This document shows, piece by piece, positions 1 through 64,000 of a stretch of DNA of 64,000 nt. The notes beneath the pieces were generated by a model, which saw only the letters and a list, made by a program, of their open reading frames with translations, was not told the origin of the DNA and did not search any database. The translations under genes and the position numbers were made by a program. Source of the stretch: an uncultured Lachnospiraceae bacterium (GTDB taxonomy: Bacteria > Bacillota > Clostridia > Christensenellales > UBA1242); assembly GCA_964432825.1 (NCBI GenBank), contig CAYSOX010000004.1, positions 26,126-90,125 on the forward strand. Direction: 5' to 3'. How positions within the stretch are numbered: position 1 is the first letter of the stretch; each line of letters opens with the position of its first letter.

Positions 1-327
1 GATTTGCAAGAGCCTACTCGTGAGCAATGGGATACTTCTTCAACAATAAGCAATTTTCCTATAAGATACGGAACGGAAAATCAAAGTGCATTTTTGGAGG
101 TTGGTGGTAATAAAAAGGAGGGGCAAGAAACTGCCCCAAATACGGTAATTTATATCAGATGCTATTTGAGTTATAATACCGTAGAAAAGGGAAATGAAAA
201 GTATGACCCTACTTTGACTGGAAGCCTTTCAGATAAAAATGGAATGATTGATAGTAGTCATAGTAGTAAAGCAACATTCTTTAAAAAATGGAAATTTAAA
301 TTAACATTTACAAATGCAGATAAATAA
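1..327 (+). CDS. 3' end of an unidentified protein-coding gene that begins upstream of the window
   Basis: Frame +1 is open from base 1 to TAA 325-327 (ORF track 4..327). No start context in the window. I recognise no family in the ~108 C-terminal residues. Confidence 0.4.
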   Translation, partial: DLQEPTREQWDTSSTISNFPIRYGTENQSAFLEVGGNKKEGQETAPNTVIYIRCYLSYNTVEKGNEKYDPTLTGSLSDKNGMIDSSHSSKATFFKKWKFKLTFTNADK

Positions 328-413
328 AACACCATACATCAAATTGAGGTGAATTCTCCTAAAGTTGTCTAACTTTGAGGGATTGATTTCAATAGGAAAG
401 GTGGTGTTTTTTT
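326..413 (+). terminator. Long-loop hairpin plus T-run directly after the partial ORF (candidate terminator or RNA element)
   Basis: AAAACACCA (326-334) can pair with TGGTGTTTT (402-410) around a 67-nt loop that has an internal AAAGTT/AACTTT stem. The T-run extends to 413. A paralogous hairpin with compensatory changes lies at 424-466. Confidence 0.3.
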
Positions 414-485
414 GTTGAAGAAAACTCCACACATCAAATAAAGGTGAGACTTTTTCATTTTGGAGTCGAATTATATGCATGAAGA

Positions 486-510
486 CACCCGCCACAACTT
501 GTGGCGGGTG
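486..510. repeat. GC-rich hairpin, copy 1 (CACCCGCCAC-aactt-GTGGCGGGTG)
   Basis: Perfect 10-bp stem with a 5-nt loop in otherwise AT-rich DNA. The same arms recur at 709-733. No T-run follows on either strand, so the function is unclear. Confidence 0.6.
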
Positions 511-525
511 TGCGGGCTGGTTGGA

Positions 526-640
526 GCGGTGGGGATGATTGGAGAAAATTTATTATAGGGCTATATGCTTGAGTTGGTTTAATTTTGTGGTTTGTTTCTA
601 AAATCTAAATAAACTTGCTGGGGTGTGAGTTGATTTGAAA
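526..640 (+). repeat. ~113-bp intergenic repeat unit, copy A
   Basis: GGATGATTGGAG(A/G)AAATTTATTATAGGGCTATATGCTTG...GTTTGTTTCTAAAATCTAAATAAACTTGCTGGGGTGTGAGTTGATT aligns at high identity by eye with 42724-42855. There, about 1.5 units are tandemly arranged in the same orientation. Confidence 0.8.
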
Positions 641-708
641 ATTAGTGTAAAATTGTAGGGTTTTATAAAAACAAAAAATTTTTAGGGTTTTTATTATATG
701 TGTGAAAA

Positions 709-757
709 CACCCGCCACAGATAGTGGCGGGTGCGCGGGACGGATACTATCCGTCCC
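709..757 (-). terminator. Tandem GC-rich hairpins, candidate terminator for the 963-3674 gene
   Basis: Copy 2 of CACCCGCCAC-N5-GTGGCGGGTG (709-733) is followed by GGGACGGAT-act-ATCCGTCCC (737-757). On the minus strand they lie ~200 nt past the stop at 963-965 and are followed by TTTTCAC. The T-tract is weak. Confidence 0.35.
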
Positions 758-780
758 CTACATTATGAGGTGGATTGCAA

Positions 781-883
781 GTTTAGTACTAGTGATTTAA
801 TGGTGTGTTGGTTTTGAGTTGGAGGTTTTAAAATCGGGGCAGTTTGGAACTAGTGATTTAATGGTGTGTTGGTTCTGAGTTGG
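781..883 (+). repeat. Direct repeat pair (~42 bp, 61-bp period)
   Basis: ACTAGTGATTTAATGGTGTGTTGGTT(T/C)TGAGTTGG occurs at 788-822 and 849-883 with 1 mismatch. The similar GTTTAGT/GTTTGGA prefixes extend the repeat to 781 and 842. Confidence 0.8.
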
Positions 884-962
884 GGTTCGCAAAACCGAAG
901 TTTCAAAGTAGGGGTTTCCAAAGCCTGTGTTATTTGAACCGAAATTTTCGAAAAATGATGAT

Positions 963-3674
963 TTAAGAGTCTAGTGGTTCTGAATCTGTGCTTTCAAAGT
1001 CGGGGCTTTGAAAGTCGGAATATTTGGAGCCTGTATTTTCGTAGTTGGTATTTGTAAAAACAGAGTCTTTGGAGTTTATGTTTTCCGAATCTGTATTTTT
1101 GGCGTAGGTATTTTTGTAGTTAGTGTTTTTAGAACCATTGTTTTCGAAGTCGGGGTTTTTGGCGTTGGTTTTTTTGTTATCAGTTTTTTCGTTGCTAGAA
1201 TTTTTAGCGTCGTTTTTTTCGAAGTCGGGGTTTTTAGTCTCGGCATTTTTAGTCTTGGAGGTTTGCGATGTAGGAGACTTTGGGGTGTTGTTTGAGGTGT
1301 AACGCTTTCGGAAGATGATTATCAATATTAAAAGAAGTATGTTTATTGCAACTAAAACTAAACCTATTATTTGTAAGGGGGTCAATTCGTCTGATTTTAT
1401 ATCTTCGGTTTGAATGTATCCATAGAACACCTGACCCGAGTCGTTTTGGTAGACGGCGCGGGTGTAGGTGCTTCCGGCACTAATTTTTTCAAGGAGTTTT
1501 ACGCGGGTGTTGTCCTCGATGCCCAAAGTCTCAAACTCTGCGATTTCCTCGTCGGAGTAGGAAGTTAAGTCGTCGGGAGAAGGTGTGAGGAACATTTTTG
1601 TTTCTCTTTTTGTTCTGCCGTTGCATTTAACTTTTTGGGTGGCGATTAAATTTTTGGATGAGTTAATCTGTGTGTAACGAACATATCCCGTGTTACCACT
1701 AGGGGTTGAAACGACATAGAAACTCTCGCCGTGAGAATTTTTCACCGTTTGTAAAACGGATTGAGTTAAAATTGAGTTGTCTTGTAGGCGTTCTACGATT
1801 TGGTTTTGGTTATCTTCTATAGTGCTTGGAAGGGCGAAGACTGGAACAGAAGAACCTAAGACTTTAACAGGCGTAGAGACTGGTGTTTTTTGAGTGTATT
1901 CAATAGGTGTGGTGTCTTTTAGGTACAAATAATAGTTTGTGGTTTTGGTTGTGTATAGACAATAGTAGTAATTTTTAAAAGCGACATCATCTTTGGCTAA
2001 AATTACAAGGTTGGTTCCGCTTGGAATTGTAAATTGAGGAGTTATTGAAAATGGGGTGGCATAAAGTTCGGCGGATTTTGTAACGCGAATAAACTGATGT
2101 GCGGAAGTTGTCTCAAGTGAAGGTTCGGGTGTTGAGTTTTCCATAAAAATTTGGATGGTGTCTCTTAGCCCGGTTGAGGTGAGTTTGTATATTACTTGAG
2201 CATTTGGGTCGGTGAAATATAGCGCGTCACCAATTTTTGCCATTGAAGATAGCGTTATTGATGTGAAGCGGTTTGGAAAAGTTCGGGTTATTAGATTTTT
2301 TAAATTGATTAGTCTAGTTGAACCGCTCTCATTTTTTTGCAAAACTCCGTTAGACTGCAAAAGATAGAGTGATTGGTTGGTAGAAATTACCGAAGTGATG
2401 GCTTTGTTTGGGGCGAAATTTGACCCGTTAACGGCCTCTTGCTCGGAGGAGAAGTAAGTCGTTGAACCATCGTTGGTAACTGCTTTGTAGTAACCGCTGG
2501 CGTTTTTTGTGAGTTGTACGGTGCAAGTGGACGCCTTTGAGTTCTCATCAATCAACTCATAATAAGACAAGAACAGCGAACCGTTGGATGCGTAAAGTGA
2601 TGTGATGTGGGTGTGGTCAGCATTTTCAACAATAAGTTCGTTTGCGGTTGTGTTATTTCGTGCGTATTGGTTAAAGTCGTAAGTTGACCCCGATGAAGAG
2701 AGGGTTTGACCGCTCTCCTCAATGGTTTCAACATTTAAAATTTTGTTGTCGTTTAGAAGATACAAAACTTCTTGGTTGGTGGATGAAGATTCTTCCGTGG
2801 TGGCGGAAGTTTGCGTTTCCACAGCAAAAAGCGTTGCATTTTCCATTTGGGTTTGAACTTTGGTATAAACTAAAGTTCCGTTTGTGTTTTTTATGCGATA
2901 AATTTCATTTTTATGTGTTTCAGGGTTGGTGGCTAAACAATATAAAAAAGTGCCAGAAAATTGCAAACTTAAGATGTTTTTCTTTTCGGTTGTTTCAGCG
3001 GTTGGGATTGGCGAAGTGGAGTTTGTTGAAAACCCCGTTAATCCTTCCGTGAAAGAATCGTAAACAAACAATGTTTCACCGTCGGTTGCTACAAGTTGTG
3101 GCGACTTAAGATAGGTGATTGCGGTTTGCGTGGCGGTAAAATTTGCTTTAGGTAATTTTTCGGTAGACACGCTCATTTTAAGGTCTGAACCATTAAAAAT
3201 TCTGGAGTAGTTGTCTGCAGAGAGGCTAGTCGCTGTAAAATTTCCGCTTGGATAGTTTGATGAAGAAAAGTTATTTAAAGAATTTTCTGTATCCAAAGAG
3301 TTGTTTTCAGTTGAGTTGCCGATTGCAGAGTTTAAAATTTTAGGTGAAATGCTTTGGTTTGTTGAATTTGCAAATACCTTTTTTGCGGTTGAATTCTGAA
3401 AAGTTGATAAATAAGAGCCTGAAGTAATAATGTCCTTTTTAGAATTTGGTGTGCCATTTAGTGTAAAATATTTAGGTGAAATATCTATTAAAGACATTGA
3501 ATTCAGCGATTCAATATTTTGCAAATTGCAAGAATGTGTGGTTGGTTGCTTGCTACAATTTGCAGTAGGCGAAGAAAAATTACGGCAAATTTGTGGCGTG
3601 GTGCAAGCCAAGACACTTCCAAATGCAAGTGTGGTTATTGCAATTCGTTTTAAATTTTTAATAGATTTTTTCAT
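963..3674 (-). CDS. Predicted lipoprotein / single-pass membrane protein: ectodomain with repeated blade-like segments, three SH3b-like segments, a TM helix and a low-complexity cytoplasmic tail
   Basis: The ORF track gives 963..3860. I place the start at ATG 3674-3672 because AGGA lies 9 nt upstream and the product then begins MKKSIKNLKRIAITTLAFGSVLAC (signal peptide plus lipobox). C-terminal TM LQIIGLVLVAINILLLILIIIF is followed by RKRY and an N/K/D/S-rich tail with NPDFE-type repeats. Segments ending GNTGYVRYTQI and QVFYGYIQTEDI resemble bacterial SH3 (SH3_3) domains. That resemblance is a call from memory, not a search. Confidence 0.75.
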   Translation of the reverse strand: MKKSIKNLKRIAITTLAFGSVLACTTPQICRNFSSPTANCSKQPTTHSCNLQNIESLNSMSLIDISPKYFTLNGTPNSKKDIITSGSYLSTFQNSTAKKVFANSTNQSISPKILNSAIGNSTENNSLDTENSLNNFSSSNYPSGNFTATSLSADNYSRIFNGSDLKMSVSTEKLPKANFTATQTAITYLKSPQLVATDGETLFVYDSFTEGLTGFSTNSTSPIPTAETTEKKNILSLQFSGTFLYCLATNPETHKNEIYRIKNTNGTLVYTKVQTQMENATLFAVETQTSATTEESSSTNQEVLYLLNDNKILNVETIEESGQTLSSSGSTYDFNQYARNNTTANELIVENADHTHITSLYASNGSLFLSYYELIDENSKASTCTVQLTKNASGYYKAVTNDGSTTYFSSEQEAVNGSNFAPNKAITSVISTNQSLYLLQSNGVLQKNESGSTRLINLKNLITRTFPNRFTSITLSSMAKIGDALYFTDPNAQVIYKLTSTGLRDTIQIFMENSTPEPSLETTSAHQFIRVTKSAELYATPFSITPQFTIPSGTNLVILAKDDVAFKNYYYCLYTTKTTNYYLYLKDTTPIEYTQKTPVSTPVKVLGSSVPVFALPSTIEDNQNQIVERLQDNSILTQSVLQTVKNSHGESFYVVSTPSGNTGYVRYTQINSSKNLIATQKVKCNGRTKRETKMFLTPSPDDLTSYSDEEIAEFETLGIEDNTRVKLLEKISAGSTYTRAVYQNDSGQVFYGYIQTEDIKSDELTPLQIIGLVLVAINILLLILIIIFRKRYTSNNTPKSPTSQTSKTKNAETKNPDFEKNDAKNSSNEKTDNKKTNAKNPDFENNGSKNTNYKNTYAKNTDSENINSKDSVFTNTNYENTGSKYSDFQSPDFESTDSEPLDS

Positions 3675-3958
3675 ATTGTTAGTTCCTTTTTTTAGTGAAA
3701 TACAATTCGGTTCTTTCATTTTGGGCTTATGTAAGTGCAACACGGTTTTGGTAAGTGGCAACAAGTATTTTGTTGTTTTATGGGGTGTTGCAAGTTTTGT
3801 GTGCCGTAAGGGAGTGACCGAAGTGTCTCTAAATTTGTAAATTATTTTTTTGACATTCAACAGAAAATTTCTATCCGCTTGTTTTTTGTTTAGTGGTTGA
3901 GCGGGGAAGATTGTTTATTGTATGCCAAATTTTTATTTTAATAATGTTAGTTTTTGAA

Positions 3959-4082
3959 GCACAAAATACTAGAAAATTTATGCGAAATTAGTTTTAATTT
4001 TTGCCAGTTGGTCACGAACAAAAATACTATGCTTTGCACAAAATACTAGAAAATTTATGCGAAATTAGTTTTAATTTTTGCC
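3959..4082. repeat. Two perfect 47-bp direct repeats (3959-4005 and 4036-4082)
   Basis: GCACAAAATACTAGAAAATTTATGCGAAATTAGTTTTAATTTTTGCC occurs twice, 77 bp apart. The pair lies between the giant-gene terminator hairpin and the start of the 963-3674 gene, so it is upstream of that gene on the minus strand. Confidence 0.9.
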
Positions 4083-4260
4083 GTCAAATTTTAAGCAAAA
4101 CAAAGAATGAATTAGGTGTTGACCGAGGGTTAAAGTGTCAAAATAAGCCCAAATTTTGGCTAATATTAAGTTGAGCGTTTTGCAAGTTTCAAAATTCGTG
4201 CATTTTTGAAAAATAATCTGCAAAAATTAATACAATTTTTTTTAAGTTTTATATTAAACT

Positions 4261-4288
4261 CTTTTGGAAGTTTTTAGGCTTCCAAAAG
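4261..4288 (-). terminator. Terminator-like hairpin just downstream of the giant ORF
   Basis: CTTTTGGAAG (4261-4270) pairs with CTTCCAAAAG (4279-4288) across an 8-nt loop, 32 nt past the TAA at 4320-4322. On the minus strand only a weak U-tract follows (AGUUUAAUAU). The plus-strand side is T-rich, so it may act in both directions. Confidence 0.45.
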
Positions 4289-4319
4289 GTTTAATTTTGT
4301 TTTTAATACAAGTTTGAAT

Positions 4320-7300
4320 TTAATCAAGGTTTGTAGTGTAGCCAGAGATTGTAGAGGTTATTTTTTTAGGTGTTCGAACTACGGTTGCTGGTGAAGTTCT
4401 ATTGCCTTCAATAAATCTAGTTGCCAATTCATTTGCACAATAGTTTGGTAGAAACATTTTTGCCAACGTGCAAAGAGTTAATGCACCAAACACAATCTTT
4501 AATACAGTGCCAAGTTTGTTTACAAACGATTTAAGTTGAGAACCGATTGTAAAGACTAGTACAGCAGACGCTACGATTGTTGAAAGAACACCTGTGCCCA
4601 GTACTGCAGCCCATTTTACTAATGCAGCAGAGACACTGGTGAATGCTCCGTGTGAAATAACTGCAATTGCTATAGCTGCGACGATTATTATAACGACCAT
4701 TACAATGGTAATTATTTTGTTAACCAATTTTTCGCGGTCGATTATCTCATCTACTTGACTTTCGGTTACAAAAGGCTTGCCGTCTACTAGAATTTGGACT
4801 TGCCTTAATGCGATGCGGTTGTCTGGAACATCTCTATTGCCTACGGTACGAGTTTCTTGGCTAGTAAGTCCGTTGTCGGTATTATTTAATATAATCTTAT
4901 TTACTAGTTTTGCAGAGCCAGTTGAGAAATTGAATAATGCTTTTTCACCGTCTTGATCTTTGATATCTTTGGTTATTGCGATGTAAGACTTAATAGTTAA
5001 ACTATATGAGTCAAATTCATTCATTCCGTATCTTGTGGATGTGAATCTAGTTGCAGCATTTTGGTCTCCGGTAGAGTAATAGTTTGCTCCGCGGGCAGAT
5101 GTGTTTGATAGATATGGGAAGAAGTATCCATACCAACTAGACATTTCCATTGAAGATAAGTAATCGCTTAAACTTTCACCACCGGATTGAGTTAAGGTAA
5201 AGTGAGTATTAATGCTGTTTTGAGTAACTTTTACATCCTTTTTGTTTATAGAATTGTTAGTATTAACATAATAATCACTAGAAATGTTTTGGGTATAATA
5301 GTAGCCCATAGGACCTGCTGAAATATCTTCGTTACCATCAACTCCTGCGTATACAAGATTTACATCGGCTTCGGCTAATGCATCGTATTGTTCTTTTAAT
5401 CCTTCAACATTTTTGTATTCTTCAGATTGATAGTTAGAGTATTCGCCTAATTCAACTTGTTCTTTGATTTGAATATCTGTGATTATGAAGTCATTGTAAT
5501 TTGCACTAAGGTCACATTGAAGAAGTTCGAATGCGGATAGAACATAGGTGGTAAGCTTGGTTTGAACTAGTTCTTGCCATTCGGCTCTTGTTTTGTCGTC
5601 AATTTTATAGTTTTTGAATATTTCGCCGTATGCTTTATCGATGCTATTGCCACTGCGGTCTGTCAACGAATATTCAACATATTGGGCATTAAAAGCTCCT
5701 CCATCTGAATAGAAGTTGTCGGCCTTACCTGAATATCCATTCACAAAATTACCTAATAATACAGCCAACAAAGTATTTGGATCGGTTATCATAATTTTAT
5801 CATCATCTTCCCCCCAATTATCAATGTCCCATTTACCAGGGGTAATGCTTCGGTCGTAAGCGTATAAGTCATGATCCCACCACAATTTATTTTGTTCTAG
5901 ACAGTGTTCAATTGCCCCAGTAAGCATTTCTAGATTATCACACTTTTTAATAATTTCGTTTATAGCGATAGTATATTTATCTATGTTGTTATAGTCATTT
6001 GTAAATGCATTAAAGGAAAGGTTTGTTATAGCGTATTCCGTGTTTGCAATGTCCATATAGTAATACAATTCAGGTAAATTTAATAATGCTGTCTGAATAT
6101 CGGTTGATGTAAGTGTTTTAAACAAATCATCGGTTGTAGTGCCTGAGTTATAAATTGAAATACCTGCGCCGGTAGACAACTTTGCGCGTTGAAAGAAATA
6201 TGTTGTTTCTTCTTGAGCAAAAGGGGTTTTTAATATATCAGCATCGGTATAGTTAGGGCTTGCTGGGGTTCCAATTTTTTCGTCTATTGCAATTCGTGTA
6301 AATACTTTAAATGCAATTTTTTGAGCACCTTGCAATTCTTTGATTTCAACAATTTGCCCAATATACTCTGCCCCTTGACCATTTAAGATGTTTAAGATGT
6401 CTTGATATTTATTACTGTTTTCACTTAAGCCGTAATATTCAATGTATTCGTGATCTTCTAAACCTCTTGTCTGACTAAATGAACACTCAAATGCTTTACC
6501 CCACATGTTGTCCATGTCGGTAAATCCTATTGCTGGTGCAAGATGATAGTAGTCAAGAAGATTACTTGCAAGAGACCTGTTATTACTATAATATTGCGTT
6601 GCATAGAGCATTAATGGCCAATATTTTAAGCAAGAACGTTCAGGTTGGTTATAATATGAACTTCCGACATAACTAGTTAAATCGACATCGGTATTATGAT
6701 TTTTAATTGAAATATATGACAATGCGGTATTATTTTCTACTGAACCATTTTGAATTGGATTTGTTAAATTTTCAAAAAAGTATGTTAATGTATTGTTTGC
6801 AATATTGTTCTTTGTGTTCACTTTATAGTTGTCGCTTAAAAGTGAGGTAAAATCTAGGTACATTTCATAAGAACCGTTACCATTGTTTTTATTTGAAATT
6901 TCAAATTGAGATAATAATTCTTTAAATCCTGCAGAGAAATAATTCATAAAATCAAGGTCTGAAGATTGTTTTTCAAATTTTAAATGAATGTCGTTAGTTT
7001 CATCTTCTTTTATAGTTCCATCACTGTCTATATATTTTAAGTTTTTATCTCCGCCAATATAGTTTACGTTTGAATCTTCATTAGGGTCTAACCAATCTTT
7101 AAACAATTCAGACCATTTTGCAGTGTATGTATTAATATAACCGTTAAGGTTTATGAAATTGTCTTGTACAACACCAGAGCCGGCAGGTTTGTTTATGAAA
7201 GGATTTTCCGTTTTGGAAACCGTAAAGCCTAGAGTTTGTAAATCATAATAGAAATATGTATATTCTAACACGGCGGTGTGAAGTTTTTCGTCTGGGGATT

Positions 7301-10300
7301 CGATGTAAGAATAGGTAGCGACGGATTTAACAAGGTCTATTACTGAGAAGCCTATTGTTACAGGTGAACCATTCATATCCTTTAAGGCGATTGAGTTATT
7401 TGAGTCTTGTAATGCGTCTGAGTATGCATTTACATAGCGTCCTAATGTTTCATAATTTTGGGTTCTTAATTGATCATAAGTTAAACCAAGTACTTCTTGA
7501 ATTGTGGTATGAACGTCGTCTTCTGTGCCATAGGTTGAAGGGTCGAAGAATACAATTGTGCCTGAAGTGAAGGTATTATCATTAAACACAAGTCCGTATG
7601 CAAGATATGCTGCCATAAGTTCATTTTTATACGTTTTATATGCTCTTGTATCTGAAGTGTCGGACTTATAGTTGGCATAAGCGGTGATTATGTTATACAA
7701 TACAGCATTATAATATGAACTAAAGTTGTTTAGATAATCTTGAACAGAGAGAACTGCAAGGTATCCGTTAATTTTATCATTAAATTCATCGGTGTAGACA
7801 TAGTAACCTTTGTTTTTGTCGAACTGCGCATATTTTTGATCTGGACTATATTCGCCAGATTTATTATAGAAAGCACATTGTGTTTGGCTTTCAATATACA
7901 ACTCTAAAGCAGAAGTTAAGTAATAATAGGTACAAAGTTCTTCGTATTGTTCTTTTTTGCTATTCTCAGCGGATAACTTCAATAGGAAGGTTTGGAAAGT
8001 ATTGTAATCTTCTTCTTGTAACTCTTCTTCCGTTTTCCCTGGTGTAGGTGTAGGGGTAGGAACTGCAGGGGTATCAACTATTAGGCTAAGTGGTAAGTTT
8101 GCAGTGTTAATAACTTCTGTATTTTCACCATAGTTCACAGAAAGTTCCATCATTTGAGTTTCGTTTTCAGTATATAATTTTGTAACTTCAACACTTATCC
8201 TAGGAATATTAATGATTCCGAGTGTGTTTTTAGGTAGGTCAAGTATATTATTTTGGGAGTCTAAATCGTTGAATATATAGTCAATTTCTTCTAGTAACTG
8301 GTAGTAACGGTAGGCACCTGGGTAGTTTGATTCGTCTGATGGTTCCGGTGCTTTTCCATCTTTGTCAGTATAACATGCTGCAGCATTGCTACGCCAGTTT
8401 GTTAAAGTTTCGTTTAATAAAGTTATGTAATCGCTTGAGTCATCGTCTTTAGGTGGGGTGATGTCTTCGGATGGGATATCTAAACCATTTTTGTATGCAA
8501 TAAATAATTTGCCTAATGTGGTGTCTGGATTGTTGCGGTCGCGTTCCATATTTTTATTCATTCGCTCTAGCAATTTGTTTTGATCTAAGACATTGTAATT
8601 ATTTAGTAGGTTGTTGAATGCCTTTTTAGCATTGTCGCCACTATTTTCACCTACTGCGTCCAAATTAGAACCCGAGCCTGCTGAAAGAATATTTTGGAAT
8701 TCGTCTATTTGAGACAAGTAGGCGTTTGCACCTTTAAACTTATAAATATTATAGGTTGAGAACATATTTGATAGATAATTTGAAAGTTCGTTGTATTTGT
8801 CCATCTCATCATTTTTAGCGTAGTTGATTAGTGTATTTAATAAATCGGAGACGGTTTCAACTGAATATTTATTAGTTTCTTTTTCGTAGGTAGACTTATC
8901 TAAGAAACCGGTGTTGCTGGATGTTTCGCCATCGGCGTTTAGTTCAATTTCTAGGGCGATTGCGCGGACGGTGAAGCCTACATTTACTATTACATCATAA
9001 GCAGATGAGGTTACATTGCCGTATTCGTCTGGAACTATTACATTGTTGAATGCTTTGTAGTTGCCGTATGCGAATTTGGTTTCGTCAATCTTTGCAAAGC
9101 CTTCTGGTTTTGAGTAGCCGGCATAGAATAGTGCGCTGTTTCGTTGTAAGCCGTCGGTATAGTCGGTTCCTGCGTTTAGTAATATTTGGATTGCTGGGAA
9201 TCCGCTTGATGGGGTGGCGGTAACTTTTGCACGAATGTAGAAGTTTGTTTTGCCTCCTTGGATTCCTTGACCGATTGTATCTGCGGTTATACTTGTTATA
9301 GCGTTATCTATTTCCTTAATGAAATCCATTTGGAACTTAGAAGAATCTGAAGTGTTGACTTGGATTCGGTCGGAATTGATTGAGCCGTCGGCATTTACAT
9401 ATTCATTTACATCGCTAACGCTAGATTTTAGAGTGTAAGAATTGAATGCGTCGGCGGTTAATTTAACTATTTTGTATTGTCGTCCGTTATAGTTTGTGTC
9501 GCCGTTAAATAGCATTACATAAACTGAATTGTCGGAAGCGTTTGAGAATGGATGGTGAGCCTCTTTAGTTTTGTAATCATAAACGAAGTGTAAGCCGTTT
9601 TCTTCGTCTTGTTCTACTTGTTGACTTAAAACTTTGCAGAATACATAAGTTTGTTCATATTTTGAGCTTCGGTAGGTTGCAAGTTTGTAGAATTCGGAAT
9701 CATTTCGTGCTGAGTTTGCTCCGTTGAAATACATACCGCCAGCGTAAATATATGCAGAAGATGGGGTGGCGGAAAGATTAGTGTAAGTTTCATTTGTTGC
9801 ACTTGCTACCGCGTAAATTGAGTTGTATGAATTGATTAGGTTTCCGTTTATGTCGTATATGAATGATTTAATTTCGTCAACTGAAATTGAGTCACTTTCT
9901 TGGAATACGCCATCTTTTAATTCGTAAGTTTGAATTTTTTGTTTTGTGCTGTCCAATTCAAAGTAATGTTTTCCTAAATCGTTATTTGGTTCGACTCCGA
10001 CATTTTTGTATTCGCCATTGCCATCATTGGCTGTTTCATCAAATTCCAATAAGTCGTCTTTGAATGAAATGTATTCATCAACAACTCCGTTTAAGGCGTC
10101 GTATGTTTGGTCGGTTTCGTTAATTACGATTTCTAAGATGTAACTTGCTGGTCGGAAGTATGCGTTTAGAGTGGTTTTGCCTTTAAGTTTTGCACTTAGA
10201 GTGGTGAATGCTTTGTCTTGAGCGTACATAAAGTAGCCTTGAACTTTTCCACTTTCAAGTTTTCCTGCTTGTGCTACGGTTACCTTTGAGTAGTCTTGAG

Positions 10301-13300
10301 TGGTTTGGTAAGTATAGTCTTGAACAAAGGTTGAAACCGGAGATGAGGTAGAGCCTTGAAGCAAGGTTTTAAACGATGGGGCATTTTTAATTTGGGTGAT
10401 AGTGATTGGCGTGTCTGTTTTGTATTTAATTTCGTAGGTTAAGCCCTCTGAAGTGGTGGTGATTATATAGGTTGCATAACCATTTTGGTAAACAACATAA
10501 TTATATCCAAAAGCACCATTAGATGTGTGTACAAAATAGGTTGTGTTATCTGCAAAAGTGGATTTTGAACCAATTTGCAAGTACTTATGAGCAACGGAGT
10601 AAGTTTGTTCGGCAGATATAACAGAAACTAAGAATTCGCGTATAGATGATAGACTATAATTGTCGTTATTATCTGGAAGGTTGCCTGAAATGGTGTCATT
10701 TCCGTAAGCGAAAGTTAGGTGGGTGTCGTTGGTTATATTTAAGAACTTAACATTTTCAGTAACCGGTGTGGTTGAACCTATCTTGTATGCAACATATGGA
10801 AGTATGTTTTGATACTCGTCTATGTGGTCACTATCTTTGGCATTTCCAATTATCTTGTCGTTGGTGATGCTTGAGTATTCGCCCGAGTTTAACTTATCTG
10901 TGATTGATGTTAGATAATTTTGGGCGGTGGTGTACTTATCTGCACCACTAAGGTAGATACTGCCATCTGAAATATTAGTATAACTGAATGTGGTGGTTTG
11001 GATTTGCTTGCTTGCTTTTTGCATATAGGATTGTAGTTCAGCAATAAATGCATCGCTAGTTGGATGTGATAATTCGTTTATAAATTCATCAAATGCATAA
11101 CTTATAGCAAACCAAATATCAACGAAGTGTCCGTTATATATTAAGTAGCCGCCGGTCTCGATTAGGTCAATTGAATTTTTAGAACTTGCAAGACTGAAGA
11201 AGTATTCACTTTGCATTAATTCTTCTATTTGACTATCGTTAAATGTAAATGAATCATTTGCATTTAAAATATCTTCTAAGTAGTCGGAATCTTTTAAGAC
11301 AACTTTTAATTTTTCAATTAAATCTGAAAGTTCAATTACTTGTACTTTATTTGCGTCGTCTCTGCCTTGGTTTAACTCATCTACATTGTCGTTGTATTCC
11401 TCAACAACAGTTTCTAGTATATTTTCAAAGGTGTTACCAAATGAATACATATAGTAAGTTAAGCTATCATATTCATAGGTTAGACTGCTTTGAGTGTATT
11501 TAACCGAAACGCTATCTCTTAAAATAGGAGTTAAATCTTCTAGGAAGTCATTGTAAACATAAACATCTTTGCCGACACCTGTTTGAAGTGTGTATTTTTC
11601 TTTTAAGATGTTACGAACATTTACGAACTCGCCATTTATGTAAGTATAGAAGGTTCGGTCGGCGTATGAAGATTGTTCGGTTAGTGGACTGGTTGAATAG
11701 AATACATTTTGTGCGGTTGTGGATTCGTCGGTGTATTCTACAATTTGATTCAACTTGTTCACTGTTTCACCACGGTATGTACCTATGCCAAATACTCCAG
11801 TAAAGTACACATCGTTTGTATTATCGGCTAAAAGTGGGATGGTTACAAGTTCACCGGTTGAAGAAATTGTACCAATCTCTAAGCCTTTTGTTCGTGCGTC
11901 GTCGGAAATTGCACCATTTGAGAAGTAGGTGGAAATTTCATCTAAACTTGCATTTATGTAGAAAACATCTAGTGGGGTGTTGAATAGTTTATTTTGAAGG
12001 TATATGTTCATATCCTCCAAAATGCCAGACGCGGTGGTTGAGTCGTAACGATTTTGAAGTTTTGATAGGCTATATTTATAAGCGTAGAATAATTTGCCGT
12101 CTTTAAAGTAAGTGTGGTGATTGGTGATTGGTGTGTTGTTCTCCAAATTTTCTGTTCTATATAAATAGTTTGAATTATCACTATTTAGTGAGTAGTGGAA
12201 GGAAGATGTTGCATCCTTTTTGCCGGTGTTTAACTTGTACATATAGTAAGTTTTTCCGTTTATTTCAGCGGTTTGTTGTGTGTCACCCGTCTTTAGGTCG
12301 GTTTCGGACTGTTCATTGGTGAATAACCAGCCAGCAAACTCGGCGTATGGGTAATTTACACTTGTTAGGGCTAATGGTGTGGATGCACCAGTTAGTCTTG
12401 AACCGCGGATGTAACCCGAATAACTTTCCTCATCGGTGTAAGGAGCAAAGGTAACCTTTTTGTAACTTTCAATTTCGTCGACTATAATTTTTGCATATAG
12501 GTCGCTACTATTAATTACCTTGTCGTCTTCATATTTGATTGAAGAGTAGAACTTGCCGTTTGCATCGTTTACATATGCAGGTTTCCAGTCGTCATTACTA
12601 GTTTTATAGAAGATGTTTGAAGTTTCAATATATTCGCCGGTTTCTTCAACTAAATATCTTGAACTGTTGTATTCTTTTAAGTTGATTTCTACTGGAGATA
12701 GGATATCTTCATATAATGCAATGATTACCAAACTTGACCTATTGTTTCCAGAAATATCCAAATATAATGAGTATGAATTGTCGGCATTCTTTATCCAATT
12801 TGTTCCGTTTGGAGCGGTTGCGTCGAAGAATATACTATTTGAAGCGTTGAATGAAGTGTTGTTACGGCTATTTACCGATTGAAGTGAAAGTTGTAAACTT
12901 GGTGAGTCGGTTAATCTGTAAATAACTCGGATACCCTTGAAGTAATAGCCATTCTTTTGTGGAGCGGTGACTAGCATTTGGTCGCCACTTGTGTAAGTGC
13001 TTGAACTTGATGTGCTAAGTGATGCTATAAATGTTGTCTGAGGCTCGTTGCTTGTTGCTTCATTAATAAAATTGTAACCATAATCTAAAGTAGAATTTAA
13101 GTCAAGTGAATATCTGTATGCAAGTGTTTGAATGGTTTTTAATTTATTTAAAATCTTTTCAAGCGATGCATTGGATTCATCAATCTCGCCTGCTACTAAT
13201 AGATTTTGGAGTTCGCTTTCTGCATCTGAGTATGATTTATTACCTTTAGCGTAGGCAATATATGTATTACATGCTTTTAAATCAATGAATATAGCACTGA

Positions 13301-16300
13301 ATGGTGCGTATACTGCAAGATATGGGTCTTTTTCAAGTGTTCCATCTTTAATTTCGGCTTCTTGCTCGGCGGTTAATTTACTTGCTTTAAATTCTTCAAC
13401 AAAACCTAAGTCTGCAAGATTTCCTAATTGTTCTAAGAAGACTCTATAATTTGTAAAGTCGATTTCGGAAACTGTAACAGCATCACGATTGATTGCGTAT
13501 GCGCCATCATCTACATTTATTCCAAATATTGTACGAACATTTAGAATGTGTTCAATATTTGCTTCGGATGTATCCTCAGTTTTGTAGAATGTTGACGTAG
13601 AAGTTGAATAATTGCCAAAGAATACATAGTATGTTTTTAAGATGTCTAGTTTTTTGGTTGAAGTGCTAACTATGGTGGTTGGAACTTCTTTCATTGTAAG
13701 TGGTAGTTTTGGAGTTTCGGCTTCGCCCCCTTCAGGATTTTCACCTTCTTCTGGGGTTTCGGTTTCTTCTGGGGTTTCGGTTTCTGCAAGTGGGGTTATT
13801 TCAATTTCTTCTTCGGCGTCATCCAATTCATATTTTGTAACGGTTTGACTGATTTGGTCAATGCCCGAAACAATTGTGTTTGTATGGCCGTAATAAGAAG
13901 CACCGGAAGTGTTTAAAACTCCGCGAGTTGCGATTGAAAGAATGGTACCTTGTTTGAAATATCCGAATGCTACAAAACTTATTGCATTATCTAGAAGATT
14001 TTGTGAATAAGTCATTGCTATAACACCTGTAGCATTTGTTTTTGGCGTTATGTTCTTAATTTCTTCAACTTCAATTTCTTTAATTACAAGTTCGCCGTTT
14101 TCATACAATTGAACAGGCTTTGTAACTAAAGTTGTTGGTTGATTGTAACCAAAAGTTGGGGTGGTGAATAAGTTTACAAGTGACTTGTCGGTGATTGGTT
14201 GATTCTTTTCACCTAGTGGGGTGAGTGAAACATTTGCAAGGTCGTTACCCCAAACAAGGGTAAGTTGTTTGGTTGTGCGGTTGTTGAAGTAACCCGTGAT
14301 ATCTGCAAAGTACATAGTGTCTGCGCTTGGAGCGGTGACATATGTTGTATTGTCGGTAGCATGGGTTAGTATGCTTGCAAGTTTTTCCCAATTAATATTG
14401 TTCCAATTTTCGTCATTTGAATTTGCAAGATAATTGCCAAATAGTTTGAAACTATTACCATAGTCTGTAAAGTCGGCTTCACCATTTATTGTTTTTAAAC
14501 AAGCAGAAATTGTTGAACTGAAGTTTTGGTCAAAGTTGTATTCTAGATTGCTATCTTTATAGAATGAAACATATTCTGCAATGCTGTTATCTGGTTTTAG
14601 TTCAATATCGATAACTTCAAAGTTAGATGTTAGAACATCAACATTAATTTTACCTGAGGTTAGTGAGTTTTGAATCTTAGAAACAATACTCTCTAATTCG
14701 GTGTTGGTAACTTCAGATTGTGCTAATGAACGAAGTGTTAAAGTTGAAGTGGTTAAGCGGTTAACCTTAGCGCTGTAAATTAGATAACTTGCAATTTCCT
14801 CCAATGAGGTGATTGCTGGAACAAAGTTGTTTCCACTAACGGTGGTTTGAAGTTCATCAATTGCGGTTTGTAATGCTTTTATATCTACAACACCAAATCT
14901 TGTGGTGTGGTTGATTAAATTTTCTACAAGTTCCTTTGTGGTGTTAACTATTTTTTCGAAAGTATTTGAAGTGAGATCTAATCCCGCGAATACCTTTTCA
15001 CCAATTGTTAGGTTGTTAAATTCGGTTAGGTTGGTGAATGAATGTGTTTCTATAGCGGTGACTTTGTTGTCATCTTTTATAGTTAGGATGTATGTGCCGT
15101 CGGTGTAACTTAGACTTATGCTGTAACTATTTTCACTATCAACTGCGAAGGTGATATGTGTAAGGTCTAGTAAATATTCGCTATCTTGCAAGTAGAAGGA
15201 TGTGCGAATGGTTTTAACTTCAGAAGCGTCAATTTCTTCAATCTTTTTAGAGTTTAATTCAAAATAACGAACGGTTCCGCCGTCTTTGTATGAAAGTAAC
15301 AATTCGTCGGTTAGTTCGGATAGATAAGCATTTACACTTTGATTGATTGAAAGAACTTGGATTGCACCGATGTAGTTATATTTTTTACCATTATAACTTA
15401 AGGTGTTTTCGTCTGGAAGTCCAACTTCTACATAATCTATATTTAAGTTATTCATCAAACTTAAATCTAGAGAATTATGTGGGGTTGAATTTCTTTGAGT
15501 TAAGAAGTGCCAGCCATAGAAGTCGTCTAGGTGGGTGCCATCTAACTCAATCCACATTGAAACAAGTTCGCCTTCTTCGGTTGTTACACCAATTATCATA
15601 TCTTTTGGGTTTGTGCTATTTAGTGAGGTTGAGCCGTTTAGTCCGCTTGTTGTCAAATATTTAACTACAACTTCTTTTCCGTCTTTGCCGTATTCAGAAA
15701 TTAAGTCGGTTGAACCAACTATTGTAATTTCGGTGCGATATAGTTTTCTGAATAGGGTACCGAAGGTATTTTGAGTATCATCAGAAAGGTTGAAAGTGTA
15801 GGTATTTGAGCGGTTGTCGGTCATTTTGTTATCAAAGATTGCATAAATTGGAGAACCAGCATCTTGTTTTGCGTTATTACGGTCGGTGGTAATTGTAAGT
15901 CCGTTGGTAGGGTCGGTGTCGCTTACATCAATATATGATATGTTGCCATTTACACCGATTGACTTATTGATTACTTGGTCGTAATTTACGCTATCTACTG
16001 TGACTGTAACTTGAGGACTTTCAACTGATTTTGGAATGTATAGAACAATTAATCCTCTGCCGTCATATTTTCCGATAGAATTAAGTTTTGAAAGGTCGTC
16101 GCCCAGGCATATGCTTGGGTTTTCAACTACCTTGATGCCCATTGTGCGGTCGGATGATGGGATAGTTGAAATGTTTTCGATACCAGCATTGGTTTCGGTT
16201 CTTAAGCCGTTTTGTTTTAGAACAAAGGCTTTTGTCATAAAGGTGTAGCCAGTACCAGAAACTAGGATTTTAACAGGGTAGCCTGCAATTGCGTTTAACT

Positions 16301-19300
16301 TAGAGAAGTTTAAAATCACTACATTGTAATCTGGTTCGTACATTGCGGTAAGATTTTGAACATTTTCTAGTTTTGCGGTTGTGACTAAACTGCTAGAATA
16401 TAGGTTTTCATTTTGGTCATAGAAACCAATAAACTTGTAACCTTCTACCTCATAAGCGGTGATTTGAACCAATGAGTTTATAGAACCGATTGAGTATTCG
16501 TTTATGGTTGGAAGTAGGTTGGCGGTTTCTAATTTAGTTTTTAAGGTTTCTGACATCGCGGTTTGACTTCTTCCAAACTCAGATTCTAGAACACCAACAT
16601 TGGTGGTCTTGATTTCTTCAAGTTTGATTAGTCCGCGGTCAGATGATGATGCATAGTTTAATGCAATTACTGTGTTGTACTTAAATTTGCCGTCTTCGGT
16701 AAGCGAGTAATTATAAACGGCTTGAGTTAGTTCATATATGCTTACATAATCTTTTAGATAGAATGTTGCAGTTTGAACATTTTTGGTTGAAATTGTAATG
16801 TTTGTTAAGCGGTAAGATGAAGTTATATCGCCTGAAATATTGTACCAATCTTCGGTTAAACTTTGGTCGAACTGGAAGTCTTTTTTGTTTGCATAGATTA
16901 ATGATTCTAAGCCTTCTTTAAATTCAACTTCGGTAACGGTCGGTTCGTAATTGTTAAAGTTTAGTTGGAACTTAACAGATGAACCAGCATTTAGAATGGA
17001 CTCATTATCGGTGGATAATACATTACCATCCAAAACAATTTGTGTTTCTACACTGAACACTTCTTTTAGCGTTACATAAATAAAGTAGTCAGCGCTTACA
17101 TTTTCAAAGCACAAGAAGGTATCTGTTGCGGTTTCGGTGTTTAATTCAACGCCGTTTAACTTATTTTTACCGGCAAGACTTTCGGCTTCTTTATCTTGCA
17201 ATGTGTAGGTGAAGGATGCTTCTTCAGTTTTGGCATTATCTTCGCCATAGAGTGCAATTTGTTTGATTGGAACGAACTTAACTGAGGTGATTATGTAGCC
17301 GTTTGAAGCATATACATAATATTTACCTAATGCTTTTACAGTTTCTTTATCGGTGCTGTAAGCATTTTTATCAAAGTAGGTTCCGCCACCTAAAGTTCTA
17401 AGAATTGTGCCAGAATTTTCATCAACTGCAGTTTTGAAGTTTTCTGGGTTGTATGCAGGTGAATCGTCAGAAGTCTTTTTGGTTTCAACAAATTCATTAG
17501 CATCGCCAAATATTGATAAGTAATATGAAGCATATGGGTCTTCGGTTGAGAGGGGTTTGCCATATGAAACTAGTTTAGAGTGTTCGTGTTTTTGAATATT
17601 TTCGCGGTATTCTTGGTAGGTTATTAAGCCGTTTAGATAAAGTGCTAAATAATTAGTTGTCCTAATATCTTCCAATTCAGATAAATATATTTCAGATGAG
17701 TAGAATCTCATATCTTCATAACGAGGGTCGTCGGTGATTCGGGTGTACACATGATAATATTTATCAAAGTTAAGGTTAGAAGAATTTTCATTATCGGTAT
17801 AAATCTTGAAATGTTCGGTAGTTAGAGTAACCATTTGTTGTTCGGTAGTGTAAATTGGATTGATATCCTTATTTGTTTCGGATTCTCCGTCCTTTTCTAA
17901 AGTGTAAACTCTTGAAAGGAACTTGCCGTAATTATGGTTATTCTTTTTCAATACCTGAGTGAATGAATAAACCACGCTACCATATGGAAGAACGATTGTA
18001 AGGCTGTTTTGACCTTCGGACATCATTTGTTGGGTTAGAACTAGTGGGGAACTTGCACGGGTTGAAGTGGTTTCGCCATCGGTAAAGGTGTAAGTTTTTT
18101 CATTAGTTCTTGAATCGTACTTGGTTCCGTCTTCTGAATTTACAACTTCATTCGTTTGAGATTGAACATATGGATTATAGTAATAATAATATACATTATA
18201 ACTAAAGTCTTCATCTACAATTTCTTCTGGGGTTAAATTGATTATGTAATCTAATAAACGGTATCTTTGAGAAATTGTAAAGTCGTTTTCTTCATCAATT
18301 GTGAAGGTTTCAGAAATTTCTTTGTAGTCGGTGTCTAAAGTTAAACTGCCCGATGTGAAGTCACCAAAACTTATTGAAATATCTTCGTGTTCGAACTTGT
18401 AAGTTTCAAATCCTACGATTACTTCTAGTGAAACGCCTTGAGGCTTTTCTTCAATTATTTTAGAAAGGGTGGTGTATGGGATAACGATTGTAGCGGAAGT
18501 TGAACCCTTTTCATTATTTATAATTCGGAATAAGTTTTCTCCGGCGTATTCGGTGCCACCAACTTTAAGTGAAGTGTTTGTTTCGCTTAAAATGTAACCC
18601 TTTGGAAGTGTGGCGCTTATGGTTAAATCTTGATTTGAATAAACATAGCCATATGCGTTTGCCTCTGTTTGAGCGCCATTTTTGATTAGTGGGGTTCTTG
18701 TTGAGAGTAAAGTGAAGGTGGTTGAAAGTGAAGTATTTTCATTTTGTGAAACGAATACTTCGACATTTGCACGAGTGAATCTTGCTTCTATAACTTGTGC
18801 GACATTCTTTGAAACGGTGTAACTAAAGGTTGATGCGGTTGATAAAAGAATGCTGTTTTTATAGAAACCAACGAATGCTAAGCCGTCATTTTCGGCACGC
18901 TTTAGATATTCGGTAGCGTCTAGAGTGCAAGTGGTTCCAGCCTCATCAAATGTTAAACTTAAGCCTTGAAGAAGTGAATCTTCTGCTGGGGTGTCGTCGG
19001 TGTCGTCAACGGTTACAAATGAGCCATCTTTGTTGTATATATTTGCATATATACGAGATTCGGATGGGCTTAGATTGTTGTTTCCGACATCGTCGTACTT
19101 TTTGATGAGTGTTAGGGTTTCGCCCTCGCTGAAGTTTTGGGTTGAAATGGTAAGTGAATTATCATATGCTACCAAAATTTCGTCTTTGGCAATGTTGTTT
19201 TCGTCAAACTCAACTTTGTACCAGCCTACAAACTTTAATGTTTCGGATTGACCTTGGCTATTTTGCACCCTGATTGTTGGGGTGGCTTCTAGCACGGTTT

Positions 19301-22300
19301 TACCATTTATTATTGAAGGGGATGGAGTAGTTGTGATGGTGTCGTAATAACTGAAGTAAGTGTTTATATTTACTGAATTTAGGTTGGTTAGGATGTACTT
19401 AACTTCGTTTTCACCCTCAACTATTCGGATAGTTGCTGAATAGTTGAAGTTTGTGCCATCATTTTCTTTCTTAGTTGCACCCGTCAATTCTTTAGTAATT
19501 CTTGGGGTTCCGTCGGCTTCGTATCTTGTTGTGATTGTTGCGGTTGGGGTGTGAAGTGCGGTAACCTTGTTGCCGTTTTCATAATAGGTATGTAAGATGC
19601 TTAGTGAGTAGTTTGAACTATTTAGGGTTGAGATTGTAAAGTTTTCTTCTCTTTGGATTAGGTCGTAACTTCCAAAAGCGTGAGAAATATCTACAAAGCC
19701 GTTTGGAAGCAAGTCGTCGATGCCGTCCGTTTGGATGGTGACGGTTACGCGAGAAGTTTTGTTATACAATACATAAATATCGGTAACGCCCTCTGGTAAG
19801 GTTTCTATCTTAAACTCAACTTCGTTGCTTGGTCGTTCGGTTAATGTGGTGGTTGTAAGTCTTGTTAAACCATTTCGGGTTTTGTAATAGAAGCCGTCTA
19901 GATAATAAATATCGGTTGGGTTAGCGGTGCTTTGAAGTTCGCGTGGAGCAGTTAGAAGAAGGGTGGAACCCTTGCCGTATGCTTCAATCAAACTTATTTC
20001 AGAATCGCTTGTGCTATAGACATTTAAACCGCGGGTTGAACCATAGCCATTTTCTACTACTGCGACAATTTGTTTTGGTTTGCCCTCTACTTCGCTTATT
20101 GATGGAGCAATTGATGTGTTGTATATGCCGTCGTTTATTAAAGATTTTAACTTGAAGTTGCGGATTGCAGAGTAATATCTAGCCTCAATTATGTCGCCAT
20201 CGGCAACTGCAACTGAAACTTCGCTATCTCTTGAAATCAAAATACCATTTTGGTAGAAACCTAAGAAGTTCTTAGTGTTGTCTACGCTGAATTTAACATT
20301 GGAGCCGGTAACTATATTTCCATTTACCTCGGTAGGGTCTTTGTGGAAGGTTGCTTGTCCGATGCTTAATTCTTCGGTTTGGATATTTCTTCCGCCCATT
20401 TGGTAAACCACATAATTGCGGTCGCCATCGTGGATTTGTTTAAATCTTGTGTAATCGGCAGATGCATATAATGAAGCAGTGGTGAAACTTGTATTATTAT
20501 CGGTATCTAGAGTTATGAATACATTTGAACTATTAAGTTTTGAAGTATCTTGAATCTCACCATTGTGAGTTGTTATTACGCCAAAGTTTACGGCGTAGTC
20601 GTCACCTGCGACTTCTATAGGTTTGTAAACTATGTAATAGGTCTTTGGAGCAAAGTGTGAAACCTTGATAGAAGAGGTGGTTAGTGTAAATTCGCTGTCG
20701 GCATCTAATTTTTCTAGACTGTAGAATGTTTCAACTTCGCCATTTTCGTTGGTGATAGTTGTTTTTACTGCTGAATAGATACCGTAAATATAATAATCGC
20801 CAGTTGTTTTTGCTGTTAAATCGGATTCGGTTCCGACTGCACCAGTTGTGGTGAAGTAGTATTCTGGAACATATGAGGTTGTGCCATTAAATTCTACTGA
20901 AAGGTTGGCGTTGAACTTGCCGTACTTTTGCAATAATTGGTTCTTTAAACTTGGAATGGTTGCAATTTGTTGTTCGCCTGTTTCTTCGTTTATTAATGGT
21001 TCGCCTGTTTCAGAATCGTACAATTCTTGTTTTTGGTCTTCGGTTTCGGATGGAGCGGTTAGTTTAGATGGGTCGAACTTGGTATCTCCAATTACTTGAA
21101 TAACGCTGAAACCGTTTGCACCTTCGGAAACAATTGGTTCAATTGCCGTTGAGTCTTCGTTTGAATAACGCATATCAATATTTATATCGGTTGTCCAATC
21201 TAAAGTTATAGGTTCGGACTTTTCGCCATATTGATTTTTGACAATTACAGTTATTTTCTTTTCGGTAGTTAAGGTGTAATCTAGCATAATTTGTAATTCA
21301 TCAAACTTATTGGTTGAAATTAAGGTGTTGTTTATGTACCAGCCTACAAATCTTGTGTTAGCCTCAACTAGTGTTGAATCTGGATTAGTGTCACTTATAA
21401 GTAGTATTGGGTTAGAAATTGTGATGTAATTTTTGCGGTTACTAATTGGGGTTATAAGTGTGGTTGGTGCATAGTCTTCGCCCATTGTGAAGTCGTATTT
21501 TACAAAACCTGAGTAGGTTTGTTTATACTTTGTGGCTTCATCGGTGTAAGACATTGAAAGAACATTGAATTTCTTATTTGACTTTATGGCTTCGCCATTT
21601 GATGAATCTCGAAGGTTGTTGATATCTGTGCTTCCAGCGAATGCAACTTCGTTATAGAATTCACGAGAGTGAAGGGTATAAGTTAGGTTGATTGATGGGC
21701 TTTCAGCAAAGATTGCATTTATTGAAACTAGTTTTGTTAGACTGCAACCTTCTTCAAGGCTAGGTGAAATATCTACCTTTCTGCCTTTGTTGTCGATGTG
21801 GTAAACCTTTAAAGTTAGACTGCCATCGGCATTTTGAGTTAATTGAACATTGAATGCTGTTGTTGAGCCGTTGTGGTAAGTATATTTTTGTTCTAGGACA
21901 TTTTCGGTTTCTGAAGCGTTGGTTGTTATGTAAGAATATTGCAATCCTATCACCTTGTAACCTGCAGGAGCGGATGCTTCTAAATTGAAGTAACTGCCTA
22001 GAGGTAAGCGGTTGTAGGTGTAATCATATCTTGAATTGATTGATTCTGGAACATTGTTAATATTCTCGCCGGTGCTTGCACTTGAAACTACCAAATAACC
22101 TAAACTGTTTAGTCCAAGTGTGTTTTCGTTATCTATAACGGAAATTTGTTCACCTGATTCAGAATCTGTGGTGGTGTACTCTAATACACTTCCAAGAGTG
22201 GTATCAGTTAATAGTTCGTACACGGCATCAATTCTGCCTTCTAGGTGTCTTCCAGCATCGTAAACACTATTTGAACTTACCTTTACGGTTTTTCCGGTTG

Positions 22301-25300
22301 CAGGGTTTACGGTGTACCAGCCAACAAACTTGAATATCTTTGTTTCAACACTGCCGTCTTCTAATGTGGTGTCGCTAATCACATATTCTGGGGTAGAAAG
22401 TGTGAAGATTGAACGCATATTGAAGTTTAGAGTGGTGAAGCCGTTGTTTTCAAGTGTGTGGTTTAATATTGTTAAGCCTTTTGTCGTCAAACTTCCAAGG
22501 TCTTTAACAAGTGCGGTGTTTGCAAGCATTATGGTTGAGCCTGGGTCTTGAACTGGAACACTGCCTTCTATACGGCGACCGTTTTCTCCATAATTTAATG
22601 CTAAACCGTTTGTTGAAGATGAAATTGCATTGAATAGTTCTTGTATTAATGCTTTTTGGGTTGCACTCAAGGTGGTAAATGCGGTTGGGTTTAGTGATTT
22701 TTGAGTGTAATCGTAATCACCATTTACAATTGTTACATTTACTTGAAGACTGCTTGCACCAGTATCGTAAGTCGCTTCAAAAACATGGGCGGTTTGGTCG
22801 TCTAGAAGTTTTAATGAGGCGCCATGTTCGTCTTGAACGGCTTTATCTTCGTTGCCGTCTATGTACCAGCCGTCTAGATAACTAGAATTGGTGGTGCCAC
22901 TTACGGCTTCGGCAGAGATTGAAACGGTGGTGCCGGCTTTGAAGTATCCGAATATGTAAAGGGTGAAGATGCTTCCGAGGTCTACATCATATTCATAATC
23001 GGTGGACTTGTTTACTTGCATTAATTGACCAAATTCGTCAATTGCATTGCCTTCAAACTTATAGTATTCATTTAGTGTGAAGGATTTTAAAACTCCGTCT
23101 TTTTCATATGAAATATGATATTTGAATAAATCGCTCAAAACATCCTTTTGGGTGTCGTTATTTAGTCTTGAAGTTAGAGTGTTTGAAATTTTGAATGCTA
23201 CAAGTTGTGCGTCTTCGGTGATAATGTATAAGTCGTTTTCGGTACCCTTTGAGATGCTAGAATTTCGGTACTCTTCAAATGTTAAAACAATATTAGAGTT
23301 TTGTTTTACAAATTGAGAAGAGGTTACATCTTCGGTGTAGAAATTGGTTAAGTTGTTGTTGGTACCGGCTACGCGATATCTTAAAGTTCTTGTAGATATT
23401 ACATTTTCAGATTGGATATCATCCGTTTTGTTTTGGATGGTTAATGCCACTTGTTCAAGTTTTGCAAAATGGTCTTGGTTGGTAAACTCGGTAAAGTATT
23501 TTTGGATATTTTCTATAAATCCTGCAACTACCTTTTGATATGCCTTACCACCAAGTGGGGTAAGGGTGATATCTACGGTGGTGCCGGTGTCTAGATATCC
23601 CGCAATTGTAACTGTGCCATCGGCATTTGTTGTTCTTGAAAGTGGGTTTCCGAAACAGTCGTGAGATATTGACAAACTGATTTGACTTTCGTTTGGATTG
23701 TAGGTTATTGACCACCACTCAAAGGTGCGGTATAGAGCAATTAAACTTTGGTTGTTTTGCATTGCAATTAGTGGGGAATATTCGCCACTTCCAACTTGGG
23801 TCATATTTTCAAACGATGTTGTAATTTCTTCAAGGTTGGATTTGTTTGCATAATACCAGCCAGCAAATCTTACATTGTAGTCGGAGCCGTCGCTTAATGT
23901 TACAACGGTGTAGTAATCGGTTGAAGTGTTTTGAACATTTAGTGCGTCACGCTTTGCAGAGTCGCCAACATTGGCTAAAAGTTTTGCACGAGCGGTGAAG
24001 ATTGTGTCGGCACTTATTATCATTTGACGGTATTGGCTAGTTGCTGAATAATATGCATTTCTAATCTTTGAAGTATTGAAGTAAGATAGTTCGTCAAAGT
24101 TTGATGCGTACAATTCTACAAGTTTTAGGTATTCGGTGTATATTTCGTCGGTTAACATAGAGAACTCTTCTTGACCTAAGTGTTCTTTATTTGCACCATA
24201 TAATTTGTAATATTTTGCAAGTAGGTTTTTGTCTATGGTTGTAGGGATGGAAAGAACGGTTACATCGTTTTGTCCGAGCCCTGCAAAGAACTCTTCAATC
24301 TTTGTGAAGTTTACTTCATCTTCGCCTTCGGTTATAACCGAACTTAGATTTTCATATTTGCCAGTTTGAGAGTTGAAGTTTAGAAGTTCGTGTTGTAAGT
24401 CTAGCGAGTACACTAAGATTGAACTAAATCTTAAAATATTTAATTGACCGGAAGTTGTATAATTTTCTTCTAGGGTGGAAGTTATTGCATTGTTTGCTTT
24501 TGAATATCTTGAATACATTTCGGTTAGGTAATTGAAATATCCCAAAGCCTCAGAAGATGTGTAATTTGCTCCGGTGTAGATATTTTTGAAGCAAAGCAAT
24601 AATTCATTTGATGTTAGAGTTCGGAAAGCGTTATTGAAGTCGGTTGCGGTGAACTCTTGTAATTTTTTAGGGCTTACCTTAAATATTTTTGCGATTTTTT
24701 CGTAAATGGTTGCAATCTTGTTTAATTCTGACCAGCGATCTTTAGAAAGGCTTAAGATTTTAGCAAAGGTATTTTCGGTGGTGTTTGAACCCTTGTAATA
24801 ACTTAAGGTGTCTAAGGTGTAAACCGTTTTGCCGTCTAGCGTTGTGGTGTTTTTGTATCCAACACTTTCGGTTGAATCATCATAATAGATTCTATCCTTA
24901 GTTTCTTCGGTGTAGGTGGTGCCTTCGGTGTATTTGAAGTATTTGTTTGGAAGGTCTGGAGAATCTAGGTAGTTTCTTGTGCCGTCTTTATTTAACTTAA
25001 AGAAGCGGTATACAGCAGTGTCTTTACCTGAAACGCCGGTAAGTTGCATATTGCCAAATGCGACTGCTGAAATTCCTGCAAGGCGTATGATGATAAACTT
25101 CTTTGCTGTGTTGTACATATTTTCGTAAGCTGCACCAATATTTAAACTATTTAGGTCGGCGTTGGACTTTTGAGCATATTGTTCAATTTGAGTGGCAAGG
25201 TCGGAAGGTGATAATAGTTTTAATAGATCTAAAAAGTCTTTTTCTTCGTTTACCATATAATTAAACATATTTTCTAGGTTTGCAACACTAGAAGTTGGTT

Positions 25301-28300
25301 TAATAACACTATTGAATGCATATAGCAAATAATCGGTTGCAAGTGACTTATCATAAGATGGGTTGCCATTATTATCTTTAGAAGAAATTAAATCGGCGAA
25401 AGACTTATTGAAGTTGTAGAACACGCCATTTGCGGATGAAAGATTAGAGTCTTTTATGTAACTATCTATTGATACACGATTAGTAGACTTTAGTAATTCA
25501 TTAGTTGTATATTTTGAATACAAATCGTTTATGTGTAAAACTTCTAATTCTGCTTTTATTGAAGCAAGTGGAGTACCATCTAATAAGTTTTCGGAAATAT
25601 CTTTTAGTTGAGCGTAATATTTAGCATATTTTTGTAATTCGACATCGGAAATTATGATTGAAGATGTTGCTCTTGAAGATGAGCCGGTTACAAAAATTTG
25701 TGAGTCACATTCAACACGGGTGTAATTATCTGGGTCGAATGCAAAGTCGTAGGCTGATTGCAAATAATTTCTAAAGGTAGACAAATCACGACCGCCTTGA
25801 GTTACCTTTATGTAAATTGGGGTTCCTGCAAGTGTGTAATGAGCGGTGGTAGAAGTGTTTGCAGTATTGTAATCAAAGCCTGAAAGGGTGGTTGTCTTGT
25901 TATCCTTTAAGTCATTTGCCAAAATGTATAGGGTGTAATTTGTGGTGTTAAGTGAGTAAGTCTTGGTCATAAATGAGCCACTAAGTTTTGAATAATAGTG
26001 GTTGGTTCCAGCAAGTTTTTCAATCGTGTAATTTGATGGCTGGATGAACTCATAATATGTTTCACCCTTTACACCTTTGTATGAGCCATTTGGATTTACA
26101 GATAGATTTTTAAGTGCTTCTAATCCGTTTTGCTCATTTTGGGCAAGTAAAGTTTCAAAAGTATCGGTATTTGCGGTGGTTGTATCAAACATCATACTAA
26201 TTCCGCGGGAAATTTGTGTCATATATTCGGCGTATTCATTTAGAGAGTCACGGTTGAAGGTTACGGCGAATAGATAATAAAATTCTTCATAATACCTTTT
26301 ACCTGCTTCATTTTCATTCAATTTGTTTTCGTCGATAAATTCGTCGGTTGGGTACATCAATGCATTTAAGGTGTAATATGGGTTGGTTGTGTAACTTGCA
26401 TTTAATTTGAACTTGCTATTTACCTTGACGGTTACAAATAGGCTGGTGTTTGAATCCACATAAATTCCGCGGTTTACATAAGTTAGTGGGATGCGACTTC
26501 CTGAAATATTCTTGCCATCCAATAAACTTACGGTTAGGGAAGTACCATTTATAGGGTTATTTATGCCTTTTGAAGTGATTGGATAACCATACTTTTTAAC
26601 CATACTTTGAGTGTAATCATTAACATTTGTTGTGTATGCTTTGGTTTTACCATCGGCTAAGGTTATATTTTTTAGGTATTCCGAACTTTGAAGTTGGGAT
26701 ATTGTGGATTCATTTAAACTTAGATCGGAAATATTTGCTGAATCATAGGTTCTTCCTTTATCAAAGGATGTAGAATTTGCTCGTGAATAGTGGTTTGAAG
26801 AACTATTTAGTAAGTCGTTCGTTGTGGATGTGCCATCTGAAAGGTTAACCGGTGAATAGATAAAGTATGATGAGCCATCGACAGATTCTGCGGTGTAAAC
26901 ATAATAGGTTGAACCTTTTATTGTTCTTGTTATATAGGTAATTGCGTCGGTGCCAACTTTGTATGCTGAAAGAAGGTTGCCAAAGTCAATTGTTTTAGCG
27001 TCGCTTTTGTTTACAAGGTAGCCTTCGTTATCGGTTACATAAGCATTGCTATTGTCGGCATAATTTGCATAATAGATTGAATCAATTGTGATGCCTGAAG
27101 AATTACCAGTATCGGTGAAGATAAGCGAATTGTAACTTTCGACAAATTTTGCTATTATGCAAACATTTTCGGCAATTCCATTTATTAAAAGATTTCCGTA
27201 TTCGTCAATCTCGTACAAGCCTTGTCTTCTTTCGCGGTATAGTTTACCTTGATGCATATATACTTCGGTGTCTGAATTTATAAATGCTTTAAGTTGGTAA
27301 CAATTTCCATTTGAAGCACTATCTTCTTTTGAGGTCTCGCCTAAAATTTCGGCGGTTGGAAGGGTGAACATAGCATAATTTGCAGGTTCACTGAAACCAA
27401 AGTAATAAAGTTTTTCATCTTTTTTGCAATAGTATAAGGTTCTAACACTTTCGGTTTCAACATAATTGCCATTTTCATCTAAAATGTAATAACTACCTAC
27501 AGTTAATCCATTTTCTTCTCCAACTAAGAAGGTGATATAATCTTCAACTCCGTAAGTTAATAATTGTCTATCTTTAGTGTACAAACTCTTGAAACTGCCT
27601 GTTGATTCATCTATATCAGAAGAAACTGCAATATCAGAGATTTTTATCAATCCAACATCGGAATATGCGGTGATTACAACTTCGTTAGAAGTTTCTGCCT
27701 TTTGAGTTATTTTGTAACCTGCATTTGAAGTGGTGAATGGGTTCATAACTTCGTTATAGAAGCAGATTTCATAATAATATCCACCATTTTCGGTATTGTA
27801 ATCTACCTTTTGAGCAGAAAGTGTATATTTTAAGTCGGTCTTCAATTCGTAACCTGATGCATTGGTTAAATCTAAATCATTATAAATTATTCCTAGACGG
27901 GTAAATAAAGTTTGTGTTGAGACATATGAGTAGTTGGTCTTTGAAATTTTAGCGGACCCTCCAACTTTTAGAATGCTATTTAAATTTTGTTGGTCTTGGA
28001 TTGAAACGTTGTTATCTGCAAAACTTTCTCCATCCATATTGGTTAATGTAATAGTTACACCATTTTCATCACCACAAGAAAGTGTTAAGATACAGCAATC
28101 GTTATCCTTTCCGTTTGCATCCTTGATTGAATAGGTTAGGCTTACCGAAGATGCCAATTGTCCATTGATTTTGAATAGGTAAGAAGTTTCGGTGCTTGAA
28201 GCCTTCTTTATTGGGATTAGGGTAAGTGAAGATGGAAGTGGAAGGCTGGTGGTTAGGTTTGAAACCTCTTGCATTGAGCCGTCAATTGATTGGTATTCCT

Positions 28301-31300
28301 TAGTTGCAATGGTGATTAGTGAAGAGTAATTGGTGTAAGTTAGTGAATATCCAATTTGGTGAAGTTCGGTCTCGGTTGTGCCATCCTCTAATTCAACAGT
28401 TTGTTCGTAATAATAGTTATAACTATTTGTGAATGAAGCATTTTCGTTGAAGTTTGCGGTGTGGTATGAGATTGAATATTTGCCAACATTTAAAATTCCG
28501 CCATTTTCTAATTTGTCACCGATTTCTAGTGACCCATTATTTATTGGAGAAACAAAGCGGTCGCCATTTAAAATATAACTTGATGGGGCTTTACCCGAGC
28601 CATCCTCAAACTTAAATTTTGGCGCATATTCGGTAAATGAGGTTGAACCATTGCCCAAGTTTTCTGTAGTTTTATTTCCGGTATTGTAATTAAAGGTTTG
28701 CTCGGTGGTCGAAAGTTTATATTGAGCAAGGTCGGAGGTTGAAAAGTTTTTAAGAGCGTTATCCAAATCAATATATTTTAGGTAGGTGGTTGGAACAACT
28801 TGGGTGCAATTAAAGTCGTAATAATATGCAGATGAACTTGATTTTGTGTAAACTTGAATTGCAATGATTTTTCCGCCGTTTAATTGGGTGATTACCTTTT
28901 GGTCCGTTGAATAGAATAGTCCGGTAGAAGGTTTGTATTCTACATCTTGAATTGTGCCGTTTGCGGTGACCATATATGTTAAGAATTTACCTGAATATAG
29001 GTTTTCTAGTCCGGCTGGAACATATTCTGGGTTGCCGTTTATATCGGTTTGGTAAATCGGTTTACCATTTGCACCGAAGCCAGTAACTATCTTATATTGC
29101 TTTGTGATTTCGTCGTATTCTACTCGCTTAATTTCGTCAACATATCCGCGGTAGTCGTCTGAACTAATCTTTTTATCGTCGCCAAATTCGTCTTTTTGAA
29201 TCACATATTCGCCGGTTGCAATGTTGTATGTTGCAAAATACCAGCCCTCAAAACGGTAGCCATCGTCGGAGTTTGCTTGTAATTTTATTGAGGTGTGACG
29301 GTCGAAATATTGAGTTAGGTAGGTTTCGTCTATACCGGTGTGGTAAACATCGGCAGAGATGAACCATTGTTTTGTTCGAGATTCACCTGTGATTACTGGA
29401 ACGAAGGTTGCTGTGTTTACTATCTTGCGGGCAAACTTGATGCCGTCTTGACGCTTTGAAAGATAGTGGTGAGTAATAACTTTTCCGTTATCATTTTTTT
29501 CGGTTTCGATAGAATATTTATAAACATCAAAATAGATAGATGAAAGGATTACTGGTAACATTTCACTGCCTTGGCTTGAAGTCTTTTTGGTGTTATAAAT
29601 TTGTTCTACGAAGCGGGTTGAAATTAGGTCTATATCTTGAATACCGCTTGTACGCTTTGCAAGTTCCAACTCATGTTCGGCTTGCTTTGCGGTACTCATT
29701 TTGTAATGAGCGTTTGAATAACCGTCTTCAAAGTCATATTCTACAATATTTAAGTAATAAACAAAGGTTTGTCTTCCGGATTGAAGAGTGTTGTAAGAAG
29801 CCTTAAATTCTCCATTGGTGTCTATTGTTGGTGCAAGGATGGAGTCTTCACTCTTTAATGCGTATGGAATTGCGCCGTTTGTATTGTAAGTAAAGTTGTA
29901 ACCCTCTATATTTTTGTATGGGGTATTATTTGATTGAGATTTTGGCTTATCTTTTGTTACTTGATAGTAGTAAGACTCTTGACCATTGATGTAATTTCCG
30001 TTTTGGTCTAGAACGAAATAATATCTGCCGTTTGAGAAGTTGATTGGATATATCTCGCGTTTTCCGTCGGCTGAAGTGGTTAGTGAATATAGATAATATG
30101 CATATCTTGATTGGGTGCCGGCTTTTATTACTCCGTAATTTACGCCTGGGATGTTGTAAACTTCGGTATTTAAGCCGGTGACTTTATTTACATAGCCAAT
30201 TGAAAGGTTAGAATTTCCAATTTCTTGCTCTACCATATATGGAACGTTTGTGTCTGTGGCTTTTGTGCCAGCATTTAATGCACCATTTGTGTAACTGTCT
30301 ACAAAGAATGCGGACATATTATTGGTAGCAGTTCCTACTGAAGTGTCGGCAAAATATTGATATTCGGTGGTGAACACATAGTTTTCTATGGTCATCTTAT
30401 CATAATCGTAAGTAAGTTCGGTTTTGCCTGAGCCGTCGGTTAATTCAATCTCACCAGAAGAGATGTATTCAATAAAATGGATGTCGTCGGTGTTGTCTGC
30501 AATTGTTTCGGTGTCGGCTTTAACTCGGCTTCCGTCGGTGTAATAAGTTGTGATAACACCGCCGTTTGACTTAACACCATCGGTTGTTATGGTTGAAGTG
30601 GTTAATGAGAATACTCTTTCATAGATTGGTAGGAATACATAATATTTTGCTTGGTCGGATGAGAATGTGAAGGTTGAATTGTTTCGACCTTGGATATCTA
30701 TATCGCCGGCTTTGTATAATATTTCACTATTATATCTTGTGTACGCGCCCCATTCTTTGAAGCGGTAGACAACACTTGTGTCGCCTTCTTCAATTACTAT
30801 GTTAGGGTTTGTAACAAAGATAACTTGTTCGGAACCTACGGTGAAGAAGTTTGAAGTTGCAAGCATTGCATTCTTGATGGAATATGGGAAGCCTGCATAT
30901 AAGCCTTCATAATCTTTTGCCTTGTCGGAAACTTTTTCGCCGATGCCTGTTCGGTAGCAACTGGTGATACCTGAAATTACCAAAGTGCCGTATTCTATAA
31001 CTGAATTTTTGTCTAGGTTTTCTAGTGCTCCACAAATTGCTTCGGTGTTGCATTCACTGGTTAATAGGATGCTTCCATCTGGGCGAACATTGTAAGTGTG
31101 AACATCTAGAGTTCCGGCATTAGATATTTCGGTGTATGAACTTGTCCACCAATTGTAATTGTATTTGTAGCAAGGAGCATTGGTTGAACTATACACAATT
31201 TCGTGGAAGCAATCGGTGATTGCATTGTACACATAATGTGAGCGGGTAAGACGAGTGTAATGCTCTGTGTTGTTTGTGTTGCCGTCCATATAATAATCGG

Positions 31301-34300
31301 CGTATAGTCTACTGCGAAGGCTGTTTGCTTCATCCTTTGAAGAGTTGTCTATCCAGTCACTGCTGAATGCGTATGGTTGGAAATTGTCAGCAACTGCGGT
31401 GGTGTATACATAATATGGATAACCCTCTGGGCTAACAATTGTATCTTCGGCTGGAGTTTTTAACTTAACCTTTTCAAAGTATACTGAAGTTATGGTTCCG
31501 CTGTCTAGTTGGGCAGATAAATTAACCTTGGTGTAATCATATACATTTGCATTTGCTGGAATGCTTTCTAGTGGGGTGGCGTAATGCAAATAATAAGAAT
31601 ATTTATTGGCTGAAAGTTGGTCGTAGGTGGTGTATTCATTAGGGTCGTAGTTTTCGCCAATTGTGTAATAGTAATATCTACCGTCAATCTTTATGCGGAA
31701 GTTGTCGGATTTTGTCGATTGTTCGTGAACATTCATACCCGAACCGATGGTTGAGGTTGTTTGAGTTGTATCACGAAGAAGGACTAAACTTTCGTCATAA
31801 ACTAAGAAGTTTGACATACTGTTGCGGTCGGTTAGAGTGGAATCTACGGCATTTCCAGAATTGTCTACAAGTGCATAAGTCAAAATTTCTGCAATATCCA
31901 TAGAAGTTATCATCTTATGCTCAAAATTCATTAAAGTTAATGAGTTTGAAGCAAGTGTTCCGTTTGGTGTTAGGTATACTGGAGAGTAGATTGAAGAGTT
32001 TGCCAAACTGTATGGGTAACTACCGTAAAGTGGTTCGTAACTTGTTTTGTCGGTAACTGCGATGATTTGGTCAGGATATTTATTTTGGTCGATGTTTGTT
32101 TCGGTGTCTTTGAATGCATAAGTTGCATCTGGAGTAGCAAGGTTAGAACCTGATATGTCGGTTATTATACCGCCTAGTTCTACACTGTAAACGGGTTCTA
32201 TTCTTAGTCCTAAGGTGATGTTTTGGTTGTCGTCTTGAAGGTGGCGAACACTGAATGAAATTACGGTGTTTGGATATGGCGCGCCATCTAGAACGGTTAC
32301 ACCTGGTAAGCCATACTTGGAGGTCTTTGCGGTGGTGTAATCTATGGTGTAATAGTTGCTCCAGTCGGTGATAAAGCCATTTTCAACCTCAGCATTTACA
32401 TCGGATGAATAGAAACTTGGGTAAATGATAGGCTCGGTGGCGGTCATAATTGACTTACCTAGGATATCTATCTTTTGATTGGTTTCATAAGCATAAGCCG
32501 TGCGAACATAGGTTGTTTTTGAGTAACTTCTTGAGTTTACTACACCGGTTAGAGCGGTGCGTTTTCCGTCTACTAAGCCGTAATAAATTGTGTTGAAGTT
32601 TACGCCGGTTTGCAAACTTGCATTGTGGATGGTTGTTCCGTCGTTTGCAAAATAGTGGGCGGTGTACTCGGTGCCAGTTGATGTGTCTAAATATATTAAT
32701 TGTACTAGGCTTGAATAATCGTATACTAGTTGAGTGCCGTTTGAAAATCCTGAACTTAGGATGTAGCCATTTGCTACGTCAACTCCGTCGGAAGCATCAA
32801 ATGTGGTGTAATATAGGTAGTCGCCTGAAGTTGAAATGTAATTATATATATTTAGGTTGTCATCAAACTTAAAGCGGTAAGCAAATGAACTTGGATAAGC
32901 CTCTTCTACCTTTTCTAATAAACCTAGTTTATTGTATTTGTAAATATTTGCAGTGATGTTGTCATTAGGGGCTTTTTCTAGGTTGAAGTAGGTGATGTTT
33001 GTGATTGGGTCAACGAACTTATAAGTTTCGGTAAGAGAACCATCTAATCCGCGAGCCGTTCCGTCAGATGAGTAAACGACTTTGTCGGTAACATCATTTT
33101 CAGTTAATGCTAATTCGTTTGAAAGGATAGGTAGGATAGATTGAACTTCGGCATAAGATAATTTATGTAATGCGGTGTAATCGTAATAGGTTTTAATTTC
33201 TGCTTTGCCGGTAGATGCAAGGTCTCCTAACTTCTTGCCGTTTATGGTGATTAAATCTATTAAATGGTAAGAGTTGGCATTGATTGTGCGAATTACCTTT
33301 GTGCCATCATTATAAGTGGTGGTTAATGTGTTGCCATTAACTTCTACCGAATCTATAACTGAAGTAGAGGCATCTATAACTAAGTTGGTTAAGGTGTAAT
33401 TAACTTTTAAGTTTACGCCCTCGGTTAAGCCATGGCCAACCTTTGAACTATAAGCATATTGGATATATTTAGCGTCTACTGGGTTTAAGTATTGCTTAAC
33501 TGGTTGGTTATCTTTTACGGTTGCAAGCACGGATGCGGTTAGTCCGCTAGGTAAATCATATTCGGCAAGTTCTACAAGTGAGTAAATATAGTCTGGAGTT
33601 TTGCCCTCGGAAACTAAACGATTTATGCTATTAATTAAGTCGCTTACCGAATTGAATTTTTCAATTAAAGACACAGTATTGTTATTCACATTTACATCGC
33701 AAAGTTGGTAATAAATGGTGTAACTTGCTGGGATTTCTGAAAGTTGGTCGTCGGTTAAGCGGTAGGTGTTAATAAGTGTTTGGTAATAATTTCCGTTTAC
33801 TTTATGAATCTTTGTGTAATTTCCGTATTCGATGCCGTCGCTTACAAGCGATGGGGTTACTTTATCTATGGTGTCATTCCAAATACCAATTTTGTCGGCT
33901 TCAAATACGCATAGCACATTTGAAATGTATGGGTAATTTTGGTCGTTTAATATATCAATTGTAACTTCTTCGCCGTCTACAAGGTCAACTCTTTGACCGG
34001 ATGTTGAGATAGCATCTAAGAACTCTTTGGTAACCTTGAAGGTGGTTGAAACTAGGTTGTTATCGTCGTCGGTTTTTCTTGCACCGGTTTCGTCATATAG
34101 AGCAATTATAATTTCTTTACCTTCTACCAATTCGTTTAGTGGAAGAAGTTTGTTTTCTGTAATTAAAGTATTTAAATTTGAGTCGGTTACTGTAACATCT
34201 GCGAATGATATATATATAATATTATTCATTAGATATATGCGGTAGTTGAAGTATTCGGTGGTATCGTCATCGGCATCTAGGTCAAAACTGTAGAAGTGTG

Positions 34301-37300
34301 AGCCACCTTTACTTGCGGTTCCGACACCGGCAATAAATGTTCTTCCGTTATATCTTGCCATATTATATATGGTGTATGGGCTTGCAAACAATATATCGTC
34401 GCTGAAAGTTCTATAATCTAGGGCAGGGTTTAATAACATATTTATTTGAGTGGTGATATATTGAGCAGATTTTGAATAGGTGCGGTTATTGTATATTACT
34501 ACATCTTTGCCGGATTCGGTGGTTTGTAATAGGTAGTAATCCAATTCCGATGCGGTGTAATAATCGTTGCCAATTTTAACTAGGTCTATCAATTCGCTAT
34601 CTAGTTTTTGTTGATATCCCCAAGCGGTGCGAGATTTGTAATAATTTCCGTCGGCATCGCGGTATACGGTGATTTCGTTACCATTAATGATTGCTTTGTA
34701 TTCGGCATGTAGGTCACTATAGTAATCTGTGCCATCAAAGTAAGCAATGTGGTAAGTTTTTCCGCCGTCTAGTGAATATTCATAATGGTCTACTGAAATG
34801 GTTGAAGCATCGTAATAACTGCCGTCTTGGTGAATTACTTCGGTGTATTTTGTTTCGGCTGATGGGTCGTTTGCATTTTCATTATATACAAGTTCTTCAA
34901 TAGATGAGTAATAGCGGGTTGAAGTGCCGTCATTGACTGCATAACAAAGTTTGCCATTGTCTGCACCGGTTATGATGAAGTAGGTGGTGTATTCAACATT
35001 TGTGAAACTGCCATCGGATTCACGGATAACGGCATTTTGTGTTCCGAAAATGTTGCCACTTGTAGAAAGTGAAAGGCGAATATCCTCAATCTTTCCAGAA
35101 AGTGTACCGGTGGTGCTGTCTAGTTTTGCATATAAGCCAATTTCTCCGGTGGATTCTTTTGCAATATAATAGGTGTTTGTGGTGCCGTCGTTATTGTATG
35201 AAACTAGAGTTTGGATAATCTTTGCTGAAGAGTAATCCTTTTCTGAATATACATGACCGTTGAACTCAATATTTTCGCCGTTTGAACCTTTGTAGAAATA
35301 AACGGTTTCAAGGATGGATTCATTTGCATTAACCTTTTCTTGAGTTATGTAGGCGCTGATTCCGTTTGAAACTTCTACTGGTTTGAAATAGTAGTAGTAA
35401 GCAGGGTCAATCTTTGCGCCCATTAGACGGTAAAATCTATAAATGTGGGATAGGGTAGAATTGTAATTTAGGTATATGTCGGAGTTGTTATTTTCAAAAC
35501 TATTGAATAGATATTGAATAGCCTTGCCGACTGCAAGTAAGGTATCACCCTTGATGATAGATTTTCCGTCGTTATCGTTATCTACATCATAGGCTGAAAT
35601 ATTTAGGGCTGCAGCAAGTTCTTCAAAATTAGTAAAATTTCTATTTGCAAGGCTGTTTTGACTAGTCTCATTAAGTTTAAACAAGCGGTCAGCGAAGTTT
35701 GAGATTTGACCAAAGTAGATAATATCTGAGCCATCGGAAGTTTCGCCAATTACACTGGTGAAGAAAGAGTAACTGCGGGTTACGAACTCGCTACCAATTT
35801 TGGTGCGGAACTTGACGGTTTCCAAATCATAATACAAGTAGATGTTTCGGGTTATTTCGGTGCAAAGACTATTGTCTACTGAAAGTGAAACCGAAGAAGC
35901 GGTGTCGGTAACACTTACATTACCATCAAGAATGAAGTAATCGTAAGTAAATTGTGCAACACCATTTTTTAATAAGATAACTTGTTGATTACTGTCTCCA
36001 TCTAATGTGGTAGTTTTAACACCACTAAGTTTTCTAAAGCCTACAATAGTTGCATTTTCATCTAAAATTATTTGGTAATAGAAAGAAGAGTTTGTATCTG
36101 CAATGTAACTTGAAAGTAGGGATGTTTGGTTGCGGTCTTTTAGGTCGGTTGGAAGAGTTTTTAATGTGGTGTTGTATACAAAATATCGGTGCCCTGTTTC
36201 TAAGCCGGTATCGGTACCGAACTCGTCGGCATTACCATTTTCACAATCAAAGAAGTTTAAGGCTTTGCCGTCGGCGGTGGTGATTGCCTTTTGAGTTTTG
36301 CCGGACTCTAGTCTTGTGGTTTTGTATAGTGTTGTGGTGTAAGTTTCTCCATTGAACGAGAAGGTAAGGTTTACCGAATTTGCTTTTAAGTCTGATGGGT
36401 AAACATAGCAAATTATGGATGTTGAACTATTGGTTGCGGTGGTTGAGAAAGTTACGCCCTCTAATATCCAATTGCCTTTATGACTGCAAGATGAATCTTT
36501 ATCAAAAATTGAAATAACGGTGTTTTCATCTGGTAGGGTGTTTTTGAACACGCTGTCGGTTTCGGTTTTGTTTGAACCTTCGGTTAAGTCGGCGGTGTTT
36601 TTTATTGAAACATTGTGTTCGGTAACCTTGGTTAGTGAACTATTGAAGGTTACATATTCATCTGTACCGCGGAATTTGAATGCATTGATTGTTTCAACCA
36701 AATTTCCTCTAGAATCTTTCAAATTGAAGGTGTAGTTTGAAATGTTGTCGGTTGAAGATTCCATTTCGAAAGATTGTGCGGTGCCTCTAATATAAGAGAT
36801 TTTGGAAATGGAAATTTCCTTTGCGGTAAATGAAGTTTTACCAATTGAAGAGGTGGAAACAAATGTATTGTCGGTGAAGGTGATTGAAGGGTTGGTTTTA
36901 TTTTCTAGTGCGTATATTCCACCATAGCCTATTTTGAATGAAAGTGTAGAAGTAGAAGAATATAGAAGTGGAAGATTTAGGCAACTAAAGTTAGAATCAT
37001 TTAACTCGTTTTTGCCGTCGATATATTCTTTGTCTAAAACATATAAGCCCAAAGTTGAATCATATTTATACCTTTTATAGTTAGAGTCATCCTCTTTAAA
37101 GAGAATAGTCTCAACTTTAGTTGTTTCATTTGAAGAATTGTTGAAATTAGAAACATTGAACTCAGAAGATTCGGTCTTGGTGATATCTAAGCTTGTTAGG
37201 TATCCTGCAAGTGCGGTGTATCTGCCGTTAGACAATGAAAAGGCATAATCAGTAGTATTTGTGGTGGTTGTACCATCGGTTGTAGTTTCTACTGAAGAAT

Positions 37301-40300
37301 TTGCTAAAACATATAATTTAATTGTGATAGAAGTACGGATATAGGTCACATATGCAAGTGCTTTGATGGTGCCCTCATCTGTTGTTATGTTAACTTCGGT
37401 AACAAATCTTGGTGTGCTAGCAATATTAATTTCATCTATATTTGCATAATCTATTGCATACATACCGTTGATTAAATAACTGGTGCTTGTGGTTCCGTTA
37501 TCTGAAGTGGTTTCCAAAACAATTGTGGATAGACTTCCGTCAGTTTCTTGGTAAACATAGGTAAGTTTGCTTTTAACTAGTGTGTCAACTGCTGGTGCCG
37601 TATTGCTCATATCATAATAAGAATTTTGTGATAGTGGGTTGAAGAAAGTGTTGATTGCAATTTCTGATGAGATACTGCCGTTGACTTTGATATTATCATT
37701 AATTTTTGAAATTAAATTATTTAGTTCGGATGACGACTTTCCTTTATTTTCATAAATTAAACTATTTATTCCTGTGCCGGTGGTGTAATTATTTTTAATG
37801 TCTACGGAGTCGTCGCTCTTTTCAAATAATATTATCTTATTTTCAGTATTTATATATTGGGTGTAAGTATCGTCTTTTTCGGCATCTGCAATTTGACCCA
37901 ACAAGCAATATATGTATTTTACGGTGTAACCAGATGAACCATGTGGAATACGGCTTCCAACTTCGGCAACTAGGTAGGTTTTAGAATTTTCTTCATCTCT
38001 AAAACTATAATATTTGGTCAAACTATTTAACGCGTCTACACCTAAAAGGGTGGTGTTGGTGCTAATTAGTTTTATGTCGCCATAGAATATATTTTTGTCT
38101 TTTTTTTCGGTTCCATCATATTTATATATATTTTCTTCCATCAATTGGTAAGCATTGATAGATTTTCCATCGGCTAGTTTTATGTTGATAATTGCACGGT
38201 TTTCTGCCTCTGTTGCAATGTTAGCGTTTGAAGAGTTTTCAGACATTGAAAGGGCAGAATCTACTACACTGTTGCCAGAATCGTCAAGTTTAAGTTTATC
38301 AAAATAATTTGTGGTGTAAGTGTAATAGGTTGGCGAATTTGCATTTAATCTTAACTTAAGGGATTTTCCGTCTATGGTGGTGAATGAAATAGTGTTTGCT
38401 ACTTTTGTGTTTTTAAGGATTATTGTTGTGCGGTAGCCTTCAGCATTATCTGCAGATGGGGCAAAAGTTAAGCCGTTTGCTGACTTTCTAAGGAAATAGG
38501 TATTTCCAGAAACATCTTCATAAGTTTCATATGCAGTTAGCAAAATTTCTGAACTGGTGAAACTATTGCCGGAAATTTGGGCGGTTACATCATGGAAGGA
38601 GTATATTCCACTAGGACCTTCCCAAATTGCTTGTAAATATCTTGGTTTTAAATTGCCCGGTGCATAAACTTCTAAAATAAAGTCGTTACGCAATATATTG
38701 TAATAGTAATTGGTAATGCTATTGGATTTTGAAATTTCGCTGATTACCGAAGTTAGATTTTTAGCCTCGGTGGAGTTGAATAAACCAAATTCATATAGTG
38801 ATTTACCATTTTTAATCGCTTCATCGGTTAGGGAGATTTGTAGGACCTTGGTGGATGGAGTAGAAGATTTTGGTGTCGCACTCTTTATGATGTAAGGACT
38901 TTTGAAGTTGGTAACTGCACGCTTAATATTGTTTGAATTGTATGAAATGTAATGGCAAGTGCTCCCGTCCTCGGTAACGCGAGTTAGGTTAAATCCTTCA
39001 AAGGTTAAATACATCTTCTGTTGTTCGGAATCTCGCTCAAAAGTTAATTCTACAACCTTAGTTGCTGTGGTTAAATCATTCTCAACACTTTTTTCGGTTA
39101 CATTGTTTGCAATATAAACAGTTTTTGCTGTTAAGTTGGTAGGGTTGTCTAATTCGTTAAGTGAATCAATTGAACTTGAATCACCCGTTTTAATGTCTAA
39201 AATAGTTAAAGTTTTATCAGAGTTTGAGAATGGGGATAGGTCTTTTAGCTTTATATCAGCAGGGACGATGGTTGTGGTTTCATTTTCAGTTACAGTGTGG
39301 AAGGCTTTTATTGGATCTTGAGTAGTGAATGAATAATAAATACTTTCATCAGTTCCTGAAATCTTAAGGTTAAGTTCTGTGAACTCAAAATTAAAGGATG
39401 GTTGGATGTAGATATAATCGCGAACATCCATATAATTTGCATTGTCTGCACCTGAACTTCTATCTAAATCAAAACAAACTTCTTTGGAGTTTTCAGATTC
39501 TTTTTTTGTAACTACGACATAGTAAAGGCTGTAGGTATCATCCACGTTTTTGGTAGCAACAATGCGGTCTTTATTTAAGTATACAACATTGCCTGAAATG
39601 GTTGCATCAAGCCCTGCTTCGTCGTTTTTCCCGTTGCTTTTGCGTAGAGCAACCAACTTATTGTAAAATTTGTTAGCGTCTTGGGTTGTGTCAAATTTTA
39701 CTAAAATATCGTAATCGAAATGAAATTTGTAGTTTTTCTTATCAATAGTTGTTTCTGTGCTATACAATGTTTCGTTGTTTAATTGGACTATGTCTATTTC
39801 TTCAATCTTTAAGCCGGATGCGGTGTTTATGGTTCCTACTGGAATTTCACTTTCTTTTAATGTGTAAATGTATCCGTCTGAGTCGCCACTTCCAGAAACT
39901 TTTTTGCTTGCTATTAGTTCGTAAGTTTTTTGGTTTACTGGGTCAAAGTATACTAATTTGCAATCGCTATTTGAGAAAGTTTGGATGTTGTAACCAGTTA
40001 AGCGGTGGTCGGTTGGTAGAAGGGTAGAAAGTAATACATCGGTGGTTACATAGCCGTTTTCATCTGGGTCGGAAGATATTGCACTGATTAATTCATATGA
40101 AATATCTATGTCGCAATCTTCTATTGAAACAAACTTGCCGTCATTGTCTTTTACTATAAGGTTAACATTTAAATTAGAGTTTTGGTCTTTGGTGGTGGCA
40201 ATGATGCTAACACCGGTTTTATCTCCAAAGGTTTTGCCGTTGGTTGCTTTTTCATTTGCAACGGCTAGACCCTTGATGTTTCCAGCATAGTCTAACTTTG

Positions 40301-42233
40301 AGTAACTTGCTGAATACATATTGTATGGGTTGCCGACATTTGATGATGCTCCACCTAGTAAAAAGTCGGTTAAACTTAAGCCGTAAATGGTGAATTCTCC
40401 ATTTGTGCCGGTGGATACCAAAGATGGAGCGTTGATTGTGCCTTGCTTTACAGCGGTTATCCAAGTTGAGCCGGAAAGGGTTCTGGTGTATACATTTAAG
40501 TCTAAGCCGGCTAGTTTTGAAAGTCCGTTGTCTCCGTCATATGCGGTACCTTTGATTGTGAAATTTTTAACTTTGGCATAGTTTGCTTTGAAGATATTGC
40601 CATGGTTTGCGCTGTTTGAAACTACGGTTAGGGTAGAGGTTTTTGCATTTTTGTCAATGGCTTCAAAGTATAGATATTGATTGCCCGTTCCAGAATTAAG
40701 CGTGGTTTTTATGGTAGAGCCGTTCTTATAATAATACTCACCAACGGCTGGGCGGACAGAATAAGTTAATGGCTCGTCTGTTACTGGTGAGCCTAAAAGG
40801 GTAAGATAATTAAGGTCGGTGGAAACGAGTTGATTCTTTTGGTAAACGAAATGTGCTTCAGCATGAGCATCTGAAACTAAGCAATTTGCACCTAGGTAAT
40901 TGTTGCTTGAGTGGTTGGCAAGGTTGGATTCTTCCAAAATCTTTAGTTCGCTATTGCTTAGTGGGGTTCCGCTGTAAACTTCATTGAATGAGGCATTTGG
41001 TTCATCAGATGCATTTAAAACGGTGGTGTCAACTTCGCCACGGTAACTATTTACCGTCCAACTTTGTAAGGCGTAATTTCCGCTACTTACAGAGGAAATT
41101 TCATTGCCCGATGCAAGTGTGCCTGGGTAGGTTCGGTTAACTTTTACTTGGCGACCTACAGGGAAGTATCCGGTAAGGCCGGTGGTATAATTTGCTTTAT
41201 TTTCTGAACTATATGTGGTGGTTTTGCTGAAGAAATAGAACTTGTCTTCTAAAACTCCGTTGTTGTTTACTTTTTCGGTAGAAAGTTCGGCAAAACCGAT
41301 TTCTGAACTATTTGAACTATCAACCTCAAAGGTCAATTTTGAGGCATTATATACTAATGTATTAGATAAATTACTATTTCCATATATTTGTGAGCCTTCT
41401 TGAACGATACGGCGAACCTTTAGAGTACGGGTTTCTGAGCCGTTTTCAAGACGAGGGTTAAATACCACGCGGAATTCAATTGCGTTGGCATAGTTTTGTA
41501 ACTTATCTTCTTTTACAACATATTTATTATCACTTTCATCATAATGAACTTCCGCTCCAGTGATAAGATTTTTTACTATTAAGCGGTATTCTAGGGAGAT
41601 GTATGACTTATCTGCTGTGGTCTTGGTGGTGGTGCCATCAAGGTTGGTGGTTACAATATAGAAATCATAATCCGAAGAAGTAGGGTAGAATTTATTTAGT
41701 TTGCATTCGTCCGCACGCGAATTGTTAGAGAAAATTAAACCAGAAGATGCGGTAATTCCGAAACGAGAAAAAATCTCATTGGTTGCAACTATTTCGCCGG
41801 TGGCTTTTAGTTCGTCTTTAAAACGAGGTTCAAAATATACACTTCTGCCATCAACGACAATTTGGTAGTTTGCCCAACTGAAACCTGCCGTTGCTCCGCC
41901 TACTACATTTTGTGCATAAGGATTATCAACAAAAGTGATGGAGCCCGTTGTTTCATCCGTTACCGGAATGGATTCTCCATTTGTATTTGTTATGTATTTA
42001 TAACTATTATGCACTAGTGTGACTGGGGTCAGCAGTGTTCGACCGAGGCTATCGGTGTCTGCGGTGGTGGTGTTGCCGAATAATGCCTTGCGAACATCAG
42101 CCGCCGAACAGCCGGTAAATGCCGTTAAAGATAAAAGTACCGCAAAAATAACAGCCGTATACTTAAAACTGTTTTGCAGTACTTTAAAACTTTTCCTTAC
42201 TAAATTTTTGAAATTACTTCTTTGGTTTGCCAT
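4320..42233 (-). CDS. Giant (12,637 aa) predicted cell-surface protein with an N-terminal lipoprotein signal, an internal Flg_new-like module array and a C-terminal membrane anchor
   Basis: A single frame is open for 37,914 nt in AT-rich DNA. ATG 42233-42231 is preceded by GGGAG 6 nt upstream. The N-terminus ends in ...TAVIFAVLLSLTAFTGC. At least 13 F-x-G-W/F-Y motifs follow the spacing typical of Listeria-Bacteroides repeats. The C-terminal ~140 aa hold 3-4 hydrophobic helices. A promoter and a terminator hairpin flank the ORF. Confidence 0.9.
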   Translation of the reverse strand: MANQRSNFKNLVRKSFKVLQNSFKYTAVIFAVLLSLTAFTGCSAADVRKALFGNTTTADTDSLGRTLLTPVTLVHNSYKYITNTNGESIPVTDETTGSITFVDNPYAQNVVGGATAGFSWANYQIVVDGRSVYFEPRFKDELKATGEIVATNEIFSRFGITASSGLIFSNNSRADECKLNKFYPTSSDYDFYIVTTNLDGTTTKTTADKSYISLEYRLIVKNLITGAEVHYDESDNKYVVKEDKLQNYANAIEFRVVFNPRLENGSETRTLKVRRIVQEGSQIYGNSNLSNTLVYNASKLTFEVDSSNSSEIGFAELSTEKVNNNGVLEDKFYFFSKTTTYSSENKANYTTGLTGYFPVGRQVKVNRTYPGTLASGNEISSVSSGNYALQSWTVNSYRGEVDTTVLNASDEPNASFNEVYSGTPLSNSELKILEESNLANHSSNNYLGANCLVSDAHAEAHFVYQKNQLVSTDLNYLTLLGSPVTDEPLTYSVRPAVGEYYYKNGSTIKTTLNSGTGNQYLYFEAIDKNAKTSTLTVVSNSANHGNIFKANYAKVKNFTIKGTAYDGDNGLSKLAGLDLNVYTRTLSGSTWITAVKQGTINAPSLVSTGTNGEFTIYGLSLTDFLLGGASSNVGNPYNMYSASYSKLDYAGNIKGLAVANEKATNGKTFGDKTGVSIIATTKDQNSNLNVNLIVKDNDGKFVSIEDCDIDISYELISAISSDPDENGYVTTDVLLSTLLPTDHRLTGYNIQTFSNSDCKLVYFDPVNQKTYELIASKKVSGSGDSDGYIYTLKESEIPVGTINTASGLKIEEIDIVQLNNETLYSTETTIDKKNYKFHFDYDILVKFDTTQDANKFYNKLVALRKSNGKNDEAGLDATISGNVVYLNKDRIVATKNVDDTYSLYYVVVTKKESENSKEVCFDLDRSSGADNANYMDVRDYIYIQPSFNFEFTELNLKISGTDESIYYSFTTQDPIKAFHTVTENETTTIVPADIKLKDLSPFSNSDKTLTILDIKTGDSSSIDSLNELDNPTNLTAKTVYIANNVTEKSVENDLTTATKVVELTFERDSEQQKMYLTFEGFNLTRVTEDGSTCHYISYNSNNIKRAVTNFKSPYIIKSATPKSSTPSTKVLQISLTDEAIKNGKSLYEFGLFNSTEAKNLTSVISEISKSNSITNYYYNILRNDFILEVYAPGNLKPRYLQAIWEGPSGIYSFHDVTAQISGNSFTSSEILLTAYETYEDVSGNTYFLRKSANGLTFAPSADNAEGYRTTIILKNTKVANTISFTTIDGKSLKLRLNANSPTYYTYTTNYFDKLKLDDSGNSVVDSALSMSENSSNANIATEAENRAIINIKLADGKSINAYQLMEENIYKYDGTEKKDKNIFYGDIKLISTNTTLLGVDALNSLTKYYSFRDEENSKTYLVAEVGSRIPHGSSGYTVKYIYCLLGQIADAEKDDTYTQYINTENKIILFEKSDDSVDIKNNYTTGTGINSLIYENKGKSSSELNNLISKINDNIKVNGSISSEIAINTFFNPLSQNSYYDMSNTAPAVDTLVKSKLTYVYQETDGSLSTIVLETTSDNGTTSTSYLINGMYAIDYANIDEINIASTPRFVTEVNITTDEGTIKALAYVTYIRTSITIKLYVLANSSVETTTDGTTTTNTTDYAFSLSNGRYTALAGYLTSLDITKTESSEFNVSNFNNSSNETTKVETILFKEDDSNYKRYKYDSTLGLYVLDKEYIDGKNELNDSNFSCLNLPLLYSSTSTLSFKIGYGGIYALENKTNPSITFTDNTFVSTSSIGKTSFTAKEISISKISYIRGTAQSFEMESSTDNISNYTFNLKDSRGNLVETINAFKFRGTDEYVTFNSSLTKVTEHNVSIKNTADLTEGSNKTETDSVFKNTLPDENTVISIFDKDSSCSHKGNWILEGVTFSTTATNSSTSIICYVYPSDLKANSVNLTFSFNGETYTTTLYKTTRLESGKTQKAITTADGKALNFFDCENGNADEFGTDTGLETGHRYFVYNTTLKTLPTDLKDRNQTSLLSSYIADTNSSFYYQIILDENATIVGFRKLSGVKTTTLDGDSNQQVILLKNGVAQFTYDYFILDGNVSVTDTASSVSLSVDNSLCTEITRNIYLYYDLETVKFRTKIGSEFVTRSYSFFTSVIGETSDGSDIIYFGQISNFADRLFKLNETSQNSLANRNFTNFEELAAALNISAYDVDNDNDGKSIIKGDTLLAVGKAIQYLFNSFENNNSDIYLNYNSTLSHIYRFYRLMGAKIDPAYYYYFKPVEVSNGISAYITQEKVNANESILETVYFYKGSNGENIEFNGHVYSEKDYSSAKIIQTLVSYNNDGTTNTYYIAKESTGEIGLYAKLDSTTGTLSGKIEDIRLSLSTSGNIFGTQNAVIRESDGSFTNVEYTTYFIITGADNGKLCYAVNDGTSTRYYSSIEELVYNENANDPSAETKYTEVIHQDGSYYDASTISVDHYEYSLDGGKTYHIAYFDGTDYYSDLHAEYKAIINGNEITVYRDADGNYYKSRTAWGYQQKLDSELIDLVKIGNDYYTASELDYYLLQTTESGKDVVIYNNRTYSKSAQYITTQINMLLNPALDYRTFSDDILFASPYTIYNMARYNGRTFIAGVGTASKGGSHFYSFDLDADDDTTEYFNYRIYLMNNIIYISFADVTVTDSNLNTLITENKLLPLNELVEGKEIIIALYDETGARKTDDDNNLVSTTFKVTKEFLDAISTSGQRVDLVDGEEVTIDILNDQNYPYISNVLCVFEADKIGIWNDTIDKVTPSLVSDGIEYGNYTKIHKVNGNYYQTLINTYRLTDDQLSEIPASYTIYYQLCDVNVNNNTVSLIEKFNSVSDLINSINRLVSEGKTPDYIYSLVELAEYDLPSGLTASVLATVKDNQPVKQYLNPVDAKYIQYAYSSKVGHGLTEGVNLKVNYTLTNLVIDASTSVIDSVEVNGNTLTTTYNDGTKVIRTINANSYHLIDLITINGKKLGDLASTGKAEIKTYYDYTALHKLSYAEVQSILPILSNELALTENDVTDKVVYSSDGTARGLDGSLTETYKFVDPITNITYFNLEKAPNDNITANIYKYNKLGLLEKVEEAYPSSFAYRFKFDDNLNIYNYISTSGDYLYYTTFDASDGVDVANGYILSSGFSNGTQLVYDYSSLVQLIYLDTSTGTEYTAHYFANDGTTIHNASLQTGVNFNTIYYGLVDGKRTALTGVVNSRSYSKTTYVRTAYAYETNQKIDILGKSIMTATEPIIYPSFYSSDVNAEVENGFITDWSNYYTIDYTTAKTSKYGLPGVTVLDGAPYPNTVISFSVRHLQDDNQNITLGLRIEPVYSVELGGIITDISGSNLATPDATYAFKDTETNIDQNKYPDQIIAVTDKTSYEPLYGSYPYSLANSSIYSPVYLTPNGTLASNSLTLMNFEHKMITSMDIAEILTYALVDNSGNAVDSTLTDRNSMSNFLVYDESLVLLRDTTQTTSTIGSGMNVHEQSTKSDNFRIKIDGRYYYYTIGENYDPNEYTTYDQLSANKYSYYLHYATPLESIPANANVYDYTKVNLSAQLDSGTITSVYFEKVKLKTPAEDTIVSPEGYPYYVYTTAVADNFQPYAFSSDWIDNSSKDEANSLRSRLYADYYMDGNTNNTEHYTRLTRSHYVYNAITDCFHEIVYSSTNAPCYKYNYNWWTSSYTEISNAGTLDVHTYNVRPDGSILLTSECNTEAICGALENLDKNSVIEYGTLVISGITSCYRTGIGEKVSDKAKDYEGLYAGFPYSIKNAMLATSNFFTVGSEQVIFVTNPNIVIEEGDTSVVYRFKEWGAYTRYNSEILYKAGDIDIQGRNNSTFTFSSDQAKYYVFLPIYERVFSLTTSTITTDGVKSNGGVITTYYTDGSRVKADTETIADNTDDIHFIEYISSGEIELTDGSGKTELTYDYDKMTIENYVFTTEYQYFADTSVGTATNNMSAFFVDSYTNGALNAGTKATDTNVPYMVEQEIGNSNLSIGYVNKVTGLNTEVYNIPGVNYGVIKAGTQSRYAYYLYSLTTSADGKREIYPINFSNGRYYFVLDQNGNYINGQESYYYQVTKDKPKSQSNNTPYKNIEGYNFTYNTNGAIPYALKSEDSILAPTIDTNGEFKASYNTLQSGRQTFVYYLNIVEYDFEDGYSNAHYKMSTAKQAEHELELAKRTSGIQDIDLISTRFVEQIYNTKKTSSQGSEMLPVILSSIYFDVYKYSIETEKNDNGKVITHHYLSKRQDGIKFARKIVNTATFVPVITGESRTKQWFISADVYHTGIDETYLTQYFDRHTSIKLQANSDDGYRFEGWYFATYNIATGEYVIQKDEFGDDKKISSDDYRGYVDEIKRVEYDEITKQYKIVTGFGANGKPIYQTDINGNPEYVPAGLENLYSGKFLTYMVTANGTIQDVEYKPSTGLFYSTDQKVITQLNGGKIIAIQVYTKSSSSAYYYDFNCTQVVPTTYLKYIDLDNALKNFSTSDLAQYKLSTTEQTFNYNTGNKTTENLGNGSTSFTEYAPKFKFEDGSGKAPSSYILNGDRFVSPINNGSLEIGDKLENGGILNVGKYSISYHTANFNENASFTNSYNYYYEQTVELEDGTTETELHQIGYSLTYTNYSSLITIATKEYQSIDGSMQEVSNLTTSLPLPSSLTLIPIKKASSTETSYLFKINGQLASSVSLTYSIKDANGKDNDCCILTLSCGDENGVTITLTNMDGESFADNNVSIQDQQNLNSILKVGGSAKISKTNYSYVSTQTLFTRLGIIYNDLDLTNASGYELKTDLKYTLSAQKVDYNTENGGYYYEICFYNEVMNPFTTSNAGYKITQKAETSNEVVITAYSDVGLIKISDIAVSSDIDESTGSFKSLYTKDRQLLTYGVEDYITFLVGEENGLTVGSYYILDENGNYVETESVRTLYYCKKDEKLYYFGFSEPANYAMFTLPTAEILGETSKEDSASNGNCYQLKAFINSDTEVYMHQGKLYRERRQGLYEIDEYGNLLINGIAENVCIIAKFVESYNSLIFTDTGNSSGITIDSIYYANYADNSNAYVTDNEGYLVNKSDAKTIDFGNLLSAYKVGTDAITYITRTIKGSTYYVYTAESVDGSSYFIYSPVNLSDGTSTTNDLLNSSSNHYSRANSTSFDKGRTYDSANISDLSLNESTISQLQSSEYLKNITLADGKTKAYTTNVNDYTQSMVKKYGYPITSKGINNPINGTSLTVSLLDGKNISGSRIPLTYVNRGIYVDSNTSLFVTVKVNSKFKLNASYTTNPYYTLNALMYPTDEFIDENKLNENEAGKRYYEEFYYLFAVTFNRDSLNEYAEYMTQISRGISMMFDTTTANTDTFETLLAQNEQNGLEALKNLSVNPNGSYKGVKGETYYEFIQPSNYTIEKLAGTNHYYSKLSGSFMTKTYSLNTTNYTLYILANDLKDNKTTTLSGFDYNTANTSTTAHYTLAGTPIYIKVTQGGRDLSTFRNYLQSAYDFAFDPDNYTRVECDSQIFVTGSSSRATSSIIISDVELQKYAKYYAQLKDISENLLDGTPLASIKAELEVLHINDLYSKYTTNELLKSTNRVSIDSYIKDSNLSSANGVFYNFNKSFADLISSKDNNGNPSYDKSLATDYLLYAFNSVIKPTSSVANLENMFNYMVNEEKDFLDLLKLLSPSDLATQIEQYAQKSNADLNSLNIGAAYENMYNTAKKFIIIRLAGISAVAFGNMQLTGVSGKDTAVYRFFKLNKDGTRNYLDSPDLPNKYFKYTEGTTYTEETKDRIYYDDSTESVGYKNTTTLDGKTVYTLDTLSYYKGSNTTENTFAKILSLSKDRWSELNKIATIYEKIAKIFKVSPKKLQEFTATDFNNAFRTLTSNELLLCFKNIYTGANYTSSEALGYFNYLTEMYSRYSKANNAITSTLEENYTTSGQLNILRFSSILVYSLDLQHELLNFNSQTGKYENLSSVITEGEDEVNFTKIEEFFAGLGQNDVTVLSIPTTIDKNLLAKYYKLYGANKEHLGQEEFSMLTDEIYTEYLKLVELYASNFDELSYFNTSKIRNAYYSATSQYRQMIISADTIFTARAKLLANVGDSAKRDALNVQNTSTDYYTVVTLSDGSDYNVRFAGWYYANKSNLEEITTSFENMTQVGSGEYSPLIAMQNNQSLIALYRTFEWWSITYNPNESQISLSISHDCFGNPLSRTTNADGTVTIAGYLDTGTTVDITLTPLGGKAYQKVVAGFIENIQKYFTEFTNQDHFAKLEQVALTIQNKTDDIQSENVISTRTLRYRVAGTNNNLTNFYTEDVTSSQFVKQNSNIVLTFEEYRNSSISKGTENDLYIITEDAQLVAFKISNTLTSRLNNDTQKDVLSDLFKYHISYEKDGVLKSFTLNEYYKFEGNAIDEFGQLMQVNKSTDYEYDVDLGSIFTLYIFGYFKAGTTVSISAEAVSGTTNSSYLDGWYIDGNEDKAVQDEHGASLKLLDDQTAHVFEATYDTGASSLQVNVTIVNGDYDYTQKSLNPTAFTTLSATQKALIQELFNAISSSTNGLALNYGENGRRIEGSVPVQDPGSTIMLANTALVKDLGSLTTKGLTILNHTLENNGFTTLNFNMRSIFTLSTPEYVISDTTLEDGSVETKIFKFVGWYTVNPATGKTVKVSSNSVYDAGRHLEGRIDAVYELLTDTTLGSVLEYTTTDSESGEQISVIDNENTLGLNSLGYLVVSSASTGENINNVPESINSRYDYTYNRLPLGSYFNLEASAPAGYKVIGLQYSYITTNASETENVLEQKYTYHNGSTTAFNVQLTQNADGSLTLKVYHIDNKGRKVDISPSLEEGCSLTKLVSINAIFAESPSINLTYTLHSREFYNEVAFAGSTDINNLRDSSNGEAIKSNKKFNVLSMSYTDEATKYKQTYSGFVKYDFTMGEDYAPTTLITPISNRKNYITISNPILLISDTNPDSTLVEANTRFVGWYINNTLISTNKFDELQIMLDYTLTTEKKITVIVKNQYGEKSEPITLDWTTDINIDMRYSNEDSTAIEPIVSEGANGFSVIQVIGDTKFDPSKLTAPSETEDQKQELYDSETGEPLINEETGEQQIATIPSLKNQLLQKYGKFNANLSVEFNGTTSYVPEYYFTTTGAVGTESDLTAKTTGDYYIYGIYSAVKTTITNENGEVETFYSLEKLDADSEFTLTTSSIKVSHFAPKTYYIVYKPIEVAGDDYAVNFGVITTHNGEIQDTSKLNSSNVFITLDTDNNTSFTTASLYASADYTRFKQIHDGDRNYVVYQMGGRNIQTEELSIGQATFHKDPTEVNGNIVTGSNVKFSVDNTKNFLGFYQNGILISRDSEVSVAVADGDIIEARYYSAIRNFKLKSLINDGIYNTSIAPSISEVEGKPKQIVAVVENGYGSTRGLNVYSTSDSEISLIEAYGKGSTLLLTAPRELQSTANPTDIYYLDGFYYKTRNGLTRLTTTTLTERPSNEVEFKIETLPEGVTDIYVLYNKTSRVTVTIQTDGIDDLLPNGFVDISHAFGSYDLIQREENFTISTLNSSNYSLSILHTYYENGNKVTALHTPTATITTRYEADGTPRITKELTGATKKENDGTNFNYSATIRIVEGENEVKYILTNLNSVNINTYFSYYDTITTTPSPSIINGKTVLEATPTIRVQNSQGQSETLKFVGWYKVEFDENNIAKDEILVAYDNSLTISTQNFSEGETLTLIKKYDDVGNNNLSPSESRIYANIYNKDGSFVTVDDTDDTPAEDSLLQGLSLTFDEAGTTCTLDATEYLKRAENDGLAFVGFYKNSILLSTASTFSYTVSKNVAQVIEARFTRANVEVFVSQNENTSLSTTFTLLSTRTPLIKNGAQTEANAYGYVYSNQDLTISATLPKGYILSETNTSLKVGGTEYAGENLFRIINNEKGSTSATIVIPYTTLSKIIEEKPQGVSLEVIVGFETYKFEHEDISISFGDFTSGSLTLDTDYKEISETFTIDEENDFTISQRYRLLDYIINLTPEEIVDEDFSYNVYYYYYNPYVQSQTNEVVNSEDGTKYDSRTNEKTYTFTDGETTSTRASSPLVLTQQMMSEGQNSLTIVLPYGSVVYSFTQVLKKNNHNYGKFLSRVYTLEKDGESETNKDINPIYTTEQQMVTLTTEHFKIYTDNENSSNLNFDKYYHVYTRITDDPRYEDMRFYSSEIYLSELEDIRTTNYLALYLNGLITYQEYRENIQKHEHSKLVSYGKPLSTEDPYASYYLSIFGDANEFVETKKTSDDSPAYNPENFKTAVDENSGTILRTLGGGTYFDKNAYSTDKETVKALGKYYVYASNGYIITSVKFVPIKQIALYGEDNAKTEEASFTYTLQDKEAESLAGKNKLNGVELNTETATDTFLCFENVSADYFIYVTLKEVFSVETQIVLDGNVLSTDNESILNAGSSVKFQLNFNNYEPTVTEVEFKEGLESLIYANKKDFQFDQSLTEDWYNISGDITSSYRLTNITISTKNVQTATFYLKDYVSIYELTQAVYNYSLTEDGKFKYNTVIALNYASSSDRGLIKLEEIKTTNVGVLESEFGRSQTAMSETLKTKLETANLLPTINEYSIGSINSLVQITAYEVEGYKFIGFYDQNENLYSSSLVTTAKLENVQNLTAMYEPDYNVVILNFSKLNAIAGYPVKILVSGTGYTFMTKAFVLKQNGLRTETNAGIENISTIPSSDRTMGIKVVENPSICLGDDLSKLNSIGKYDGRGLIVLYIPKSVESPQVTVTVDSVNYDQVINKSIGVNGNISYIDVSDTDPTNGLTITTDRNNAKQDAGSPIYAIFDNKMTDNRSNTYTFNLSDDTQNTFGTLFRKLYRTEITIVGSTDLISEYGKDGKEVVVKYLTTSGLNGSTSLNSTNPKDMIIGVTTEEGELVSMWIELDGTHLDDFYGWHFLTQRNSTPHNSLDLSLMNNLNIDYVEVGLPDENTLSYNGKKYNYIGAIQVLSINQSVNAYLSELTDELLLSYKDGGTVRYFELNSKKIEEIDASEVKTIRTSFYLQDSEYLLDLTHITFAVDSENSYSISLSYTDGTYILTIKDDNKVTAIETHSFTNLTEFNNLTIGEKVFAGLDLTSNTFEKIVNTTKELVENLINHTTRFGVVDIKALQTAIDELQTTVSGNNFVPAITSLEEIASYLIYSAKVNRLTTSTLTLRSLAQSEVTNTELESIVSKIQNSLTSGKINVDVLTSNFEVIDIELKPDNSIAEYVSFYKDSNLEYNFDQNFSSTISACLKTINGEADFTDYGNSFKLFGNYLANSNDENWNNINWEKLASILTHATDNTTYVTAPSADTMYFADITGYFNNRTTKQLTLVWGNDLANVSLTPLGEKNQPITDKSLVNLFTTPTFGYNQPTTLVTKPVQLYENGELVIKEIEVEEIKNITPKTNATGVIAMTYSQNLLDNAISFVAFGYFKQGTILSIATRGVLNTSGASYYGHTNTIVSGIDQISQTVTKYELDDAEEEIEITPLAETETPEETETPEEGENPEGGEAETPKLPLTMKEVPTTIVSTSTKKLDILKTYYVFFGNYSTSTSTFYKTEDTSEANIEHILNVRTIFGINVDDGAYAINRDAVTVSEIDFTNYRVFLEQLGNLADLGFVEEFKASKLTAEQEAEIKDGTLEKDPYLAVYAPFSAIFIDLKACNTYIAYAKGNKSYSDAESELQNLLVAGEIDESNASLEKILNKLKTIQTLAYRYSLDLNSTLDYGYNFINEATSNEPQTTFIASLSTSSSSTYTSGDQMLVTAPQKNGYYFKGIRVIYRLTDSPSLQLSLQSVNSRNNTSFNASNSIFFDATAPNGTNWIKNADNSYSLYLDISGNNRSSLVIIALYEDILSPVEINLKEYNSSRYLVEETGEYIETSNIFYKTSNDDWKPAYVNDANGKFYSSIKYEDDKVINSSDLYAKIIVDEIESYKKVTFAPYTDEESYSGYIRGSRLTGASTPLALTSVNYPYAEFAGWLFTNEQSETDLKTGDTQQTAEINGKTYYMYKLNTGKKDATSSFHYSLNSDNSNYLYRTENLENNTPITNHHTYFKDGKLFYAYKYSLSKLQNRYDSTTASGILEDMNIYLQNKLFNTPLDVFYINASLDEISTYFSNGAISDDARTKGLEIGTISSTGELVTIPLLADNTNDVYFTGVFGIGTYRGETVNKLNQIVEYTDESTTAQNVFYSTSPLTEQSSYADRTFYTYINGEFVNVRNILKEKYTLQTGVGKDVYVYNDFLEDLTPILRDSVSVKYTQSSLTYEYDSLTYYMYSFGNTFENILETVVEEYNDNVDELNQGRDDANKVQVIELSDLIEKLKVVLKDSDYLEDILNANDSFTFNDSQIEELMQSEYFFSLASSKNSIDLIETGGYLIYNGHFVDIWFAISYAFDEFINELSHPTSDAFIAELQSYMQKASKQIQTTTFSYTNISDGSIYLSGADKYTTAQNYLTSITDKLNSGEYSSITNDKIIGNAKDSDHIDEYQNILPYVAYKIGSTTPVTENVKFLNITNDTHLTFAYGNDTISGNLPDNNDNYSLSSIREFLVSVISAEQTYSVAHKYLQIGSKSTFADNTTYFVHTSNGAFGYNYVVYQNGYATYIITTTSEGLTYEIKYKTDTPITITQIKNAPSFKTLLQGSTSSPVSTFVQDYTYQTTQDYSKVTVAQAGKLESGKVQGYFMYAQDKAFTTLSAKLKGKTTLNAYFRPASYILEIVINETDQTYDALNGVVDEYISFKDDLLEFDETANDGNGEYKNVGVEPNNDLGKHYFELDSTKQKIQTYELKDGVFQESDSISVDEIKSFIYDINGNLINSYNSIYAVASATNETYTNLSATPSSAYIYAGGMYFNGANSARNDSEFYKLATYRSSKYEQTYVFCKVLSQQVEQDEENGLHFVYDYKTKEAHHPFSNASDNSVYVMLFNGDTNYNGRQYKIVKLTADAFNSYTLKSSVSDVNEYVNADGSINSDRIQVNTSDSSKFQMDFIKEIDNAITSITADTIGQGIQGGKTNFYIRAKVTATPSSGFPAIQILLNAGTDYTDGLQRNSALFYAGYSKPEGFAKIDETKFAYGNYKAFNNVIVPDEYGNVTSSAYDVIVNVGFTVRAIALEIELNADGETSSNTGFLDKSTYEKETNKYSVETVSDLLNTLINYAKNDEMDKYNELSNYLSNMFSTYNIYKFKGANAYLSQIDEFQNILSAGSGSNLDAVGENSGDNAKKAFNNLLNNYNVLDQNKLLERMNKNMERDRNNPDTTLGKLFIAYKNGLDIPSEDITPPKDDDSSDYITLLNETLTNWRSNAAACYTDKDGKAPEPSDESNYPGAYRYYQLLEEIDYIFNDLDSQNNILDLPKNTLGIINIPRISVEVTKLYTENETQMMELSVNYGENTEVINTANLPLSLIVDTPAVPTPTPTPGKTEEELQEEDYNTFQTFLLKLSAENSKKEQYEELCTYYYLTSALELYIESQTQCAFYNKSGEYSPDQKYAQFDKNKGYYVYTDEFNDKINGYLAVLSVQDYLNNFSSYYNAVLYNIITAYANYKSDTSDTRAYKTYKNELMAAYLAYGLVFNDNTFTSGTIVFFDPSTYGTEDDVHTTIQEVLGLTYDQLRTQNYETLGRYVNAYSDALQDSNNSIALKDMNGSPVTIGFSVIDLVKSVATYSYIESPDEKLHTAVLEYTYFYYDLQTLGFTVSKTENPFINKPAGSGVVQDNFINLNGYINTYTAKWSELFKDWLDPNEDSNVNYIGGDKNLKYIDSDGTIKEDETNDIHLKFEKQSSDLDFMNYFSAGFKELLSQFEISNKNNGNGSYEMYLDFTSLLSDNYKVNTKNNIANNTLTYFFENLTNPIQNGSVENNTALSYISIKNHNTDVDLTSYVGSSYYNQPERSCLKYWPLMLYATQYYSNNRSLASNLLDYYHLAPAIGFTDMDNMWGKAFECSFSQTRGLEDHEYIEYYGLSENSNKYQDILNILNGQGAEYIGQIVEIKELQGAQKIAFKVFTRIAIDEKIGTPASPNYTDADILKTPFAQEETTYFFQRAKLSTGAGISIYNSGTTTDDLFKTLTSTDIQTALLNLPELYYYMDIANTEYAITNLSFNAFTNDYNNIDKYTIAINEIIKKCDNLEMLTGAIEHCLEQNKLWWDHDLYAYDRSITPGKWDIDNWGEDDDKIMITDPNTLLAVLLGNFVNGYSGKADNFYSDGGAFNAQYVEYSLTDRSGNSIDKAYGEIFKNYKIDDKTRAEWQELVQTKLTTYVLSAFELLQCDLSANYNDFIITDIQIKEQVELGEYSNYQSEEYKNVEGLKEQYDALAEADVNLVYAGVDGNEDISAGPMGYYYTQNISSDYYVNTNNSINKKDVKVTQNSINTHFTLTQSGGESLSDYLSSMEMSSWYGYFFPYLSNTSARGANYYSTGDQNAATRFTSTRYGMNEFDSYSLTIKSYIAITKDIKDQDGEKALFNFSTGSAKLVNKIILNNTDNGLTSQETRTVGNRDVPDNRIALRQVQILVDGKPFVTESQVDEIIDREKLVNKIITIVMVVIIIVAAIAIAVISHGAFTSVSAALVKWAAVLGTGVLSTIVASAVLVFTIGSQLKSFVNKLGTVLKIVFGALTLCTLAKMFLPNYCANELATRFIEGNRTSPATVVRTPKKITSTISGYTTNLD
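4323..4740 (-). other. C-terminal membrane-anchor region of the giant protein (3-4 predicted TM helices)
   Basis: Hydrophobic runs IITIVMVVIIIVAAIAIAVI, AALVKWAAVLGTGVLSTIVASAVLVFTIG and LGTVLKIVFGALTLCTLAKMF, followed by a short basic tail. Confidence 0.7.
42108..42233 (-). other. Signal peptide with lipobox of the giant protein
   Basis: MANQRSNFKNLVRKSFKVLQNSFKY (basic n-region), TAVIFAVLLSLTAF (h-region) and T-G-C, with Cys42 encoded at 42110-42108. The -3 residue is F rather than L, so the lipobox is slightly atypical. Confidence 0.6.
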
Positions 42234-42286
42234 AACTTTCTCCCTTTTAGCATTGGTGTTTTATTATGTTTTTATTACAAAAAAAA

Positions 42287-42478
42287 TGTAAATGGCAAGC
42301 AATTTTGAAGGGTTGTGATTCATAGTGCGAATCATGGGTTTCCCATATGGAGTGGGAAGGGTTGTAAAATTATTTATTTTTAAAGATGTGTCGCGGCTTT
42401 AAAAATAAGAATTGTTTTGAGATTTACCAGTGTGAACAATTCAGAAAGTCACTGGAATTTCGGTACTTGCCATTTACA
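42287..42478 (-). promoter_or_regulatory. Structured 5' leader of the giant gene, closed by a perfect 13-bp inverted repeat
   Basis: TGTAAATGGCAAG (42287-42299) and CTTGCCATTTACA (42466-42478) are exact reverse complements 166 nt apart. Inner hairpins include CCAGTG/CACTGG and TGATTC/GAATCA. The distal arm starts about where the predicted TSS falls. Confidence 0.5.
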
Positions 42479-42484
42479 ATATAT

Positions 42485-42513
42485 ATTATATATATTAGCG
42501 AAATAAAAAGCAA
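42485..42513 (-). promoter_or_regulatory. Sigma-A-like promoter for the giant gene
   Basis: On the minus strand: TTGCTT (42513-42508), a 17-nt spacer, then TATAAT (42490-42485). It lies ~250 nt upstream of the ATG. Confidence 0.5.
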
Positions 42514-42587
42514 CTAAAATTCGCCATTTTTCGAAATTATTTGTGAAAAAAAGTGTGAGGATAGGGGATTAGGTTTTGTGAGTGATA

Positions 42588-42653
42588 CCCAAACCGAGTG
42601 GAGTGAGTTGGTTTCGCCCACCTACCCGAACCGAGAGGAGTGAGTTGGTTTCG
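42588..42653 (+). repeat. 29-bp direct repeat pair (37-bp period)
   Basis: CCCAAACCGAGTGGAGTGAGTTGGTTTCG (42588-42616) and CCCGAACCGAGAGGAGTGAGTTGGTTTCG (42625-42653) match at 27/29. Each contains an AACC...GGTT inverted pair. Confidence 0.8.
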
Positions 42654-42723
42654 TGAGGGCTGGATTGATGTGTGTTGTGATTGGTTTGTGGTAGAAGATT
42701 TGATGGTTTTTTGTGTTATTTTA

Positions 42724-42855
42724 GTGGTTTTGTTTCTAAAACTAAATAAACCTGCTGGGGGTGAGTTGATTGGAACGGCGAGGATGATTGGAGGAAATTT
42801 ATTATAGGGCTATATGCTTGTGTTGGTTTGCTGGTTTTGTTTCTAAAATCTAACA
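42724..42855 (+). repeat. ~113-bp intergenic repeat, copy B (about 1.5 tandem units)
   Basis: 42724-42775 matches 587-639, and 42776-42855 matches 526-609, in the same orientation. This copy is therefore a circular permutation/tandem form of copy A. Confidence 0.8.
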
Positions 42856-43104
42856 TATGATGATGCTGAAAATCCTAAGATTAAACAAATAGATTATGGG
42901 TTTATTTATAACTATAAAAGTGATTTATTACAGAATAAACCTGCGGGGAAGGAAGTTTGCGGGAGAAAGTTTGAAATTTATAATATCTCAACATCGTTCT
43001 CCATTGCCAAATTTACCTATAATTTGTAGGGACGGGGCTTTTGTTCAATGGGGGTATTGGGGTGTGTGGAAAAATTTTTAAAATTTCTTAATTTTGTGTT
43101 CTTC

Positions 43105-43190
43105 TCCTTTGTTTTAAAGGGGTTTTCGGGGGTGAAAATTGGAGAGGCGTGACACAAAATCGTGCAAGGCAAAAATTTGTGTTGTAATAT
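43105..43190 (+). promoter_or_regulatory. Conserved promoter cassette, copy 1
   Basis: TCCTTTGTTTTAAAGGG (43105-43121), then TGACACAAAATCGTGCAA (43150-43167), a 17-nt spacer and TAATAT (43185-43190). The same architecture occurs at 54272-54357, and the box plus -10 occur at 49579-49619. An extra TCCTTTGTTTTAAAGGG lies at 43253-43269. Confidence 0.55.
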
Positions 43191-43953
43191 CAAATTGTAA
43201 ATTGTTTTTTTGACAAAAAGTATTGTTGTTGAAGTTTTTATATTTGCTGTATTCCTTTGTTTTAAAGGGCTACAGCGGTTTGCTTTTTCTTAAAATTTTA
43301 TTCAGTTTTCGGACAATTTACAAAATTGTTATTATTTCATAACTAAATTTTAATGCGGGGCGGAGTCGTTTTGCTGAGGATTTTGGTTGGCTGTTTGATG
43401 CTTTGGCTTTTATATTCTTAAATCGCTGTAAGAAATCGCGTTTTTGAGGCGGGTTGAAACTTGGGCGGAAGCGGTTGTGGGTGTTGGAACCTTATAGGTT
43501 GAGGGGCTTTTTGAGGCGGTCGAGGTTTGGAGTCTTAACCTAAGCGGTCGAGGTAATGGCGTCTTAACCTAAGCGGATGATGGTGCTGGAACTGGAGAAA
43601 ATGCCGTTTGGGGCGGGCGATTGTTGGGGCTTAAATGGGTGTGAATTTGAGGCGAGTGATACAACAGATTGGTTGTTGACTTTAAGTTTTGGTGATGATG
43701 TTTGTCGTATTTTGGGCGGGTGAGGTTCCAAAATTGGGGAATCTTTGGCGGTTCAAAAAGGCTTTGGCGGTTCCAAAATTCGGTGGTTCAAAATAGTTCA
43801 AAAGAGGAATTTCAAGTTCCAAGATTTGGTGACAGCGGATGGTTTAAAAGGGGGATAAGGTATTACTAAATTTGGGTTATGTATTGCATTAAAATTTATG
43901 TCAAGAAGACCACGATTGGTGGTCAAATCAAAAATATTTTTAAGGAGAATTTT

Positions 43954-46302
43954 ATGAATAATTTAGCAAATTTTTGTGGGGCAAATGTTGGGGACAAAAA
44001 TTTTCAAGAAAACTATGTTAAAGGAGCAACGTTCGATTGTGAAACATACACAAAATGTGATAAAATTGAAAGACAACCAAAAACAAAAAGGGGTAATTTT
44101 AAAAATATTATGTTAGACAAAACAAAAGATAATTCCAATAGTTTTTCAATATTGGCGGGTAGAGGTATGTCAGACAATATTGATGATAAAAATTTTGCCG
44201 ATTTGGGCGATTTTCCATTAGCGAAGTCGTTAGCCAAAACTATGAGGGCGAGGGAAGAAAATGTAAAATTTACTCCCAAAATCATATTGGATAAAATTTA
44301 TAATAGACGGAAAAATATGCATAAAAAAATTGCCTCAAAGTCAATTTTGGCGAATGAAAATTGTTCCAATTTTGAAGTGGGTAAAATTTCAAATTTTGGG
44401 GTGAATAACCTTGCAGATTTTAAGATGGAAGATTGTTCGACTGGTGAGGCGAATGAAATTTTAAATTGCGAGGCGAGTGGGGTTTTGACTGGTGAGGCGA
44501 ATGAGGTTCTGAATGTTGGAGTGGATGCGGTTTCGAGTGTCGGTGGGAAAAGTGCTTTTGGTTATGGGATTACTGGAGGTTCGGATTTAAAAACGGATGA
44601 AATTTCGGCTATTGGGACATGTGGGGTTCCAAGCATGGCAAATGTGGGTAGTACGGAAGATGGTAAAAACTTGGATAAAGTGAGTGATTGTGTTGTAAAT
44701 ATAGACATTTTGGTTGATAGTAAGAAAAAGTCCGAAAATTCGTACGGAAGTGTTGGAAAGTCTGAAAATCCGTACGGAAGAGTTGGAAGGTCTGAAGAAA
44801 TGTACGGAAGAGTTGGAAAGCCGAAAGAAATGTACGAAAGTGCTGGAAAGTCGGAAGAGATGTATGGAAGTGTTGGAAAGTCGGAAGAAATGTACGGAAG
44901 TGTTCAGAAGTCGGATGTTTTGGTGGAAAATACGGGAAAGTCCGAAAATCTGTATGGAAGTGTTGGAAAGCCCGAAGAAATGTATGAAAGTGCTGGAAAG
45001 TCGGATGTTTTGGTGGAAAATACGGGAAAGTCCGAAAATCTGTATGGAAGTGTTGGAAAGTCTGAAAATTTGTATGGAAGTGTTGGAAAGCCCGATGAAA
45101 TGTATGGAAGTGTTGGAAAGTCGGAAGAGATGTATGGAAGTGTTGGAAAGCCCGAAGAAATGTATGAAAGTGTTCAGAAGTCGGACGATGTGTATGAAAA
45201 TAGTAAAAATATTCAGATTTTTGAAACTCCAACAAATGTAGGTTGCGAAGAAGATTTGTATTCCCCAAAACTCTCGGATAGGTTTTTGGGAATGAGCGGG
45301 CTTTCGACGATTGTTCTTAGAAGTCCGGAGGCGGTGTACGGCGAAGGGGTCGAAGTTTCGGACGACCGAACACGGCTTAGGGTTGATGGCATTACAAGTT
45401 TCGGTGACGATGGTATGGGGCTTGGGGCTTTGAGACACGAATTAGGCAAAATCACTCTTGATGGGGGCTTTTATACGAGTTCTGACAGAATGGGCAAAAT
45501 TTCGACCGATGAAAATAATGTCGATTTTTCAGAAAAAAATGAACAAAATTTGAATAAAGACAATAAAAAAATTGATGGTCAAAATTTAGAAATTCAAAAT
45601 GGTGTCACTCAGAATGTAGAAAATCAAAGGGGAACAAGTCCAAATATTGAAAATCTAAAAAGTGCAAATCAATCAATTGAAAATCAAAATAATGCAAATC
45701 AACCAATTGAAGGTCAAGGGTCTGCAAGTAAAAAGGATTATGCGAACGACGATTTGGGCAAAAGTCTAGTTATCGGGATGAAGGTCGGTGAGATCGGGTT
45801 TGGAAGTGTTCCGGAAGATGTTCGAAAATGCGAACTTTTGAATATGAAAATCAATCGACGGGACTCTGAGAATTGGACACATAAAGAATGGATTAAGTTT
45901 TTTATCAAGGTCGAGCCGTGCATTGCTATGTGTGTGAAGCATTTTGACAATATGTTTTACCGTGCATCGGTGTTGAGTTTGGATTACAACGAGTGTGCGA
46001 AGTTTGGTTCGGTGGAGAATATGTTTAACGAGTTGATTGAGTTGACCGAGCGGAAAAAACAATACTTGAAGTTGAAATTTTTTATTAATAGGCTTAAAAA
46101 GGAACTTGATGAGTACGATTTGATGATTATTGGATATTTTGTGTTCGACGAGGATACGAGGTCGGCACTTTTGGAGGAAATGAGCAGGCGAACAATTTAT
46201 AGGCGTGCAAACCGCATTTTTACCAAGTTGACAAATTTTCTTGTCGCACGCGGGTACACTGAAAAATGGTTGTATAAACAATTCGGTATGTTGACAAGGT
46301 AG
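43954..46302 (+). CDS. Repeat-rich protein with a C-terminal phage late-regulator-like HTH (RinA/ArpU/sigma-70 region-4-like)
   Basis: The ORF track gives 43879..46302. I prefer ATG 43954 because AAGGAG lies 7 nt upstream. The C-terminal ~150 aa (LDEYDLMIIGYFVFDEDTRSALLEEMSRRTIYRRANRIFTKLTNFL, nt ~46108-46255) resemble the region-4/HTH segment of phage late activators. The remainder is low-complexity and includes sixteen 10-aa repeats. Confidence 0.75.
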   Translation: MNNLANFCGANVGDKNFQENYVKGATFDCETYTKCDKIERQPKTKRGNFKNIMLDKTKDNSNSFSILAGRGMSDNIDDKNFADLGDFPLAKSLAKTMRAREENVKFTPKIILDKIYNRRKNMHKKIASKSILANENCSNFEVGKISNFGVNNLADFKMEDCSTGEANEILNCEASGVLTGEANEVLNVGVDAVSSVGGKSAFGYGITGGSDLKTDEISAIGTCGVPSMANVGSTEDGKNLDKVSDCVVNIDILVDSKKKSENSYGSVGKSENPYGRVGRSEEMYGRVGKPKEMYESAGKSEEMYGSVGKSEEMYGSVQKSDVLVENTGKSENLYGSVGKPEEMYESAGKSDVLVENTGKSENLYGSVGKSENLYGSVGKPDEMYGSVGKSEEMYGSVGKPEEMYESVQKSDDVYENSKNIQIFETPTNVGCEEDLYSPKLSDRFLGMSGLSTIVLRSPEAVYGEGVEVSDDRTRLRVDGITSFGDDGMGLGALRHELGKITLDGGFYTSSDRMGKISTDENNVDFSEKNEQNLNKDNKKIDGQNLEIQNGVTQNVENQRGTSPNIENLKSANQSIENQNNANQPIEGQGSASKKDYANDDLGKSLVIGMKVGEIGFGSVPEDVRKCELLNMKINRRDSENWTHKEWIKFFIKVEPCIAMCVKHFDNMFYRASVLSLDYNECAKFGSVENMFNELIELTERKKQYLKLKFFINRLKKELDEYDLMIIGYFVFDEDTRSALLEEMSRRTIYRRANRIFTKLTNFLVARGYTEKWLYKQFGMLTR
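44731..45210 (+). repeat. 16 in-frame tandem copies of a 30-bp unit (GKSEEMYGSV-type decapeptide)
   Basis: The unit TCNGAAGAAATGTAYGGAAGTGTTGGAAAG repeats with exact 30-nt periodicity. A 60-bp block (44911-44970) recurs exactly at 45001-45060. Confidence 0.95.
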
Positions 46303-46323
46303 GGGTGAGGGGATGTATAAGTT

Positions 46324-46347
46324 CCGCCCACCTATCCGGATGGGCGG
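46324..46347 (+). terminator. Hairpin between convergent genes
   Basis: CCGCCCA (46324-46330) pairs with TGGGCGG (46341-46347) across a 10-nt loop, 22 nt after the stop at 46302. A moderately T-rich tail follows. Confidence 0.45.
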
Positions 46348-46415
46348 TCGGTTTAGTGTGTTATTGATTTGGTTTGATTGATTTTAATTGAGGCGGTTGG
46401 GGGAGTGTGGTTTGG

Positions 46416-48818
46416 TTATTTTTTATTGAAACGATTGCGGAAGGGGGGTGTGTTGTTTGTGGAACCCAAGACGCTTGAAAATGGTGTGGAAATGGAAAAG
46501 TCTTCCGAATATTCGGTTTCATCTATATTTATTTTTGGGAATGTCGGCCTTGAAATGGGGTCGGCATTTTCTATGCTTTTTTTCAGTTTTTGTGTGTCCG
46601 AAAAATATTCGCCGTAGGAGTTCTCAAGGCGGGTTGGTTTTGGAAAGGATGATTTATTTTCTGTATTATTGTATGGGGAGTTGGAAGTGTAAATGTTTGG
46701 GTTGTCAGATTGAAAAGAGACGGAGTTTTTAGGGTCTGAATATTGAGAGGCGGAGTTAAGGTTGGCGGAGTTGATGTTTGTGGAGTTGAAGTTTGAAGTG
46801 GTGTTTTGAAAAGAGGCGGAGTTTTGGGGCTTGGATGGTTGAATGTTGGAAGTTGAGGGTGTCGTGGTTGAATGATGGAAGTCTTTGGTAAAATTTGGGC
46901 TTTCTGAAAGTAGGGTTAAATTTTGTGGGTTGGAGCCAGAAGAGGTGTTGTGGGAAAAATTTTTAGAATAATCCGTAGATGTGTCAGGGGAAAATTCTTT
47001 ATTGAGACGAGTGTTGGTGTCGGCGGAAAAGTTTTGAGCAGGGAAATGTGGGGCGTTTGAGGAAAACTCCGTGGCGGAATTGGAAAAGGCATTTAAATTG
47101 GTGTGGGTATCGGTTGTAATGCCTTTAGTGGGGAAAGGTGAGGTGTTTGAAGCGTACTCGGTGGCGGAATTGGTAAAGGTGTTTGAACCAGTGTTGGTGT
47201 TGGCGGGAAAGTTTTGGGTAGGAAAATGTAGAGTGCTTGAAGAAAACTCTGTGGTGGAATTGGTAAAGGTGTTTAAATTGGTGTGGGTGTCGGTTGTAAT
47301 GCCTTTAGTGGGGAAAGGTGAGGTGTTTGAAGTGTACTCCGTGGCGGAATTGTTGGGGGTGGTGGATATAAACTCGGTGGTGGGGCTTGAGAAAGTGTCG
47401 GGTGTCAACTCTTTAGCGGTTTCCAAAGTTGTTTTGAAATTTACATATGGTTCAAAGTCTCTAGAAAATTTTAAGGCTTTTTGTGAATTTAGGGAGAATT
47501 TTTTGCGTTTTTGGTGGTTTTTAGAAAAATTTTTCAGATTTGAAATTTTTTCTATGGCGATTGGGTTGTTGCCGTTGTTGGTGGAGTTGCCGAACTTTGA
47601 GGGGTTATTAGAGGGGATGTTGTCGAAATTGTCGCTGGTGGGGTTTTTTAGGTTATTTTGTAGATTTTGGGATATTTTTTTATTTTTTAGTTTTTTTTGG
47701 TTAAAATTTTCGGAAATTTGCGAAATATTGTCGTTTTTTTGTGAAAAATTGGTGAAATTTGAAGTTTCGGCGAATTCGGGAAGTATATCAAAATCGGTTG
47801 AGGTGAAGTTGTTTTTGTCTGAATTTGAGAACGGTTCGAAAGGAGGGTCGGGCTGAGGGGTGTCCAAAACGCGTCGCTTTGGCTTTTTGATGAGTAAAAG
47901 AAAAATTACAATTGCGGGGATTATGAAGAGTAGAGCGATTGCCCATTTTAGTGCGGGCGACACCGAAAGGTTGAGTGTCGGTTTTTTTGTGGTGGCGGTT
48001 GGTGTGAGATTGTCGGTGTTTGGTGAGGCGGTTGCTGGTGGTGTAGAAGTTTCGGGTTTTTTAAGGTCGACTAGGGGTTGGCTTAAGATTGCGCGTTCGG
48101 AATATATATATCCTAAAAGTGTGGAGGTGTCGCCAAAATTGTATTCAACCATATACCAAAGATTGCCAGTGCCATCTGATGGGGTGTCACCGATTATGGA
48201 GCCGATGTAGATTATGTCGGTTGTGCCTTGCGGGATGATACGGATGCGGTTGTTGGAAATTTCGGGGGTGGAGCGGATGTATGTGCCAGCATCGGAGTAT
48301 AGGGTTATGGTGGTTCCGATTTGGGTTGTGGAAATTGTTGAGGGTTCTTCAGAGAGGCTTTCGGCACGAACAAAACCCGAAAAGTCGCCATAATTTACTT
48401 TAAAACCAATTTTTCCGCTGTCCAATGTGCAGGATTTTACAATTTCGACATAGTAAGTTTTGGGAAGCAAAAAATAGATTCCCGAAAGGTTGCCGTCGTC
48501 GTCTGAGGTGGTTTTAAAAAGTGGGGTGTCGGTCAAGATTTCACGGAACCGCGAAGAAGTTGCGGTGTTTTCGATTGCTTTTGCATTTGCGATTGTGCAA
48601 AAAGTGGCGTCTTTTAAAGTGGCTGTGTTAAAGTTTTCGGGGTTTTTGGCGGTAAAATTTTTTACTTGCATTTTAGTGAATGAATATGTTTGGAAACTTT
48701 TAAAAGAAGAGACATCGGATAAACTTTCAAATATAATTTTTTTAAAAAAAAGGCTGGAAATAATTATTAATAGTGAAAATACAAGAAATAAAAAATAATA
48801 TAAAAATTTAGGCTTCAT
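46416..48818 (-). CDS. Membrane protein: N-terminal signal-anchor, two SH3b-like segments, P/T linker, TM helix and a long low-complexity cytoplasmic tail
   Basis: The ORF track gives 46416..48893. I prefer ATG 48818-48816 because GAGG lies 7 nt upstream and a sigma-A-like promoter overlaps the longer ORF's first codons. N-terminus MKPKFLYYFLFLVFSLLIIISSLFF. SH3b-like segments end GDFSGFVRAESL and LLGYIYSERAIL. TM LKWAIALLFIIPAIVIFLLLI is followed by KKPKRR. The ~480-aa N/S/T/P/F-rich tail contains a 60-aa duplication. Confidence 0.75.
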   Translation of the reverse strand: MKPKFLYYFLFLVFSLLIIISSLFFKKIIFESLSDVSSFKSFQTYSFTKMQVKNFTAKNPENFNTATLKDATFCTIANAKAIENTATSSRFREILTDTPLFKTTSDDDGNLSGIYFLLPKTYYVEIVKSCTLDSGKIGFKVNYGDFSGFVRAESLSEEPSTISTTQIGTTITLYSDAGTYIRSTPEISNNRIRIIPQGTTDIIYIGSIIGDTPSDGTGNLWYMVEYNFGDTSTLLGYIYSERAILSQPLVDLKKPETSTPPATASPNTDNLTPTATTKKPTLNLSVSPALKWAIALLFIIPAIVIFLLLIKKPKRRVLDTPQPDPPFEPFSNSDKNNFTSTDFDILPEFAETSNFTNFSQKNDNISQISENFNQKKLKNKKISQNLQNNLKNPTSDNFDNIPSNNPSKFGNSTNNGNNPIAIEKISNLKNFSKNHQKRKKFSLNSQKALKFSRDFEPYVNFKTTLETAKELTPDTFSSPTTEFISTTPNNSATEYTSNTSPFPTKGITTDTHTNLNTFTNSTTEFSSSTLHFPTQNFPANTNTGSNTFTNSATEYASNTSPFPTKGITTDTHTNLNAFSNSATEFSSNAPHFPAQNFSADTNTRLNKEFSPDTSTDYSKNFSHNTSSGSNPQNLTLLSESPNFTKDFHHSTTTPSTSNIQPSKPQNSASFQNTTSNFNSTNINSANLNSASQYSDPKNSVSFQSDNPNIYTSNSPYNNTENKSSFPKPTRLENSYGEYFSDTQKLKKSIENADPISRPTFPKINIDETEYSEDFSISTPFSSVLGSTNNTPPFRNRFNKK
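47041..47353 (-). repeat. 180-bp-period duplication inside the cytoplasmic-tail coding region
   Basis: 47041-47173 matches 47221-47353 closely, encoding NSATEY(T/A)SNTSPFPTKGITTDTHTNLN... twice. A 90-bp sub-period is visible: GTGGCGGAATTGG recurs at ~47070, 47161 and 47341, with a GTGGTGGAATTGG variant at ~47251. Confidence 0.85.
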
Positions 48819-48864
48819 ATTAACCTCACTGTTGGTTTCGAACCATTTTACATAGTCAAAAATA

Positions 48865-48893
48865 ATTGTAATGATTTTTGACAACAAGAGCAA
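48865..48893 (-). promoter_or_regulatory. Sigma-A-like promoter for the 46416-48818 gene
   Basis: On the minus strand: TTGCTC (48893-48888), a 17-nt spacer, then TACAAT (48870-48865). It lies ~45 nt upstream of ATG 48818. Confidence 0.45.
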
Positions 48894-49260
48894 AAATTAT
48901 TCCGTCGAATGTTGCCGAAAAAAATGCAAAACGCGGTGAGTTTTGATTATTCGTAAATTTAATGATAGAGCAATAGGTAAAAAAAATAAATGTGTGATGT
49001 TGCTAGGGTGAAAAATGTTAAGTGTTAGATAAAAAGTTATGTTTGGATATTGTGTGGCAAAGTTGTGGAAGGTGAGAAATGGAAAGAGTTGTGGGAATTG
49101 GATATGAGGTTGTGGGTAAGGGAAAAAATTTGAAGAGGGAAAATGCCAAATGGGGGAAATGTAGAAAATTTAATCGGCATACTATGAGGATGGAGGGTTC
49201 GGAAATTTTAAAATTTTGAAATGATAAATAGTATGTGTGCAAATTGAAGATTGGTATGTT

Positions 49261-49383
49261 TTAAAAATGGCGAATGGAAGAACAGGGTGCAAAAAGTTGG
49301 TGATGTAGATTTAAAAATGATGAATGGAGGAACTGGGTGCAAAAAGTTGGTGATGTAGATTAAAAAATTGTGAATGGAGGACC
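49261..49383 (+). repeat. ~2.5 tandem copies of a 50-bp unit upstream of terL
   Basis: TTAAAAATG(GC/AT)GAATGGA(A/G)GAAC(A/T)GGGTGCAAAAAGTTGGTGATGTAGAT occupies 49261-49310 and 49311-49360. A partial third copy runs 49361-49383. Confidence 0.9.
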
Positions 49384-49578
49384 TTAGGAATATAAAATTT
49401 TGAAATTAAAATGCCAAAATTTAAAAATTAAGGTCTGGATTAAAAATATAAAAGTTATTTAAAAAATGAGTTTATTATGATAAAAAGTGATGAGAATTTA
49501 AAAAATTTAAAATTTCATAATTTTATGCTGTTTTATTGAAAATTTCAGCGATATAGCCCGCTTTAAAAATGTGGGGGC

Positions 49579-49619
49579 TGACACAATTTTGAGCAAAAGT
49601 GAAATTCTTGTTGTATAGT
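49579..49619 (+). promoter_or_regulatory. Conserved promoter box, copy 2 (upstream of terL)
   Basis: TGACACAATTTTGAGCAA (49579-49596), a 17-nt spacer, then TATAGT (49614-49619). It lies 131 nt upstream of ATG 49751. Confidence 0.5.
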
Positions 49620-49750
49620 GGAATTGTGTTTTTATAAAAATGTAAAAATTGCAAAAATATTATGCTTTGTTATAAAAACATAACAAAAAACAAACGCAAT
49701 AAAAATAATAAAAGGTAACTTAAAAAATTGAAAGGTTAAAGGAGGTTTTA

Positions 49751-51196
49751 ATGGATAGGCAAGATTTTAAAGATTTAATGACGGTTGTTGATGAACTTAA
49801 AAGGAGAAAGAAGCAGAAAATTTATAATTATAATGTGGGGGATGTGGTTCATAAGAAGCAAATAGAATTTCACAAAAGCCCCAAAAGAGTGCGGTTTGTG
49901 TTTGGCGGGAACCGAACGGGCAAAACCGAGTGTGGGGCGGTAGAATGTGTGTATATGGCGAGGGGGATTCATCCTTTCCGTGAGAATAAACCGAGAACGG
50001 ACGGCTGGGTGGTGTCACTTTCGACCCGAGTTCAAAAGGATGTTGCTCAAAAAAAGGTGTTGAGTTATCTTGACCCCAAGTGGATTGAAGGTATTGTGAT
50101 GAGTTCGGGGAGTCAATCTAGTCCTGAAAATGGAATAATTGAGCGAATTTTGGTGAAAAATGTTTCGGGAGAGATTTCTACGATTGGGTTTAAGTCGGTC
50201 GAAGAGGGGCGAGATAAATTTCAGGGGGCGAGTTTGGACTATGTTTGGTTTGACGAGGAACCGCCCGAGGATATTTATACCGAATGTGTGATGCGAACGC
50301 TTGACCGCAAGGGGGATATTTTTTGTACGATGACGCCACTATTGGGGAAAACTTTTGTTTATGATAAAATTTATTTGAATACATTACACGACCCTGAAGT
50401 GTATTATTCCTTTTTTTCGTGGGCGGATAATCCGTTTTTGAGTGATTCCGAAGTGAAGCGGTTGAGGGGAGTTCTTGCAAAAGATGAGTTGGAAGCGCGT
50501 GAGTTTGGGCGATTCGTTTTGGATTCGGGTGGATTGGTGTATCCCGAGTTTGATGAGTTTGAAAATGTGGTTGAGCCTTTTGAGGTTCCACGGGAATGGC
50601 AGGATATAATTTCTATTGACCCTGGGCTCAATAATCCGCTTTCGGCACATTGGTATGCGGTAGACCCATACACCGGAAATATTTATGTTATTGCCGAGCA
50701 TTTTGAAAAGGGGCGGTCGGTGGATTATCATTCGGAAATGATTTTGGCAATTTCGGATAGGCTTGATTGGAAAAAGAATTGTTTTGGGGGTGTTGATGCG
50801 TTGATTGATAGTGCTGCAAATCAGACAACTTTAAATAATCCAAAATCGGTTACCGAACTTTTTCGCGAGTGCAATATTTATGTAAATCCTAAAGTTAATA
50901 AGGAACTTTTTAGCGGAATAAATCGTGTGAAGCGACTTTTGAAAGATTCTACGGGCAAAAGGCGACTTTTTATCTTTAAAAATTGTGTAAATTTGATTCG
51001 CGAATTGAAAAATTATCGTTGGGGCAAGTCGGATATGCCGATAAAAGAGGATGACCACGCGCTTGATGAGTTGAGGTATTATGTGAACCGCCATATTTCT
51101 TTGCATCCAGAACTGGAACCAATGTCGGAAATTCAAAAAGACAAGGAACGGTTGGCACGGAGAGTGAACCCATTATATTCAAGATTTCGCCATTAA
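49751..51196 (+). CDS. terL: Phage terminase large subunit
   Basis: AGGAGG lies 5 nt upstream of the ATG. Walker A-like GGNRTGKTE. Walker B/catalytic LDYVWFDEEP. Nuclease-domain acidic motifs SIDPG, ALIDSA and DDHALDELRYY. The length of 481 aa is typical. Confidence 0.9.
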   Translation: MDRQDFKDLMTVVDELKRRKKQKIYNYNVGDVVHKKQIEFHKSPKRVRFVFGGNRTGKTECGAVECVYMARGIHPFRENKPRTDGWVVSLSTRVQKDVAQKKVLSYLDPKWIEGIVMSSGSQSSPENGIIERILVKNVSGEISTIGFKSVEEGRDKFQGASLDYVWFDEEPPEDIYTECVMRTLDRKGDIFCTMTPLLGKTFVYDKIYLNTLHDPEVYYSFFSWADNPFLSDSEVKRLRGVLAKDELEAREFGRFVLDSGGLVYPEFDEFENVVEPFEVPREWQDIISIDPGLNNPLSAHWYAVDPYTGNIYVIAEHFEKGRSVDYHSEMILAISDRLDWKKNCFGGVDALIDSAANQTTLNNPKSVTELFRECNIYVNPKVNKELFSGINRVKRLLKDSTGKRRLFIFKNCVNLIRELKNYRWGKSDMPIKEDDHALDELRYYVNRHISLHPELEPMSEIQKDKERLARRVNPLYSRFRH

Positions 51197-51748
51197 AATG
51201 ATAGTTTTTGCAAAAATTTTGTTGGTTTTTGCAAAATTTTGAACATTTTTAAAACACAGTGAAATTTCAAATGTTAAGCGTTATTGGTTGAGTATGGTTT
51301 TTTGGAGTGCGGGCTTAACGGAAGGGCGAAAATTGGGGAATGGCTAGAAATACTTGCAGGGAGTTATCTGTGGCGAATTTTTGTGTTGATGACTGGTGAG
51401 GTGGGCGGTGTTTATGGCGATTAATGGTTAGGGTTTTTATGGTAAGTGGCGAGTGCTGAGGGGCGGTAGACTTTGGGGTATAGTTGGCTTTTTGAAAAAA
51501 GAGGGCTGAATGCTAATAATGGAGAGATTCACTCGCGAGTTTTTAGTTGGTTTGTAAAATGTAGGCGGTTAGGGTTTAAGTGGTTATGGTTGATAAAAAA
51601 TTATAAAAACAAGAATGTTGGTTTTTGTGGAGCCTTCGTTTTTGTGGCGTTGGGAGAAAGGGCGTTTTTTTTGCGTCCAATTTTGTGATTTTAATTTTGA
51701 AATTAAAAGTTTTTGTTAGTTTTATTTAAGTTTTAAGGAGATAAATTT

Positions 51749-54217
51749 ATGACGGGTTTTTATTTTAATGATAGTTTTTATATTATTTTGGCGGGGCTTC
51801 GTTCTGACCTTTCAAGGGCGAGGGTTATGAACGCTTTGTGCGAATTGGTTTTTAGTGGGGAGTGCGACATTACCGCCTTTAACCCTAAAGAACTGAATGC
51901 TTTTAACTATATGAAGCTTAAAATTTCAAATGCAAGTGCAAAAATGGGCGAAAAATTTGATTTTCAAGTGATTAATACAGTGGAGCCCGTAAGTGAAACA
52001 TTTGAAAATGCTTCGGTTCCGGATTTTAAAAAGGTGTCAGTTGGGGCAAGTTTTGGTGATAGTACTACTGGAGTTGAGGGCGAGAGTGTCGTGGTTGGGG
52101 ATTTTGAAAATGTTGCCAACTCGGGTAAAAATAGACAGAGTTTAGTGTCTGGGCTAAAAAATTTAACCGAAAAATGTGAAAATAGTGGAGTTTCTACAAT
52201 TGCCGGAAAAAGTGGAGAAATGTTGGAGAGTTTTAGGGATTTAGATAAAAGTAGTAAGATTTTATCGGAAAATTTTTTAAATATTCAAAATTTTGATGAT
52301 AATACAAAAAGCGAAAAAGAATGCAGTTTAATAAATGAAAACAATTGCGATATAAAGAGGATTGAAGAAAATGGTGTGGAGAGTGAAGTTGAAAGTGGCA
52401 CCAAAAGTGATAATGATGGCGGTATAAAAACTAAAGAATGTAATATAAAAACTGGCAAAAGAGAGTTTTTTGTTGTAGAAAATGAAAATATAAATAGCGG
52501 AAAAATTGTAAGTAGTGAGAGTTTGGGTGAGTCTTGCGTGGGCGGATTGAGGAATTTGAACATCTGCAAAGAAAAGGAGTGTGTGGATGAGGTCAAGAAC
52601 CAAAAGGCAAATATTTTTCATCTTCAAAAAAATGTTGGGGATGATTTTAAAAATATTGAAAAAAATAATACCAATATTGATAATTTATCTAATAATTCAA
52701 TTATAACCGATATAAAAAGTGATAAAAATTACAAAATAAATGAAATTTATAAGACAAATATTAATGAAATGTCGGTAAGTGAAGATAATAACGAAAGCGA
52801 AATATATAATGAAAGCAAAAAAGGTAACTGGTGCGAAGATAATAACGGAGACGAAAGAAATAGTAGGTTCGAAGATGATAACGGAAGCGAAAGAAATAGT
52901 TGGTGTGAAAATAATAACGGCGGCGAAAAGAATAGTAGGTGTGAAAATAATAACGGCGGCGAAAAGAATAGTAGGTGCGAAGATAATAACGGAGACGAAA
53001 GAAATAGTTGGTGCGAAGATAATAACGGAGATGAAAGAAATAGTAGGTGCGAAGATAATAACGGAGACGAAAGAAATAGTTGGTGCGAAAACGATAACGG
53101 AAGTGGTGGAATTTATAATAGCAAAAAAGTTTACGAAAGCGAAGAAAGGAACCGTGGGGCGGAAAGTGAAAATGTAATAAAAATTTGCCAAAATCCCGAA
53201 AAAAGGGGTTTTTTATTTGACCCCAAATTTACAAAAACGGGCAGAAATGGACAGAAATTGACGAAAATGGGCAAAAATGGACAAAAACGGACGAAAATTG
53301 TAAAGTTGGTATATAAAGATAATATAAATAATCCTTATAAAAATAAAAAACAAAAAAATATTATTCAAAAGAGTAAAGAAAAAGAAATGTATAAAGAAAA
53401 AGAAAGAGAAAAAATTTCGATAAATAAGAGTAATTTAAATGCTTGCAAAGAGCAAGATTGTGATAAGGATATTTTAGATAGTTATAATATCAATCCAGTT
53501 GAAGAAGGTCAGCTTTTTGACGAAAAAAGTAGTTTTGGTCAAAATGCTGATAACTTTTTTGATGCCGAAAATAAAAATGGTGAAACCAAAAACAAAATTG
53601 TCAGCAAAAAAAGCGTAAAAAAAGATACAGAAAGTGCGGAATATACAAAAAATACAATATTTGAAGATGAAAACTCAGAATGTGAGGATGAAGATTCAGA
53701 TGTTGAGTTAACATATGAAGAAGCAAAGGCGTTTTTTGGTATAAAAGGTGATAATTTTGTTAATGAGAAAGTATTAAAATATAAAAACAAAAAACCTAAG
53801 GGGGATTCCCGCAAAAATTTACAGAATATTGAGAAAAGTTCAAAACAAAAGTCTGAGGATGGAGAAAAGGCAAAGGGGCAAGAGCCGGTGAATTTGGACG
53901 AGTTGACAATAGAAGAGGTGAAAGAGTTTATTGAAAAGGGGATGTTGTCGGTTGATGCCGAGAATTTTTACTATTATTATAAAAGTAAGAGTTGGTATGT
54001 TGGCAAAAATCGTTTGACCGATTGGAAGTCAAAGTGTTTGGAGTGGCATTATCGGGCGAAGGATGAGGCTAAAAAAATTGCGAAAATGCAAGAAAATAGT
54101 TATAACTACAGTTATGGTAGGTATCGCGAGCGTGACACATATATTACATCCTCACAGCGGTCGTATGAGGAGATTGGCCCTGCAGTGTGGACGGATTTGG
54201 ATACTGTCGAAATATAA
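51749..54217 (+). CDS. Large low-complexity protein with short conserved-looking N- and C-terminal phage-type domains (DUF6291-like N-terminus; C-terminal Y-x-S-K-x-W-x-V-G-K-N-x-x-x-D-W-K motif)
   Basis: AAGGAG lies 7 nt upstream. The N-terminal ~60 aa read FYFNDSFYIILAGLRSDLSRARVMNALCELVFSGE. The C-terminus reads FYYYYKSKSWYVGKNRLTDWKSKCLEWHY (nt ~53911-54065). I recall such ends from small phage replication/organiser-associated proteins. About 650 aa of N/E/K/D-rich sequence lies between them, including 12-aa Cys repeats. The functional call is weak. Confidence 0.7.
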   Translation: MTGFYFNDSFYIILAGLRSDLSRARVMNALCELVFSGECDITAFNPKELNAFNYMKLKISNASAKMGEKFDFQVINTVEPVSETFENASVPDFKKVSVGASFGDSTTGVEGESVVVGDFENVANSGKNRQSLVSGLKNLTEKCENSGVSTIAGKSGEMLESFRDLDKSSKILSENFLNIQNFDDNTKSEKECSLINENNCDIKRIEENGVESEVESGTKSDNDGGIKTKECNIKTGKREFFVVENENINSGKIVSSESLGESCVGGLRNLNICKEKECVDEVKNQKANIFHLQKNVGDDFKNIEKNNTNIDNLSNNSIITDIKSDKNYKINEIYKTNINEMSVSEDNNESEIYNESKKGNWCEDNNGDERNSRFEDDNGSERNSWCENNNGGEKNSRCENNNGGEKNSRCEDNNGDERNSWCEDNNGDERNSRCEDNNGDERNSWCENDNGSGGIYNSKKVYESEERNRGAESENVIKICQNPEKRGFLFDPKFTKTGRNGQKLTKMGKNGQKRTKIVKLVYKDNINNPYKNKKQKNIIQKSKEKEMYKEKEREKISINKSNLNACKEQDCDKDILDSYNINPVEEGQLFDEKSSFGQNADNFFDAENKNGETKNKIVSKKSVKKDTESAEYTKNTIFEDENSECEDEDSDVELTYEEAKAFFGIKGDNFVNEKVLKYKNKKPKGDSRKNLQNIEKSSKQKSEDGEKAKGQEPVNLDELTIEEVKEFIEKGMLSVDAENFYYYYKSKSWYVGKNRLTDWKSKCLEWHYRAKDEAKKIAKMQENSYNYSYGRYRERDTYITSSQRSYEEIGPAVWTDLDTVEI
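52832..53110 (+). repeat. ~7.7 in-frame tandem copies of a 36-bp unit (CEDNNGDERNS[WR])
   Basis: TGCGAAGATAATAACGGAGACGAAAGAAATAGT(AGG/TGG) repeats with exact 36-nt period. Units 3 and 4 are identical (52904-52975). Confidence 0.95.
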
Positions 54218-54271
54218 TTTTTGGCTATGTGGAGGCTTTTTCTTTAAAAATTTTTTAAATTTACTATCTTT

Positions 54272-54357
54272 TCCTTTGTTTTAAAGGGGTTTAGGGGTAT
54301 CAAATTATAGGGGTGGTGACACAAAATCGTGCAAATAGGAAATTGTAGGTGTATAGT
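54272..54357 (+). promoter_or_regulatory. Conserved promoter cassette, copy 3
   Basis: TCCTTTGTTTTAAAGGG (54272-54288), then TGACACAAAATCGTGCAA (54317-54334, identical to 43150-43167), a 17-nt spacer and TATAGT (54352-54357). It lies 224 nt upstream of ATG 54582. Confidence 0.55.
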
Positions 54358-54581
54358 AAGAGTGTAATTTAAAATTTTTGTTCGGCGAGAAACAAATCTT
54401 TTAAATAAAACAAGTGATTGTTATAAAATCATAACAATCGTAAAAATTGATGTGAAGCACCAAATAAACTAAAAAAAGAGTTGTGAGTGGCTTTTAAGAT
54501 TGTTATTTTGGTATTACAAAAGAAAATTAAAAAATGAGAGTGTTGAAATTTAGATTGGAATATAAGGAGTAAAAATTAAGT

Positions 54582-56342
54582 ATGCAAGCAAAAACTAATA
54601 AACAAAAGAATTTGATTGATAACATTTTAGATGAAAGACCTGAGGTGAAAAATATAAAAAGGCGGTGTAAAAAGCAATTTTTGGAAAATGAAAATAAATG
54701 CGAGGAAGTAAAATCATTAAAGCATGACGGCGATGATGTTTGCACATTGGGTGATAGTTGCGGTGAGGTTTCTGGGGTTTTAGATGATACTCGCGGTGAG
54801 GTATCTGAGGCTTTGGGTAGTAGTTGCGGAGAAGTGTTTGAGGCTTTGGGTGATGGTTGCGGTGAGGTATCTGAGGCTTTGGGTGATAGTTGCGGTGAGG
54901 TATCTGAGGCTTTGGGTGATAGTTATGGTGATGAGGTTGAGAGTTTTAAATGTGAGAATGGTAATACAAAAACTGAAACACTATTAAATAAAAAGATACA
55001 AAAGCGGAAAATACAAAAAAACAAGGCTCAAAATGAAGTTTTGCAAAATGTTGATATTGAGGCGGGTCGGGTCCTTCCAAGTGAAAGACGAACACGCGGA
55101 CGGAAAAAGTCGGAAATAAAAACTAACGAAAGTTTTGAAGCGAAGAATAGGGCTGGTGATGAGAAATTAAATAAATTTTTTACAAAGGAGGTTGAAAGCG
55201 ACGGGCTGAAGTCATCTTTGGAGGGTGGTGCTTTGGAGGATGGAATGGTTTGTGTGGATATGATGGGAGAGTTTGCAGGCGGGGATGGTTATAATTCGGA
55301 AAGTTTTTTGGATGAAATTAAAAAGTCGTTATATAAGCGAGCAATCGGCGGAGAAATTATGGAAGAAACTGCCGACTATGAATTGAAAAATGGTGTCGAA
55401 TACATTTTTTGCAAAAAACAAAATGCAATTTTTACGCCATTTGGAGTAATTTATGGTTTTAATGGTGATAATGCGAGATTTAGATTTCGAAACAATGCAA
55501 GTATTGAAAAATTGAAAAGACAAAGCAAACCGTGTTCGGTAGGTTGTGGCGAAAGTGGAAGCGGGGAGTCAAAAACCTTGTGCAAAGTGGGTTTTTGTGA
55601 ACAAATTGAAGAAAACGATTCTTGTTGTGATTTTGGAAAAGAAGATGTGTGGTTAAATAAAAACCAACAACTTAAGGTTGAGAAAAATTTTGCGAACACT
55701 CAAGATGGTACAAGTGTACGAGATGCTAGAGGTTTGCAAGATTCTGCAGAGGTTCAAAATGTTGGAACTGTCCCAAATGTTATGGATACACAAGATACCG
55801 AAGTTACTAAAGGTGTTGCAAATATTCAATTGGTTAATGAAAATAACACTAAAGTGGTGTTCGGTGGTGGCGGTTCCAATTCTAAAAATATAAATAAAAA
55901 ACATAGCGTTTGCAAAAAAGAATGTGGCGAAGGCTTGGTGGGTAGTGGAAAAGATAAGGATGCGGGCGGTCGTAAAAATGGGTACAGCGAGGGCTTGGAG
56001 ACTAGACAACACGACAACCATGTGGGCGGTGATGGTATAAAAAGTAATGTGAATTTTTACAAACTGAATGAAAATGATTGGCATTTGCAAAATTTAGGGC
56101 AAGTTGGAGGCTTTTGGTGTGAGAAGGTTAGTGCGGAGTTTGAAACGGGGAAAATGGTGTGTGTGAAAAAAAAGGTTGCAAAAAAGTTTTCGCCACCCGA
56201 TACACAGGCTATGAAAATGTTGATTGAGTTGAATGATTCGGGGCGGGCAAACACCTTGGGACTGGCATCCGAACTTGACCAATTGAACAATATGCAACTT
56301 GAGAAGATGAAAAATGACCTAATAAAACGCATATTAGAATAA
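54582..56342 (+). CDS. Large repeat-containing protein with split terminase-small-subunit-like motifs
   Basis: AAGGAG lies 12 nt upstream. SLYKRAIGGEIMEETADYELKNG (nt 55326-55394) and KKFSPPDTQAMKMLIEL (nt ~56180-56231) resemble the LYKRA-GYEYEE... and ...PPD-TA-IFWLKNR motifs of HTH-type small terminases. Here they lie ~275 aa apart. An N-terminal 11-aa Cys repeat array is also present. The TerS call comes from memory of the motifs only. Confidence 0.65.
   Translation: MQAKTNKQKNLIDNILDERPEVKNIKRRCKKQFLENENKCEEVKSLKHDGDDVCTLGDSCGEVSGVLDDTRGEVSEALGSSCGEVFEALGDGCGEVSEALGDSCGEVSEALGDSYGDEVESFKCENGNTKTETLLNKKIQKRKIQKNKAQNEVLQNVDIEAGRVLPSERRTRGRKKSEIKTNESFEAKNRAGDEKLNKFFTKEVESDGLKSSLEGGALEDGMVCVDMMGEFAGGDGYNSESFLDEIKKSLYKRAIGGEIMEETADYELKNGVEYIFCKKQNAIFTPFGVIYGFNGDNARFRFRNNASIEKLKRQSKPCSVGCGESGSGESKTLCKVGFCEQIEENDSCCDFGKEDVWLNKNQQLKVEKNFANTQDGTSVRDARGLQDSAEVQNVGTVPNVMDTQDTEVTKGVANIQLVNENNTKVVFGGGGSNSKNINKKHSVCKKECGEGLVGSGKDKDAGGRKNGYSEGLETRQHDNHVGGDGIKSNVNFYKLNENDWHLQNLGQVGGFWCEKVSAEFETGKMVCVKKKVAKKFSPPDTQAMKMLIELNDSGRANTLGLASELDQLNNMQLEKMKNDLIKRILE
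54750..54947 (+). repeat. 6 in-frame tandem copies of a 33-bp unit (GDSCGEVSEAL)
   Basis: GGTGATAGTTGCGGTGAGGTATCTGAGGCTTTG repeats with exact 33-nt period. Units 4 and 5 differ by a single base. Confidence 0.95.
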
Positions 56343-56387
56343 AACATAACACGCGAGTTAAAAGTGTGGCAAAATAGTAATTTAAGC

Positions 56388-56594
56388 ATTGAAACTACCA
56401 AAAACTTAGTTTTTTGGTTTTTTATTGCGGATTTTTGATGAGGAATAGTGAGTGAATGAATTGAAAATATTAACAAATGCTTAGGCTTTTGGGCTTTTAT
56501 ATGGCAGAACTTTAAAATGAGAAATGGCGAGTAAATGAATTGAAACTACCAAAAATTTAGTGGTTTGGTTTTTATATGGCAGAACTTAATAAAG
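56388..56594 (+). repeat. Three degenerate ~75-bp tandem units between the TerS-like gene and the portal gene
   Basis: ATTGAAA(CT/AT)A... starts at 56388, 56460 and 56539. TTATATGGCAGAACTT recurs at ~56498 and ~56572. GAGT(G/A)AATGAATTGAAA recurs at ~56450 and ~56529. Confidence 0.7.
56397..56426 (+). terminator. Rho-independent terminator after the 54582-56342 gene
   Basis: ACCAAAAA (56397-56404) pairs with TTTTTGGT (56411-56418) across a 6-nt loop, followed by TTTTTATT. A weaker second copy (ACCAAA...TTTGGT-TTTTAT) lies at 56548-56575. Confidence 0.55.
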
Positions 56595-56866
56595 AAAAAA
56601 GTGTGCAAATAGTTTAAGTGTAACGAAAAATAATGAAAAACAGCAAAAAAATGAAAAACAAAAAATGGAAAATAACAAAAGACGAAAAACAGCGAAAAAT
56701 GAAAAATAACAAAACATTTAAGAGAGAAACATTTAAAAAACTATAAATTTTGTGAAAGACATCAAAAATTGTGAATTTTTGAAATTTATAGTGATTGTTT
56801 GGCGAGTGAAGTGAAAAAAAATTTAAAACTAAAAACAATAAATTTAAAAAGGAGGATTTAATTTTT

Positions 56867-64000: not shown

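What the first reader, a model, noticed from the sequence alone, without database searches (positions are those of the whole stretch)
4320..42233. One uninterrupted 37,914-nt ORF encoding a 12,637-aa predicted surface protein
Seen: one minus-strand frame is open from ATG 42233 to TAA 4322-4320 in AT-rich DNA, where stop codons should be frequent. A GGGAG RBS, a TTGCTT-N17-TATAAT promoter and a 10-bp terminator hairpin bracket it, so it looks like a single monocistronic unit filling ~59% of the window. The product is N/T/S/Y/D-rich. By eye I see no long near-identical tandem repeats, unlike classic Ig-repeat giant adhesins. I also see no LPXTG and no catalytic motif such as HExxH. Established: proteins above 10,000 aa are very rare in prokaryotes and their viruses. 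Inference: a largely non-repetitive mosaic surface fibre or adhesin of unknown function, lying 7.5 kb from a phage terminase gene.
Basis: partly seen in the sequence, partly recalled or inferred. Interest (0 to 1): 0.92.

Follow-up and report, generated by a model that had tools for sequence, protein, structure and literature searches.

The report
Giant membrane-anchored surface protein gene
The 38-kb gene is real and encodes a 1.4-megadalton, almost repeat-free cell-surface fibre of a gut Clostridia bacterium. It belongs to a family of giant lipoproteins that always sits next to a phage-derived capsid gene cluster inherited together with the host chromosome.

Summary
The ORF 4320..42233 (-) is confirmed. 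It has 12,637 codons, an ATG start with a GGGAG ribosome-binding site, and a TAA stop. The other five frames carry 750-1085 stops.

The product is acidic (pI 4.6), beta-rich and almost free of internal repeats, with no credible Pfam, PHROGs, NCBIfam or PDB sequence match. Its N-terminus is a lipoprotein signal peptide whose cysteine (C42) is invariant in 17 aligned homologues. Its C-terminus has three transmembrane helices. The best-modelled part (aa 60-375) resembles Gram-positive pilin and adhesin beta-sandwiches.

Homologues occupy the same position in Clostridia gut and rumen genomes. They are also giant:
- Three are uninterrupted for 4,317 to 5,274 codons up to the edge of the data.
- One pair gives dN/dS 0.13.

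The neighbouring "phage" is a podovirus-like TerL-portal-MCP-tail-holin cluster. It lies beside RNase J in 24 loci and diverges in step with it. That fits a domesticated, GTA-like element better than a mobile prophage.

Best reading: a Sec-exported surface fibre or coat anchored in the membrane at both ends. Its exact role (adhesion, shielding, or a link to the particles) is inferred only.

It is a new variant of a known kind, because giant Clostridia surface proteins are already reported.

The parts
4320..42233 (-). Giant ORF: 12,637 codons plus TAA. Predicted product 1.41 MDa, pI 4.6.
42240..42244 (-). GGGAG ribosome-binding site, 6 nt upstream of the ATG. Conserved in relative L107.
42108..42233 (-). 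Lipoprotein-type signal peptide, aa 1-42: basic n-region, hydrophobic core AVIFAVLLSLTAF, lipobox F-T-G-C. Cys42 is invariant in the 17-sequence alignment A2.
41109..42056 (-). aa 60-375: confidently modelled all-beta region (pLDDT 85-95). Its fold matches Gram-positive pilins and adhesins (TIE protein, PitA, SpaA/SpaE/SpaD, BcpA).
39810..41477 (-). aa 253-808: N-terminal region conserved across the family, 24-30% identity in about 20 relatives.
30465..32519 (-). aa 3239-3923: best-conserved internal island. Motifs: YPSF..DYT..G[FL]PGV.L.G.PYPN....FSVRH..VYSVE..TYAF[KR]DT.TN; VISG.TS.YR; YRFKEW..Y.RYNSE. Fold unknown.
   Evidence: structure prediction failed
26157..29327 (-). aa 4303-5359: three further short islands (4303-4433, 4993-5083, 5255-5359) colinear with relatives. 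Beyond aa ~5360 BLAST finds no similarity to any relative.
12219..29375 (-). aa 4287-10005: 11 scattered, very divergent ~80-aa modules with an F-x-G-W/F-Y motif; a 12th lies at aa 2014-2062. They give weak, sub-threshold hits to the InlB B-repeat / Listeria-Bacteroides repeat families.
4449..4715 (-). aa 12507-12595: three predicted transmembrane helices (IITIVMVVIIIVAAIAIAV; AVLGTGVLSTIVASAVLVF; VLKIVFGALTLCTLAKMFL). This is the C-terminal membrane anchor.
4323..4448 (-). aa 12596-12637: short basic C-terminal tail, predicted to be cytoplasmic.
   Evidence: topology is inference
4261..4288 (-). Terminator-like hairpin with a 10-bp stem, 32 nt after the stop. The T tract is weak.
963..3674 (-). 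Downstream gene, 903 aa counted from MKKSIKNLKR. Lipobox signal (..SVLAC), T/S-rich ectodomain, C-terminal TM helix and a low-complexity tail. Weak homologue of the 450-900-aa signal-peptide plus TM proteins that occupy this slot in relatives lacking a giant gene.
42234..43878 (.). 1.65-kb non-coding spacer between the giant gene and the divergent regulator gene. It holds several short direct-repeat families.
43879..46302 (+). Regulator gene, 807 aa. Only the C-terminal ~140 aa are homologous to the ~207-aa sigma-70 region-4 (ArpU-like) protein of relatives.
46416..48893 (-). Membrane ectoprotein, 825 aa: N-terminal TM/signal, a conserved ectodomain with G-Y-[VI]-Y/D motifs (SH3-like by eye only; no Pfam match), a TM helix and a tail. 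aa 97-376 are conserved in 27 loci, where the protein is ~334 aa.
49751..51196 (+). Large terminase subunit.
56867..58954 (+). P22/SU10-like portal protein.
60815..62032 (+). Major capsid protein (phrog_14242). It is 57-72% identical to copies in at least 80 Clostridia genomes.

Best explanation
**What it is.** The ORF is a real, selected gene of a gut Clostridia (Christensenellales-like, single-membrane) bacterium. It encodes a giant cell-envelope fibre.

**How it is built and placed (inferred from the anatomy).**
1. The Sec system exports the protein through a lipoprotein signal peptide.
2. Lgt and Lsp lipidate Cys42 and cut in front of it, so the mature N-terminus is lipid-anchored on the outer face of the cytoplasmic membrane.
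3. About 12,460 acidic, beta-rich residues follow. They form a chain of roughly a hundred mutually very divergent small beta domains. These are pilin/adhesin-like sandwiches at the N-terminus, with 12 InlB-B-repeat-like modules mostly in the middle.
4. Three C-terminal transmembrane helices and a short basic cytoplasmic tail hold the other end.
5. The result is a huge extracellular loop or fibre anchored at both ends, which could reach well beyond the wall.

**Where it sits.** The gene is one member of a family of giant lipoproteins that occupies a fixed slot. It is transcribed divergently from a podovirus-like regulator-TerL-portal-scaffold-MCP-tail-holin cluster. That cluster lies beside RNase J and diverges with the host, so it is most likely a domesticated, GTA-like element.

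**Likely role (inferred).** A surface coat or adhesin that binds particles, host glycans or other cells, or that shields the envelope.

**Shown:** the ORF, the export and anchor signals, family conservation, purifying selection in relatives, the pilin-like fold of aa 60-375, and the synteny.

**Inferred:** lipidation, topology, the domain count and the biological role.
For: **The ORF is real.**
- Statistics: 0 internal stops against 750-1085 in the other frames.

**Export and anchoring signals.**
- The signal peptide and lipobox are present in all 16 relatives examined, and Cys42 is invariant in alignment A2. L110 and L111 carry the lipobox too.
- The only hydrophobic segments are aa 27-45 and three helices at aa 12507-12595.

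**Fold.**
- AlphaFold2 gives pLDDT 85-95 for aa ~60-375, all beta.
- Foldseek top hits are the B. anthracis TIE protein (E 1.5e-6), PitA, SpaE/SpaA/SpaD and BcpA.
- There are 12 F-x-G-W/F-Y modules with weak Flg_new / Flg_new_2 hits.

**The family is giant and under selection.**
- L107 is colinear over aa 1-4239 at 39-45% identity in one frame.
- L110, L111 and L112 are open for 5,274, 5,161 and 4,317 codons up to the edge of the data.
- L111 and L112 are 98.7% identical, with dN/dS 0.13.

**Genomic context.**
- Relatives lie in Clostridia / Christensenellaceae MAG contigs of 100-700 kb.
- Gene order is conserved.
- Holin, then RNase J, lie downstream.
- RNase J is adjacent in 24 loci, and its identity tracks that of MCP, TerL and portal: Spearman 0.62, 0.72 and 0.66 respectively. 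MCP stays at 58% identity or more where RNase J is only 40-50%.

**Precedents in the literature.**
- A podovirus-like GTA in Faecalibacterium and GTA-like packaging in Christensenellaceae are reported (PMC12946183).
- Giant 10-30k-aa Clostridia gut proteins with Listeria-Bacteroides repeats are reported (10.1101/2023.11.21.568195).
Against: - There is no expression, lipidation or localisation data.
- No homologue reaches its C-terminus in the data I could fetch, so it is unknown whether the C-terminal anchor is conserved.
- Only ~3% of the protein has a confident structural model. The conserved island at aa 3230-3920 could not be modelled (pLDDT 29), so a catalytic or binding domain could be hidden there.
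- Foldseek TM-scores are low (0.1-0.27), because multidomain chains superpose poorly.
- B-repeat hits are below Pfam thresholds.
- Two relatives carry one interruption each (a TAA in L107 and a 1-nt frameshift in L109). These may be sequencing errors or real breaks.
- Co-divergence with RNase J could also arise from a site-specific prophage that co-speciates with its host, or RNase J could itself belong to the element.
- The window ends before the expected RNase J position, so the synteny is not shown for this genome itself.
- Part of the T/S/N/Y-rich composition may be driven by the extreme strand bias (GC3 skew -0.65 on the coding strand) rather than by function.
Confidence: 0.68

Rival explanations
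1. Cargo ('moron') of a mobile temperate phage. The giant lipoprotein would be expressed from the lysogen and act as a superinfection-exclusion or receptor-masking barrier. This would be a greatly enlarged analogue of phage lipoproteins such as Ltp or Llp.
For: - The gene is on the strand opposite to the late genes, with its own ribosome-binding site and a terminator-like hairpin. That is the usual layout of lysogeny-expressed morons.
- In relatives without a giant gene, the same slot holds a smaller membrane ectoprotein, flanked on the far side by an SSB-domain gene. That could be read as a phage replication module.
- The family evolves much faster than the capsid protein (25-30% against 62-72% identity), as expected for a surface protein in an arms race.
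- A holin and tail genes show that the cluster is complete enough to lyse cells.
Against: - The cluster lies at the same chromosomal site next to RNase J in 24 loci, and its capsid, portal and terminase identities track the host gene.
- No integrase was seen in the flanks I inspected, though this was not an exhaustive search.
- There is no close relative among 50,697 deposited phage genomes. MCP is at most 31% identical, and aa 1-3000 of the giant give no hit at all.
- A 38-kb insert would nearly double the DNA that a capsid of this type has to package.
- There is no sequence similarity to any PHROG.
Confidence: 0.15
2. A functional accessory of the GTA-like particle system. The fibre would be the docking receptor that captures particles on recipient cells, or a shield that stops particles re-binding to producer cells. 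It would be co-regulated by the adjacent ArpU/sigma-like regulator.
For: - The gene is strictly adjacent to, and divergently oriented from, the regulator-TerL cluster in every giant-bearing locus: 15 genome loci plus metagenome contigs.
- Two further membrane ectoprotein genes are interleaved with the cluster and conserved with it.
- GTA-like packaging has been reported in Christensenellaceae (PMC12946183).
Against: - Adjacency is the only evidence.
- Many relatives have the cluster without a giant gene (28 loci have only the 450-900-aa protein), so the particles do not need it.
- No regulatory site shared between the two promoter regions was identified.
Confidence: 0.12
3. A structural or injected component of the phage-like particle, for example a giant fibre or internal ejection protein, by analogy with the giant virion proteins of N4-like and crAss-like podoviruses.
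For: - The gene is close to podovirus-type head and tail genes.
- Podoviruses are known to carry very large virion proteins (my own knowledge, not tested here).
Against: - A conserved lipoprotein signal with an invariant cysteine, together with C-terminal TM helices, points to Sec export and membrane anchoring. That is incompatible with assembly in the cytoplasm.
- The gene is on the strand opposite to the late operon.
- There is no PHROG or viral-fold match of any strength.
- At 1.4 MDa it would hardly fit a small capsid.
Confidence: 0.03
4. Not a functional gene: an assembly chimera, a decaying pseudogene, or an antisense ORF kept open by the skewed base composition.
For: - Strand composition is extreme.
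- It does create long spurious ORFs elsewhere. For example, public gene calls in L001 picked ORFs antisense to a conserved gene.
- Two relatives carry one interruption each.
Against: - From the ORF's own composition a stop is expected about every 15 codons, and there are none in 12,637.
- There are no repeats that could mislead an assembler.
- Homology to relatives is colinear and in frame over more than 4,000 residues.
- dN/dS is 0.13 in a pair of relatives.
- The start, ribosome-binding site and signal peptide are conserved.
- The N-terminal domain is confidently foldable.
Confidence: 0.02

Closest known systems
Giant (10,000-30,000 aa) predicted proteins of mammalian-gut Clostridia (West-Roberts et al., bioRxiv 10.1101/2023.11.21.568195)
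   Same: Same host class and habitat and the same size range. These proteins are presumed to be extracellular and to bind surfaces, and Listeria-Bacteroides (InlB B-repeat) type modules are mentioned for them.
   Different: Those proteins are described as built from recognisable repeated domains (RCC1, Listeria-Bacteroides repeats, YG repeats, dockerins, LRR). This one has no Pfam hit above threshold, is almost non-repetitive, is anchored by a lipobox plus C-terminal TM helices, and is linked to a phage-derived cluster. I could not compare sequences directly.
Gram-positive sortase-dependent pilins and MSCRAMM/TIE adhesins (SpaA/SpaD/BcpA, PitA, B. anthracis TIE protein)
   Same: Chains of CnaA/CnaB/Ig-like beta-sandwich domains that project from the cell. 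They are the best structural matches to aa 60-375.
   Different: This protein has no LPXTG sorting signal and no Pfam Cna/pilin domain hit. It is anchored by lipid and TM helices instead of to the wall, and is 20-50 times longer. TM-scores are low.
Giant secreted proteins of 'Hodor' conjugative megaplasmids of gut Bacillota (PMC12934698)
   Same: Very large (7,300-7,700 aa) signal-peptide proteins in gut Bacillota, on megaplasmids that also carry prophages.
   Different: The Hodor proteins carry S-layer and MBG domains and are proposed to be sortase-anchored. Hodor GC content is 44-47%, against 36% here. No sequence or context link was found.
GTA-like or domesticated head-tail clusters of Gram-positive bacteria: FpGTA of Faecalibacterium (PMC12946183) and PBSX of Bacillus subtilis
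   Same: This concerns the neighbouring cluster, not the giant gene. It is a compact TerL-portal-scaffold-MCP-short-tail-lysis set, near-ubiquitous in a host clade and not mobile. FpGTA is podovirus-like, and GTA-like packaging has been seen in Christensenellaceae.
   Different: Homology to FpGTA was not tested, because I did not have its sequences. Random packaging of host DNA is not shown here. No giant lipoprotein is described next to FpGTA.
Phage- or prophage-encoded lipoproteins (Ltp of S. thermophilus phage TP-J34, Llp of T5, cp32 Erp/Rev) and unimolecular spanins (T1 gp11 type)
   Same: These are lipobox proteins encoded within phage-derived DNA. The u-spanin shares the unusual topology of an N-terminal lipid anchor plus a C-terminal TM helix (my own knowledge; cp32 lipoproteins appear).
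   Different: Those proteins have about 80-400 aa. A spanin bridges two membranes of a diderm cell, whereas this host is a single-membrane Clostridia. There is no sequence similarity.

Membership tests
Bacterial lipoproteins (Lgt/Lsp substrates) | N-terminal signal peptide with a basic n-region and a hydrophobic h-region, ending in a lipobox [LVIF..][ASTVI][GAS]-C | tested here: met
   The window protein ends ..AVIFAVLLSLTAF-T-G-C42. All 16 relatives end in ..[FLV][VAST][AGS]C, and C42 is invariant in alignment A2. The cysteine lies at position 42, later than the usual 15-35.
Bacterial lipoproteins (Lgt/Lsp substrates) | Actual diacylglyceryl modification and cleavage by signal peptidase II | not testable with these tools
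   Needs globomycin sensitivity, lipid labelling or mass spectrometry.
Sortase-anchored Gram-positive adhesins and pilins (MSCRAMM, Cna-type) | C-terminal LPXTG-type sorting signal followed by a hydrophobic segment and a basic tail | tested here: not met
   There is no LPxTG or LPxTA anywhere. The single NPATG at aa 6643 is internal. The C-terminus has three TM helices instead.
Sortase-anchored Gram-positive adhesins and pilins (MSCRAMM, Cna-type) | CnaA/CnaB/Ig-like beta-sandwich domains | tested here: inconclusive
   Foldseek hits to TIE, PitA, SpaA/E/D and BcpA have E-values from 1.5e-6 to 1e-3 but TM-scores of only 0.1-0.27. No Pfam Cna or pilin domain is found. Only aa 60-375 were modelled with confidence.
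InlB B-repeat / Listeria-Bacteroides repeat proteins (Pfam Flg_new PF09479, Flg_new_2 PF18998) | Match to the family model at or above the gathering score | tested here: not met
   Best results are Flg_new_2 at E 0.064 on the long piece and 0.006 on a single module, and Flg_new at E 0.015. Each family is matched by only 2 of the 11 modules, and all scores are below the cut-off. The shared F-x-G-W-Y motif in 12 modules makes a distant relationship plausible.
Tailed-phage virion or moron protein families (PHROGs) | Sequence match to any PHROG family | tested here: not met
   No families at E <= 0.01 for any of the three pieces. tblastn of aa 1-3000 against 50,697 phage records found nothing.
Gene transfer agent / domesticated prophage (for the adjacent cluster) | Head-tail-lysis genes at a fixed chromosomal site, inherited vertically with the host | tested here: met
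   RNase J lies 6-9 kb downstream of MCP in 24 loci. The identities of MCP, TerL and portal correlate with that of RNase J (rho 0.62-0.72). MCP stays at 58% or more where RNase J is 40-50%. This is not shown for the window itself, which ends at 64,000.
Gene transfer agent / domesticated prophage (for the adjacent cluster) | No preferential self-packaging: random host DNA fragments smaller than the cluster are packaged | not testable with these tools
   Needs sequencing of DNA from purified particles, as done for FpGTA in PMC12946183.
Gene transfer agent / domesticated prophage (for the adjacent cluster) | Absence of integrase, excision and replication genes | tested here: inconclusive
   None was seen among the ORFs scanned. 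However, an SSB-domain gene flanks the slot in distant relatives, flanks are limited to 10 kb, and the far side of the giant gene was never reached.

The most novel reading that the evidence does not exclude
The giant lipoprotein is a dedicated partner of a vertically inherited, podovirus-like GTA system of gut Clostridia. It would be a hundreds-of-nanometres-long, doubly anchored surface fibre that captures particles on recipient cells or repels them from producer cells. It would have grown from an ordinary membrane-protein slot to 12,637 aa by runaway, non-duplicative insertion, in a lineage whose extreme strand bias also inflates the neighbouring genes.
Probability: 0.12. Interest if true: 0.85.

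Novelty: new variant of a known kind. Interest (0 to 1): 0.66.

Why it matters
**A different kind of giant protein.** Most giant bacterial surface proteins are long because one domain is repeated many times. This one reaches 12,637 residues with almost no detectable repetition and no recognised domain, yet its relatives are under clear purifying selection. It is therefore a large reservoir of uncharted protein folds, and a test case for how very long genes grow.

**An unusual way of anchoring.** A lipid anchor at one end and three membrane helices at the other is not the usual design for a Gram-positive fibre.

**A testable link to phage-derived particles.** The gene has a fixed position beside a phage-derived capsid cluster that behaves like a host gene set. 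This ties it to the newly recognised GTA-like systems of gut Firmicutes, and it offers a concrete gene to test for a role in particle release, uptake or protection.

**A practical warning.** Public protein databases hold only fragments of this family. Searches of 5.8 and 1.8 billion proteins returned only pieces of at most 3,125 aa. Such genes are therefore systematically invisible to routine annotation.

Tried and rejected
**Searches that failed or found nothing.**
It then found nothing for aa 1-1200 or for island alignment A6, and only one 596-aa fragment for alignment A2. Its 8,000-candidate word filter seems to be saturated by this composition.
- Pfam, NCBIfam and PHROGs on all pieces, and PDB phmmer: no credible hit.
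- A PDB profile search with the 11-module alignment gave only chance hits.
- IMG/VR pattern scans with aa 1-3000 and with the 807-aa regulator found nothing. tblastn of aa 1-3000 against GenBank phages found nothing.
- A metagenome scan with the C-terminal 1,100 aa found nothing, so C-terminal conservation remains unknown.
- AlphaFold2 on the conserved island aa 3230-3920 with a 3-sequence alignment failed (pLDDT 29).
- The Foldseek search of viral structures gave only weak, generic multi-Ig matches.
- No tRNA and no Rfam family were found.

**Ideas rejected.**
- *That 46416..48893 (-) is a spurious antisense ORF.* It is conserved in 27 loci. The public + strand gene calls there are the spurious ones.
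- *That the region is a Hodor megaplasmid.* GC content and domain content differ.
- *That the protein is a spanin.* The topology is the same but the size and the host envelope are wrong.


Full report

Yes. The ORF listing reports one ORF at 4320..42233 on the minus strand, 12,637 aa with an ATG start. My own translation shows a single terminal TAA. The other two frames of that strand have 977 and 1016 stops, and the three plus-strand frames have 750-1085. From the ORF's own base composition a stop is expected about every 15 codons, so an open run of 12,637 codons has a chance probability near e^-858.

- The composition is T/S/N/L/Y/I/D-rich. The product is 1.41 MDa with pI 4.6.
- GGGAG sits 6 nt before the ATG, and the same AAAAGGGAGAAA(G/C)TTATGGCAAAC start region is found in the closest relative.
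- The 10-bp hairpin after the stop is there, at 4261-4288.
Promoter-like matches in this spacer are no more frequent than in shuffled sequence.
- There is no LPXTG and no HExxH.

**2. Repetition**

Self-BLASTP of 300-aa chunks gives nothing better than E = 0.001. Tandem Repeats Finder finds only arrays of 21-40 nt. An iterated profile search, starting from each of 209 windows of 120 aa, finds a second region for only 16 of them.

The one recurrent unit I found is a very divergent ~80-aa module with an F-x-G-W/F-Y motif. It occurs 12 times, mostly between aa 4287 and 10005. Two of the 11 tested modules touch Pfam Flg_new_2 (E 0.006) and two touch Flg_new (E 0.015), all below threshold. The protein is therefore essentially non-repetitive at the sequence level, which is unusual for a protein of this size.

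**3. Known families**

- Pfam gives nothing credible on any of the three pieces.
- PHROGs gives nothing.
- NCBIfam gives nothing on either end.
- PDB sequences give nothing.
- GenBank phages by tblastn (aa 1-3000) give nothing.

**4. Anatomy**

- The N-terminus (MANQRSNFKNLVRKSFKVLQNSFKYTAVIFAVLLSLTAFTGC|SAADV) is a lipoprotein-type signal peptide.
- A hydropathy scan finds only this segment and three strong helices at aa 12507-12595. About 40 mostly basic residues follow.
- The implied topology, which is inference, is as follows. The N-terminus is lipid-anchored on the outer face of the membrane. A ~12,460-aa ectodomain follows. Three membrane passes then place the short tail in the cytoplasm.
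- A crude propensity profile is beta-leaning along the whole length.

**5. Structure**

AlphaFold2 was run on aa 41-820 with a 19-row alignment. It gave a confident all-beta region at aa ~60-375 (pLDDT 85-95), and the rest was poor.

Foldseek against the PDB returns Gram-positive adhesins and pilins: B. anthracis TIE protein at E 1.5e-6, then PitA, SpaE, SpaA, SpaD and BcpA. TM-scores are low, as expected for chains of flexible domains. The viral structure library gives only weak, generic multi-Ig proteins. A second prediction, of the conserved island aa 3230-3920, failed with pLDDT 29.

**6. Relatives of the giant protein**

*N-terminal homologues.* A scan of species-representative genomes with a capsid-protein alignment returned at least 464 relatives. 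The best 80 are nearly all Clostridia / Christensenellaceae MAGs from human, ruminant, rabbit and chicken guts, and many lie inside contigs of 100-700 kb. In 15 of these loci, and in one IMG/VR contig, a minus-strand ORF starts about 6.5 kb upstream of the capsid gene and runs off the edge of the fetched DNA. All 16 start with a lipoprotein signal (..[FLV][VAST][AGS]C). All match aa ~115-808 of the giant at 24-34% identity.

*Database coverage.* An exhaustive HMMER search of 1.84 billion representative proteins found only 26 hits, all fragments of at most 3,125 aa.

*Longer homologues, found by following these hits and by a metagenome scan:*

| Locus | What it shows |
|---|---|
| L107 | Colinear with aa 1-4239 at 39-45% identity in one frame, with a single in-frame TAA; reaches the contig end |
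| L109 | 1,700 + at least 3,753 aa, joined by a 1-nt frameshift inside the conserved YRFKEW\|GAYTRYNS motif |
| L110 | Uninterrupted for 5,274 codons up to the edge of the data |
| L111 | Uninterrupted for 5,161 codons up to the edge of the data |
| L112 | Uninterrupted for 4,317 codons, open at both ends of the locus |

*Selection.* L110 and L111 are 35% identical over their whole length. L111 and L112 are 98.7% identical, with 114 synonymous and 56 non-synonymous differences, giving dN/dS 0.13.

*Conservation against the window protein.* It is confined to colinear islands at aa 253-808, 3239-3410, 3668-3923, 4303-4433, 4993-5083 and 5255-5359. The window protein has about 2,300 extra residues between the first two islands. 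Beyond aa ~5360, BLAST finds no similarity to any relative.

*Conclusion.* The family is real, giant, fast-evolving and under selection.

**7. The neighbourhood**

- On the plus strand are TerL (49751-51196), a P22/SU10-like portal (56867-58954) and a major capsid protein (60815-62032).
- The gene order in relatives is: giant (-), sigma-region-4 (ArpU-like) regulator (+), a ~334-aa membrane protein (-), TerL, a small gene, portal, scaffold, MCP, adaptor-like genes, tail proteins, holin, DUF7934.
- The closest cultured phages have capsid proteins only 28-31% identical.
- Directly after the lysis genes comes RNase J, followed by a sigma-70 gene in L039, the one locus where the next gene was scanned.
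- RNase J is found 6-9 kb downstream of the capsid gene in 24 loci, and its identity tracks that of the capsid protein. Examples are 84/81, 82/81 and 80/78 % in close pairs, and 44-54 / 61-66 % in distant ones.
- Over 210 locus pairs, Spearman rho against RNase J is 0.62 for MCP, 0.72 for TerL and 0.66 for portal. The capsid protein never falls below 58% identity, even where RNase J is 40-50%.

A capsid gene that sits at a fixed site, diverges with the host and is more conserved than a housekeeping gene is what one expects of a domesticated, GTA-like element rather than a mobile prophage. A podovirus-like GTA (FpGTA) was recently demonstrated in Faecalibacterium, and GTA-like packaging has been seen in Christensenellaceae (PMC12946183). 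I could not test homology to FpGTA. The window ends before the expected RNase J position.

**8. The slot occupied by the giant gene**

In 28 more distant loci the same position holds a complete 450-900-aa minus-strand ORF ending in a TM helix. The members I inspected also carry a signal peptide, and two have weak NHL or SH3b hits. In two of the distant loci scanned, an SSB-domain gene lies on the far side of this ORF, and one of them also has a polysaccharide deacetylase gene there.

The window's downstream gene (963-3674, lipobox plus C-terminal TM) is a weak homologue of these proteins. The 825-aa gene at 46416..48893 (-) is a third membrane ectoprotein, conserved in 27 loci. So all three minus-strand genes around the cluster encode membrane-anchored extracellular proteins. 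The giant gene is a clade-specific addition to this set.

**9. How it most likely works**

*Shown:* the gene is real, it carries export and anchor signals, part of it folds like Gram-positive adhesins, and its relatives are under purifying selection.

*Inferred:* Sec export; lipidation at Cys42; a doubly anchored extracellular chain of about a hundred divergent beta modules; and a role as a surface coat or adhesin.

*Not resolved:* whether it serves adhesion, envelope shielding (including exclusion of phages or particles), or a role coupled to the GTA-like particles. I rate the general reading at about 0.68. The rivals are:

| Rival | Confidence |
|---|---|
| Mobile-prophage exclusion moron | 0.15 |
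| Particle-system partner | 0.12 |
| Virion component | 0.03 |
| Artefact or pseudogene | 0.02 |

**10. Comparison with what is known, and novelty**

Giant 10-30k-aa surface proteins of gut Clostridia are already reported, some with Listeria-Bacteroides repeats (10.1101/2023.11.21.568195). Giant secreted proteins also occur on Hodor megaplasmids (PMC12934698).

What is different here:
- the near absence of repeats and of recognisable domains;
- the lipobox plus triple-TM anchoring in place of LPXTG;
- the conserved placement beside a vertically inherited, phage-derived capsid cluster.

I found no description of this family in the searched literature. I file it as a new variant of a known kind.

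Noticed in passing
window 1-64000: Extreme strand asymmetry. At third codon positions and in intergenic DNA the + strand has far more G than C, whichever strand codes. GC3 skew is +0.17 to +0.53 in + strand genes, the equivalent of +0.65 in the giant gene, and +0.2 to +0.6 in spacers. This probably contributes to the T/S/N/Y-rich make-up of the minus-strand proteins and the G/E/S/K-rich make-up of the plus-strand ones.
   Followed up: partly
window 43879-46302, 46416-48893, 51749-54217, 54582-56342: Accessory genes of the phage-like cluster are inflated compared with relatives. The regulator has 807 aa against ~207, the membrane protein 825 against ~334, and the small gene after TerL 586 against ~123. 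There is also an 822-aa ORF seen only in the near-identical Logan contigs L001-L003. The extensions are low-complexity tandem repeats such as GKSEEMYGSV and GEVSEALGDSC.
   Followed up: partly
window 42234-43878; L107 1-658: A 1.65-kb non-coding spacer upstream of the giant gene holds several short direct-repeat families, for example GGAGTGAGTTGGTT x3 and CTTTGGCGGTTCAAAA x3. The closest relative has four copies of AATCGGGCAAACCA at the same place. These could be regulator-binding sites or an origin-like element.
   Followed up: no
window 46416-48893 (-) versus L001 3-1496 (+): Public automatic gene calls on an identical Logan contig chose four small + strand ORFs that are antisense to a gene conserved in 27 loci. 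This is an annotation error caused by the skewed composition.
   Followed up: yes
L025-L104 (e.g. L039 18537-20438; L034 20250-21194): The podovirus-like TerL-portal-MCP-tail-holin cluster lies next to RNase J in 24 loci and diverges in step with it. MCP is more conserved than RNase J at deep divergence. It is a candidate GTA-like domesticated element that is widespread in gut Clostridia.
   Followed up: partly
window 62277-62744: A 155-aa ORF just after the capsid gene has a weak HepT-like ribonuclease hit (E 0.005, below threshold) and no counterpart in relatives. It may be an inserted toxin-antitoxin remnant.
   Followed up: no
L107 10034-10036; L109 ~15050: Two relatives carry a single interruption of the giant frame. 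One is an in-frame TAA. The other is a 1-nt deletion in a TGG(G) run inside a conserved motif. These could be sequencing errors, recent inactivation or recoding; this was not resolved.
   Followed up: partly
L029 18541-19434; L031 18547-19653: A DUF7934 protein sits close to the holin gene, at the end of the cluster. By position it could be the lysin of this element.
   Followed up: no
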